From: Phyllobates terribilis
Taxonomy: Eukaryota
Reading direction: 5' to 3'
Length of the DNA: 58,323 nucleotides
Assembly (NCBI RefSeq): GCF_046119375.1
Contig: NW_027367423.1
Coordinates: forward strand, 1-58,323
Position 1 is the first letter of the stretch. Every line of letters starts with the position of its first letter. Below, in pieces: positions 1 to 58,323 of this stretch. Made by a program: the position numbers and the translations under genes. Under the pieces are notes generated by a model. The model made no database searches. It saw only the letters and a program-made list of their open reading frames with translations, and was not told where the DNA came from.

Positions 1-797
1 GGTGTAGATTAGTATGATATGCTCTTTATATAAATAACTCTTGAATAGCCTTGCTTTCCATACTCTATTGTGCTATGACTTGGTGCCATACCTGAGCTGT
101 ATTTACTTATGATTTCCTTGCATACATTTTACAGTCTCGCTAGAGTAGTTGCACATGTTTTCATAAAGGTTTCTTCTATCCCAAAATATTCCTCCTGGTG
201 ATTTTTTAACCCATACTACAAGCCCAAATGATGGAGGAAATCTACTGCCTTCTCTAGCCTCTTATAACACAACGTCCTATGAGTCGGTTTTACGTACATT
301 AATAGGGCACTTCGTGTTATAATGATAAAACATACTCATATATGATATTGATTGATTCTATGTAATGGTCTTCTTGTGATACCACTTCAGGTATGTTTCC
401 CATTCCTTACACACCTACACTATCAGTATTGCCACGGAGGGAAGGGTCCGTACAGAGGTATGTTGCAAATTCAGAACATTGAGCAGAGAAACATCTTCCT
501 GACTCGGTAAGAAAAGGGGAAGAATCTAGAAAAGAAAAAGGCAGAAAATGTTTGAAATTTTGACAAGAAAGAAAATCCGGGAAATCTTGTTGATTTGACG
601 GTTGTAGGGGCAATGATGGCCTCGATTTTCCGAAAATGATTTATCAGCCATTTAGATTTGAGGAAAGAATATGAGTCGTCTAGATGTATGCACCAACTTG
701 ATGATTAAAACCGGGCTTTGTCTCCCTCACAACTCAGAACCTCACTTTCTTCAACCCATAAATCCGAAATCTCTCTCCCTTCCAAAACCCTGAATCA

Positions 798-1166
798 ATG
801 GAGTCGATCAATCTCGACGAGAACACTAAGAAAGTCCTTGCGCAACTCGGTATGGACCTCTCTGTCGTTCTTGCCACCACCAAATCCACCACGTCCAATC
901 CTAGCCCGGTCGCCGAACCCACATACAAACCCAAACCCCAATCTGGGGAGCACATAGACGACATGGTACTGGTCCTTGACGAGCGTTTTGAGATGTTGAT
1001 TGAGCGGTTCGAGCGTATGAATGAGCTCGTAGTTGGGTTATCAAGACAGGTGGACAAGCTCAGTAGGAAGATTGTGAGCGTTCACAAAGATGTAACTGCC
1101 CTACGTGCCTCTCACCCAGACGAGGAAGCCCGCTCCGTCCTTGAAGATGCCACAGACTCTTCTTAG
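798..1166 (+). CDS. Short ORF (122 aa) with coiled-coil-like C-terminus, probable remnant of the Sirevirus extra (env-like) ORF
   Basis: ATG-initiated ORF just upstream of the PPT region, with a heptad-like stretch ERFEMLIERFERMNELVVGLSRQVDKLSRKIV. Its position matches the extra ORF of Sireviruses; homology not verified. Confidence 0.4.
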   Translation: MESINLDENTKKVLAQLGMDLSVVLATTKSTTSNPSPVAEPTYKPKPQSGEHIDDMVLVLDERFEMLIERFERMNELVVGLSRQVDKLSRKIVSVHKDVTALRASHPDEEARSVLEDATDSS

Positions 1167-1606
1167 GACTCTTCTCTTAGATGCTACTGACACCATCATT
1201 ATCCCTTCCCACAACTTCCTCCTCTTTTCTATTTTTTTACTATAACTTTTGTGAACTGATCTGCTCTACTTTGGTGAAATGTTATCTGTTTTGCATGTGT
1301 TTGAACCGGTTTTAATGGTTGTGATGTTTTGGCACTATTTCATATCTTTGCACTGTTACCGTGCTTGCTTGGTTATTCTAGACTTATTATTATAGTGGGT
1401 TTATGCTGTTTTTTTATGATGCCAAAAGGGGGAAGATATAGGGTAGTACTTTTTGAGGGAGAATGATTTACTAGGCTCTAGGAGATATTGATGTTAGGGG
1501 GAACTGTTCACATCTTAGGATGCCTTTTCTAGTCTTAGTCTAGGTGTAGACTTGGACGTATAGTTTAAAAAGTAAAGGGTGTTTGTCACCATCAAAAGGG
1601 CGAATT

Positions 1607-2525
1607 TGTTATGTTTTTTGTTTTGATGGTAACAAACATTCTGCTAAGGATGTTTCCCTGAGTGTTGTTTTACAGGTTACTATATGTAGAAAGTTTCCAT
1701 ATATAGGAACCTTCCATGTCTAGGAACTTTTCATATATGTTACAATGAGTAATTTGAGCAGAGTGTGAGCCAAACATAGGAGCGTGCTTGAGTCTATGCA
1801 TAGATAGCATTATCTTAGAAGATCTGTGGAGCGAGCTGGCGAGAAGATCTTCAGTGTAATCAAATAAGAAAAGATGTACAAGTGAAGATAAATTTCTAGT
1901 AAGGAAAAGATCACAAACGCGCACAGCCTGACATAATCTGAACAAAAAGATCACAAGGGATACAACTGGTGTGGTCCCAACGGATTAATCTGTTATCTTT
2001 AGGAGCGTTTAGATTCTTGCTTCTATGTCTAGTAATATATGTGAACATTATATTATTAAAATGTTAGAAGATCTTTCGGTTACCATGTTTAATAATATAT
2101 GTGAACATTCTATTATTAAACAAAGAGATTCGGCCAAAGCTAGGTTAATTGTCTTGGCCCACTATATATATTGAATTGTTCATCTTCATAAAAAGGTTGA
2201 ACGTTGATGAGATATTCGAGAGAGCACTGTAGAGCAAAACACCTTTAGGTTAGCGTTTGAGTGAAAGACGAGAGGAGTGTTTTTGTAATCCAAGCTCTCA
2301 TCTTGTAAGAAAACAAAGATCTATAAAGGTTATTTTCAAATCCTTCTAGTGAGAAACAAGAAGGTAGTGGTTTTACGCAGTGTGTAGTTTTCACACTGTG
2401 GCTTCCACTCTAAATACGTTGTTCAATCTTTTCGCAATTGTTATTCCGCTGCAAAAAGTTTCAGAGAAGGACTTCACCTTTTCCTGTGACGTTTTCACGA
2501 CTAACCAATCCAACACTTCTAAACA
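1607..2525 (+). repeat. 3' LTR of the Sirevirus-like element
   Basis: Starts TG right after the PPT, contains a TATA-like CTATATATA (~2162) and ends in CA at 2525. The partner LTR is not in the window. Confidence 0.6.
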
Positions 2526-4439
2526 AGATAATATGCGCTTCTTTGGGAAGCTACCCATCTGGCATTTGACAACTCGGAGGTGGACATGTTGACTAGGCGG
2601 CATGAATTCTTATCCTCCAGCATTCATCTGAATTAGTTAGGAATTTCTTTGCAATCATGTTTACTAGTAACTTAGGCCGATTTGATCGTAAAAAAAAAAG
2701 TTCAAGAACATATTTCCCCTTTCCATGTATTGGGTTGGCTAGTAGAAGGTCCGAGTTTGAACTTTTTAAGAATATAGCACACTATATAGCAGTGAATTGC
2801 TAGCAGATCAATCTCCTCACCACAATTTTGGAACATTAAACATCAAGCAAGACTGACCCAGTAAACACTAAAACTGGACAGATGGTGGAATAAAGAATAA
2901 TCCTTAATTAAGATGCTTGATTACTTCCAAAACAAAAGGGGGCCCATTTGTTCTTCTTATACAGTAGATCTTGTAGCTAAGAATGTAGCTTGAAACACAA
3001 GGTTAGACTTTTTTTAACATAATCTGTTCATTAACTGTGCATGTGTCGATCAGATCAAGTTTGCAGGTGTATGGTTGGGGATTTGGATCCTTGTTTCACA
3101 AGGTAAAAAGGTGTTGAAAAAGACTTGCCACCAAAACCAAATATGAATTGCATGATTACATTACAAGGGAGTTGGAAAATGGCTGAAGAGCAGTTACTTT
3201 TTTGTACTTCACCATTGTTTAAGCAAGCAAGCATTTCCACTCACTCTCTTCACCTTCTTCTCCCTTTTAAGTCTCCAAATCCCTTCTCTCATTATGACTT
3301 ATGAGCAACACCCATCTCTTCCTTCATGGGATGGCTAAAATCCCTCTTCTCTCCATTCAAGAAGCTCTGATTCGCCTCCACTCGACTCATAACAAGAGTA
3401 CGTACGTCTTTTAACCATTTCTCTAATCTATTTTCTAAGTATTGTTGTCAGTGACGGATCTGGAATTTGAGTTCAGTGGGAGTTAAATTGTTATGATGAG
3501 TTTTCATCAAATCAATTCAGAATATAGGATAATGTAATGGGAGTCAACCAAGTCAGGATCTCATCCTAAAACCAATTCAGAATTTACCAAATTATATAGC
3601 ATTTTCTTATTATCTTATCTTGAAATACAGCAAAGGGGATATACATTTTGTATGAGGATGTGCAGTCATGCCAATATGAAGATGTTCATGTTCTATGGTC
3701 ACTACTCGTGGAGTCGCATGCACCAGATAGGAGGCTTATATGCAAATAAGCCCAAACATGTCATTACACATAATTTATTAATCGACATTTGTAAATATTC
3801 ACCTTGCTACTATTTTTCTTACAGACATTTTGCTATATATACATTGCCTCCCTTTATGGTTGGTTAGTTGATTTGTCAAACTTCAAGAAACATGACAAGC
3901 AATTGTTACACGTTCGCCAATAGTCAAAATCAGATGAAAATAGCTGAAATTGAAGATAAATTCCAGTTTTTCTATTTAGGGCATTCCAAAACGTCTTTTG
4001 TGAGTAAAACTCCGCCTAGAAAAAATTCATCTACCTTCTACAAATTCCATCTTAATCTCTCAATTTTCAACTAAAAAAAATTCATCAACCCTTATTTCAT
4101 TTACCATTTTATCTACTTTTTTTCAAGTACCACTTTCCATCTAGATGAAAAGAAAGTTCATATAAGTATACCGAACTTATCCAAAATCATAGATGACAAT
4201 GAGCTTGTGAGAAATCTGAAAATAAGACGCCGATGTCCGTGATAGAACTTCATACTTTTCATGTTGAGCACTGTCATAACATTAATGACTCGTATATCAT
4301 AAATTAGACCATACCATGCATATAAGAGAAGTGCAAAGTTTGTTATTTTTTCGTATTAAACAATTTTAACATCTTACATACCCAATTCATGAACAAATTC
4401 CTACTAGAATAAAGCAATCTATATGCTTCAATTTACTTG

Positions 4440-7400
4440 TCACAACGATGATGAACTACCTTTCGTTACACCTGCTAAACAATTCTTCAAGTATGTATAT
4501 GACACAGAATCCACATTCGAGAGGAGCCCAAGAGGGTCACTGTTATCTGTAAAAGCATTACCATAAATATATTAGAACCAAAATTAAGTATATAATCTGC
4601 AGCAATATATATCACATCACATACATATCCTTGTTTGAGATACTGCAAATCAAGATCATCTTCAGAAAATCGCACACCTTTCCCCTGCAATATTACAGCG
4701 AAAATGATTTTTATTCTTACAATATCAAAATGAAAATGATGCAGCTATTCCTCGTATCAACCTTTTTTGAAATACAAGTATTGTGTGTGATGAGATGGTT
4801 TAACCTCAGCGGAGCTCGCGTCCATGGGCTCCACATCCATCTCCATAGTTGACAGCAATTTGGTTCTTGTGTACCTGCACTCACTCTAACCCACCCTGTT
4901 TTGTATATACTTTTACCCTGGCTGGTTAATCTATAGCCCTGTTTGTAAACAAATCAACAAGTCAAGATAATTGGAAAATGAGTAATGACAGAAAATTAGA
5001 GTATACCTTATGATGCTTAATATCCGTCGGTAGATTAACATTGAGAGTGCAAGAACTAGGAAAAGTTTTGTTTTCTATGTCAGATAAAACGGAGGTTATG
5101 ATTGGTAAGCATGCCTCTGCAGCTAATTTAAAATCATTAACCGTGCTTCTACCGGAAAACCTAGATGATCCACGATACATAGAAACTGTAAATGTCAATT
5201 AACAGATAAGTTATGTCGAATTATTTCACAGAGGAATTAAAAATACCAGTCGTAAGACAATGCTATAGAAGGTACGTCGTGGATTAAGGCCTCTCGAGCA
5301 CCAGCGACTGTACCCGAATACATACTGCCAGGTTATGATGCATTTATGCAAAAGTTAGAGACTCAAATAAGGGTTTGTTAATGGAAGGGAAAATCTACAA
5401 TAGCATATAATTTAAGAAGGGAAAAGAGTGAGCTATGAACTAAATATAGCGGCAAATAAGCAAACACCAAGTTCAGAAAAAGAAAAAAAACAAGGGATGT
5501 ATATATAACTAACACATGGTAGCCCCAGTTGCAACCCATATTTATGCCACTGAGTACCTGTAAAGAAAACATCAGAAAGAAAATGACAGACGTGATTTTA
5601 GATCACCTAAAAAGAATGGAAATAATAAATCCAATTCGACATTTATGGGTTGATATTGTCACACAGTAGCAAAGAGGACATAGAGGCAGTGCAGAACTTT
5701 TTTATCATTGTATATTTGCTTCAGGGTAATTTCGGTTACTGGTGACAAGCAGCGTAAACAGTTGGATTCTTTTTATACTTCTTATCACCACGATTTGTTC
5801 TGACCCAAAGGCAGGTACCGAATACAATAGCCAAACCTGGGTAATAATATAGCATGCTAGATTTTTAGGCATACACTAGTTTAAACCCGCGTGTCATGCA
5901 CGCGATTTATCCAATATTTTTTATATTTAAAATTAAATAATATATAGATATATTATAGTTTTTAAATATATATCAATAAGTAATGCTAATAAAATATATT
6001 AATCACAATATAAAGAAATATCTTTCTCATAGATCACAAATAGCAATTGTGTTTATATAAGACTTTGTTTGTAATTGTGACTCTGTGTATTATTTATTTT
6101 AGTAATTTCCTATTTCTCTTTATAAGATATCTTTATAATCAAATATAAAGGATAATATAATGCTAGATTTTTTCCTTGTATAAAATAGAAGATTTTGTTT
6201 CCAATTGAGATAATAAGTTAAATGATATTCTCAAAAATAATAATTCTCTAAATTACATTGCTTTATTTTATTAAGTCAAAGTATACTAGTCATATAATAG
6301 CAACATGTCTGTCAAATTGGATCCAATTTGGCTATAGTCCAAAAATTAACAACGCTCTTAAATTTGACACATGTAAAAAACTGTTCAAAATTAATGAGAA
6401 TATGACATGTGTCCAAATTAATGAGAGACTGTCACATAAGTTGGTTTTGATGTTGCTTTAGTATTATATAGATAGATTATTGATGAGTTACAAGGTGTGT
6501 TATTGCTTATTGTGCATACTGATACTGTCCATGTCACTTCATTTCTTTATCTAACCCAAAAGAGATTATATGTGATAAAGGTCAAACTCAGGGAGACTTT
6601 AGGAATATTTTAGTTCATATTACATATTTCTTTCAAAACATATGACAAGAAGTAATAAGCGGTGGGAATTATTGTTAATATTGAATCTCAAGAAGGAAGA
6701 ATAATTAGAGGGAGGAGAGAAAAGATTAGAACATTACCAGATCCGCTTTTGATGGAAACAGAGCTCCTGATAGGCCCAAAGAAGTACAATCAGCAGGAGT
6801 GCTGCAAAGACATATCAGAATCGGTATTGCAATAAACCCAAACAGTGATGCAACATTTTCGCTCACATAAAGATGAAACTTTGGGGGATTTAATGTGACT
6901 CTAGATAACAGAAGATTTAAATTTCAAGATAAGTCAAAGATGAATTTCCATTTTACAAGAGTAGTAAAATGTTACAAGTTCTTTTCCAATTTGCCAATTT
7001 TTGTCAGAACAAGTCAATTGCTAAATCTGGTGATAGCTAAAACGAATATCATCAGTCTTGCTTTTCTCATTTTTAAGAAGATAGTCTGATTTGTATGCAC
7101 AAAGGGACTCCACAATGCAAAATAAATTGCAACTTTTCTGCTAAGTTGTGAGTTACAAAAAATTCAATCACTCACTACTACAAGCATTGAACCATTCCAG
7201 CACAATGCAGAATGAACAATAACAAGCTAAAAAACTAGAAATTGGAATTTTTAGTTGACAGTACAAACCAGAAACTGCTGCTGCAACTGCACCATCAATC
7301 TTGACTTCCTGAACAGATAGAGGGTGTTGCCAAGTTATACTATGACTAGCTGCAGACTTCTCCCTGTAACAATTACCTTATTAGGTCATGGCATGGTGAA

Positions 7401-7977
7401 AAAATGCATATAGAAAAAATGACAAAGATAATCTTAATTGCATAAACGGAATTTAATTGTCCAAGAACTATATTTCAGCTTTCGAAGAAGAATATGCCAA
7501 ACCACTGTATACATTGATCAGAAACCAATTAGTATATCATTATTTTCTTCATCAATCATATATCGACGAACTGTTAAACATGTACCAAGTAGAGCAAACT
7601 AAGATATTGAATAGCCCTAATTATGAAATAACTAATATTGCAGTTGATCTAGCTGTTACTAACTGAAGATCATATGGATTAGAACGACGAACACAGCATG
7701 TGACTTTCGATTGTTGCAGTCAATTGATAATTTCAGAGCTCGATATGGTCTTAGTGGAAAGTTCCTAGGGCTTGGAGGTAGAAATTGACCGAAAATACTG
7801 AGAGAGTAGGAGGGAAAATCACATTGCAAGGATGAAAATTTAAGAAACTCACGAATTTGGGGCGCAAACCTGCACGTTGTAGCGATTGGTGGAGACCAAA
7901 ACGCAAACCAGGTGTAATAATCCGGGCGCTTCAATTCCGTCGTCGTTGGTCACCATTATCGTCGGCCGATCGTCCAT
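4440..7977 (-). pseudogene. SurE-like phosphatase/nucleotidase, copy 1; 9 exons, four small homopolymer deletions as assembled
   Basis: Exons 7977-7853, 7363-7269, 6801-6738, 5557-5514, 5324-5247, 5160-5007, 4938-4762, 4684-4625 and 4546-4440, all GT-AG. Motifs [39 protein letters not shown]. Exon 3 is 64 nt (65 in copy 2), exon 7 has an internal -1/-2 pair and exon 9 has a -1. Confidence 0.85.
5876..6476 (-). mobile_element. Non-autonomous Helitron (601 bp) in intron 3 of SurE copy 1
   Basis: On the minus strand it begins TCTATCTATATAATACTAAAG after an A and ends with hairpin CGCGTG-catga-CACGCG, 8 nt, then CTAG followed by T. This gives the A|T target and no TSD. Confidence 0.8.
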
Positions 7978-8202
7978 TCTTCTTGAAAACAAAACAGGCG
8001 AGGCCGTACAAACAACATTACCCACTAGGCCTGTGTCAGCGTTTTATGTCCTTACTGGCGTCGGGTCGGAAAGGTCATGTTCGGGTTTGAGTGTTTTAAA
8101 TTCTTGTTATTTCGAGTCACTTTATTTTGGAATTTTAGTTAAATTACAAATGGGTCGGTTATTAAAAGTTTAAGGATGTTTTTCGGGTAGAAATAACGTT
8201 TA

Positions 8203-8709
8203 TGGTGTAAAATGAGAATTAATCTAGATTGTCAACTATTTTAAAAAAATGTAAGCTGGAGGTCCAAAATGCAGGTCAGAGACCAAAAAATGCATGTCAA
8301 TAAAAATGGAAGCTGGAAGCTAAAAAATGCATGTAAATAAAAATGCATGCCGGAGGTCTTTTTATGCATGTATATTTTGCATGCAGTTTTAACACATAAG
8401 CATGCATTTTTCGCACATAAGCATGCACTTTCATTTTTAATCAAAATGAAAATTCATGTGTTGAAAATGCATACTTATGTGCGAAAAATGCACGTTTATG
8501 TATGAAAAGTGCATGTTAATGTGTTAAAAATGCATGTAAAATATAGATGCATAAAAGGGTCTCCGACTTGCATTTTTATTGATTTTGGGTCTCCGACATG
8601 CATTATTATTGGCATGCATTTTTAGACCAACTGGCATGCATTTTTTGGCCTCCGGCTTGCATTTTCTTGAAATTATATGATTATTTAAATTTGTTCTCAT
8701 TTTACACCA
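8203..8709. mobile_element. MITE with TA target duplication and many internal AATGCA(T) repeats
   Basis: TIRs TGGTGTAAAATGAGAA / TTCTCATTTTACACCA, flanked by TA on both sides. Confidence 0.7.
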
Positions 8710-8823
8710 TAAGATTTGTTTGCATCTGATACTTTTCCAAAGTTTAATATCCAGTTGATTTAACATATTGGTTTATGTGGATATTTTTTTGTTTTTTAGA
8801 ATTGTTTTCATTTGAAGACAGGT

Positions 8824-9048
8824 AGGGATTTGTTAGGCTTGAGTATTTATAAAAAAAATCATTATTTATAAAGAGGGTTTTAATAATAAGTTTTTTTAAT
8901 TAAAAAGTACTTTTTATATTTTTTTAGATAAATTAGAGTATGGGAAGATAAATAAAAGTAATTAATTACATATTTTTTTGAAAAGAAGAAAAGTACTTTT
9001 TTAGAATAAAGTCTTTATAAAGAATAAATATTATTTACCAAACGTAGC
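8824..9048. mobile_element. Degenerate Tourist-like MITE
   Basis: Ends resemble (G)GGATTTGTTAGG.. and ..TTACCAAACGTAGCC. The left end is similar to the reverse complement of the element end at ~11680-11703. Confidence 0.4.
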
Positions 9049-9807
9049 CTAGATGCTCAACGTTTTTAACTCATACACCATTTTCTACCTGCATTTAAGA
9101 TGTTTGTTGATTTTTATAAATATTTTCTACATGCATTTAAGATGTTTGTTGACTTTTATAAATATTTTCTACACTCATAATTGATATATGTTGGGGGAGA
9201 GGTCTGATTAATTGTATATTAGAACGACCAAAAATATAAATCAAATAAAAGATTTATTTTTGATATATGTTGGGGTAGAGGCAGGCTTCGTACAACAAAA
9301 ATTATGGTAAGACGATAGTATTAATGTAAGCTATTAGATTACAGAAAATGGATGAGCAAATTCTAATTAAATAAATAGGTTGAGGTAAGTTGAATTACTT
9401 TTAATTTAAAAATAAATCAATAAGGAGATATTGTAAGGGAGTTTAAAGATTGGATAGAGCAAGATTCTACAAAAATGCTATGCGGATGCTAGGCGGTGAG
9501 GAGGGCTAGCGCCTAGACGGATCTGTATTATTACACTTATTTTTGTGTTTTGACACCATTTCCTTATATGAAAATTAAAAAAAGACATATTTGATTCATA
9601 ATTGTCATAGTAATTCATAGTTTGACTATGTAAATTGCGATATAAGTATATAATATGTTAATTAATCATCCAAAATTTATAAACTTTATATAGTCTTCTT
9701 CATAAAGAAGATCTACAAGACTATAACAACAACAAAAAAAGCTACAATTTTCAACTTAGATTTCAACTAAATAAAATAGAAATATAATGTAATCCTCCCG
9801 TCTCTTC

Positions 9808-10966
9808 TAGGGCTGAGCACAGATCGGGTAAACCGAATTTTTTACCCGAACCAAACCGGTCCAAATCGAAACCAATTATTTCGGTTCGGGTATCGGTTTA
9901 GGAATCCTAGAAATTCGGTTTTTGGATCGGTTCGGATTTCTTCGGATCGGTTCGGATAAAACCGAAATTAAAAAAATAAATGAAATACTATGAATTATAA
10001 TAATCACTTGAAATTTGGGCACACAATACTAGGTCTATGAATATACATACTTAAGTAGTAATTTGGGCTTAAATACTATGCCTTATAATATGTGTAATAC
10101 TAAGAGTGTTACACATATTATAATGCAAATGGAAGAAGGTAACCTATCTTTATATTCATTTACTTATTCATTCTTAACAGTATTTTTTACATTTTGACGC
10201 TAATTAATAAGTAACTTTATCTTTATATTTCACGAATTTTGAGAAAAACATGTCATTACTTAGCTAGGCGAGTATGAGTGACTGGTCTACAGAATTTTTC
10301 AACAAACTAGAGGTTCTATCTTATCTTCTTGATTTACTTTTGATTTTCAAATCAACTACTTTATTTGTTAATGTGTATGTGTTCAACTATTTTTATTTAT
10401 TTTACTTAAATTTTATAAACATCGTGCAATGAACTCTTGAAGTCTTACAATTGACAAGGAAACCTCATTTCATTGGAGTTGCGAAGAGAGAGAAGATTGA
10501 TATTATTTAGCAAAATATTGACATTGTTTTGAACATCTATGCATTTTGTTTGGAATATGTTAATTTGTATTTGGATATGAACTTTGAAAGTTAAACTTGA
10601 TATTGATAATTGACCATTTAAGTACTAATATGTTATTTTGATTTTTGAGACACCATTTATAAAATTTCATTACGATAATGACAAAGTTAAATCATTTATT
10701 AAATTTTGTTAAATAACAAAAGTGTTACACATATTGGACTGTTTCGATTTTTACCCAAACCGAACCGATCCAGAGGAGGACCGAACCAAACCGACCCAAT
10801 ATACATTGGATCGGTTTTCGGTTCGACTTTTTAAGGTTTCGGTTTTTGGTTCGGTTCAGTTCGATTTTATTGGATCGGTTTTCGGTTCGACTTTTTAAGG
10901 TTTCGGTTTTTGGTTCGGTTTCGATTTTATTGGATCGGTTCGGTTTTTGACCCATGCTCACCCCTA
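9808..10966. mobile_element. Non-autonomous hAT element
   Basis: TIRs TAGGGCTGAGCA / TGCTCACCCCTA, perfect 8-bp TSD GTCTCTTC (9800-9807 and 10967-10974), and subterminal AACCGA/TCGGTT arrays. Confidence 0.92.
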
Positions 10967-11065
10967 GTCTCTTCATTCTCATTGTCTTCCTCAATCTCAA
11001 CATTAACCTCTCGCTCCATGTCTGAATCATCAAACTAAAACTCACCATAGATTTCAACTCCTATG

Positions 11066-11803
11066 TAGTGTTGGCCAATGGAACTTGAACTGTGTGAACC
11101 GGCATGGCATAGAACCGACGCTAAACCTTGAAACCGGCTAAGACCAAGGTTCAAAGCTAGGTCATGAATACCATGAACTTTCAAATCGGAGGTCCTATGA
11201 AGGTTAACGGCTCTGAATTGGCGGATCATTTAGATTTAAGTGCTTAGAATTTTTAAACTAAGTACTGAATTTTTTTATGTAAAATCAAGATTTTAACATT
11301 AATTATCTCGAGTAATTGCTTGAGGTTTTTTAAAATTATTTACGAAATTTTCAAATAAGTACTTAAAAATTCAAGGTTCCAAACTAGAACCGGAAACGAG
11401 ATAAAAACTGTTGGAAATCGGTTGGGCACCGGCCTGATGAGCCGGCCATTTGAAAGTTCAAATTAAGGCCACATTTGGCAAAGAGTCTTTATTACTTATA
11501 CAAACTTTTTTCAAATAAATACTTTTCTTGTTTTCGATAAATGTATAATTAATTCACTTTTATATTTTCAACAACGCTCCTACCTTCCTAAAAAAATACA
11601 CGCGGTTCTCTAAAAAATAATTTTTAACCGAACACTCTTTTTTAAAAAAAAAACTCTTTACAAATAATAAAGTCTTTATGAATACTCATCCCAAACAAAT
11701 CCTAAGGTTCTAAATTCAACTAAACCTTGAACCGAGGGTTCATGAACCTGAACCGGAACCGGTTGTTCTTGAACCGGGGGTTCATGAATTGGGGCCAACA
11801 CTA
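11066..11803. mobile_element. Non-autonomous hAT element with a nested Tourist-like MITE (~11480-11703)
   Basis: TIRs TAGTGTTGGCC / GGCCAACACTA, GAACCG(G) subterminal repeats, and a decayed TSD (CTCCTATG vs TTTCTAGG). Confidence 0.75.
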
Positions 11804-12479
11804 TTTCTAGGCGGCCGATCTTTTTCTTGGGGTCTAGAGATTTCTGCCCAAGCTAAAACCTTCAACCTAGCACGCTTTTTTAGAACACTGGGATAGAGGA
11901 TGCAAAATATCCTCGACTTTCTAAAAATATCCTCTTCAATTCAAATGATTATTGAAATATTGTCCATGGTTTTATTGAAATATCATCTCACGGTTTTAGG
12001 ACATTGTTTTACAAGATTTATGCCTCAATCAAAACGTTTAAATCAATGTCCACACACCATGAGATTAGTAATCAGGATATTGGTATCAAAATATTTAGAA
12101 ATATTCCAAGATATATCAAAATTCAAGCTATAATCTTTCAAATGTCATGTGATTTTTTTCTCTAAGGAAGCATTTTTATGAAATATATGGCAACATTTTA
12201 TCAGCATTAACACTTTTAGGATGTGTTTCGTATAAATTAGATATCGGGTTGGAATGAGGAATCGGGTTGAGGAGGTATCATTTTGGAACTCCATACATAC
12301 ATAAATGTGTTTGGTATTTTTTTGGAATGATATCCATCCTATACCATTATTAAATAAATTATATAATTGAAAATTTTCAAGCATGGAGTCGAAAGTTCAA
12401 TCCTCTCAGGGAATCGTATACACTTCACCAATCTGGAATCGTATAACGAACATCCCCATGATTTTGTACGAAGAACTAA

Positions 12480-13110
12480 CCCTACTTCATGGGAAAACAC
12501 TTAAAGTTGACCCGAGAACACTCTTTGTGAATTGGGGTAGATTTGCTCGGATATATGTTCAGTTTTTTGCTCGGCTTGCCTTCCGAGGGAGTATCCAAAA
12601 AATGTTGAGTGTAAATGATAACACATATGTCTGTCTAACGTTTTCCTTAGATGCAGGCTGGAGAAGTTCGTCCATTAATTCAGAGATTGTTAGATGGCTA
12701 GACGGACATGGCAGGTTTTTTCTACGGACAAGTGATAACTTTGTGTAGGCCAATTTTGCCTAGTGGACCGTGGTAATCACGTCCGTTTCGGCTCCCGCAT
12801 TGAGTGCGAGAATTGGGAGCAAATTTTTATCACTACTCTATGGAGCCTATGGAAATGGCTTAATTGATGCGTGTTCAATGTTAAGGATTTCATAGCAAAC
12901 AAAGGTGAATTTGTGAGGAATGAGATGGAGGAAAGTAAAGAGTGGTTATGAAGGTCGAGTTGGTCAAAGGACCAAGTCACTGGTCACAAACCCATATATT
13001 TTGGTCATCGCTGCCGCGTCATTGGTGACCATCAACAATGGATCACTTCGTGATGGTAAAGCTTCGATCGGAGGTGTTATTGAATATTATCAATCGATAT
13101 ATGTGTTGTT
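12480..13110 (+). mobile_element. Decayed L1 LINE fragments
   Basis: Translations GKTLKVDPRTLFVNWGRFARIYV (ORF1-like), TLWSLWKWLN*CVFN and NGSLRDGKASIGGVI (RNase H-like) resemble plant L1 proteins. Confidence 0.5.
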
Positions 13111-13606
13111 GTTTCAACCAGAATAGACCACTAGAGGGCTTGCATTGATAGATTCACAATTTGCGGTTTTGGTTTTGTCCAAACCTAATAATAGTCAATC
13201 CACTTCCAAGCCTCATCTTCCTGTGCCACTTTCAAGCCTCATCTTTGTGGCACACGAGTAGAAACAGTTAACTACAATGAAGTTGAGTTAAGTAAAAAGA
13301 GATGCACGCACATTTTAAATGAAATATTACTGTATTACACTGGTTATCAAGTACAACAAACACTTGAGTTATTTTGCATATGAGGAATCCTGATTACAAG
13401 CGGGTGAAGCATGTCTTTAGAATGACTAATCTGCAAATCACCAAATTAGGAGTGTAAAATGTTAGTAAAGCAACTTGCGCAAGAATTTGTGTGCATACAT
13501 ATACTGAGTTCGTGTTCGTGTACATGACTCAGTGAAAATCACGAAATGTAATTAAGAGAAGGACAAGTACAACGCATTGCTATACATTATCCAAGATGCT
13601 TACCAA

Positions 13607-15871
13607 TTAGAGATTAATTTTCTGAACACCTGGTAACCAATTATCAAAGAACGAGTAACAATCTGCGTCAGCATTCGAGAGGGCGTGAAGAGGGGTCACT
13701 GCTATCTGACAAAATCATTAGTTTAAACAACATTAGCACTTCATATTAACCTGTTCGAAACAAATTTAATCCGAATGAAGTAACATACATAGCCTCGTTT
13801 CACAGCATCACCATCACTACACTCACTACCATTCTCATCAATCTCGTGTCCAATCGCCTTCAAAAATTAACAACAATAATTACTATTATAATACAGTATC
13901 ATAATGCATAAAAACATATTTTATATTACCTTTCTCCTGAATAGTCGTTGACCAGTTGCAGCAGCAGGTACATCTTCTTTAGACATAAATGAGTTAACAT
14001 CATTCGTCATCGTTGATGCCATTTGAATCCCTGAAGTACCATCTGTAACATCCATCCAGTCCATCTTGTAAATACCCTTACCCTGTTTCGTTAGCTTATA
14101 CCCCTGCAATATATATACAAAAGTCAATAATTATAATGCCCCATGTTTTATTATGGACAATTTCCTGCAAAAACTAATCTTTTTTTCCTTTTGTCTTGGA
14201 AACAAAACATAAAAAGCAATAATTAGTCGTAGTAAAAACTTATTAGACCACCTATAATGCTGATACTCCAAGTATCATAAGCCATTTCAAAAAAGGAAAT
14301 TAAAATAATGTGCAAGATCATAAAAAAGATTACACATTTAACTCTATTTTCCACTCATTTATAATTAAAAAATAACCTCAACACTTCAAAATAATCTTGA
14401 AAAAAAAGGAAAAGATATAAAAAGCTAATTATGATACTTCACATTACTATCACCATTGTAGATGTTCTTAGTATTTACCTTGTGATTCTGAACATCTGCT
14501 GGTATATCTATATTCAAGAAGCACGTAGTTGGGAGAGTTTTGTTTTTAATCTCAGAAAGCATAGCGTTTATGATGGGTAGACAGGCCTCCGCAGCTGCTG
14601 GAAATTCGTCCACAGTGCTTTTACCCCCAAACCTAGCAGCTCAAATGGTAAAAAAGATAATAAACTAGATAAAAATCCGTAAAGAATTTATAAGAACAAT
14701 ATTTGGGTATATATATTCCAACCAAAATAAGTGTATCCAGATCAATGAATTCATGCAGAATAGACAAATCTCTTAGCTTCAGTTGAAAGAGCTCAATATC
14801 AAATCGCATTCAGAGATCAGAAAGTTTTTCATACCAGTCATATGATATTGCCATGGATGGTACACCGCTGAAAAAGGCTTCACGCGCACCAGCAACGGTA
14901 CCCGAAAAAACACTGTAATCCATTCACAATAATCATGGTTAGAGGAAGGTTTTTCCCTCTGTAATGCAAGTTTATACAGCAATTTACTTACACATGATAG
15001 CCACAATTGCCTCCCATATTTATTCCACTCAGTACCTACAAGTAAAAACTGTTAGTTATTTTTGTTTCCAGTTTCTAGAATTTGGAGCTTAGTTTGGAGA
15101 AACGAAAATTACCAGATCAGGTGGAGATAAAAACAGAGCTTTTGAGAGTCCTAACGATGTGCAGTCTGCTGGTGTCCCTGTAATTATAAACACAGACGAT
15201 TTACAGAATGGCCAAGTAGAATAATTCAGTTCAATTGTTAAGAAATACAAACCTGAAATTGCGTAGGCTTCTGCTCCGTCTATCTCCACTTTCTTGGCGG
15301 CTATGGGGTGCCGCCATATGATACTGTGACTAACTGCTGATTGTTCCTGTAGAAAGTTGCACTTACCCGTCAACATACATCACAGAAGAAATTAAGACGT
15401 GAACCAGAAGATAATAATGATTCACTTCAATTATTAAGAAATATGTTTTGTTTAGCTCTCGTTGTAACTTGTAAACCTGTACTAGAGGGGGAAAAAAGAT
15501 AAGTGTAGAGGTGAAAAAGCTACGATCCTTTGAGAACCTAATTTTTTTGAACTTTCATTAGCAGAACTCACAATCTGACGCCAAGAAAGAGAAGAATAAA
15601 AGGAAAAGTGTAGGTACACAAAATCCGGAACATTTTGGAAAAACACCTACGGTTAATAAATACAGCAGCATAAACAGCAGATCAGAAATGAAGAGGATAA
15701 TTGCTTGAATTTAAGAAGAAAAGAGAGAAGAGAGTAGGCACTGACTGATCAGGGGCGCAAAACGCGAACATTGTAGCGATTTGTGGAGACGAGAACACGA
15801 ACCAGGGATCGTAACCCTGGGGCATCGATTCCGTCGTCGTTAGTCACCATTATTGTCGGGCGAGCTTCCAT
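13607..15871 (-). pseudogene. SurE-like phosphatase/nucleotidase, copy 2; 9 exons, +1 in exon 1 and -1 at the start of exon 2 as assembled
   Basis: Exons 15871-15746, 15346-15253, 15177-15113, 15035-14992, 14912-14835, 14632-14479, 14103-13930, 13857-13789 and 13705-13607. Same intron positions as copy 1. Motifs [52 protein letters not shown]. Exon 1 is 126 nt (125 in copy 1) and exon 2 is 94 nt (95), which puts an in-frame TGA at 15747-15749. Confidence 0.85.
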
Positions 15872-16044
15872 TTTCTTATCAAAGAATGAGAATGTCGCGA
15901 AGAAAGAATATATTACCACAGTTTGTAGAGTACATACAGAGCTGCAGCTTTACCAATATATATAGTATGTACACGCGATGAGCGCTTATTTTGAAAGAAT
16001 ACGTCTCTTACCAAATTAAACAAATAAGTAATTCTTTATTACTA

Positions 16045-16301
16045 CTCCCTCCGTCCCAAATGTTCTTCCCATTTCAATTTTACTTATTATTCACACTTCT
16101 ACACAATTTTATTGATGTCTCTCTATATATACGGAAAAACATAGTCATGTATGATCTTGTTTTATTCGTCCCAACGAGTAGTTTAACTACATATAATTTT
16201 TTTATTTTTTGATGATATACAATTGGAGATATTTAAGACGCAAAACGCATCTCGGCAATGAGCCAGAAGGAAATGAGAACATCATTTTGGGACAGAGGGA
16301 G
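16045..16301. mobile_element. Stowaway MITE
   Basis: TIRs CTCCCTCCGTCCCAAA / TTTGGGACAGAGGGAG with TA TSD. Confidence 0.9.
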
Positions 16302-16331
16302 TATGAACCAGGAAGAAAGAGAGGAAAAATA

Positions 16332-16614
16332 CTCCCTCCGTCATTTTTATATTATTTTGTTTAATCAAAAACACGGATTTTAAAGAGAAAAATGAAGATT
16401 AATAATTGTGTAGGAAAGAGATAGAGAGAAAGAATAATGATTGAGTATTGAATGAAGATGAAGTAATATTTGGGGAAAAAATTTGTATTGGAAAGAGTGG
16501 AAGTGTATTATAAATTAATAAAATGGTTGAAAAGTAGTTTCTGTAAATAGAAATGGGAAGATAAAAATGGGACACCGGAAAAAGAAAATGAGAAGATAAA
16601 AAGGGACAGAGAAG
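16332..16614. mobile_element. Stowaway MITE
   Basis: CTCCCTCCGTC.. / ..GGGACAGAGAAG with TA flanks. Confidence 0.75.
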
Positions 16615-16674
16615 TAAAAAAAAGAGAAAAAAGAGAGATCAACTTTTAAAAATGTTAAGTTATTATACAAGGAA

Positions 16675-17040
16675 TTACATAAAGTTGGTTGGGAGTCTAG
16701 CAACCAACTACGCTTCTACAACCTTATTCACAACAAAGTTCAATCTATGAAAAATGAAAGAACGCACATTAGCACTAACAATATTGCTCTGAGCAACCCG
16801 AGTGACCCTAGTAAGAAAATCAATAGCATCACTTTCTAATTCTCCAAAGGTAGAGAAAGCAAATACGATAAACTTATAACCATTCTCCATACACTTATCC
16901 TCATACTTCTTCTTTTTCCTAGCGACACCAGAAGAGACAGCAACCCCAGGAACAAAAGCGGGAACCCCTACCCCCGTAAAGGGGGAAACGCCAGTAACGT
17001 CCAAACAAACGTCCTTCCCATTGTTACTCAACATCAACCT
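16675..17040 (-). mobile_element. 3' end of a non-LTR retroelement with a restriction-like endonuclease (RLE) C-terminus (CRE/R2-type)
   Basis: GKDVCLDVTGVSPF...KKKKYEDKC...GYKFIVFAFSTFGEL...FIFHRL...EA*LVARLPTNFM*. The premature TAG at 16708-16710 is probably a mutated CAG. Confidence 0.6.
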
Positions 17041-17049
17041 CTTTTCTCA

Positions 17050-18105
17050 ACTTCAATAATGGACAATATTTGGCGTCTTCGAATTCCTCCAAAAATTCAA
17101 ACATTCATTTGGAAGGCTCTGTCTGATTATCTCTCAACGACAGGAAGAATAAACCGATTTATAATCATCATCCCTTTAGAATGCTCCCTTTACGGAGCCC
17201 CTTCCGAAAATAACCTATCATCTATTTTTTTGAGTGCCCTTTCACTTTAACAAAACAAGGCCCGGATATACTTACACAATTGCTTGCTCCTCAAGTTTTC
17301 ATGATGATCTACCATCTTTTCTAGTGAATAATAAAAATCGGAACAAATGTGTTTCTTATGGTACTATATCTGGTTATATCACAATAACAACATTTTTAGA
17401 ATGATAACTCATCTCACATCCTCGTTGATATGGCTTTCTTCCAATATGTAAATTGGGACTCAATCCTAAAATCTGAATGTACAAAACCGCCTCACATTGT
17501 TAAAAACGCTTGAATAGAAAAAACATTAGATAGATAAGACATCCTCTAGGATGAACTAAGGTCAACTTTGATGCTTCAATTACTCCACGGGGGAATGCGA
17601 TCATTGCATTTATAGTTAGAAACTCAGGTGGTAAAATTTTGTTCCTTGCCCAGAAAGCAATCACATGTACAACACTTCAAGGAGAAGCCTTGGCAGCTTT
17701 GTATGACATCAAGGAAGCAGCTCACATTACTAAAGTTAATATTGTTCTTGAAAGCGATAATCTTTCCTTGATTAACACAATAAAGGACATTTGACACGTA
17801 CTTTGGCAGATCTCTACTATTGTATCTGACATCAAGCAATCACTTTTATTGTTTACATGATACAAAATATTCCACTGCTACCATGAGGCAAACAAGGGAG
17901 CGGATTTGTTAGCCTCTTCTGAGTGTGAATCAACTGACATTTACATCCAAGATCAAGTTCAGAATTCATCATCTATACCTGACTTCCATGTCAGGATGAC
18001 GAGGCACAAACTCGCTGATTTCACGGCTGCAAACTGTTATTTTCTTGTAAAAAAATTTAACGTCATCTGAAGCGATGACGTGGGGTGGCCTCCGCCGCAA
18101 GAAGG
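17050..18105 (+). mobile_element. 5'-truncated, decayed L1 LINE (zf-RVT, RNase H-like domain, C-terminal tail)
   Basis: IWRLRIPPKIQTFIWKA (zf-RVT), KVNFDAS..IVRNSGG, N-I-V-L-E-S-D-N and HCYHEAN..AD motifs, broken by stops and frameshifts. Confidence 0.8.
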
Positions 18106-19738
18106 GATCCCAATTTTAGCCTTGTATAAAAAAATAAGATTACATATATTTAACAAAAAAAAGTAATATTACATATATTTAAGGTTTCTAATACTTATAT
18201 AAGAGTTACAAATATTAATGCATAAGACAATTCTAGGATTACATAGACTCATCTAATGTTTATCCATATAATGATATACATAATATTATAACATTTTATG
18301 TTTGCCATTTTTTTTATAGGGTTCTTAATAGAATTTTATGAAGAGATTTCTAAATCCTAAGAAAAATAATAAACTTATCAAAATAATAATAATAATAAAT
18401 TAGAAAATTTTAGTTATTTGAATGAAGAATACAACGAATTTAACTATCACTGATATATTAAAATTCCCATGTTGAAATCATCTTGTTAATTTTAGGGAAT
18501 TTTTTCTTAGATATATTTTTTATTAGATCCACTATTATCTCTCCTCCTCCTATTGGCCTAGTCTTTCCTTTCTTCTAATTATTGGATTTTAAAAAGATCT
18601 CATATTTTTAAAAACAAATTATTAAGGTATTTACAATTTAATCTAATTAATAATCTGATTTAAATGATTCTTATAAAACTTACTTAATAGTTATTATATT
18701 AGCAAATCCTTTTTTAAACTTAGATTTTTTATTTTTAAAATTAGTTACTATACTAACATAGATTTAAACATTTAATTAATTTTTTATACAATATATTTTC
18801 CCCCAAAAATAAAACCCTACAAAGTGCATTTCATGATTTTTTTAATTAATATGTTAAATTGAGTCCATTATTCTGATACTTTTTTATAAAAAAAAACTTT
18901 TTAGTAAACAAAATATTTTATATTAACAAATTTCTATTGATACTAACTATATAAAAACAACAAAAGTTTAACTACATAAATGAAAGTTAAAGGGTGAACT
19001 TTATTATTACGACTCACAATCTATTCAAAATCTAAATGACCGCACTTGGATTTCCTACATTATTATGATTATATTTAACATATTTTAAATTAGAGTAGTT
19101 TTGTTCATCATTTTTACTATTTTTACGGTAATTCTTCTTGACGCACTTTTTTGCTTTCTAACGCAGTAGAGGAATCGGCGGTTCCTCGTACTTAGAAACC
19201 GCCAGTTACTGTCTACAGAAAACCGCCGGTATGTGATTGAATCCAACCGCCGGTAGATCTAAAGGGGGAACCGCCGGTTGTCGTCTAGAGAGAACCGCCG
19301 GTTATGGGCTGTTAGAAACTCTCGGTTCATTGTAAATGCCAATTGGAATAGGATAAATCACTTTTAATTACTTTTTTACAAAATATAACACATATGTAGT
19401 CCTTTTAATTAAATTTTGACAAAAAAATATTTTTACAAGCCTGTATAGTAAGATAAGTAACTATTTCATTTGGACAAAAACTAGTATGTTTTACAAGCCT
19501 ATAACCATTTTTCAATTCATTAAGGTGGATATTGATGAGGTTTGTGAAATGGATATATCATAGTTAAAATAAAGAAACAATACATATAACTAAAACGAGC
19601 AAATACAACACTTATTGTCAACAACAGTCAAAACATACACCAAATCCAAAACATACACCAAATCCAAAACATACACCAAATCCAAAACACAAAACCGAAA
19701 TTCAAAACATAAACATATACGAAATAACTTCATGCTCA

Positions 19739-22090
19739 TCAATGGTTTGACTGGTTGTAGAAAGGGCGAAACTCATCAACTGACTTCCTTACTGCCTCAT
19801 ATACCTCATCTACCCGCTCATATGGTGGTTGATCATCGTAAAATGGTAGAATGTACTCGTGTACTCGGCTGGCACTCTGCTTGACAAGTATAAATATATA
19901 GGATCTAGTTGAATAAATAAAAATTAAAAATCGCAATTTAAGAGTGAAAATTCATATTATTACCTGGTATGATCTCACATCGGGAGAAGTAATGTAAGAG
20001 TGCATCCTTTGTAAGAACCAAGACATGTAAGGCTCCTCGGACTCCCATGGCACATTAGCGGCAACACCTAATTCCTCGATGGATAAGGTATGCCATCCTT
20101 GAGAACTCCATATCCAATACCCTTGGTCATAGTCCACCTTGTATGCCAATGTCTTGGGTAGTCTATGAGCTCTAATAGGATCAATCACCGGCTTTGGGAT
20201 CCGTTGCGTACGCCCAAATTGACTCACCACCCGGTATGGCATGTACGGATCTGTGTGGTGCAGCAATGTCAGGACCCCATGGAATAGGGAGGGACGTAAT
20301 GCCGTGTTATTGAAGTCAAGCTGACCGTACGTCATCCAATCAACCTACGCATAACATACAAATTAAATTAATTTAGCATTAAGTGTGATTAATAAGGTAA
20401 TAATTGGAGGAGAAGAATGTACTTACATCACGAGCGGTCATCCTGTCGAGGATTGCTCGATACCCCCCTACTACTGACGGTCTCTCAGGATGGTACCATT
20501 TAGATGCCCATGGCTTTGGAGCATCCTGGCTCCATCCGGGTGATTGAAGAGGCCTGAACTGTGGAAAGTACTGATATATCCAAGCCTGGTATTATGGTCA
20601 AAAACAATTGAAAATTCATACATGGTCATAAGCATTTGTGAAATGAATATAATGTTTTGAAATAGAGTTTACCTGTAGAAGAGTATAGCACATCGATACT
20701 TGTCGACATCCAGTCCGTGTACACTCGCCCAAGAACCGGTACAAGTGGCATAGGATGCCTGTCCTCCAAGCTAATTTGTCAACCTTATCGAGAGGGTTGA
20801 CGTACTCGAAATACTTGAGATCGATCTTCTTTGATGACTTGTCAGGAAATATCGTCGTCGACATCAAGAAAATCAAATACGCCGTTGCCCTATCGGTTAA
20901 AGTCCACTTATGCACCTTCGACACGTCCTTCATCATGTCGAGAAATTTATCGGACCAAATCATCCCCGACGGTGCAAGCTCTGGATCTATATTAAAGTAC
21001 TCCAAAGCCTGTTGTACCAGGTAATCGTGCCTAGCCTTGTAGGTCCCTAAAAGCTTGAGTTGTAAACTGAATGCCATGCTATTACCAAATATGGGCACAT
21101 CCAGATTGAGATGAACGTCATGGAGAGTGACCGTCATCTCTCCAAATGGCAAGTGGAACGAGCTCGTCTCCGGTTGCCAACGTTCGATGAACGCCTCTAT
21201 CAACTTTATGTTGATATCTGTATACATCAAATCCGGTACGTGCCCAAAACAAGACCCGTAGACAAATCCCCCCATAATTTCTTCTTCGACAATTTCCATT
21301 TCAGGAGCATGTGTATTCGACGTTCAAAAGTCATAGTTTGTCTCTCCTACAATCACACATAATTATAAAAATAACTAATATAAATTCAATGACAATAGAA
21401 GGATTTAGAAAATTACCTTGTTACGATATATGTCGTAAGCTACATGATTCTCAAACCCTATTAGCAATTCCGGGTTCGTTGGTCCTCCGTCCACCCCTTG
21501 TAATAACTTAGGGATATATTGTTCATTTGCTCTTCTTGGTCGCGCCCGAGACGAAGAAGCTTCCCTAGTATCCTCCTCTGCTCTCTCCTCAACCGGTGGT
21601 TCCTCCCTTTCATCCGGTCTCTCCGTCTCCCTTTCTGCTTCTTCACTTCCATGTACCCTATCCTCCTCCCTCTCAGCATGATCTTCTGGATCAACCTGTC
21701 CTCATTCAGAAATAGTAAAATGCATAAGTGAGTAGTTTTGAATACATTTACGTCATGATATAAAAGTTATCATTTGTCTTACCTCTGTAATACGAATACT
21801 GGAAGATGTGCCTGTTGGGTTGAGTAAATCAAAAGGCACTGAGTAATGATCGCCAGACTGTGAGACAAACTGTGGATTGGGAGATGAATACATGGGATGA
21901 GGAGGGTAAGGGATTTGATGCTGGAAAGTGGGAGAAGGATAAGATGATTGACTCGAATAGTACTGTGGAGGGGGCGGGTAGTACTGTGGAGGAGGCGGGT
22001 AGTATTACGGAGGGGGGGGGGGTAAAAGTGGCCTGGAGGAGACTGGTAATGATCCAGGCGGTGGAGTCTGGGGAGTGCATTTTGAGGCTA
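19739..22090 (-). pseudogene. Plant mobile domain (PMD, aminotransferase-like) gene of MULE-1
   Basis: LIEAFIERWQPETSSFHLPFGEMTVTLHDVH, FPDKS, AWRTGILCHLYRFLG and PYMPYRVVSQFGRTQRIP. The spliced upstream exons are acidic and Pro/Ser-rich; frameshifted. Confidence 0.8.
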
Positions 22091-23325
22091 TCAAATGAGT
22101 ATGATAAGGGAGTAGACCCCAAGTGCGACAGGAAATGCAGCTGTATGATTAGGAGCAGGGATGGCCTACCATGTGTGCACGAAATGGCTCCATATGTAAG
22201 GAATGAAATACCATTACCTCTTTCAAGTGTGCATCCATTCTGGAGGACTCTTAGCCTGCAACAAGATCCTTTAGATATTGATGTACTACAAGTCAGACGA
22301 GATGTGTACAAGAGCAAGATGGATGAGTTCGCGCACAATGATTTCAACAAACTATCTCTCGAAGAACAAACCAAGTGTCTATACGAGATGAATAGGATTG
22401 CACACCCTGAACAAACTGATGTGCATGACTTTGCAAATGTCAAACACAAAGGTAGACCTTCGGGTGCAAGAAATAAAGCAAAACCACCTCCACCACCATT
22501 CGGCGTGACCAAGAGAGTGCCATCTCACTGGGAGCATGTTGAAGAAGAAGTTGAGGATATGGGCACACCTCCCAAGAAGCAAAGGAACACACATAAGAAG
22601 ACGGTCTCGGAGGAAGTTCCTTCACATTTCCCTAACCATCTAAGAGTTCCCAAATTACAAACTTCCAAGACGTATTTCAGGTACTTGCCGAAGTTTTTGA
22701 TACAACATATAGTGGGGTGGTATGAAATTGTATCTGATGGAAATTGTGGCTATCGAGCTATAGCATTTAGTATGGGTGACTCAGAAGAGAGTTGGGTGAA
22801 CATAAGAGAGCTCATGATGTTTACAACCAAGACAGAATGGGATGTCTTAGAAAGGACGATGACATCACCTGGTACTATGCATGCTATGCTATTGAAGCTT
22901 CATTTCTTAGATCGGGATTGCTTTGCCCCCAACTTGGTTCGAAGTTCCAGATATGGGTATAATTGCAGCAACTGCTCTTAACATGATATTAGTAATCTTT
23001 AATAAGGGTGACAGCTCTACATACCCACCAATTAGGGCAAGGCCAGATTATGTGCAAGGACAAATTCTCCAAATCGTATGCCTTGGGCACGTGAAAGAAG
23101 AAAATCATTGGATTGCGGTAATATTAACATTCTAAATTGGTACATTTTTTCATTCACGATTAAATATCCTAATTGGCTATATTTCAGGTTCTTCTTGACG
23201 ACGAGTGCCCATTGCCCCCAATTACTTGCATGTGGGGATATCATCGCGAAGAATCGGCTTTACAGTTGATCGCTCCATATATGTCTCGTCTTCAATCTTA
23301 CATTGATAAACTTCATGCACATTAA
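22090..23325 (+). pseudogene. C-terminal half of a MuDR-type transposase (SWIM zinc finger + OTU-like domain) of MULE-1
   Basis: CSCMIRSRDGLPCVH (SWIM), KGRPSG, SDGNCGYRAIA and, after a frameshift near 22925, EENHWIAV; the last exon ends at TAA 23323-23325. The DDE core is absent. Confidence 0.8.
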
Positions 23326-25095
23326 ATTCAATGTAATTTTTTGTAAAATTTTTAGTAATAAAATCAATTACTTTGTTGCCAAAAAAGTGTTATATAAAAT
23401 CAAAATATACCGAAACATGGTGATTGACCTTAACATTCATCTCAATTTACTATGTAGTTAATAAAAATGACTAATAAACTTATTGAAAAATGTTAGTGTT
23501 ATAGGTAAATTACATTGCTCTATATATGGTTAAACGAGAGATGAAACCACATCGATATCATCTTGATAATGCTATAGGCTAGCAAACATTTTATTTTTTG
23601 TTAAAATATAGTATAAAAGACTATATATGTCTTATATATTGTAATAAACTTATTGAAAATTGAGAAAGTGAGGCCAATTGGAATATAAGAGGAACCGGCG
23701 GTTTCTGAAGCATGAAAACCGGCAGTTCCCAGGGTGCGATAACCGGCGGTTCCTAGGGTGGCATAACCGGCGGTTTGTGATGCTCAATAACCGGCGGTTG
23801 GTGGTGTGTAGTAACCGTCGGTTTCTTACCTGCGTTAAAAAGTAAAAAAAAAGCTGCGTTATTTAGTAACACCCTATTTTTATTAATAATTATTCACAAT
23901 TACATCAAGATTTCATCACTAAAGCAAATCTCATTTTTTAAAAATAAATTTCATAGATATGTTATAACAATTATATCTAATTAAGATAAATATAACGCGT
24001 TCTATATCTATAGCTTGTATATTTTTTTGGAAAGGATATAGCTTGTATATTTAAGTGCATGTATGAGACATATGTTAATTAAATTTAAAACAGAGGAATA
24101 AAAGTTCTCAACTCTAAAATTGTTTTTACAACATTTTTTGAAATTCAACTTGACAACTGTTTTTATTGACAAACCCCATTTGCATCCTTGTATGTTCTTC
24201 CATTCCGTCTTTTCAATTTTGAATGCATATAGACTACGCACATGACATGACATAGATAGTTAGATACAGTTCATAAATATCAACATTAGGTATTTAGGTA
24301 GAGCACGGCTATACTTTCAATTTATTTTATTGGATTAGTGAATAATCGAAGAAACCTCAATTTGTAAGTCTGAATTTGACCTCCACGTTCAAATCAAATA
24401 AAGAGAAGACATGACAATAAAATTGTAACAATTATGAAGCAAAAATATACCAACAAATATAAGTTGACATGAGGTAAAATGGATAAAATAAACTCCCTTT
24501 ATATACAAATACGTGTCATTTTAAATTAATTTTCTTATATATAAATACATGTCATTTTATTAACGTTTTCTTACTTTTATTATATTTATCTCTATACAAT
24601 TATTAGATTAAATCTATTTTATTTCTCTTTTTACTTTTCCAATACACTTTATTAGGATTATTTACAGAAGTAACATTCTACCTTAATTTGTATGAATTTT
24701 TGTCTAAAGAAATATATTTGTATCAGGATGGAGTAAAATACAATGACAGATAAATTTAAAGAAATTATGAAAATACTAAGAAAATGGGATAAAGAAAATA
24801 ATAGCATGAGACATAAACCATATTAAAAATTCCCAGCGTCATGTCATGTTTGACTAGCTGGATTGTAAAGACTGAGCAATATACATCTCATAACTTGTTT
24901 GAAGCAGACAATATTGAGCATATGATATATCGCCCCCTCTCTTTGAAGGCAATACCTACCACCTAATTAGAAATAGTTTAGATCAAGATCACAAGTACTT
25001 GCACATAAAAAATGTCGTTACATATACATATAAAATCAAACAGATAAGAGGAGATGGTGTTGTTGATGAATCTGAATAAATTTGTACATCAAGAT

Positions 25096-27952
25096 TCAAG
25101 AATCAACGTTGATCCATTCATCTAAGGTCGGAGTTGCTACCCCAATGTTCTTCATATCAAAAATGTTGGCTGGTTCAGTACACAAAAGTATGTCAGATAT
25201 AAATGACGAACACTCAACCGTAAATCAGTACAAACTGTTCATAAAATCATCTATAATTTGTTAAATTAGTGGATCAAATTTGACATATAGAAACGTTTAA
25301 TTAGAAAATTTAGCTAAAATTATTATATAATAAGAATAAAAAGCGTCAATAAAAGTGGATGAGGTCTGACCAGCATGAATTTCTGGAGTTGCAGCTGCTG
25401 TGGCATCAACAATTACACTGACTGAAGAGAAATCCAATGCTACAGCATCAAAAACTGTTTGCCTAATGCAATTTGGTGTTTGAACACCTACACAGTCCAA
25501 AAAAATATTCAAGTTCAACCATGACAGCAAATAGAACGAGCACACGAAAAAGTTAATACATTACCAGTAACAGCTAAGCTATCGATCCCAGCAGTGCAAA
25601 GCAAAGAGTGAAGGTGTGTAGCAAAGAAGGCACTGAAACGCGTCTTCACTAACTTATAATCTCCCTCGCAAATGATAAGCCCATCAACTAGCTCTGAGCC
25701 AACGCTTCCCTTTGCAGTCGGTCCTGTCTTCTCTGTAGAGTAGTGATGCCGGCGGAATAGTTCTACATCTCGTCCTAATGGATCGTGCTCCCTTACAACC
25801 TTGTTACATATATTTTTTTAGATTTTAGTTTCCATCTAAAGAATGATGCATACAATAGGTAGGTACAGACAGTGAGTGTATGCTACAGGTCAGGGATTCG
25901 ATTTCTCATGGCAACAACCTTCCTGCCTTGTTTATGGAGGAGATGGGTTGGGCTGCAAACCTGATGCTTCTAGTGCCAGGTCCGGCCCAGTTATCATGGG
26001 CCGGGCCCAGGACTGTAAGCCATGCAGCCCAACACATCTCCTCCTTGTAATTAAATTTTGGTTATAGGTAGGTACAGACACTGAGTATATGCTAAAGGTC
26101 AGGGATTCGATTCCTCCTGGCAACAACCTTCCTGCCTTGTTTATGGAGGAGATGGGTTGGGCTGCAAACCTGATGCTTCTAGTGCCAGGTCCGGCCCAGT
26201 TATCATGGGCCGGGCCCAGGACTGTAGCCCATGCAGCCCAACACATCTCCTCCTTGTAATTAAATTTTGGTTATAGGTAGGTACAGACACTGAGTATATG
26301 CTAAAGGTCAGGGATTCGATTCCTCCTGGCAACAACCTTCCTGCCTTGTTTATGGAGGAGATGGGTTGGGCTGCAAACCTGATGCTTCTAGTGCCAGGTC
26401 CGGCCCAGTTATCATGGGCCGGGCCCAGGACTGTAGCCCATGCAGCCCAACACATCTCCTCCTTGTAATTAAATTTTGGTTATAGGTAGGTACAGACACT
26501 GAGTATATGCTAAAGGTCAGGGATTCGATTCCTCCTGGCAACAACCTTCCTGCCTTGTTTATGGAGGAGATGGGTTGGGCTGCAATTCTGATGCCTCTAG
26601 TGTCAGGTCCGGCCTAGTTATCATGGGCCGGGCCCAGGACTGTAGCCCATGCAGCCCAACACATCTCCTCCTTGTAATTAAAGGCAGGAAGGTTGTTATG
26701 AATAGAAATCGAACCCTACCTTCAACATATCATCCTTATTTGGACCAGGGTTGCCTGATTCTCCCAATATATGGAGAATCGCGAATCGATACTCACGTTC
26801 TGGAACTTGATTCTTAGAAGTTCCGGTTCTCCAAGTTCGGCGAATCGGGCGAAGCAAGGATATAAAGGACGAAACGTGTTCCTTTTTGTCATAAATTGTG
26901 TTCCTAGCATACATGAACTTACTATTAATGCATGTTAAACTAATAATGGATGAAATGTTTGATTGAAAAAACGAATGAATTTATAAATAGTAGCGAATCA
27001 TGTTTCAAAGATGAACGAATCACGTTTCAAAATATAACGATCCAACACTTTGTGATTCTCTGACGAATCGATTCTCCAAGAAATGGAGAATCGCGTTCAC
27101 GTTCCGGTTCTTCTGCGAATCAGGCAACCCTGATTTGGATACATATGTCAACGGTTGAGAGATACTATGGATTGTAACTTGTACTAATGAATCTGTGCAT
27201 ACCAATGCATATCGAAAGTGTGAAATCAATTCATGATGTTGTCACAAGTTATCCATCTAACCATTTTACTAACTTCATATTCTACCAGCATGTGTTGTTT
27301 AATCAGGTGAAGTTACGAATTTGACAACATTCTTTTGTGCTCAAGTAATAATAACCAAAATTTAATGATACTCTTGTTGATTCACACAAAAGAAAATCAT
27401 CTTAAGAAACACTATTACAATTTTTCTAGGTCATTTCTTGTGTTTGGTTTGAGTATCAATAAAACCAACAGTCATAGTATTATCTGAACATTTCTAGTTA
27501 GCCCCACCCTCATCATCAAATCTTGATACTGAAGAACATACCCAAAACATATCAATTGAGTTGGTCATAACAACATCAATTGAGTTGAAGCACAGTTTTT
27601 ATGACAGTCTATCAAAAACTCCCTCATCTCTAGGGTTCTATTAAACAAGAAGATTTGATTCATACTTGAAGTGATCAAGAGTAGAAAAAGATACCCAAAT
27701 TACGAGCATCCCACGCTGACGAGCAATTTCTACAGCCTTTACAACATTGGGAACTATAGCTGCTCCCCCAGCAACATGCATCGGACCTCCAGCAAGTATG
27801 AAATCATTCTGAAAAAATGAATTCATAGAGTTTCATCTCTTAATTCTATTAAAACAGGAGGAGATTAGGAAATCAGCTATATTACATAAGCGATAAGGAA
27901 TTACCTGCATATCTATAACTAAAAGAGCTGTTTTCTTCATTTTTTCAGCCAT
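25096..27952 (-). CDS. Isochorismatase-family hydrolase / nicotinamidase-like protein, 195 aa (resembles Arabidopsis At3g16190 as recalled)
   Basis: Exons 27952-27905, 27808-27695, 25799-25565, 25487-25371 and 25169-25096 sum to 588 nt in frame. Motifs ALLVIDMQNDF, KTRFSAF and GVQTPNCIRQT give the family Asp-Lys-Cys triad. Confidence 0.92.
25855..26682. repeat. Tandem array of ~4 x 209 bp built from a foldback element, in intron 2 of the isochorismatase gene
   Basis: AGGGATTCG recurs at 25892, 26101, 26310 and 26519. Units 2 and 3 look identical; each unit is largely self-complementary. Confidence 0.95.
26746..27132. mobile_element. Non-autonomous hAT element
   Basis: TIRs CAGGGTTGCCTGATTC / GAATCAGGCAACCCTG, TSD ATTTGGAC / ATTTGGAT (7 of 8 match), and CGAATC subterminal repeats. 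Confidence 0.9.
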
Positions 27953-28384
27953 CAGTTGTTCTGTGTGATTAGAAGAAAATGAAATCACTTCACTGCTCAA
28001 CTCAATGAGCCAGTACAGAGACAAGATAAGCAACTTTAATGGGCTGGGCCGGACTGGGCCGTCTTCTACAAATGAACAGATTTGGGCGACGTGGGATGCG
28101 AAGCAAAGTGCTCCGAATTTGAGTACAGAGAAGAAATGGTAGAGATGGCGATCGATGCCAATCAAGGATGGTTAGTTATGTTTCGACTGGAATTGAAAAA
28201 GCGCAGTGGATGAAGCCATGCTCCATGCCATGGTTCACGACATATACTTTTTCCTGTTAAAGGCCCATCCACCGACCACTGTCCCCTCCTTTTTATTTCA
28301 TTCCTATTTTCATTTTCCCCAAATTCCTCCTAGGGTTTCTCCATCCCACAGGAGGAGGGAGGGGAAGAGGAAAAGGGAGGGGCT
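27953..28384. promoter_or_regulatory. Candidate bidirectional promoter between the isochorismatase and FRL genes
   Basis: The start codons are only 432 bp apart, head-to-head. Clustered TGGGCY (site II-like) motifs at ~28039-28062 and GGCCCA at ~28262. Confidence 0.55.
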
Positions 28385-29985
28385 ATGGGTTCCAAATCCT
28401 ATCCAGGCGAGTTGACACTGTCGCCGCCGCCGGAGCTATCGCCGAGCTTTGAAGAGTTTCAGAAGCAGGCCTCTTTAATGACGTCTTGCACTCTTCTATG
28501 GAAGGAGCTATCGGATCACTTCACTACCCTTGACCAGGATCTTCATCGGAAATCCGAATCTCTCAAGCGGAAAATCCAAGCCCTAGATGATGAGACCAAA
28601 GAGTGTCTGAAGGCTCTCGAGAAGAGGGAGGTCACTATCGACGGCTCCATCAATCTAGCAATTGGAAGGGCGGAAAAGGTGAAGCGCTCCGCAATTAGAC
28701 TTTTGGACGGCGAGGGAGAGGTCGCTGATGACGGAGAGGTGGATGATGGCGAAGGATTGCTTCTTAACCTGCGAGGCTTTTGCATCCGGATGGATCACGA
28801 AGGTTTTTGGAGGTTCGTGACCGCCAGGAAGAAGGAACTGGGGGTGCTTAGGGCGAAGATACCGGTAGCCTTCGTAGATTGTGTTGATCCGCCGAGGTTT
28901 GTGCTGGCGGCCATATCTGAGGTCTTTCCGGTCGATCGGAGACCAGAGAACAGTGACAAGCTGAATGATTTGGGGTGGGCTTGCGTTCTACTACTGGAGT
29001 CGCTAATCCCGGTGGTGATTGATCCGGTGATCGGGAAGGAGAGGTTGCTGGTAACACCGAGGGTGAAGAAGCAAGCCAACGACATAGCAAACACATGGAA
29101 AGCAAGCTTGGAAGAGAGAGGCGGGATTGAAAACGTGAAGACCCCAGACGTTCATACTTTTCTTCAGCATTTAGTCACTTTTGGGATTTTCAAGGATGAA
29201 GATGTCGATTTGTACAGAAATCTCGTCATTGGTTCCGCTTGGAGGAAGCAAATGCCAAAGCTCGCAGTTTCACTTGGGTTGAGCAATAACATGCCTGGTA
29301 AGCTTAAAAACCTCTGACATTAATGGTGACTGGTTTACTCATCAAGCTTTCATGTGTGTGTAGAGATGATTGAGGAGCTAATTAGCAGAGGGCAGCAAGT
29401 GGATGCAGTGCATTTTACTCATGAAGCTGGATTAGTAGATAAGTACCCACTTGTACCCTTGTTGAAGTCTTTCCTTGACGATGCAAAAAAGGCTGCAGCT
29501 TTAATTCTCGAACATCCTAGCAATTCTGGAAAAGCAGCTGTACGTATCTTCTTCTTCTTCTTCTATATTCTCGTACTAGGATGTTATTAACCTTAATCTA
29601 TGATTGGCAGTACCTCGCTACTCGTAAAGAACAGTCTGCTATCCGCGCGGTTCTCAAGTGCATTGAAGAATACAAGCTAGAAGCTGAATTCCCTCCAGAG
29701 AATCTGAAGAAGCGACTTGATGAGCTCGACAAATCCAAGGTTGAGAGAAAGAAATCTATACAAATCCCAGCTAATAAACGTACACGAATATGCAACAACG
29801 GTCGCCATGCAAACAACACCTACGTGTCATCATTTCCAGCCACTGCTACCACCTTCATCCCTTCTCCTCCTGTGTACAGTAACCAGAGCCCAACGTACCA
29901 TTACTCTCCAGAAATTGTTGGATCGTATGGCGGAGGTCCACTGAATTACCAAGTCTATGGTTATCCTCCTCACACTTATTACTGA
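28385..29985 (+). CDS. FRL4: FRIGIDA-like protein, FRL4-type, 487 aa
   Basis: Exons 28385-29297, 29364-29539 and 29611-29985 sum to 1464 nt in frame. Motifs CVDPPRFVLAAISEVFP, WRKQMPKLAVSLGL, MIEELISRGQQVDAVHF and KEQSAIRAVLKCIEEYKL. The subfamily call is from recall. Confidence 0.9.
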
Positions 29986-30507
29986 TTTATAACGTGACGG
30001 TTTCGTTTGACAGTCATAACAACTGAATCTGAGTTTGATGGTGAACTGGGAAAACCCATGCGCTTGTGACCAACAATGGCTCTGTGCTGTGAGGGATTAG
30101 TCCTTCTGCCCTTTCGGTGGTATGGTATCTATATCAATCTATCTGTTGTGTGTTTAAATTTTGTGACGAAATGTAAAAAATTGTTTGCGGTTGTCTAATG
30201 TGTGAATAGAATAAAACTGATGTTTGTCGATTTTGTTTTGGTTGGGTTTTGGTCTTAGCATATCTAATGCATAATTCCATACGCGTGATCAAGAATGAGG
30301 TTTTGTTGTATTGAGAATAGTATTTGATATTGGAAGTTGAGATATAAATATGCTGGTGTATTATTCTCTTATTGTAAATGTTTTAGGAAGGGGTGAGCAA
30401 ATGGATATATGATTTGGTTCGCCATATTCGTATGCATATCACCCTTAACTCCTTGTAGAAAAGTTATCATAAGATTTTAGAACTGAAAATAGATGAATAA
30501 ACAAGTA

Positions 30508-30797
30508 GATGGAGGTTTTGGTGCGTATAGTCTATTTCGTGTGTACGTGCGTATATGAACCTCTCTGTGTAATTTAATGAACCTCCATGTCTTATGTTTT
30601 GAATTACATATCTACTATGAACCTTCATTTCTGAAATTTTAGGTGATTCAGAAAATAAGACACGTAGTTCATTAAATTTCAGGTTCATAGTAAATATGTG
30701 GTTCAAAACATAATACATGGAGGTTCATTAAATTACACAGAGAGGTTCATATACGCACGTACGCATGAAATGGGATGTACGCATATGATCATGTCCC
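30508..30797. mobile_element. Foldback MITE (near-perfect long hairpin)
   Basis: Arm 30535-30603 (..GTACGTGCGTATATGAACCTCTCTGTGTAATTTAATGAACCTCCATGT..) is the reverse complement of 30702-30770; the pairing extends further with mismatches. Confidence 0.85.
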
Positions 30798-30877
30798 TAA
30801 ACAAGTAATCTTCTTTAAAAATGGAATATCAAAATAATTTCATAATTTTCATGATATAATGTACAAGTTTTGTTAGG

Positions 30878-32132
30878 TGAGCTGAATGTTGTATGAGAAA
30901 TTTAAGATGGTTTTATTTGTACTATTTAGCATATTTGTATAGGAGTTTTGAGTGTTTTTAATAGAGTTGTAATGATCTAATCTTGAAATTCGAGAACTGC
31001 ATAATTGATGATTATTTTATATAAGTCTAAGAGCACTTCGTTGTTGAAAAAGAAGTTGAAGGAAGGAGCTACAAGAAATGAGATGAGTCGAAGTGTTTCT
31101 GAAGACGGGGTACACGTTTCTGGAGTAACATTGTGTAGACGTAGCTTCCAGAAGAAGAAAGACGCCATCGTGAAGATTGCGCACTCGCGCCCTATCTGTC
31201 ATGCCCCGCGATATGGAAGATATTGAAGAAACGACGTACTAAGTTAGTTGGAGAAGATAGAACCACGCGCCCCATGAATCATTGAGGAAGTCGAAGATTC
31301 AGATTTTCTTATTTCGCCTTAAGATATCTCAATTACTTATCTAGTTAATTAGTTTTGAAATATATTATTAGTTTCTGATTTATTTAGTTTTAAATATTAT
31401 ATTAATTAGTTTTTATTTTATCTTTTATTGTAAGATTGAATATGATGATCTCTACTTAAAAGGGAGTTCTCCTAGGAGATCAGTATCTTAGTTTTTATAG
31501 TTTGAATCATTTAGTTTTCTATGTCTATGAGGAGTTAAGCTCGCATTTGTTTCACTTGGCTTTGAAGTTTATACAAGTTTTGGTATGACAGGTATTCTCT
31601 CTATCAGTTCTTAATTCCAACAAGGTTATTTTGTGCTTCTCTTGGTCATAAAGTTGATTGTTTGTATTGCTTCTCTAGATCGATCACATAGTTTGGTTAA
31701 TATGTTGCATATTATTATCCTCGTAATACAAAACCATTTATGATAGTTCTCATTGCGTGCATATTTAGGTGGGAAGTAGCATGATTAGAATTTGTCAGTT
31801 TTGATTGCGTCTTATTTCATGTACCTTCTAATCTTATATCGAGATCTTAGATAAGGATAACATAGAATTAAGACTGATAGGTTTAAGAATACAAGGATTG
31901 GAAGTATAGTAAGTATGAATGTATGTGTTAAGTTGAAACTAACCACAATCATAACATAAAAATCTAATCTTTAGTTTCATTTGTTGCTGATTAACAAAAC
32001 CCATGATAAGCTTCCAACTTTCACTTGCTATTCTATTTCTCTCTTTGGGATCGACTCTTACTTACCGCTTACTTCTGTATTTGGTAGTCTAGGAAAAATA
32101 TTAATTTGTCGTGCGTAACGACCGCGTGTCGA
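30878..32132 (+). mobile_element. Solo-LTR-like repeat (Gypsy Athila/Tat-like), copy A; start approximate
   Basis: Long alignment with 32930-34815; ends GATCGAC..CTTACC..GTAGTCTAGGAAAAA..CGCGTGTCGA; no coding content. Confidence 0.6.
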
Positions 32133-32929
32133 TATTAATTTACCACTTACAAAAGTATTCACCTTTAATTTCACCAATGATTTCATATTTACCTCTTCTA
32201 TTTCCATATCTAATGTCATTGTCTCCATTGAATAACGTAGTTCTAGCGTCGATGATGCCTTACTGTCATGTCTTTTTCCAGGTCGTCGGATCTGGGTTCT
32301 TTGCCACAGATTCTGGTGTCATACCATCACCCACCACATCACCAGTTCGAGAGAAGTGCAGAGTTTTGTATTGAGCACATCTCATTATGTTCCCTGAGTA
32401 CCAAGGAGTTTTCATAAGTGACACCAGAACGCACTTGACTTCCCCATTGTTGCACCCCTCTCCTAACGCTTAGATAAAGCGTCTCATTTTCGGTCTTCGA
32501 TAAATTCTGACATTTAGTTATTTCTTCGCTTCCAATCCCCTTTCTCTAGATGTTTTCTATCTTTTTCTTTTCCCTTATCTTTTGTGCTCAATATCTACAT
32601 TGAGCACAATGCTAAAATTAAGTATGGAAGGAGAGATAGATTCATTATTGTAAATAATTCACTAGATTTTTCGTAGTTTTGTTGAGTCAACATTTGATAT
32701 TCATAGTTAGATATTGTTTCGGTTTATTCTTGTTGCATTTGTTGATTATCGAGTTTGTAAATATTACTTCTGCTTCAAAAAAATAATAATAATAAGGTCA
32801 CAAAAAGAAAAATAATATCAAAATCCTATGATGATTTGGTAATCAACTGAGACGATTCATGCAAAAAGCAGGTAACCTAGACCGGATATATACTGGTGAA
32901 ATACGAGTTTATGAAAGATGTAAAATTAT

Positions 32930-34815
32930 ATGAGCCCGATACTAAAAGAAGAGGAGTGGCTAGGTAAAATCCTAAACACCTAGAGAGAGTATAAGAGTTT
33001 TGAGAGGTTTTAATAGAGGTGTAATGATCCGCTCGACATACGAGAAACACATAATTGAAGATTTACGTGAGTTTGAGAGCACTCCATTGCTAAAGAAGCT
33101 GAAGGAAGGATCTACAAGACATGGTCTGAGTTAAAGTATATTTCGAAGATGAAGTACTAGTTTATGGAGTAACATTGTGGAGACATAGTTTCTAGAAGAA
33201 GAAAAACACCACCATGAAGATCGCGCCACCCGCCCTATCTGTCGCTTCCCGCGATCTGGAAGATAATGGAAATGGCGTAATAAGTTAGTTGGAGAAGATA
33301 AAAGAAGAAGATTCAACTAAAGGCATGTTGCGCCCCATGATCCATTGAAGAAGTCGAAGATTTAGATTTTCTTATCTCACCTTAGGAATATCTGAGTTAT
33401 TTATCTAATTAGTTAGTTTTAACATATTTTTTAGTTTTAGGTTTAGTTAGTTTTATATATTATTTTTTATTTTTTTAAAACTTGAATAGGATGAATCTCT
33501 ACTTAACCATAGTTCTTCATAGGAGATCAGTATTTAAGTTTTCATAGTTTGAATTGCTTAGTTTTCTATGTTTATGAGGAGCTAAGTTTGCATTTATTTT
33601 ACTTGACTTTGAAGTTTATAAAACTTTGGGTTTCGTAAGTGTTCTCTTTATCAATTCTTAATTCCGACACATGTTATTCATACTTCTCCTGGTTATGAAG
33701 TTGATTGTTTTATATTACTTATCTAGGTTGATCACTTAGTTTGGTTAATATATTGCATACTGTTATCCTGGTAATATAAAGCCTTTTATGCTAGTTGTGG
33801 TTGCGTCCATATATAGGTAGGGAGTAGCATATACATTGGAATTCGTCATTTCTACTTGCGTCTTATTTCATGTACTTTCTAAATATTAGAATAGGATATT
33901 AGGTCTAGATAAGAATAACATATGAGTTAATACTGATAGGTTTAATAAATACAAGGATCAAAATCGTAACAAGTATAAACAAACCTGTTAAGTTGAAACT
34001 AACCAAAATCATAACATAAAAATCCAATCTTTAATTTCATTTGGCGTTGATTATAAAAAAACTGATTATGTTATTGAAAACTTCCAACTTTTACTGATTA
34101 GGGTTTAAAATCACCAACGGGTGACCATTTCACCCGTCACCTTGACACGAGTTTCGGGGATGAAAATCTGAGATAAACGGATGACGGGTGAACGGATGGT
34201 GGATCGGATGTGGTTGATGGAAGATCATCCACCACCTTCCACCCGCCACCCGTATATATTTTTATATATAAATGTATTTTAATATACTACGTATATTAAT
34301 TTTTTATAAAAACTTATAAGCCAAAACTAGGATTTATGTTCTTTGTATGAAGTGTGAGCAAAGTAACAAGGAACAAGACAATGGGATAGAAGAGTTGTCT
34401 ATTTTTTAGTCCTTATTTATGTAATATTTTTTACATTATCGACATCATGTAATATTTTTAAGTGTTAAGAATACGAATTGTCCCGTGAATGATTTGGATT
34501 GTGAGTTTGTAAATGATTTTAAATTGTCTATGTGTAGTTGAATAGGTGAATAAATGGATGCACTCGTTTCACCTGTGGATGATGGGTGGACGAATGATGA
34601 ATGATACTTTAACCGGGTGGTGTGTGGGTTGGATGATAAAAAAAAGGTGGGTGAATGATGGAAGTGGTATTTTCATCTATCACTCGACCCATTTTAAACC
34701 CTATACTTGATATTCTACTTCTCTTCGTGAGATCGACCCCTTGCTTACCTGCTTACTTCCCTATTTGGTAGTCTAGGAAAAACATTAATGTTCCGTGCAT
34801 GATGACTGAGTGTCA
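32930..34815 (+). mobile_element. Solo-LTR-like repeat, copy B, interrupted by a hAT MITE; start approximate
   Basis: Colinear with copy A over ~1.2 kb once 34099-34703 is removed; ends TGTCA. Confidence 0.6.
34099..34703. mobile_element. Non-autonomous hAT element
   Basis: TIRs TAGGGTTTAAAAT / ATTTTAAACCCTA; flanks TTACTGAT / TACTTGAT; absent from the paralogous LTR copy A. Confidence 0.85.
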
Positions 34816-35574
34816 TGAGTCGTGCTAGGAGTTGAGGAGGGCATAACGACTAGACATGGTCCAAACGGATTAAAGTTTTTAGTGAAAGAGATTGTAGAAC
34901 CGAAAACTTTGAAATAAAACAGGAGTATTTTTGAAAATATTTAAAAAATAAAAAAAACTAATTCTTTTCCGTCTAAGACTGCTAATTTTGTGTCCGTCTA
35001 AACGGTCATTTTTCAAAACACCACCTAAACAATTCCGATTTTAAATTAATAGAGCCAACAATCCACCTCTATCATCCGATTTTCCCACTTTTTAGAACAC
35101 AAACTATATAACTACCAACTGGATGATTTTTCAAGATCAGAAGATCTGTGTCAAGGCATGCTTCTCTTCTCTCAACACTCAATATAATACAATGGTGGAT
35201 CCAGAAACTAATAGAAGGAGATGCAAGAATTTTCATAAAATTTAAAATATAGATCTCGTGATATATAATAGTTCTAAAAATTATGATAAATTGTATTTGA
35301 AGAGTTGATTGTAAATAAGTTAGAAAATAATAAATCAAGACATTGTTGTTGAGTGTTTAAACAACAAAGGAGATAAATTTGTTATATAAATTTGTCTTCG
35401 ACTTAGTACTCATGAGATCTATTTGAAATTTCAATTATTATATTCTTAATTCAAATAACGAATTTATTCTTATTTTTAATAAAATTAAACAAATTATATA
35501 ATTCAAATAAATACACAAATATCAACCAAATAAATTTATATAAACACAAATTATTATTATTTTGATACAGGGCT

Positions 35575-37936
35575 AACACTAGTGTGCAGTCTAGGGAGGT
35601 TGCCACCCCGCATCATCGAAGAAGATGATGCGACTGAACTTAGAGTAAAGATGATGAGTGGGTGTCCTCGAACAAGTAGACCCGACGCTCATCATCCTGA
35701 TATTACAATCAGGTAACCGACCTAGATCAGAGGGTAGGGTGAATGTCTTTATCATCTCCATACAATCGTCCATAGCGCTATTTGATAATGCAAGGGTTTG
35801 AGCATCTTGACTTGCTTCTTTGAAACAATGGAAAAGTTTGAACTTGTTGAACTGTAAGAGCAGATTGTTAATATCTTGAATTACCGCTGAAATCTGCCAA
35901 GGCACCATCCAGATACGATTCATTTCATTTATAAGTTGAAGGTTATCTCCCTCAAGGATAACGTTGTCATGGTGTGCGTTGGAGCAGTATTGCAAAGCTG
36001 TAAGCACAGCTTTTGCCTTAGCCATGGTGGGGAAACAAAGTTGTATACGATATCTATGGACTTGTCAAATGTCACTATTATGGTTGCGAGCTACAAAAGC
36101 AAAGTATGTTTGCCCTTGAGGGCTGACAAATGCATCAAAATTAACTTTAATCCAATTTTGTTGTTGTTTTTTCCAGTAACTATTTTTCCTTCTAGAGTGG
36201 ACCATTGAAGTGGAATGTTTCTTTTCAAAAGAGTCAGATAACGCTGTTCTCCAGTTCGAGAATTGAAAAAACGCTAAGTCAGAAAGAAGATGTTTAGGTT
36301 GGGTAGTGTGTTGGACTATCTTGCTCTCTCGGAGAAGCCAAATGTTATACCATAAAAAGGAAATTTCTTCACATTTAGTATTTGTCTCAAGAAACGTGTC
36401 CAAGTTCTCAGGAAATGAGCCTATAGCCGTAATGTTATAAATGTGATTGATACGTTGTTGGAATCGGTTAATCATGGTTAATGTGTATGGGCATTGAAAG
36501 AAAATATGATTAGAAGTTCCGAGAGGGGATCCACATAGCGAGCACTCACTGGGGACTGAATTGACGAACCTATTCAGCCTCTCCGTAGTTGGGAGGCAAT
36601 CAGTGGCTGATTTCCAAAGAAAGTTTTAAATTTTAGGAGGTATGTGTAGATTCCAAATACCGTGCTTTCTCGTACCAAAAAGATTAGATTGCCTTTGGGA
36701 ATGGTTGTCATGACTTGTCATAAGGGTTGTGGCTGATTTCGTTGAGAAATCTCGTGATGTTGTAATAGTCTAGATAATATGGTCGTTAGATGGGGAAGAA
36801 GTGATACATAAGTTCACTATTAAGTTAACTATATGGGTTGACAGTACAGTTGCTACTTTGAGATGAATGTCTTGGATGGAAGGATCAAAGTAAGAACGAA
36901 TATTTGTATCAGGAATCCAGTTATCTATCCACAAATTAATGTGTTTACCGTCGTCAACGATCCACAACACACCTTTATTGAAATTGTCGCAGATGAAGCA
37001 GGGGCGAGAATTTCCATGATCGGTTTGCCTTTGTTTTATACGAAAAGATATTTTTTGTACGTAGATTTTTCTAAGTTATGATCCATACCCGTATGTTTTT
37101 GGGCTCAGGCAATATTTTCCAAAGTAATTTCATTTGCAGAGAGCTGTTAATACGAGCTGCTTTTGCAGTCCTATACCTTTAAGAGGTTTAAACCTAAAGA
37201 TTTTATCCCATGCTAGAAGAGGAGGTGCAGTGAAATGTTGCTTATTCCAAAAGAATTTCCTATTAATCTCATCAATTTTGTTACAAACGCCTACAAGAAG
37301 CAGAAAACTTTGTATGAGATAGTTTATTTTTTTTATTGTAGATTAGACTGAATGAGAGTTGTTCTTCCCGCTTATGATAGAGAATTTGATGTCCAAGAAG
37401 ATAACTGTTGTTGCAATTTTGAAATGGCATAGTCAAATCAGGAGTTTTTAATTCTACATGCTATAACTGGAATACCCATATATTTTTCCATAGACTTAGT
37501 AACGTGGAGATTGAGGATGGATGCAAGCCGAGCACGAGTTTGTTGGCAGAATGTTAATCGAAGTTTGGAAGGAACTTTTATGGAAATTGATTGTAAGTCC
37601 GGAAAGTCTAGTAAACCGTTGGAAGACACCGTGAATGAATCGTATGTTCTTTTCTGTGGCATCTGCAAAGATGATTGTGTCATCAACAAATCTGGGAAAT
37701 GGGATGATGGTACCATGTTTAGTGAGTTTAATTCCCACTCTGCGATTTTGTTTGTCATCCTCAATTTGCAATGCACGTGTTAGGGACTCTAATGCAAGAA
37801 TGAATATTGATGGTGCTAACGGGTCTCCTTGTCTTAACCCGCATTTGAATTTAAACACTAGACCTGGAATATTGTTAACGAGAACTGAAACAAATGTGGA
37901 GCGAATACAATTCATTACCAACTCAATCCAAGAGTT
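35575..37936 (-). mobile_element. 5'-truncated decayed L1 LINE (RT, zf-RVT, RNase H-like domain)
   Basis: GLRQGDPLAPSIF, RFVDDTIIF, YMGIP, WIVDDGKHINLWIDNWIP, WIKVNFDA, ILEGDN and HCFKEA motifs across several broken ORFs. Confidence 0.88.
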
Positions 37937-38267
37937 GGCCCCGTTTGGTTACTCTTAGCGGAAAGGCAAAGGGAAATGAAACGAACTTAGATCTTTTCAT
38001 GTCTAGATACAATGATCACAAGTTTTTAGTTGAGTTAATGTTTAAAATTTATATGTGAGAAAGAGGGGGGAAGGGAGTGTTTCACCTCTTTTGAAACCCC
38101 ACCTCATTATTAAGGAAACAAAAACCTTTGTTCATGTGAGTAGCAAGACTACTTTGTATTGTGTCACATGCCACAAAATTACTTTAGAATATGGACAATA
38201 ACATCAAAATAGTCTAGATTCGTTTCCTTTTCGTTCACGTTACCGGAAGATGTAACCAAACGGGGAC
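37937..38267. mobile_element. Tourist (PIF/Harbinger) MITE
   Basis: TIRs GGCCCCGTTTGGTTAC / GTAACCAAACGGGGAC, followed by TAA. Confidence 0.8.
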
Positions 38268-39017
38268 TAAATTTCAATCAAACACTCGCATCTAAAAGAA
38301 AGCATTGACAGTTTATGGTGGGCAATACTTAAACAAATAACATTTAACAATCTAAAATTAAATTGCTGAGATTAGAGAACAAAATTAATGAGATTGTGAC
38401 TCGTGGACGTTATGTGTTGCAGAGAATCGGCGGCGTCAGTTGCAAGTGACTTCAGCAAGCGTGAGTCAAGCTCACCGGCGCCGCTTCTCAGGAGTAGTCA
38501 ACTAGTCACGCACGACGTACTCCTGTACTCGACTTGACAGTCGCAGGCGACGACCCAATGCGGAGGGCGGCTGCAAGAGGGTTGAGGTGAGGGTTTGTTA
38601 TGAAAAAGAATTTGAGCCGTTTAAATTTTTTAATAAAACACGTCGTTTTGATCAATCTGAAACTATATCGTTTTAACACTTCACTTAAAAAACCCCTAAA
38701 TTTCTAATGTCTTCCTCTTCTACGTTTAATTTACAGAGGCCTCCATTGATAAACTATTCCTCGCCCCTCCATTTTTGAACATATACTAAGTAATCCGGGA
38801 GGAAAGCAGGGGGCGTTGGACCATCCAAGCCCCTCCCTAGATCCGCCACTCACATATTCTACATCACAGTTTCGAGTCTGATGAATCTCAACCAAAACAA
38901 CAACGCCAATCGCTGAAGCCTGACGATCCGGTAGATGCCCGCAACTTGTTCGATGATATGCCTCTGAGAACCTTCTCCTTTTCCACCCTCCATCTGAACC
39001 TCCAATCCTTAGTGTTC

Positions 39018-40007
39018 ATGATGCTAATACTTTTCAGAAGATGCAATTTCATTTCTACCGCTAGAATCAACCCTCGCGCTATTACATGTTTGAATACATT
39101 CCGACTGTTTGCTTCAGCATCTCTGAATGAAGACAGGAGCAGTCACTGTAAGAATCACCCTGACGATTTATCGTTTCCTCCTCTCGTTCCTCAAGATCAG
39201 TCCCCTCTTAGTAGCACCGAGATCAAGGTATTTGATTCCGACACTTGGGAGCTTTCTTCAGGTCTTGCTTTTATGTCAAAGAGCTACAGTTACAGACATC
39301 AGACGAATTCATTCTGCAGAGACGAATTCAACGATGAAGTGTGTAATAACCGTTCGGAATTCAACAACGAGCTTGACATCGACGAGATCGAAGACATGAG
39401 GATTCGCGACAGCCTGTTTTACAAAATCGACCGCGGATCCAAGGAGTTTGAAGAGTACCAATTCGACTACCATGGGAGAAAACCTCGTTACGACAAAGGT
39501 CCAGAAAAGAACGAACCCCCTTCAAACAACACAAACTCTGTCGAAGAACAAGTTTCTAGGGTTATCAAAGAAAACTACATCGTGTGCAGTTCAGATGATA
39601 ATAATCCAGTAAAGAAACAAAGGAAGCCGACATTCAATCAGGTTAGTGGACCGTATTTAGAGCCATTCTGTTTGGATGTTTACATATCAAAGCAGTCAGT
39701 TCGTGCATGTATAGTTCATAGAGTGAGTAGCAAGGTTGTTGCTGTTGCACACTCCATTTCAAAGGACATGAAATCTGATCTGGGTTCTACTAGAAATGCA
39801 TCTGCTTGTGCTGCTGTTGGTAGAGTTCTTGCTCAGAGAGCTTTGGCGGATGACATTCATGATGTTGTTTTTACTCCAAGGAAAGGTGAGAAGGTGGAAG
39901 GTAAACTTCAGGTTGTGCTTGATTCCATTAGAGATAGTGGTATAAACTTGAAGGTGAAGATGAAGCAAAGGAATGCCAAGAGAGCTGTTGTTTATAATAT
40001 GCCATAG
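39018..40007 (+). CDS. Ribosomal protein uL18-like (L18p/L5e family) protein with a long N-terminal extension, 329 aa, probably organelle-targeted
   Basis: Single uninterrupted ORF. The C-terminus has EPFCLDVYISKQSVRACIVHRVSSKVVAVAHSISKD..GRVLAQRALADDIHDVVF; the N-terminus is Arg/Ser/Phe-rich like a transit peptide. First ATG at 39018 (the ORF track starts at an upstream TTG). Confidence 0.88.
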   Translation: MMLILFRRCNFISTARINPRAITCLNTFRLFASASLNEDRSSHCKNHPDDLSFPPLVPQDQSPLSSTEIKVFDSDTWELSSGLAFMSKSYSYRHQTNSFCRDEFNDEVCNNRSEFNNELDIDEIEDMRIRDSLFYKIDRGSKEFEEYQFDYHGRKPRYDKGPEKNEPPSNNTNSVEEQVSRVIKENYIVCSSDDNNPVKKQRKPTFNQVSGPYLEPFCLDVYISKQSVRACIVHRVSSKVVAVAHSISKDMKSDLGSTRNASACAAVGRVLAQRALADDIHDVVFTPRKGEKVEGKLQVVLDSIRDSGINLKVKMKQRNAKRAVVYNMP

Positions 40008-40252
40008 CACCATGGCTGAGTTTGGTTTATGAAAAACTGGTACTTCATATATGTCTGTGCTTGTTTCTTTTATTTGACTGTACCATGAACCATTGTAGCT
40101 ATATCCATGTTACAATTCACTAGCAGAAGATTTCAGGCTCGTATACGGTTAATTAAATAACTATAAATGATGGTTTTTGGAGTTTTTAATTATGAAAACA
40201 TTTCATGCAGTGGGCAGTTTAACTTCTTAGTGTGACCATGGACATACTGTAA

Positions 40253-41577
40253 GACCATAAATATCCATCCCCACAAATCTCACCTCACCCCACATTTTTA
40301 ATATAATATTAATTTTTCTACCCAATCTTCCAACCAACCCAATCACAACAATAAAAACCACATTTATTCATGACTGTTGGATCGGTGAGCTTCTCCACAA
40401 AGTAAAGCTTTGGAAGCTTAGAACTCGTATCGATTGCGGAAGAGAGAAGCTAGACTATAGAACGAATCAAGAACAATTTCTGTGTAAGTCTCTCTTTGAT
40501 GTATTCAATCTTTCTTTGATGTGTTTACAAAAGGACGACTATTCTCTCTCTTTTGTCTCACACAGCATAAAGCAATACACTCAAAAGCTCTGAATTACAA
40601 CTCACGATTAACTTCTATACAAGCTTAATCCTAAGCTATATATAGAACATCACAAAAGCTAGCTAATACATAATGCGGAATTAAAACGTGCTTATTTCCC
40701 ATTGGCTGACAAGAAGGACTTCGTTGGGCCATTAAGCGCTACTTCACTTCACCCAATCCCATCTTGACACGTACTTAGCTTGCTAACTGCTTCTGACGCG
40801 CGCGCTGCAACAACCCTGTGCAACTTGCACTTCAAGAATTTATTCAACACGTGCAAAACTCTGATTGCTTGGTTTCTCTTCGCACTTGCTTAATTGTAAC
40901 GCATTTGAGTCTTCTACCAGATTGACTCTATTTAGCTTGATAACTCCAGCGTCCTTAGTCTCGCTGAACGTGATTAACGCTAAATGGCTTAAGCGACCTT
41001 CAGATCTCTTCAAGCTACCTTCAACACTGTATACACTTGAGTTCCAATTAAAAAGTCTAAGTTTGATATCATCAAAACTAAGAAAACTAGTCAAGCTACC
41101 TCAGCTTAACTAACAATGACCTTTAATGTGACCAACAATTCAATATATTTTTATTTTTCACTTTCTTATAATTATAACATAGCTACAATATAACAATTCA
41201 ATATAATAATTATATTAGACATAAAATCTGAAAATTCATTTAAAAAATTATAATACCAATTTAACATTACATTAATGAAGTTCAACCATGAACAACTAAA
41301 AACAAATATTACAATAGAAAATTTATTTTTATAAATTTTGTTATATATTGTATAATTTAGTATTATAAAATTTATTTTTATAATTTAATTAAAATATATA
41401 AAAAAAATAAAACCAATAGGGGTGACAAGTGTCACCACCCTATTGGTTGGGGGTGGGCGACCTTGGAGGTCTGTGGTGGGGGTTGGGTTGACCAGCTTGG
41501 TCGCCCAACCCATCTTTTATTTTTTTTGGTGGGTCCCACACACCTTGGCCCACCCACCTCAATGGATATTTGTGGTC
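40253..41577. mobile_element. PIF/Harbinger-type MITE hosting a solo LTR
   Basis: TIRs GACCATAAATATCCAT / ATGGATATTTGTGGTC with TAA on both sides. Confidence 0.75.
40375..41115. mobile_element. Solo LTR (741 bp), probably minus orientation
   Basis: TGTT...AACA termini with a perfect 5-bp TSD ATGAC; no internal region. Confidence 0.88.
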
Positions 41578-41941
41578 TAAGAAAACTAATTTTGGAAAGG
41601 AAAAGATTCATTCTTCCCAAGGAATTAAATAAGAAACCTTCAACAAAAAGCAATTAGTTTTAATTATTAACTTCCTACTTCTAGTTTAATCAAGTGCAAA
41701 ATAATTTTCCGTGCGGACTATGATAGTGCACCAGTGACCATTGCACTATGTGGAGTATACTTGGTAATGCACTCAAGAGTATACCTATAGTGCACTTGGT
41801 AGTGTACTCAAAACTGAAGAGTACCAGTGCAGTAATGAGAAGTGCCTAGTATACTGATGAGTGCACTAGTAGTTCATTGAAGAGTGCACCTGTAGTGCAC
41901 TCGCAAATACACCAGTAGTACACTGATTAGTGCATTTGGTA

Positions 41942-44900
41942 TGTTAGGATAATTTCCTATTATGTGTTATTTGGGTTCAGACTTGTAATTTATGTATTGG
42001 GCCAGTGATGTAGTTAGAGGCCCAAGTGGGTGTTTGCTCAGGTAGAAGTCCAGGAGCTTGCTAGCCCAAAAGTGGAGCTCGTCCGGTTCACTTAAACTCC
42101 CAGTTCAGAGCTAGGATATATATATCCTGGTTTTTTAGGGTTCAAACCCTAACCCTCATTCTTCACTTGAGTTGTGCTGTTTCCTTGAGAGCGTTTGGTG
42201 TTTGTTCTTGTGGCGATTCCTGTTCTGGTGTTCCGATACGAAGCTGGTGAAGTTTCTCGCTTTGCCTTTGAGAGAAGAAGACGATGGTGGCTTGTTCTTC
42301 TCCTTTATGGTGGTGTTTCCATCTCTTTGGTGGCATGGCTCCATTGAAGGGTTGGTGAAGCTCTTGCTGGCACACTTCGGCTGTTCACCTCGTTGGGAAG
42401 TTGTTCTTCCTTTTAGATCTTGTTGTTCTTGATCTTGTTTACTTGTCTGAGCTGATTCTGAGGTTGCTCCTCTTATTGTATTTGCTTGACTGTGTGCATA
42501 GTGGAATAAGCTCTCATCCTGAGGCCCACAGACGTAGGACATTTGTCCGAACTGCGCAAACAAATCTTTGTGTTGTTTGTGTTCGTATTTTGGTAGATCT
42601 GAACCTGTGAATCTCGAAATAACCTAATTGAAACTCAATCTCACAGATTGGTATCAGAGCCAGGTTGTTTTGCGACTTGCATGCGTTTTTTCCTTGTTCT
42701 TTGAGACTTATATTGGCTTGCATGTTCATTTCTTGCTTTTGTGTGGATCTGAACTGAGTTGCATGTTCTTTTGATAGTCTCTGAGATGTGGATTGGCTTG
42801 CATGTTCTTGATATTATATGCTCTGTCTTGATTCTGACCTTGATCGCTTCCGCATGTTGTATTGATCTGGTTGTTTGAGGTCCTTGTGGATTGAATCTTG
42901 ACTTTGTGACTTCACCTCTGGTGTTGGAGTCATTTGTTGAGTACACTACTGTGGTGTTACTTGATTTGATTTTCAGATCTGAGTGAACTTTTGTGTTCAC
43001 TGGATCTTGGAAAATCACTTTTTGATCTGAGTTTGTGCTTTGGATCCCTGTTGTGTGATTACTTGTGCAAGCTATGTCTTGGACTATTTCTGGTTCCTTT
43101 GTGTGTGTGATTGGTTCGTTGTTACTGATGTATGATAAGAACTTGATTACTACACTAACTTGTGTAATTGGCCAGGTACTATGGCCGATAACAACATCAG
43201 GATGAAGCTGTTTGATGGCAACACTGACTTTGCCATGTGTCAGGTCAAGATGAAGGTTGTCTTGATCAAAGAAAAATGCCACAAAGCTATAACTGGGGAC
43301 TACCTTGCAGAAACTTCCCATGCTAGACGCCTTGAGATAGATGAGCAAGCCCATTCCGAAATCATGATCAGGTTGGCCGATGATGTGGCCCGACAAGTAG
43401 TACAATACACTACTACTAAGGATTTATGGGAAGCTCTAGAATTTTTATACTTGATTAAGTCATTGCCTTCTAGGATTTCATTATTGTGTAGACTGTTTAC
43501 ATTTAAACTAGACATTAATCACACTTTAAATGATAATTTGGATAGGTTTCTTAGAATGACACAAGACTTAGCTAGATGTGATGATAAGATAAAAGGATCT
43601 CATGAGACTGTCCTATTACTTAATTCTTTACCTACTCAGTTTGATAACTTGAAAGGTGTGATTCAATTTAGTTCTGAAAATTGACTAAGTTAAAGATCAT
43701 AGAAGCTATAACTGAGAAGAATGAACTGTTAAAGGTTTTTTAAGACTAAGAATGACAAAAAGTTTGAGTCTAAACCTGAGGTCTTGTATACTGATAACAA
43801 GAATAAAAAGAAACAGAAGTATAAGAATGATAAGAAAAGGACTTTAGCTCTTCTAAAGAGTCTGAGCAAAAGAAAAAAGATCTCTATTGCAAGAAGGGTG
43901 GTCACTTCATTAAGGATTGCTATAAAAAAAGGACGAGTCTTCTAAAACTAATAACAATGATAACTCTGCATCTATCTTAGAAACTCAGGAATTCTATGAT
44001 TGTGAATTGCTCATGTGTTTTAATGTGCCTATTAGTAATAATATTTGGATTCTAGATTCTGGATGTACCATGCATGCTACTTCTAATAGATCCCTGTTTT
44101 AGCTCTTTACATGAAACTAATGGGGGAAATGTTATGTTGGGAGACGATAGTACCCTTAGGATAAGAGATATAGGAAATGTTGCTTCAGAATACATGATGG
44201 TAAAATAAGGAGTTCTCCAAAATGTTAGGTGGATACCCAAACTTAGGAGAAACTTACTCTCTGAGTCTGTGTTTGATAATATGAAGTGTCAAATTAACAC
44301 TAGTGATGGAATTAGAGATATTCTCAAGGATGGTAAGACTCTAATACGAGGAATCAATAAGGCGGGCTATACCATGTTATAACTACACCTGAACTAAACC
44401 TGACCCAAAACTTGTGATATTTTGACCCTTGATCAAACTAAACTATGGCATAGTAGGATGGGTCACATATGTTCTAAGGGTCTGAATTATCTGTTTAAAC
44501 TGGGCCTAATTAATAAGAAACCTAGTGATTTGGACATGTGTGAAGATTGTATACCTGGAAAGAAAACTAATGCTCCTTTTCCCAGGTCAAATTATGTGGC
44601 TAAAAATCCTCTAGAATATATGCACTCAGACCTTTGGGTCCTGCTCAAGTAAGCACTATAGGAGGTAGAGGTATTTCATGTCTTTCATAGATCGTTTTTC
44701 TAGGAAAACTTGGATATACTAGCTTAGAACTAAGGATGAAGCATTTACCACTTTTAAGAACTAGAAGCATGCTGTTGAAAACCAAGTAGATTGCAAATTA
44801 AAATGTCTAAGAACAGATAATGGCCTTGAGTATTGTAACCAAAATTTCACCAATTATTGTCTTGAAAATGGAATAAAAAGACATCTAACAGTGCCTGGAA

Positions 44901-47900
44901 CCCCTCAACAAAATGGTATTGCTGAGAGGATGAATAGGACAATGTTAGATAAGGCTAGATGTATGTTAATAAATTCTGGCCTTAAACATGTTTTTTGGGG
45001 TGAATCTGTCACTACTGCATGTTTTTTAATCAATAGGTCTCCTAGTTCTACTATTGAATTTAAAACACCCCAAGAATTATGGTCTGGACACAAACCTGAT
45101 TTGAGTCACTTGAGAACTTTTGGATGTGTTGCTTATGCCAAAGTTTCTCAAGGTAAACTTGAACCAAGGGCTATAATGTGTCATGTTGAATTACCCTGAG
45201 GGAGTTAAAGGTTACAAACTCTTGGTAATCCAACCACATGGATTTAAGGTCATTACATCTAGTTGAATTTAATGAAAATAAATTCCATTTTAAGGATAAA
45301 TTGACTGTGGTGAATGAGCAAGCAAGTACCAATGAAGATGAAACCACGGTGGTGAGATCATCCAGGCAGCCTGATGTAGAGGTAGTCCAACAACTCCCAC
45401 AAGATGAGGAGTTTTATCTTGCCCTTCACTCCATGACTGAGAGTGAGTCAGTTAATGAGGAGGAAGAAGTAACCAGAAGCTCTAGAGAGGTTGATAACCC
45501 AGAGCCTGGAGGTGTTGAAAATGGCAATGTGTCACCATTAAGGGAGGGTAACATGGAAGATAATGGTAACAGTGTATCTTCTATCCCTTTGTCCTACTCT
45601 AATTCAGATACTGTCTATAGCAATAATAAGCATAATAATTCTGCTAATGAGCATGATAAGTCTGATAATAGTAATATGAATGACTTAAGTGATTATCAAT
45701 TGACTAGAGACAGAACTCCTAGGATTAGAGTGCTAAACAAGTGGTTATCTTCTAATAATGTTGAACATGTCATTAATGGAAATAGTCAATTTAGTAGAGT
45801 ATGCTTTTACCTACTGCCTCTGATATCCATGATAGATTCACACCTGACACTTTTGAGCATGCTATAAACTATAAAAATACTAAGGAATGGATAAGTGCTA
45901 TGAATGATATGAGATTAGTTCCATGAATGTTAATAAAACTTGTCTTTGGTTCCTAAACCTAAAACGCTAAATTAATTGACTGTAAATGGATATTCAAAAT
46001 TAAGGAAGGAAATAGCATAAAGGATCCACCTAGATACAAAGCTAGGTTAGTGGCCAAATGATTTACCCAAGAAGAGGGGATTGATTATAATGATATTTTT
46101 GCCCCTGTAGTCAAGTATAAGACTATGAGACTGCTATTAGCTATATGCATTGTTTATAATTGGGAATTAGAATAAATGGATGTTAAAACTGCTTTCTTAC
46201 ATGGTGATTTAAATGAAACTATATATATGGCTCAACCTAAGGGTTTCATTGACAAATCTAGACCTGACTATGCATATTTACTTAGTAAGTCTATATATGG
46301 CCTTAAACAGTCACCTATACAGTGGAATTTAAAATTTGATTCATGCATGAAAAAGTTAGGGTTTCATAGAAGCAGTTATTACACTTGCCTTTATTTTAAG
46401 AATATTAAAACTGCATCTCCCTTGTATGTGTTGTTATATGTTGATGACATTCTGTTAATATGTAACTCTAAGGTTAGTATTTCAGGAGTTAGAAGGGACC
46501 TTAAAATGTATTTTGATATGAAAGATTTAGGCTCAGCTCAGACGATTCTAGGTGTTAGAATTATAAGAAATGGGCAAAAGAAACTCATGTGGCTTTCACA
46601 AAAGGATTATATACATAAAGTCCTAGATAAATTCAACATGAATGATTCTAAACCTACTTCTATACCCTTAGGAGGGCACCTAGAGCTAAACTGAAATTGA
46701 TTAGATGGCTAAAATCCCCTATGATGTGGCTGTTGGATCTGTTATTTATACTATGTTATGCACTAGACCAGACCTTGTATTTGCTGTTAGTCTGCTTAGT
46801 AGATTCATGTCTAACCCAGGTGAACTACATTGGACTGCTATGAAATATGCTTTGAGTTATCTTAACCAAGAACTTGTGTTTATGTTATTCTAATCATGCT
46901 AGTGATAAAGAATTATTTGGATTTGTTGATAGTGATTATGCTAGTAATAAGGATACTAGAAAATCTACCACTGCTTTTGTTTATACTTGGGCTGGTAATT
47001 GTATATCTTGGAAATCACAACAACAACCTATAGTTGCTTTATCTAGTACTGAAGCAGAATATATTGTAGCTAATGAGGCTGCTAAAGAAGCCATTTGGCT
47101 TACTGGGTTACTTAATGAGATTAAGTTTAATTCTTATGTTCCTGTTTTGCATATTCAAAGTGCCTTATATCTTTGCAAGGATCCTGTTTACCATGAACGG
47201 TCAAAACATATAGATGTGAGATTGCATTTTACACGAGACTTAGTTGATGAAAAACAAATAATTGTTAGAAAGGTTAAGGGTGACTACAGTCCTGCAGATT
47301 TTGGGACTAAGATTGTTACAACTGATAAGTTTGCATTTTGTAGGGATTTCCTCCATGTGTGGGATGTTCCTTAGGGGGCTACATAAACTGGTTTGATGAC
47401 GGAGAGGGCATATTCCACTCCCTGGTCTAGGCGATGGTTGTGCGTGTACAACTAAGGGTTAGGGCTTTGCACATATAGCAAATTAGGAGGGCAATTGTTA
47501 GGATAATTTCCTATTATGTGTTATTTGGGTTCAGACTTGTAATTTATGTATTGGGTCAATGATGTAGTTTGAGGCCCAAGTGGGTGTTTGTTCAAGTAGA
47601 AGCTCACGAGCTTGCTAGCTCGAAAGTGGAGCTCGTCTGGTTCACTTAAACTCTCGGTTCAGAGCTAGGATATATATATCCTGGTTTTTTAGGGTTGAAA
47701 CCCTAACCCTCATTCTTCACTTGAGTTGCGTTGTTTCATTGAGAGCGTTTGGTGGTTGTTCTTGTGGCGATTCCTGTTATAGTGTTCCGATTCGAAGCTG
47801 GTGAAGTTTCTCGCTTTGTCTTTGAGAGAAGAAGACAACGGTGGCTTGTTCTTCTCCTTTGTGGTGGTGTTTCCATCTCTCTGGTGGCGTGGCTCCATTG

Positions 47901-48199
47901 AAGGGCTGGTGAAGCTCCTGCTGGCACGCATCGGTTGTTCACTTCGTTGGGAAGTTGTTCTTCCTTATAGATCTTATTGTTCTTGATCTTGTTTACTTGT
48001 CTGAACTGATTCTGAGGTTGCTCCTCTTGTTATATTTGCTTGACTGTGTGCATAGTGGAATAGACTCTCATCCTGAGGCCCGCAGACGTAGTACATTTGT
48101 CCGAACTGCGGAAACAAATCTTTGTGTTGTTTGTGTTCGTATTTTGGTAGATCTGAACCCGTGAATCTCGAAATAACCTAATTGAAACTCAATCTCACA
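41942..48199 (+). mobile_element. Full-length Copia LTR retrotransposon (Tork/Tnt1-like), decayed
   Basis: LTRs 41942-42645 and 47496-48199 (704 bp each, TG..CA), TSD TGGTA, tRNA-iMet PBS TGGTATCAGAGC at 42649-42660, and PPT AGGAGGGC at ~47485. Confidence 0.96.
43181..47374 (+). pseudogene. Copia gag-pol (gag, protease, GAG-pre-integrase, integrase, RT, RNase H), disrupted
   Basis: KLFDGNTDF (gag), WILDSGCTMH (protease), LWHSRMGH, TPQQNGIAERMNRT (integrase), MDVKTAFLHG, LLYVDDIL (RT) and ALSSTEAEY..KHIDVR (RNase H); multiple stops and frameshifts. Confidence 0.93.
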
Positions 48200-48900
48200 T
48201 GGTAGTGTACTGAAGAATATACCAATAACATACTGAAAAATGCACCATTTTTAACGATTCTGTACAATCCGCACGGAGGATTAGTTTACGCTGGAAACAT
48301 CTTATATTAACGTGTACTCGTTCTATTTGACACCTGAATCGTCTTATCTTTTTCAATTTCAATTATACTCCTTTAGTATGCTTAGCCTACTTTGTGATCC
48401 GAACTACCAAGATCAGTCAAAAATCGTAAAGAAGTCGAGTGTTTAGAAAATCTGTTATTTCTCAGTTGAATCCCAAAATATACATTTGAGGGAACTGCTT
48501 GATGGTGAATGTTGATCACGAAGAAGATGGATGTAAGTAATAATTATAGATGCTTCTGAAGCGAAAGATGAACGACCTCAGATCTCTAGAAATTGATGTA
48601 TTGTAAGCAGAACTGTTCATTAGTTCAAACGGTTCGAGAAACTTTTGTACTAGCTCAGCTTGTTGAACTGCTACCCTGATGTGATTATGTATATCAGAAC
48701 CTTTCTGCTCAACCACATTAATTAATACTGTATATATAATATATTTACCCGGATTGGATTGTCCTAATCTCTGATTATAGATTAAGCATACAGGAATCAA
48801 GCTTGAGCATATATGCAAGAAAAGAGGAAGTAAACACACCATCAGATTCCGGAAAACTGAACAAGAACCAACATTTTACAACACAGAGTATAGTAATCAG

Positions 48901-49356
48901 TCAGTCATTAGCGGTGACTAATTGCAGAGAGAGGAGCTCCTCCTCAGGGATGACTCTGATATGGCAATCCGATCTCGGATAGGCGGCGCAGAGCAGCGCG
49001 TAGCCACGCTCAACCACATCATCGCTCAACATTCCGTCACTCTGATCAACTTTACCGCTAATGAGCTTAGCAGGGCAAGTCATACAGACTCCAAGCTTAC
49101 AATCATGGGGGACATCCATTCCACTATCTAACGCCTTCGATAATATGCTCTCATCGGGATCCACTTCTAGCTCAGTCGACTGCCCTTCGTGCTCGACCAC
49201 CACTTTGTAGGAGCACACCATGGCGGACCATCTCTGTGTAAGGCGACTAGAACTGAGAGGGGTTTTGAGGTTGAAAGGGAGGGCTGATGATGGGTGTTTT
49301 TGTTTTGTGTGGATGATGAAGGTGGGAGGAGGAGTTGTGAGATTCAGTGTTGCCAT
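48901..49356 (-). CDS. FdC1: Chloroplast 2Fe-2S ferredoxin with C-terminal extension (FdC1-type), 151 aa
   Basis: CKLGVCMTC...LLCAAYP cluster ligands, EEELLSLQLVTAND tail and an N-terminal transit-peptide-like segment; single exon. Confidence 0.92.
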   Translation of the reverse strand: MATLNLTTPPPTFIIHTKQKHPSSALPFNLKTPLSSSRLTQRWSAMVCSYKVVVEHEGQSTELEVDPDESILSKALDSGMDVPHDCKLGVCMTCPAKLISGKVDQSDGMLSDDVVERGYALLCAAYPRSDCHIRVIPEEELLSLQLVTAND

Positions 49357-50140
49357 TTCTGGGATTTGGAGGATTAGGAGGATGGAGAATTCAAAGGCGG
49401 ACAGGAGATTGTGTGGTTGCTAGTTTTTCATCGGATAGATTTGGGCGATGGATTGTTTGCTTCCTTTTGGGCTTAGCATGGGTTGTGGTGTGTAATTTGG
49501 GCTTCAATTCTCTTCTGGGCCTTTACCAGCTTTTTCAACTACTTACATGTGTGTTTGGTGAAATCTTAGTAAAAACTTTTTTCTAGATAAATGTTTATTT
49601 CCGGATATTTTAAATTTTTAATTGTTATTGAATACAACTTTATATAAGGCTGTGTCTTTATACACTCCATTATTTGGCTGCGTACACTCCAAAATCAAAA
49701 CGCAATATTTTTGCGTTTGTAAAATTATCGCGTTTAGTTGTAAATTTGGATTCGGAGGAGGCAGATACGAAAAAGACGAAACGCAGGTATTCCGCGTTAG
49801 CGAAATACCTGCGTTTATATTTTTTTTTGTATGTAACGCAGTATTCTTGCGTTAGCAGGAATACTGCTAACGCAGGAAAAACGCGTTTGGCTGGTGCTGT
49901 TTCACACCAGCCAAACGCAGGATTCCTGCGTTAGCAATTTTCCTGCTTACGCAAAAATCCTGCGTTAGCAGGAAAACTGCTAACGCAGGAATCCTGCGTT
50001 TCGTGTTAAATGTAACCGTTTGAATATGACCGTTGGAAAACGCAAATTTTTTTGCGTTTTCAACGGTCATATTTTACGAAACACTATAAGTACATCTCCA
50101 TAATCCTTTAGGTAGAACAAATCATTTTGTATGCACAAAA

Positions 50141-53100
50141 AATGTCTACTAGTCAAGAGAAGATAGTAAAGTTACGGAAGATTATGAGGAGTACGTTGAT
50201 CATTTGCCCGATAATGATAATGAGTTTGATCATTTGCCCGATAGCGAAGACGATGATGATTTTGACGTTGATAATTTTCCGTTTAGTACTTATTTTTCAT
50301 ATATTTATACATTTTTATCCCTCATTTGTAGTAGATACAATTTGGTAAATATAGTTAGATGTTTGATTTGAATGTGTATATTTAGACAAAAAGTAAAATT
50401 TGGAAAATGTTTGAAAATACAGGGAAGATATTGTGGAAAGGAATTTGAGACTAACTTGAAATGAGAAAGTCGAGATGATTTGGTTGATTGGGTAAAGAAA
50501 ATGGGGAAAGAGTTGATGATGTGTTTAGTTATTCAACGAAGTACCATTAGATATGTTAGCTTGGTTTGTGAACATTTTGGAGAGCAAAGATTGAGAAAGA
50601 AAAAAAGTGATTACGTAGATGAAGGGGAACGGGAGATTGTTGTGGAAACTCGTGAAGGGAAGAAATCGGGGTGCACATTTAGGCTTGTAGGTGTAGCGGA
50701 GAAGAAGAGTAAGCATAAAACAATTGACCGCAAATGGATATTGCGCATAGTGAGTGGTGTACACAACCACAAATTGTTGACTCACTTTCAAGGGCATGCA
50801 ATCATCGGTCAATTAACCGAGCAAGAGAAGATATTGGTGCGGAGCTTAGGTGAGTCATATGTTCCCCCATCTGCTATATGTAATGCATTGAAAATCTCAT
50901 TTCCGGGGAATGTCACTTCGCCAAAACAAGTTTCAAACTATCTACAAAAAGTGCAATTCGTGAACCGTGGGGATTTGACGTTCACCCAATGGACGCTCAA
51001 TTTCTTAAAACTACGCAAATATGAAGTGTTTCCATTGAGGGAAAATCGGACCAATGAAGTGGACGTCTTATTTTTTGCACACGTTGACTCATTGAAGCTT
51101 CTTAAGAGGTTCCCGTATGTTATCGTCATAGACGTCACATACAAGACAAACAAGTAAGTGATACATCATTTATAGTTTATTAGAATTTATCAAATTTTGG
51201 ATATGTTCTTATGTTTCTTGTATTTTAACGTTAGGTATAACATGCCTTTGGTAGAGATTGTCGGTTTTACATGTACTCACAAGACATTCAACATCGCATA
51301 TGCGTTTACCAAGAAAGAAGAGATTGTTCATTACACTTTCATCATGAGAAAGCTTCGTTATTTGTGCGAGGAAGCCGGAGTCATGCCAACGGCTATAATG
51401 ACCGATCGAGAGAAATCACTGATCAATGCAATCCATATTATATTTCCGGAGGCTAAACACTTATTGTGTTGGGTTCATATAAAGCACAACATTGAAGCTT
51501 ATTGTTCCCCTCTTTTGAAGAATCCTGAAGCAATAAAAGCTTTTTGTGGACAATGTTGGAGACTCTTTTGCTCATATACGGAGGAAAGCTATGAAAAGAA
51601 GCTTGAGGAGTTGAAGAATTCATGGAATCCCGGGTTGGTTAGATATGTTAGAAGTGGTGGCTAACACCTTACAAGGAAAACATAGTTAGAGCTTGGACTG
51701 ACCACCATCTCCACTTTTTCACAAGAACAAGTAACAGGTATCGTAATTGTAAAACCTTATATATATTTTTAGACGATCCATAAATTATTGTCTTTATTAT
51801 TGTTGATTGTTTTGAAAAGGGTCGAGGGTATGCACAAGGTGTTGAAGAGAATTGTGGATTCAAGTATAGGCGGGTTTAGCAGGATGGTGGTCCGAATCGA
51901 CTCCGCGATTGACAGCCAAGTTTGTAAGATTAAGGCAAGCATGGAGATATCACGGATCAAGATGCCCACACAATACAACAAGATGAAACCACATATCAAG
52001 ATTGTGTTTTCTAGACTCTTTTATAGAGTATCAGATCGGGGCTTGATGACCTTGTATCATTTATACGAGCTATTAATTGCGGGAAAATTTAAAGAAGAGT
52101 GCGATGATTACTGGATGACAGAGTGTCTTGGCCTACCTTGCCTTCACACAATTGCTAGAGCTATCATTAAGAGGAGGCCAATCATGCCTTCCGAGATACA
52201 CCGCTTCTGGAAGCAGATTGATTGGGATAGGATAATCCGTTCTGACGCCGACAATGTTACAGGTGATGATGTCAATATGACTGTTGGAGAGATGAGGTGC
52301 AACGAGTTTTCCCAAAAGTTTCAAAGAGGTGAGCTAAAGAAATCAACAATAGAGCATATGGGTGATGTTTTCACAGACTTGGAGTACCCTAACGAGACAA
52401 CCTTGTTGGAGCCCACAATGATCAAGCCAAAAGGAAGACCCAAGGGGTCCACCAAGTGGTCCACGAAGAGAGATCCGAGTGGGTTCGAGTATGCGAGAGA
52501 GGATGTGGATAAGATGGAAAAGGCAAAAGAAGTAAAGAAGGGAAATAAAAGGGGGAGTCAAGTAAGAAGTCAAAGAAAAGAGAAAGAAGAACATGATGAT
52601 GTAGAGGGGAGTCAAGTTTATAACGATCATGAAGAAGTATCAGGATCACAATCTGTCGGGGAACCGATCACTCATTTGGGGATGGACTTTGGAGTCAACA
52701 ACATTGATTACTTTTGGTATCCGTTCATTAAGGAGGTGAAGGATGTAGCTGGAGACGGACATTGTGGGTATCGCTCGATGAGTGTACTTTTGGGTGGAAA
52801 TGAAGAAAACTACAAGAGGATTCGACTCACTTTGGCATCTCACCTGGTTGCCAACAGATCATTGTATGAACCCGCGTTAGCAAGACTAAATCCCGGAAAG
52901 TCATATGATAGCTACGTAATTTCAGTGAACTACATGTTGAGCCCTTGCCCACAGAGTTTCTGGTGCGATATGCCCATGGCCGGTCTGGTATTTGCAACAG
53001 TTTATCAAGTAGCTTTGGCATTCTTGTCTTGGAATGGTCCGTGCTTATGCTTGCCAATGATGACATCACAATCAAGACTGGATGGTGATGGACTTCGGAT

Positions 53101-53387
53101 ATTGGCAATGGCTCAAGTAGGCAAACAAAACCACTTCATACCGGTATGTCTTATTTTTTCCAGGTTTATGCTCAATTGATCATATTAACATATTTGAACT
53201 ACCTTTCACTTTTTCTTATTGTAGATATGGCTTACTGATGGAAGTCCTCTCCCCCCGACTCCATATGCATGGCATCAATTCAAACATATAAGTGTAGAAG
53301 GTTGGGACGAAACATTTGCTTCAAGGATTTCAATGTTTAGGGACTTTCGCGTTGCATATGGTCGATCGGCTCATAGTTTGGTTTAGG
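50141..53387 (+). pseudogene. MuDR/FAR1-type transposase with a C-terminal OTU-like domain (MULE-2)
   Basis: SKKSGC..HNH (FAR1/WRKY-like DNA-binding domain), IDVTYKTNK|YNMPLVEIVG, IMTDREKSLINAI, HLLCWVHI, RVEGMH, GLPCLH, GDGHCGYRS and QNHFIPV. In-frame TGA at 50462-50464 and a -1 shift near 51655; the 5' exons are uncertain. Confidence 0.88.
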
Positions 53388-53591
53388 AATCATGTTCATT
53401 GTACTTGGTTGAAGTAGTTTAGTTGGTGGAAATATTTCAATGTTTAGGTGATTGAGTTTAATTTGAACTAAAAGGCAAGAAATGATATATATCCAAAAAA
53501 CATATCCCGAAACACCAATACATCCAAAAAACATATACACAAATCACTGCGCGTCCGCCTGCCGCTATCCCCGCCTACCTCATGTACCGAA

Positions 53592-56210
53592 TCATGAAAA
53601 ATGTGCTCTGAAGGCTCTGTACGAGGGGAAGATGGGGGGACTAAGGGCTCTATAACCTGTCAACTGTAATGCGAAGTTCAAAAAATCAGACTTCACGTCA
53701 TCCGGTAAATCGGATCTCCTCGCCTTATACATCTGGATCTTCGCACCAACAGTCTGAGCACACTGTGTTAAAGAAAAACAAAACATAAGTATTAAATATG
53801 TCAAGTAAGCGTAATAATAAAAAATAAATTTATGCAACACACCGTCGTAGGGTCTGGAGGTAACGGTAATGGGTGAGGTCCTATGAAGGTTCGGTAATCG
53901 ACGTAAGGATGTGACATTTGCTTCCACCAGTCTAGATACTCTGGATGACACTCCCATGGTGGTCTGGCCTCTGGAAAATCACTGAGCACTATCAACGGCA
54001 TTGGAGTGTCTCCCCACTATAGCGCATCATCAAGGTAGGATAATGTCACCGAAGATCGTAATGAAGAGGTACGTGTCACTGTAAGGGGAGCGGGTGGTGC
54101 GTCAGGTATGCCTTGCCTACGACCAAACTGGCGCAGTACTCTATCGGGGAGATACGGCTCGTGAATTTGATCGTACTCGATCACACCTCAGAATCTCTAC
54201 GGAGCGAAATGCGGGTCGTCAAAATTGATCTCACCCCACGGCGTCCAGTGAATCTATATCATGGATATACATCAATAAAAGGTAAAAAGAAGTAACAGAA
54301 AAAATAGATAACAAGATACATATTAATATTAGAACTTACATCAACAACCGTGTACTGATCAAGAAGTTGGCGTAGTTTGATCAACCGCTTCGGATCACTA
54401 CCTTGAGGGGCCTCGACACCATCTCGTGCAGCCGCGCGAGTATCCATCTTCTCTTTGATATCGAACGAAGCATGGCCTCGTAAGGTAGGAAAATAGTGCC
54501 AGATCCAAGACTACGTAGAAATCAAAATTAGACTTGTTTAACTTAAAATAAATGCAAACTCCAAGAATCAAAATAAACGTGTATACCTTCAACAGAAGCA
54601 TAGGACCGGAGATGGAAGCAGTTAGACCTCGTGATGCGAGTCCTAACTATCTGTACAGGTATGCTAGGGCTCCAGTCCCCCATGCATAATTGCCGGTCTG
54701 GTTGTGATCGAGGAACATAGAGATGAGCTCTGGCTTGCAACGCATCCCAGACTTGTCTGTAAACAGGGTGCTTGATGCTAGAATCGCTAAATATAGCGTA
54801 GCGATATGATTCTCGTTCCTGTAAAGAACGAGATTCATAAAATAGTTCCAAATAAAATTACATTAACTATTTTACTTGATTCTATAATTTTTACCTCTCT
54901 GCGGCTTCACATAAACTCTTCAGCCTGACCTTCATAAATTCGCCGGTTTTGAAACCGGAACCTATTATTTGAAAAATTAGAAATTGTGTTAAATAAATTC
55001 TTTACAAAGTCATATATTAGGTCAAATAGATTTTACCAGATCCAAGTAGTCTCGCGGTAGGAATATCCACCCCTAAAACCTCCGCCAAAGACTCCCACAT
55101 GATATCATCACTCAAAGGACAGACCACGACGCTTCCATGAATAGGAATCCTAAGTATATTCACGACAACGTGCAGTGTAATGGTAAGCTCACCCCCGGGA
55201 AAGTGAAACGAGTTCGTCTCCGGGTACCATCTCTCGACGAATGCCGAAATAAGAACCATGTCTGTCCTTCGAAACTCCAAATCTCTCAAGCTAGTCAGCT
55301 GGCTAGCTTGTGCCAATGACCACCATGATCCGGGCTCGTCCGTCCGGAAAGCCTCTGACTCTGAGTAGTGGGGTTTGCGAGGGAAAGTTCTAAGGACTCT
55401 CCTCAACTGGAATAATTGAATCAGGAGTGTTATGTTTTGTATAATATTTATAAATGTTCTGTTAATTATAATACATACCGGATCTCTGGTGTTAGATGAG
55501 GGGAAAACTACTCCAGGAACCCTATCTGGGTTGACACCTGCCTCCACTTGAGTCGCCGTCCACAACAGGGGTGCGATGTGATGCGTATATGACTTAATCA
55601 ACGCCGACGAACGAGGCCCTCCAGGCATCCAGTTCCCTTCCTGACCAAAAGGTACGGGACCGACAGGTGGGTCTACAACCGGGTCAGTAACTGCAGGCCT
55701 CTGAACCTCAGGTGGAGAAGTACTAGAAGGTCCACCTGTCTCGGGAGTGGGGCGCACCTGTGGCTCTGGTAAAGGGAAAGTAGTGGGGATAACTGTGTCG
55801 GTAGTGGAAACCGGCACTGATGTCTGAGTCGGCTCTGAGGTCTGAGTCGGCTCTGATGTCTGGGTCGGTGGAGGAGGGGAAGGCGGCTGGTCCTCCATGT
55901 CCATATCATCATCTGGGGCAACCCATTCCTCGTTGTAGGCCGAGTCGGTCGCTTGTAGAACATCGGAGATATCGTACACCTTCTCCTGATGTTGTTGGCG
56001 ATCATCAACATCATCGTACATGACATCGTCGTGCTCAAAAGAAGGTATCGTATCTGTAGCTAAATCAACATCCAACTGTCTGCTCAAATCGGAAGCCTCG
56101 CCCCGTCGTGCCGAAGCCGTGATCCCTCGTGCAGCAATATCACGAGGACCAGCACGTTTTTCCTAACAGATCCACCTACCGCCTCCGCTATCCCCTTCAT
56201 TAGAAATTGA
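53592..56210 (-). pseudogene. Plant mobile domain (PMD) gene of MULE-2 with an acidic, Pro/Thr-rich N-terminus
   Basis: LISAFVERWYPETNSFHFPGGELTITL, LFTDKSG, YAWGTGALAYLYR and EYLDWW; spliced and with some frameshifts; start approximate. Confidence 0.82.
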
Positions 56211-56544
56211 AGTTACTATCAATATTCTAAATAATAACTAATTAATAACAACATATTATTTACAACTAAATAATAACAACATATTATTCTAAAATAATAA
56301 AAACATATGATTCTAAATATACCGTAGCCAAGTTGATTGGCGGGTCCGTCGGTGTTTTCGATTTCTGAGTCGGCTTCCTCACCTTCGGTGCCGTATTTTT
56401 CTTTTTCGGAGGTGCTCGTTTTCTTTTCTCCTTTACCGGGGCCTTGGTTGCGGCGGTGATGGTCGTCGCCGTCGTCGGACCGGCCGTTGAGATTGGTGCC
56501 GTAAGTCCGCTCCGAGGTCATCGGACTGCCGCCGGAAACAAGAG

Positions 56545-56720
56545 CAATGGAGGCTCGGAATCGGCCGAAACTGCGTCGGACCGGGCGGAATCCACCGGAG
56601 GAGCGGCGGGAGGGCCGGAATCGACGGGGAGAGCGGCGGGAGGGCCGGAATCGACCGGAACTGTGGCGGGAGGGCCGGAATCGACCGGAACTGCGGCGGA
56701 ATCGGCCGGAACTGCGTCCG
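56545..56720. repeat. GC-rich ~30-bp minisatellite in the MULE-2 subterminal region
   Basis: GCGGGAGGGCCGGAATCGAC(C/G)GG.. recurs with a ~30-bp period. Confidence 0.8.
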
Positions 56721-57269
56721 AATGAGCGTCGATCGCCGGCGTCGGGAGCACCAGAGGAGCAGCGGTAGAGACGTCTTCCATCGAGGAGTGAAACAAATAA
56801 ATTTCGCGTTCGTAAAAAATCTGCGTTCGTAGGGAGCTTTCGATTGAGGAAGGAGAACAAATATATGGCGAAGAAGGACTAGGGCCGGCGTTTTATGGAG
56901 GAAGAAGGTCACTGTTGAACGCAAAATTAATGCGAACGCATTAATCTTGCGTTTGACTCTACCAACCAAACGCGTAATTAATGCGAACGCATTAATCTTG
57001 CGTTTGACTCGCCCGTTTCCTGCGTTTTCCTCTACCAACCAAACGCGCAATTCTTGCGTTCGCCCGTTTCCTGCGTTTCGCTCAGGTACGAAGACTGTAC
57101 TTCCAAAGCACCCCTAAGTATATAAATTGACTGAAAACGCAAAAAATCTGCGTTTGCAAAAATCTTGCGTTTTATTTTGGAGTGTATGAAGAATTTTTTT
57201 GGAGTGTATATAGCCCTTTCGTTATATAAATTAAGGTGGATTTCTCCTCACAAATCTCTCTACTAAAAT

Positions 57270-58017
57270 CAGTGGCAGAGCCACAGGGGGCCCGAGGGGT
57301 CACCTGCCCTCCGGTCCTCCGACGGAATCATAATATGTATATATATAATTTTATAAGTTTGTAATAGATTAAACAGTTTAACCAGAAAGACAAATAAGTT
57401 GTCTTGGTGTAGTGGTTAATGTATAGTAATTTATGTCAATTTCTTTTTTTCTCTTTTTAATTTGTGTATATATAGTATTTCTAATTAATAATTTTTTCAT
57501 ACTCGAATGTTTTTAACTTCTATTTTAAGCTATTATTATTTTTGTATCTTTTATAATTTTATGTATCATATATGTTGTAAATATACATTACTTAAGTCTA
57601 GTTTTTGTATATTGATTTTTAATAAAAAAATTAACTTAATTCCTAGTATATAATATCTATATTAATTCAAACTTGTATTCTTTATGTTCTTCTCATTGAA
57701 TTTTCCCTTTATTGTAACAATATAAATTTTATTTCAACTTAATCTACATAGATTAGTTTTCAATTAAAAAAACAAAGATGAAAAGAATAATTTTGTATAA
57801 AGATCAAGTTTTAAACCGTTGAGTTTTTATTTCTTTATATATATTTGGCGTATCTTAAGCTTGTTTATTTACTTTCAAATATGATTAAAACAATCAAACA
57901 ATACTTTATAATTATTGAAATAATTATAAACAAATCATAACATTATAAATGACTAATAAGAACAAAAATAAAAATAACAGTCTCCCCTCCAAGAATAATT
58001 TTCTGGCTCCGCCACCG
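57270..58017. mobile_element. Non-autonomous hAT element
   Basis: TIRs CAGTGGCAGAGCCA / TGGCTCCGCCACCG with a perfect 8-bp TSD ACTAAAAT (57262-57269 and 58018-58025). Confidence 0.92.
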
Positions 58018-58323
58018 ACTAAAATTGCATAGAGATAAATGTGGTAAAACAAGAAAAACCTTGATAAAATAATAACTATTTGTATCCAATAAAGTTATCT
58101 TAAAACGACAACTATTTGTATCCGGAGAGAGTATTAACTTTCTCTTTTTTAATGTGTCACATTGTTTATCGTGTTCAAAAATATTTTCACTAAAAGTACA
58201 AAAATATATATAATGCCTCTATAAATAAGATACCAAACAAATCCTTAGTAATAAAGTTTGACATAAGAGCAATTTGGGCTTTATAACCCATTTTCTACAT
58301 TTCCCCCCTCAAAAAGGTCCAGT

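Follow-up and report, generated by a model that had tools for sequence, protein, structure and literature searches.

An OTU-superfamily domain predicted at the C-terminus of two defective MULE transposase copies

The window (the whole 58,323-nt stretch of DNA analysed) contains two defective members, MULE-1 and MULE-2, of a plant Mutator-like (MULE) transposase family whose C-terminal domain is assigned, by profile and predicted fold, to the OTU superfamily of papain-like cysteine proteases. What the domain is, which family it belongs to and what condition both copies are in are, taken together, given a probability of roughly 0.8. The idea of a MULE-OTU fusion is not new and has been in print since 2006, when MULE transposases with a C-terminal OTU were described from Medicago truncatula (Babu, Iyer, Balaji, Aravind 2006; PMC1702500). 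Compared by architecture, the Medicago proteins and the window family are alike in having a WRKY/FAR1-type DNA-binding domain, a MULE core, SWIM, an AT-hook and OTU, with no essential difference, the window copies being defective members that are truncated or frameshifted. The window copies also directly matched proteins that UniProt names "OTU domain-containing protein", among them A0A835A098 from Tetracentron and V7B3P0 from Phaseolus.

The Pfam OTU model matched neither window sequence. Searched alone, the window domain gave sub-threshold matches to OTUD3 (4bou, E 0.029) and a nairovirus-type OTU (6dx2, E 0.13) in the PDB, and to Peptidase_C65 in Pfam (E 0.0036-0.35). Among 54 family members, weak Pfam matches were obtained to OTU in nine and to Peptidase_C65 in 34, and no family member reached the gathering score for OTU (PF02338) or Peptidase_C65. 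Structure prediction, a check proposed in the original prediction, agreed with an OTU-like fold, as did the family profile. A profile of the same 54 members (A2; mean column identity 31%), searched against 177,635 PDB sequences, had significant matches to OTU proteins only (6dx5, E 4.5e-8; OTUD5, 5.3e-6; OTUD3, 6.7e-6; VCPIP1, 2.1e-5; OTUD1, 5.5e-4). The AlphaFold model of the MULE-2 core (52697-53143) had a pLDDT of 95.3, and its best 50 PDB matches in Foldseek were all OTU domains (OTUD3: E 3.7e-6, TM 0.65-0.68). For the full domain of a relative, P0063 (pLDDT 95.5), the best 35 rows in VIA-align were all OTU or OTU-like viral proteases, with Z of 14.1 for VCPIP1, 13.2 for OTUD3, 13.1 for OTUD1, 12.6 for Cezanne, 11-12 for vOTUs and 11.6 for A20. 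Fold neighbours of the models thus included OTUD3, OTUD1, DUBA, nairovirus vOTUs and VCPIP1.

The domain comprises about 200 residues, with a Cys box, DG[N/H]CG[Y/F]R, at a helix start, a His box, NH[F/Y/W][V/I], in a strand, and a conserved tail, P-x-P-P...W...W, encoded in its own last exon. In clusters built at 50% identity, the domain family numbered 1171 representatives at E<=1e-3, of which 393 also passed E<=1e-10, and its members come from many angiosperms. Its layout runs from a FAR1/AFT DNA-binding domain through the MULE DDE core, SWIM, an AT-hook and a variable linker to the C-terminal OTU. Among the top matches, 10 long members were scanned, and six had AFT/FAR1 and MULE (PF10551) upstream of OTU; the other four were two evident gene-model fusions, one member without a Pfam match and one in which the domain was N-terminal to a MuDR-type DNA-binding domain. 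Of the 151 best family matches, 144 kept DGxC, and the catalytic His was present in 126 of the 132 members that were aligned, in line with the expectation that both residues would be conserved across copies. Identity to five relatives was 34-62% for OTU, 32-57% for the transposase after the core and 15-29% for the linker; by this measure the OTU domain is conserved like the transposase part and far above the linker.

MULE-1 has left subterminal repeats of the AACCGCCGGTT type (19197-19327), inverted relative to the right subterminal repeats (23717-23799) recovered by inverted-repeat search (pairs I2-I5). A plant mobile domain (PMD) gene lies within the element on the minus strand, in two ORF pieces (19952-21299; Pfam PF10536, E 3.6e-31 and 3e-06), divergent to the transposase remnant. 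The latter, an ORF on the plus strand at 21860-22981 delimited from the ORF list, the matches of relatives and translation, aligned in tblastn only from about residue 479 on of full-length relatives, and is without the DNA-binding domain and the MULE/DDE core. It encodes a SWIM motif, CxCx10CxH (22136-22180), and a KGRP AT-hook-like motif (22442-22477); OTU begins at ~22682 and includes the Cys box SDGNCGYRAIA (22733-22765, Cys codon 22745-22747). The second half of the OTU core (22923-23117), read by translation in a shifted frame, ends in the His box ENHWIA (23100-23117, His codon 23106-23108; ORF 22923-23135). Cys box and His box therefore stand in different reading frames, separated by a frameshift at 22926-22935, where MULE-1 has a 5-bp deletion relative to a closely related copy, L003. 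The coding pieces of MULE-1 and L003 are 88-93% identical in amino acids, and their DNA alignment (A4) has a mean column identity of 86%, gaps included. A frame change from 2 to 3 was also seen in tblastn with relatives P0097, P0104, P0154 and P0157. Downstream, a predicted GT..AG intron of phase 0 (23118-23187) falls between His+4 and His+5, followed by a last exon (23188-23325) with the C-terminal domain extension (ECPLPP...W) and stop codon, as placed by blastp to family members. MULE-1 is internally deleted and 5'-truncated, with its OTU split by the 5-bp deletion, and its protein cannot be made.

MULE-2 has a 61-nt left terminal inverted repeat (49639-49699), 72% complementary to the right one (57170-57230), with subterminal palindromic repeats (49773-50007) following the left repeat. 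The flank is AT-rich and palindromic, which masks any target-site duplication. The first transposase exon on the plus strand (50432-51153) encodes a DNA-binding domain of FAR1/AFT (WRKY-GCM1) type, and the RNaseH-like core begins in it too, as judged from tblastn of full-length relatives and Pfam matches below cut-off (FAR1, E 0.026; ZSWIM1-3_RNaseH-like, E 2.8e-4). A second exon (51235-51737) encodes the MULE transposase core (PF10551, E 1.7e-20). Between the DDE core and SWIM/OTU the frame is shifted by the loss of a single base pair after 51649; an extra G at this site was present in 16 contigs, with 77% of the depth in run X1. Relative P0157 gave a frame change from 2 to 1 in tblastn, and translation of the out-of-frame piece (51652-51738) still yields a conserved MULE motif. 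Translation, AlphaFold and Foldseek support the third exon (51820-53143), whose OTU core (52697-53143) is preceded by a degenerate SWIM-like motif (52100-52147) and a KGRP AT-hook-like motif (52424-52456). The Cys box GDGHCGYRSMS (52751-52783, Cys codon 52763-52765) and the His box QNHFIP (53126-53143, His codon 53132-53134) lie in the same open 463-aa ORF (51788-53179). A predicted phase-0 GT..AG intron between His+4 and His+5 (53144-53224) precedes the last exon (53225-53386), in which blastp to family members placed the C-terminal extension (SPLPP...W...W) and stop codon. A PMD gene on the minus strand (55017-56087; PF10536, E 5.6e-14) is convergent with the transposase. Although MULE-2 has kept its full length and both terminal inverted repeats, it is frameshifted upstream of SWIM/OTU, and its protein cannot be made. 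The element was matched in none of the RNA runs searched. The OTU-like motifs were thus found in both copies at the places first proposed, each downstream of SWIM and KGRP motifs, the SWIM-like motif of MULE-2 being degenerate.

The two transposases had been called unrelated as well as highly diverged. The divergence was confirmed, with ~23% identity between the proteins from SWIM to OTU, but they are not unrelated. In tblastn both matched the same full-length relatives from SWIM through OTU, both have the order SWIM, AT-hook, PSxFE-like motif, OTU, and the phase-0 intron at His+4/His+5 recurs in MULE-1, MULE-2 and a Vigna gene (P0104/L001). Because both have this architecture, with an intron placed four residues past the catalytic His, one ancestral transposase-OTU fusion likely lies behind the two copies, and the shared relatives, motif order and intron indicate that the domain was inherited rather than twice independently kept. 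The same intron position, together with an architecture shared across angiosperm clusters, points to a fusion ancestral to the whole family.

Cellular OTUs (OTUD3, OTUD1, OTUD5/DUBA, VCPIP1, A20/Cezanne/TRABID) share the fold with the MULE-OTU domain (Z 11-14, TM 0.6-0.7), the Cys box (DGNC.FRA-like) and a His on the corresponding strand; the best alignments of the C-terminal extension are to VCPIP1/A20-type OTUs, which are longer (173 and 166 residues aligned). However, identity is only 12-20%, and the MULE-OTU domain has Gly after Cys (CG[F/Y]R), is fused to a transposase and is a putative deubiquitinase. Viral OTUs (CCHFV vOTU; 6dx5; 6dx2 of Dera Ghazi Khan virus) have the fold at Z 11-12 and are likewise borne by a selfish genetic entity; the nairovirus OTU 6dx5 (Farallon virus) was the best profile match in the PDB, covering Cys box to His box. 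They differ in being N-terminal domains of an RNA polymerase with proven deubiquitinase and deISGylase activity, which is only putative for MULE-OTU, and in having Asp at His+2, where the MULE-OTU family has Val/Ile. Enzymes of the OTUD, otubain and nairovirus groups use Asp/Asn at His+2; Val/Ile/Leu was found in 116 of 126 MULE-OTU members and Asp/Asn in none. Of the claim that catalytic residues are kept, the presence of Cys and His stood, whereas both copies are frameshifted; with the usual acid or amide at His+2 absent, activity is not to be assumed.

Chance matches to the motifs by sequences without an OTU fold, for which the missing Pfam OTU match could speak, are refuted, since the profile-to-PDB search and two independent fold searches returned OTU structures only; nor would chance account for DGxC and His being kept at the frequencies given above. 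MULEs capture host gene fragments, and the low identity of the two proteins would fit independent capture of OTU pieces (Pack-MULE style) with convergent retention. This is very improbable given that domain order, AT-hook, PSxFE-like motif and intron position agree in both copies and the Vigna gene, that most scanned long members among the top matches show the same architecture, and that both copies match the same relatives.

Two further readings concern what the domain does; each is unlikely, if well ahead of independent capture. A self-processing, polyprotein-type protease, cutting the transposase or one of the element's partner proteins, was put forward for the Medicago fusions by Babu et al. 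(PMC1702500), and fold neighbours do include viral proteases that perform polyprotein processing and deubiquitination (Z against P0063: TYMV protease 6.0, arterivirus PLP2 5.0, PRRSV PLP2 4.4). The nearest folds, however, are cellular deubiquitinases at Z 12-14. Moreover, only three of 66 members had GG in the 120 residues upstream of the domain, where shuffles gave an expectation of 14.9. A ubiquitin-like Gly-Gly site between transposase and domain is absent from both window copies, and the transposase is a single multidomain protein of an ordinary kind that does not evidently require cutting. The domain might instead be catalytically inactive, a ubiquitin-binding or purely structural transposase module, as the family-wide absence of the canonical third residue, the unreached Pfam OTU threshold and the replacement of DGNC by DSNC in one or more conserved lineages (Vigna/Phaseolus P0104) would allow. 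Against this, dead proteases usually lose the nucleophile, which here persists along with the His in nearly all members at 25-60% identity, and A20-type OTUs are active with an acidic residue elsewhere.

Other transposons carry ubiquitin-family proteases: Ulp1/C48 in KI-MULEs and CUMULE, OTU or Ulp1 in Ginger1, OTU in Helentrons and VTD in Helitrons (PMC2836005, PMC6431247, PMC9741609). As in MULE-OTU, a ubiquitin or ubiquitin-like thiol protease is appended to or beside the transposition enzyme, whereas the transposon superfamily or the protease fold (C48, VTD) is another. Benefits to transposition or protein stability have been proposed (PMC2836005, PMC6431247, PMC9741609), and in 2010 TE-borne OTU/Ulp1 domains were suggested to act in transposition via the ubiquitin pathway (PMC2836005). 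As originally stated, no functional test was known: no catalytic assay of transposon OTU domains existed as of 2022 (Erven et al. 2022; PMC9741609). Activity has been demonstrated for Helitron VTD only, which cleaves K48/K63/K11 chains (PMC9741609) and thereby provides a precedent for active transposon-borne deubiquitinases.

On balance, an active domain is slightly favoured: in intact members it may be a thiol isopeptidase (a deubiquitinase or ubiquitin-like-modifier protease) that removes ubiquitin-type marks to the benefit of the element. Catalysis would proceed by the Cys-His pair, with a third partner elsewhere than His+2. The AT-hook and DNA-binding domain would bring the protease to the element, where the transposase complex, or chromatin or repair factors close by, could be stripped of such marks. 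Such stripping would benefit the element; the anti-silencing or stabilising role first proposed for the domain is conjectural.

The C-terminal OTU-type cysteine-protease domain was examined in MULE-1 and MULE-2, the two plant Mutator-like transposon copies of the window. The motifs with the presumed catalytic Cys and His (Cys box and His box), as well as the SWIM and KGRP motifs, were found where the original prediction had placed them. In MULE-1, a forward-strand ORF (21860–22981) holds a SWIM motif CSCMIRSRDGLPCVH of the CxCx10CxH pattern (22136–22180), an AT-hook-like KHKGRPSG (22442–22477) and the Cys box SDGNCGYRAIA (22733–22765; SDGNCGYR at 22733–22756, Cys codon 22745–22747). The His box ENHWIA, also on the forward strand (23100–23117; NHW at 23103–23111, His codon 23106–23108), is in another frame, within an ORF at 22923–23135. 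The corresponding motifs of MULE-2 lie in a single open forward-strand ORF of 463 aa (51788–53179), and comprise a degenerate SWIM-like motif C..C..CxH (52100–52147), an AT-hook-like KPKGRPKGSTK (52424–52456), the Cys box GDGHCGYRSMS (52751–52783; GDGHCGYR at 52751–52774, Cys codon 52763–52765) and the His box QNHFIP (53126–53143; NHF at 53129–53137, His codon 53132–53134). The SWIM-type and AT-hook-like motifs were read by eye, and the Pfam SWIM model matched neither copy's SWIM-type motif. The two proteins, predicted to be highly diverged, were indeed only ~23% identical from SWIM to Cys box, and their C-terminal domains could be aligned in register over a stretch that begins some 20 residues ahead of the Cys and ends at the His.

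In both copies the frame ends a few codons past the His and is followed by a predicted forward-strand GT..AG intron of phase 0, located between the fourth and fifth residues after the His (His+4 and His+5; 23118–23187 in MULE-1 and 53144–53224 in MULE-2). The last exons (23188–23325 and 53225–53386, respectively, forward strand) have a P-L-P-P...W motif in common. An annotated Vigna unguiculata gene encoding the relative P0104 has an intron at the identical site (HFVQ|VAL), and many ORF-type database relatives stop directly after HF[V/I]xV, as expected if the post-His intron is widespread. The introns were predicted from GT..AG sites, homology and the Vigna exon structure because there was no RNA run among the public runs with the element; the two matching runs consisted of fragmented contigs, whose library type is unrecorded but most likely genomic, and no splice joints were seen in them. 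The exons of MULE-1 and MULE-2 were analyzed separately, and the full-length domain was modeled on a Tetracentron relative (P0063, residues 692–894) instead. The intron site shared by both copies and the Vigna gene, together with the common domain order and matches to the same full-length relatives, argues that the two MULEs are not unrelated, as had been proposed, and that the transposase–OTU fusion was probably inherited once by both.

Pfam searches of window ORFs and isolated domains gave no match to the OTU model (PF02338), which the original prediction had named as a check; the only match was to PF10275 (Peptidase_C65, otubain) at the Cys box, at 10.7–17.2 bits against a cut-off of 24.3. 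Nor did any of 54 family members reach the gathering score of either model (0/54), with weak C65 matches in 34/54 and weak OTU matches in 9/54. Pfam alone would suggest that the domain is not OTU, but this reading was rejected, as profile and fold searches return OTU. A single-sequence search of solved structures gave weak matches to OTUD3 (E 0.029) and a nairovirus-type OTU (E 0.13). Because a word-index protein search yielded only three close relatives, all unnamed, and left the identity of the protein open, an exhaustive HMMER search was run with a small seed alignment, which recovered 1171 cluster representatives at E ≤ 1e-3, 393 of them at E ≤ 1e-10. When the profile of a 54-member family alignment was compared with all PDB sequences, the significant matches were OTU proteases only: the Farallon virus OTU 6dx5 (4.5e-8), OTUD5 (5.3e-6), OTUD3 (6.7e-6), VCPIP1 (2.1e-5) and OTUD1 (5.5e-4), with the alignment to 6dx5 spanning the Cys box to the His. 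That the Pfam OTU model misses a large plant MULE-OTU family is one of only two mildly unusual points here.

AlphaFold2 models of the MULE-2 segment 52697–53143 (pLDDT 95.3) and of the full domain of P0063 (pLDDT 95.5) both had the OTU alpha+beta fold. Foldseek comparison of the window model with the PDB returned OTU domains for all 50 best matches (OTUD3 E 3.7e-6; TM 0.65–0.68). An independent VIA-align search of the P0063 model against representative structures gave exclusively OTU or OTU-like viral proteases at ranks 1–35, including VCPIP1 (Z 14.1), OTUD3 (13.2), OTUD1 (13.1), Cezanne (12.6), viral OTUs (11–12) and A20 (11.6). In the window model the Cys nucleophile is at a helix start (H23–31), and the His, which aligns to that of 6dx5, is in the C-terminal beta strand (E146–148). 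The OTU-like assignment was therefore borne out by the PDB profile search and the two fold searches, all of which return OTU proteins, and the non-OTU fold that would have spoken against it was not obtained.

Conservation of the catalytic residues extended across the family, as the original prediction required: DGxC was present in 144/151 best family matches and the His in 126 of 132 aligned domains, in whose selection the His had played no part. Other near-invariant positions among the 132 domains were the Arg of CG[F/Y]R, a Trp, a Gly, a Thr and a Pro. The position two residues after the His (His+2) is Asp or Asn in OTUD, otubain and nairovirus enzymes, whereas it was Val, Ile or Leu in 116/126 family members, Asp or Asn in 0/126, and Ile in both MULE-1 and MULE-2; in the family profile, the His+2 Asp of 6dx5 aligns to a Val. 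This absence of the canonical residue is the second mildly unusual point of the family. The His+2 feature is not universal among OTU subgroups, A20 using an upstream Asp as third catalytic residue, so the MULE-OTU family would work either as a Cys–His dyad or with a third residue taken from elsewhere, as in A20.

Scanning of long family members showed that in six of ten the OTU domain is preceded by an AFT/FAR1 (WRKY-GCM1 type) DNA-binding domain and by the MULE core PF10551; the remainder were gene-model fusions, placed the domain N-terminally in a MuDR-type arrangement, or lacked any Pfam match. The core was detected in MULE-2 (PF10551, E 1.7e-20), and its N-terminal region, with a FAR1 match under the cut-off (E 0.026), aligned with relatives having AFT/FAR1 matches. 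The by-eye SWIM and AT-hook motifs lie between core and OTU domain. Tetracentron and Phaseolus members are named "OTU domain-containing protein" in UniProt; other source names were "MULE transposase domain-containing protein" (Aquilegia) and "Protein FAR1-RELATED SEQUENCE" (Rhododendron), and members from Rosa, Tripterygium and Cannabis had no name. Identity was compared by region in place of dN/dS, given that close copies are pseudogenes that differ little and distant copies have reached saturation. Between MULE-2 and five relatives it was 34–62% in the OTU domain, 32–57% in the post-core/SWIM part of the transposase and 15–29% in the linker. Since identity in the OTU domain is close to that of the transposase and well over that of the linker, the domain is conserved like the transposase, and not like a passenger.

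One cluster at 90% identity comprised MULE-OTU proteins, including several RefSeq isoforms, of V. unguiculata, Phaseolus vulgaris (PHAVU_008G000100) and P. coccineus, with the Cys box DSNC, not DGNC. The Vigna P0104 gene (L001 6001–8871, CM014067.1) is set among ordinary genes with an Agenet-domain neighbor, and the gene of this cluster may be a domesticated MULE-OTU gene. RefSeq names the Vigna protein "PKS-NRPS hybrid synthetase CHGG_01239-like", which looks like an annotation artifact; as the name refers to a protein of the fungus Chaetomium, similar sequences may exist in fungi.

The match of MULE-1 to full-length relatives did not begin until about residue 479, and neither a DNA-binding domain nor a DDE core was found by tblastn nearby in the window; with its core missing, the copy is best described as a deletion derivative. 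Its ends had subterminal inverted repeats only (19197–19327 and 23717–23799), with repeated AACCGCCGGTT units at both ends. A frame shift was located by tblastn with relatives between 22810 and 22935, inside the OTU domain, and DNA alignment revealed a 5-bp deletion at ~22931 relative to L003, a 563-bp metagenome scaffold with 88–93% amino-acid identity to 22880–23330 over coding pieces. L003 has its own 88-bp deletion, by which the His codon, the intron and two last-exon codons were lost and an open 118-aa ORF (P0040) was left. A reading of P0040 as spliced mRNA from a relative of MULE-1 was considered and rejected, as the DNA alignment identified the deletion as genomic.

MULE-2 spans 7.6 kb and is bounded by terminal inverted repeats of 61 nt (49639–49699 and 57170–57230) that are 72% complementary and 7.5 kb apart. 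The flanks, where a 9–11 bp target-site duplication would lie, are AT-rich and palindromic. Subterminal repeats at 49773–50007 form nested palindromes built on AACGCAGGAATCCTGCGTT, and the dense subterminal short repeats of both elements are candidate transposase binding sites. A Plant Mobile Domain gene (PF10536) accompanies the OTU-bearing transposase in each MULE, on the reverse strand but differently placed: upstream of the transposase remnant and divergent in MULE-1 (19952–21299, E 3.6e-31), downstream of the transposase and convergent in MULE-2 (55017–56087, E 5.6e-14). The MULE-2 transposase frame is broken after 51649; by tblastn, the relative P0157 followed frame 2 to 51652 and frame 1 beyond, with 51652–51738 out of frame and still encoding a conserved MULE motif. 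A public sequencing run had an extra G at the break in 16 contigs, amounting to 77% of depth. This run contained 2094 short contig pieces of 90–100% identity over the MULE-2 stretch (50100–53500), with mostly transitions as differences, so the element belongs to a family that is high-copy in that genome and was active there recently. Other features of the window were a Frigida-like gene (28385–29985; PF07899, E 6.8e-53), an L18p-type organellar ribosomal protein gene (38946–40007), a 2Fe-2S ferredoxin (48901–49356, reverse strand), a Copia-type retrotransposon (43160–47374; RVT_2) and a LINE-like RVT_3/RT remnant (35591–37921, reverse strand).

MULE-1 being truncated and frameshifted in its OTU domain, and the MULE-2 frame being broken, both copies are pseudogenes. 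The proposal that catalytic residues were kept in both thus held in that Cys and His are present in each, but not for working genes, as both copies are broken and the MULE-1 boxes are in different frames; the residues are kept only insofar as decay is recent.

The evidence establishes a domain of OTU fold whose Cys and His are conserved; as a whole it is conserved to a degree comparable to the transposase, and it is permanently fused behind a DNA-binding domain, SWIM and AT-hook. In intact copies the domain would be an active isopeptidase that travels with the transposase to the element's DNA, where it would strip the transposase complex, chromatin or repair factors of ubiquitin or of a ubiquitin-like modifier. 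The missing His+2 catalytic residue makes it possible that the domain is instead an inactive, ubiquitin-binding module, although the near-invariance of the nucleophile Cys and the His disfavors this. Self-processing of the transposase, as proposed by Babu et al. (2006; PMC1702500), is made less likely by a linker that lacks a Gly-Gly site: within 120 residues ahead of the OTU domain, GG occurred in 3/66 members where shuffles predict 14.9, and neither window copy has one. This deficit relative to composition may reflect avoidance of self-cleavage, or positional composition alone. A bolder and more novel reading, given a probability of about one in four, is that plant MULE-OTUs form a distinct OTU subfamily (missed by Pfam, devoid of the His+2 Asp/Asn and with a VCPIP1/A20-like C-terminal extension) and act as transposase-tethered deubiquitinases counteracting a ubiquitin-dependent host restraint on transposition, for example transposase turnover or histone-ubiquitin-linked silencing. 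Such a role would be a counter-defense comparable to that of VANC in VANDAL elements.

Neither the fusion nor the general idea is new to the literature. A MULE with a C-terminal OTU has been in print since 2006 (PMC1702500), "Ovarian tumor otubain" was in use in mid-2000s Medicago annotation (PMC2613891), and a CDD "OTU_plant_OTU9-like" match is listed in a quinoa FAR1-family survey (PMC11573983). Helentrons and Ginger1 transposases likewise have OTU domains, and Ulp1 is found in other MULEs (PMC2836005, PMC6431247); according to a proposal by Bao et al. (2010), both OTU and Ulp1 participate actively in transposition via ubiquitin/SUMO pathways (PMC2836005). Helitron-borne VTD domains are active deubiquitinases, and the activity of transposon OTU domains was stated not to have been tested (Erven et al., 2022; PMC9741609); no later activity test of such a domain was found in the literature searched. 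The present work, in which the two window copies are relics, adds little beyond confirming the 2006 and UniProt annotation by profile search and fold prediction. Ubiquitin-family proteases recur in MULE, Helitron and Ginger transposons, with activity shown only for the Helitron VTD type. Activity of the abundant plant MULE-OTU domain would bear on whether transposons in general counter host control by deubiquitination, and on how an OTU works without its usual His+2 residue.

Follow-up and report, generated by a model that had tools for sequence, protein, structure and literature searches.

The window, by which we mean the whole stretch of 58,323 nucleotides that was analysed, contains at 49648-57220 a decayed two-gene Mutator-like element (MULE) of 7.6 kb, and we hold this identity and the architecture described below to be very probable. 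A transposase gene with an OTU domain lies on the + strand and a plant mobile domain (PMD) gene on the - strand, both multi-exon and convergent. The layout is of the MuDR type, with the transposase running from 50142 to 53179 (+), the PMD gene from about 56781 or 56162 to 53882 (-) and the ends at 49648 and 57220. The PMD gene has the place and orientation of mudrB in MuDR, as the first-pass annotation had claimed; no mudrB-like match to this second gene was found in any scan. A full element from one terminal inverted repeat (TIR) to the other with convergent genes had also been claimed, and this is borne out by the inverted arms, the target duplication and the MULE and PMD Pfam matches.

At the ends lie inverted arms of 61 nt, 49639-49699 and 57170-57230, with 72% complementarity. 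The end alignment showed a good match only from TATACACTCC inwards, over about 80 nt, whereas the 11 nt at the very tip of each end are unlike, so that the exact termini are uncertain. Direct reading of the sequence gave a putative target-site duplication, within the 9-11 bp that accompany the TIRs of MULEs, of 9 bp: TTTATATAA at 49639-49647 and GTTATATAA at 57221-57229, identical at eight of nine positions. Its 8-bp core, TTATATAA, is a palindrome and the duplication could alternatively be part of the inverted repeat, and the boundaries of the element are therefore precise to a few bases only. From inverted repeats, the end alignment, a dyad scan and motif counts, the left terminal and subterminal region was delimited at 49648-50100, with a TIR core at about 49648-49735 and the presumed transposase promoter, and the right one at 56800-57220, with a TIR core at about 57135-57220 and the presumed PMD promoter. 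At their 3' ends the two genes are separated by a spacer (53180-53881) that gave no match to Pfam or to homologues and that recurs, as do both genes, at the depth of the family.

On the + strand we read a MULE transposase gene, probably of the FAR1 type, with a C-terminal OTU domain, now a pseudogene. Frame segments, sequence reads and tblastn gave likely exons at about 50142-50285, about 50424-51153, 51235-51737 and 51820-53176, the N-terminal exon being acidic. The last three are separated by GT-AG introns of 81 nt (51154-51234) and 82 nt (51738-51819). The full-length homologues P0074, P0071, P0026 and P0031 matched across 50435-53344 in tblastn; full-length homologues are of about 890-930 aa and combine FAR1, MULE and the same C-terminal region. 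A FAR1/AFT-type (WRKY-GCM1) DNA-binding domain at 50540-50780 (+) is a weak match, with Pfam FAR1 at E 0.028 (15.6 bits for a cut-off of 28.1) and AFT at E 0.016, both under their cut-offs, and the full-length homologues match FAR1 at about 1e-4 (23-25 bits), still under the cut-off. The MULE catalytic domain (RNase-H-like, DDE-type) at 51041-51661 (+), split by the 81-nt intron, matched PF10551 at E 1.7e-20 (73.7 bits, cut-off 27.6) and PF21056 at E 2.8e-4. A SWIM-like CxC...CxH zinc motif was read by eye in the translation at 52100-52147 (+), where Pfam SWIM gave no score.

The OTU cysteine-protease domain lies at 52727-53152 (+) and shares its exon with the SWIM region. Both catalytic motifs, a Cys motif of the form D-G-x-C-x-[FY]-R and a His motif towards the C-terminus, were found, as DGHCGYR at 52754-52774 and NHF at 53129-53137. 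Across 21 homologues there is no variation at C42, G43 and R45 and almost none at D39, G40 and H165. The domain is too divergent for Pfam PF02338: the OTU region of the window protein matched nothing in Pfam even at E 10, PF02338 included, and in the 21 homologues PF02338 matched one (E 0.002) and Peptidase_C65 matched eight, weakly. A profile of these homologues run against PDB sequences retrieved only OTU deubiquitinases, from E 2.5e-6. In the same way, an AlphaFold model (pLDDT 86.3) predicts an OTU fold for the transposase C-terminus, and Foldseek matched the model to OTUD3, OTUD1 and viral OTUs at probability 1.00, the top PDB matches (4bou, 4bop, 6dx2, 3tmp) being all OTU domains and 4bou scoring E 4.7e-6 with a target-normalised TM-score of 0.75. 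The transposase-OTU fusion proposed earlier is confirmed by the MULE Pfam match, the OTU profile match and the predicted fold.

The - strand gene, a pseudogene of several exons at 53882-56162, was recognised from PF10536 on three pieces, from tblastn of P0151, P0154, P0155 and P0161 and from its composition. Homology blocks lie at 55640-55059, 54820-54575, 54510-54337 and 54253-53882, the exon at 55017-56087 matched PF10536 with 52.5 bits (cut-off 34.9), and further PF10536 pieces were found on downstream exons (profile positions 101-159 and 272-295). Among named relatives, the closest carry the annotation Protein MAIN-LIKE 1 and share with the PMD of the window a GGPxxxSxL...H[VI]A motif upstream of the PMD domain. 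DUF1985 appeared weakly on one exon (E 0.052, 14 bits for a cut-off of 35.1). The N-terminal part, from 56162 to about 55490, is rich in Pro, Asp and Thr (P 17%, D 11% and T 11% over 175 aa), in agreement with the acidic and Pro-Thr-rich N-terminus noted in the first-pass annotation. We read the gene as a PMD gene, probably of the MAIN-LIKE type, with a predicted disordered Pro/Asp/Thr-rich N-terminus. In the alignment with P0154 the match begins at residue 57 of this homologue, so that more coding sequence should lie upstream of 56162, and the ORF list and tandem repeats suggest a possible 5' exon at 56520-56781 (-), Pro/Ala/Asp-rich, starting with an ATG at 56781 and encoded by a 30-bp GC-rich tandem repeat (56549-56711).

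Both genes are broken in the window copy. In the transposase, frame segments and the sequence read showed an in-frame TGA at 50462-50464 (+) in the N-terminal DNA-binding region, through which the homologue alignments run, and a one-base frame shift at 51649-51650 (+), where the frame changes and contigs of runs X2, X4 and X5 have an additional G following 51649; moreover, the ATG at 50142 is in a frame different from that of the acidic exon. In the PMD gene, tblastn and translation gave four in-frame stops on the - strand, all inside homology blocks: a TAG at 54647-54649, where homologues have the Gln of YRQLG, a TAG at 54199-54197 and a TGA at 54190-54188 (together 54188-54199), and a TAG at 54017-54019. 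No intact reading frame is left in either gene. The TGA and a shift near 51655 had been reported before, the latter lying in fact at about 51650, and the copy had been judged probably dead; it is deader than claimed, the out-of-frame ATG and the four PMD stops having been missed. Positions 54190 and 54019 are G, not A, in all contigs of four public sequencing runs, and three lesions (54019, 54190 and the G missing after 51649) are private to the window copy and absent from other copies. As both genes are pseudogenes, this copy is at most movable in trans.

The contigs of the four runs, which carry three organism labels, cover the whole of 50200-56162. The PMD/transposase contig depth ratios were 1.16, 0.96, 0.66 and 0.82, with the spacer at similar depth, contig depth being a poor measure of copy number. 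The element belongs to a high-copy family in which transposase, spacer and PMD form one repeated unit, which argues for the PMD as an integral part of the gene set of the element and against a one-off passenger. No single contig of the four runs links transposase and PMD, and none of the RNA runs searched holds the element. We found also a second, divergent MULE in the same window, at about 19150-23850, with a PMD gene, a SWIM-OTU transposase remnant, its own terminal palindrome and a different arrangement of genes. Distant OTU-MULE relatives were examined at 80 metagenome loci, of which 30 extend for at least 3.5 kb downstream and 29 for at least 3.5 kb upstream, and a PMD fragment lay nearby in two. 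The pairing is thus lineage-specific, and OTU-MULEs at large manage without a PMD.

Repeated AACGCA motifs had been reported in the TIRs. The copies are indeed concentrated in both ends, where 26 of the 41 in the window lie within the two ends of about 450 bp, and the real unit is a 19-bp subterminal dyad, AACGCA-N7-TGCGTT, of which AACGCA is one half. A scan of the 58-kb window gave 11 such dyads for 0.11 expected, all subterminal in the element (seven at the left end, 49699-50000, and four at the right, 56935-57154), with none inside the element or elsewhere in the 58 kb. Subterminal repeats are classical transposase binding sites, and FHY3/FAR1, domesticated relatives of this transposase, bind CACGCGC, with an ACGC core similar to the dyad. 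The transposase's own putative FAR1-type domain is a simpler candidate reader of the terminal dyads than the PMD.

The element resembles maize MuDR in that both belong to the Mutator superfamily, duplicate 9 bp of target and have convergent genes for a transposase and an accessory protein, each driven from a terminal repeat region. It differs in having a transposase of the probable FAR1/Jittery type with OTU, not of the MURA type, a second gene, the PMD, unrelated to mudrB, and inverted repeats that are short and degenerate with dyad arrays, whereas those of MuDR are of about 215 bp and near-perfect. By the type of its DNA-binding domain the transposase probably falls in the clade of maize Jittery and of FHY3/FAR1; however, Jittery is a single-gene element, and FHY3/FAR1 have no inverted repeats, OTU or PMD partner. 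Arabidopsis VANDAL21 is also a MULE with an extra gene, VANC, whose DUF1985 product is reportedly PMD-C-like in structure, and in both elements family-specific short motifs are repeated in non-coding parts. In ours, however, these motifs occur at the termini alone, and VANDALs have neither long inverted repeats nor OTU. No TE-borne PMD is known to bind DNA or to cause demethylation.

MULE transposases fused to OTU have been known from Medicago since 2006 (Babu et al., PMC1702500), with a WRKY-GCM1/FAR1-type domain, MULE, SWIM and a C-terminal OTU in one protein, as is probably the case here. The Aquilegia protein P0074 has the same layout at full length. OTU and Ulp1 domains are also known from Ginger1, Helitron and MULE elements (PMC2836005). 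Both descriptions concern the fused protein alone, with a PMD partner unmentioned. MULE-borne PMD-C has been reported (PMC5418596; PMC12973397), mainly fused to the C-terminus of MURA-type transposases of grasses and Amborella, whereas our element, a MULE with OTU and of probable FAR1 type, has the PMD in a gene of its own, convergent with the transposase. An anti-silencing role of MULE-captured PMD was a speculation of Ikeda 2017 (PMC5418596), the same idea was put forward for active MULEs (PMC12973397), and Pelissier 2025 (bioRxiv 2024.09.27.615353) reported that PMD-C is structurally similar to the DUF1985 of VANC and opposes Polycomb silencing at DNA motifs, with TE-encoded PMD-C under test as Polycomb anti-silencers. 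All three had been published before, the fusion, the carriage of PMD by MULEs and the VANC-like anti-silencing role of the PMD, which was also the functional reading of the first-pass annotation, and calling the locus the best candidate for an uncharacterised system was too strong.

We propose, with a probability of roughly 0.6, that the locus is a decayed autonomous copy of a high-copy MULE family in which the PMD is a chromatin accessory factor. The build is MuDR-like, each end of about 450 bp combining a TIR with an array of 19-bp dyads and facing one of the two convergent genes. In intact members, the FAR1-type domain of the transposase, probably dimeric, would read the terminal dyads, the OTU domain would be a deubiquitinase, by predicted activity, carried along with the transposase, and the PMD would keep the element promoters open, much as host PMD-C opposes Polycomb silencing and VANC acts in VANDAL elements. 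That the PMD is an integral, selected gene of the family seems to us probable. A specific action against silencing, drawn by analogy with these systems, is a tentative part of the proposal, to which we would give somewhat less than even odds.

The least credible alternative is that there is no single element, the PMD coming from a separate insertion or from host DNA flanked by two unrelated MULE ends. The inverted repeat is only 72% identical with differing outermost bases and the two genes were never on one contig, as this would predict, yet transposase, spacer and PMD recur at similar depth in four runs, the two ends, and no other place in the 58 kb, carry the same dyad, and no internal repeat pair surrounds the PMD gene. 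The PMD might instead be a captured host gene carried as a passenger, by Pack-MULE-like acquisition and with no benefit to the element. MULEs do capture host genes, MULE-borne PMD-C is nested within genic PMD-C (PMC5418596), host-like introns are kept, most distant OTU-MULE loci lack the gene, and its decay in the window copy has kept pace with that of the transposase. We consider this unlikely, since the gene is no fragment but a complete multi-exon one with its own N-terminal region facing a terminal promoter, matches the transposase in abundance throughout the family, in several organisms, and is paired with a transposase again in the second divergent family of the window.

The two remaining single-factor readings concern what the PMD does. 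It might be a MURB-like transposition cofactor that binds the transposase, for example at the acidic N-terminus of the latter, and aids integration or timing with no chromatin anti-silencing, which would suit its mudrB-like position and convergent orientation, the acidic N-terminal exon of the transposase and the finding that the variable N-terminus of MURA binds MURB, from which modular transposase-accessory pairs were proposed (PMC12973397). The PMD is however unrelated to MURB, and the experimentally known roles of PMD-C are chromatin roles only, and we rate this reading as improbable as the passenger one. More doubtful still is the possibility, raised in the first-pass annotation, that the AACGCA dyads are recognised by the PMD protein in place of the transposase, much as VANC binds family-specific motifs. 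Host PMD-C occupies specific, partly palindromic promoter motifs, each of the two PMD-MULE families of the window has its own terminal palindrome, and the dyads overlap the presumed promoters. Against this, PMD is not known to bind DNA directly, all dyads sit where transposase sites are expected and none is internal, and the transposase has a putative FAR1-type domain of its own, the FHY3/FAR1 site sharing the ACGC core. We retain the PMD as a chromatin accessory factor. A bolder extension, which we regard as very improbable, would make PMD and OTU a transposon-encoded two-component anti-Polycomb counter-defence in intact members, in which the PMD would mark the element promoters, as host MAIL1/MAIN/MAIL2 do at their motifs, and the transposase-borne OTU would strip the H2AK121ub of PRC1, leading to escape from H3K27me3/H2Aub silencing.

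As both genes are broken, the window copy is unusable for functional work, and its value is that of a pointer to the family, with a clean description of the architecture and of the terminal dyad code. The family is of interest also for its ubiquitin-type protease and for a differently arranged sister family with its own terminal palindrome. Detailed mechanisms by which plant DNA transposons escape silencing have been worked out for very few systems, VANC foremost, and a high-copy MULE family with a stand-alone PMD would give a direct handle on the published idea that TE-borne PMD may counter Polycomb or other silencing.

The MULE at 49648-57220 was found to have the two-gene architecture proposed for it by the first-pass annotation, with inverted repeats, a transposase carrying MULE and OTU domains, and a PMD gene. 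The element spans 7.6 kb, and its inverted repeat arms (49639-49699 and 57170-57230) cover 61 nt at 72% identity. When aligned, the two ends agreed well over about 80 nt, reading inwards from TATACACTCC, and in patches farther in; the outermost 11 nt are unlike. The sequences flanking the element, TTTATATAA (49639-47) and GTTATATAA (57221-29), match at 8 of 9 positions and form a putative target duplication of 9 bp, the length expected for Mutator-like elements. The 8-bp core of this duplication is a palindrome and can alternatively be assigned to the inverted repeat, so that the boundaries are right to within a few bases only. The window as a whole is plant DNA with a G+C content of about 37% and contains a FRIGIDA-like gene. 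To the left of the element lies a ferredoxin-like gene (151-aa ORF, 48901-49356, - strand), with Copia-type retrotransposon fragments (gag PF14223 and RVT_2 PF07727, 43160-47374) just upstream of it. The ATG of the ferredoxin-like gene is only 291 bp from the left MULE end, and the element therefore occupies the upstream region of this gene. Mutator elements have a preference for gene-upstream sites.

The large coding pieces of the transposase-OTU gene (50153-53176, + strand) are all in one frame except for a short stretch at 51652-51737. Two ordinary GT-AG introns are present, at 51154-51234 (81 nt) and 51738-51819 (82 nt), and their removal restores the conserved KTNKYNMPL and TSNRVEGMHK motifs. 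The MULE domain was recognised by Pfam (E 1.7e-20), and the N-terminal domain gave weak FAR1/AFT matches only. With a full HMMER scan, 591 relatives were identified among 1.8 billion representatives; the closest transposase homologues are P0001, P0002 and P0074. The full-length relatives, which include the Aquilegia coerulea protein P0074, are 859-933 aa long, combine FAR1/AFT and MULE domains with the same C-terminal region, and align along 50435-53344. The word-index searches returned no close annotated relative of the transposase-OTU protein, the best match having 52% identity. This gene carries three lesions: relative to the acidic N-terminal exon, the ATG at 50142 is shifted by one base, a TGA at 50462-64 falls within the putative DNA-binding region, and a one-base frame shift occurs at about 51650. 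The last two had been noticed earlier, the shift then being placed near 51655, and all three are real.

We then considered the C-terminus, for which an OTU domain had been called from the sequence. Pfam gave no match to this region even at E 10, NCBIfam gave no usable match, and a single-sequence search of the PDB was only suggestive (E 0.039), so that a profile and a predicted fold were required. In an alignment of 21 homologues, a D-G-x-C-G-x-R motif, a Trp and a late His are invariant or near-invariant; this pattern is the OTU catalytic signature. Among PDB sequences, the profile built from this alignment matched only OTU deubiquitinases, from E 2.5e-6, including nairovirus OTUs, OTUD5, OTUD3, OTUD1 and VCPIP1. 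An AlphaFold model of the region (pLDDT 86.3, pTM 0.81) matched OTUD3, OTUD1, DUBA and viral OTUs at a probability of 1.00. The OTU call is thus upheld by conserved motifs, profile matches to the PDB and predicted fold, and the fusion to the transposase is real since the OTU shares an exon with the SWIM-like motif.

The exons of the PMD gene (- strand) were searched individually. PF10536 matched the large exon with 52.5 bits, and more pieces of the profile were found on downstream exons. The alignments to homologues fall into four blocks between 55640 and 53882, with one more at 56153-56103. The word-index searches gave no close annotated PMD relative; identity to the nearest proteins, which belong to Orobanche, Bienertia, Dionaea and Glycine soja and in some cases bear the annotation 'Protein MAIN-LIKE 1', was about 50-57% over the best exon. 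Pro (17%), Asp (11%) and Thr (11%) are abundant in the N-terminal part. A GC-rich tandem repeat (66% GC, 30-bp unit, 5.4 copies; 56549-56711) is located between the PMD exon and the right terminal region. On the - strand it reads as Pro/Ala/Asp-rich sequence after an ATG at 56781, and it may be a further PMD 5' exon or a promoter element. In the studied copy the PMD gene is also dead, a point absent from the first-pass annotation, because four in-frame stops (54649-47, 54199-97, 54190-88 and 54019-17) lie inside the conserved blocks.

The repeated AACGCA motif earlier reported from the terminal inverted repeats is real as regards the repeats at the ends (26 of the 41 copies in the window are inside the two ends of about 450 bp), but the true unit is a 19-bp dyad, AACGCA-N7-TGCGTT. 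Scanning of the window with at most one mismatch found 11 dyads against 0.11 expected: seven at 49699-50000, several of them at 34-bp spacing, four at 56935-57154, and none elsewhere in the window. The dyad form suggests a dimeric reader, and the putative FAR1-type domain encoded by the element itself would be the obvious candidate. CACGCGC, the site bound by the domesticated relatives FHY3/FAR1, has an ACGC core in common with the dyad. The PMD protein had been put forward as a possible reader, and nothing in the data on the element singles it out.

Parts of the element were found in nine public runs, none of which is on record as RNA. Contigs of four of these runs with three organism labels were compared with 50200-56162 (5,963 bases) at 90% likeness; short contigs of high depth, numbering in the hundreds to thousands, covered every bin. 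The PMD/transposase depth ratios in the four runs were 1.16, 0.96, 0.66 and 0.82, with a similar depth in the spacer, contig depth not being equal to copy number. No contig of the four runs links the transposase and PMD genes, and for these two reasons the data are supportive, not conclusive, of the two-gene unit being what is repeated. At 54019 and 54190 all contigs have G where the studied copy has A, in each case at the first base of a PMD stop read on the other strand. Most contigs of run X4, and contigs of runs X2 and X5, have one extra G after 51649, exactly at the site of the frame change in the studied copy. The lesions private to the studied copy thus number at least three. In a few low-depth contigs a large internal part is missing (51351 to 55347; 51587 to 54961), which is what non-autonomous derivatives would show. 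Small low-depth skips in X4 were considered as splicing and rejected, as they do not coincide with the predicted introns.

A second PMD-carrying MULE, of a different family, is present in the window at about 19150-23850. Its ends each contain six AACCGSCGGTT palindromes at 24-bp spacing (19173-19303 and 23693-23823). Its PMD pseudogene (19952-21731, - strand) contains stops and also has an acidic N-terminus, and a 373-aa open frame (21860-22981, + strand) encodes the SWIM-to-OTU half of the transposase with DGNCGYR, the first half being missing. The genes of this sister element are divergent, whereas those of the studied element are convergent. A blastn comparison of the studied element with the rest of the window showed no DNA similarity to the sister MULE; at the protein level the transposase parts are about 23% identical and the PMD blocks 37-53%.

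The OTU profile, run against metagenome contigs, gave 80 loci, which are distant relatives (24-47% in the OTU) and include several mutual duplicates. A MULE transposase part lies directly upstream of the OTU in 51 of them, and at least 3.5 kb of sequence was available downstream at 30 loci and upstream at 29. A few metagenome samples have plant contigs in which OTU-bearing MULE transposases are commonly encoded. The flanks hold mostly ordinary host genes (for example a CRE1/AHK4-like receptor and TPT and ZIP transporters) with no PMD neighbour, and the contigs are plant DNA, given land-plant genes such as the CRE1/AHK4-type receptor. Any PMD fragment was found at only two of the 80 loci. At L045 the fragment (5006-5194, - strand) is 2.8 kb upstream of, and divergent from, the transposase (7999-10636, + strand), the same arrangement as in the sister MULE; at L041 it is 7.5 kb upstream. 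Locus L047, with a transposase near-identical to that of L045, gave no PMD match. The survey shows only that PMD is not a general partner of OTU-bearing MULEs, the pairing being lineage-specific and not obligatory.

OTU domains fused to FAR1-type MULE transposases were described in Medicago in 2006, with a suggested role in polyprotein processing (PMC1702500), and OTU/Ulp1 domains occur repeatedly in Ginger1, Helitrons and MULEs, where a link to ubiquitin signalling in repair was proposed (PMC2836005). The first description of PMD was from a rice MULE; MULEs have captured PMD-C on at least two occasions, and Ikeda et al. raised anti-silencing as a speculative use of it (PMC5418596). Pelissier et al. 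reported that MAIL1/MAIN/MAIL2 counteract Polycomb silencing at specific motifs that are partly palindromic and that PMD-C is structurally similar to the DUF1985 of VANC, and are testing TE-encoded PMD-C, including monocot and eudicot DNA transposon proteins, as Polycomb anti-silencers (bioRxiv 2024.09.27.615353). The PMD exon at 54650-54862 (- strand) has a weak DUF1985 match (E 0.052), which fits this published relatedness claim. The same anti-silencing inference was made in a survey of active TIR elements from 2025, in which several active MULE clusters contained PMD (PMC12973397). The proposal of the first-pass annotation that the PMD protein may protect or activate its element is reasonable and, having been stated in these papers, not new. 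That PMD and OTU would together form a two-part anti-Polycomb device we regard as very improbable. We found no literature description of an OTU-bearing, probably FAR1-type element in which PMD is a separate gene convergent with the transposase; the parts of this combination are known, and their arrangement is a variant one.
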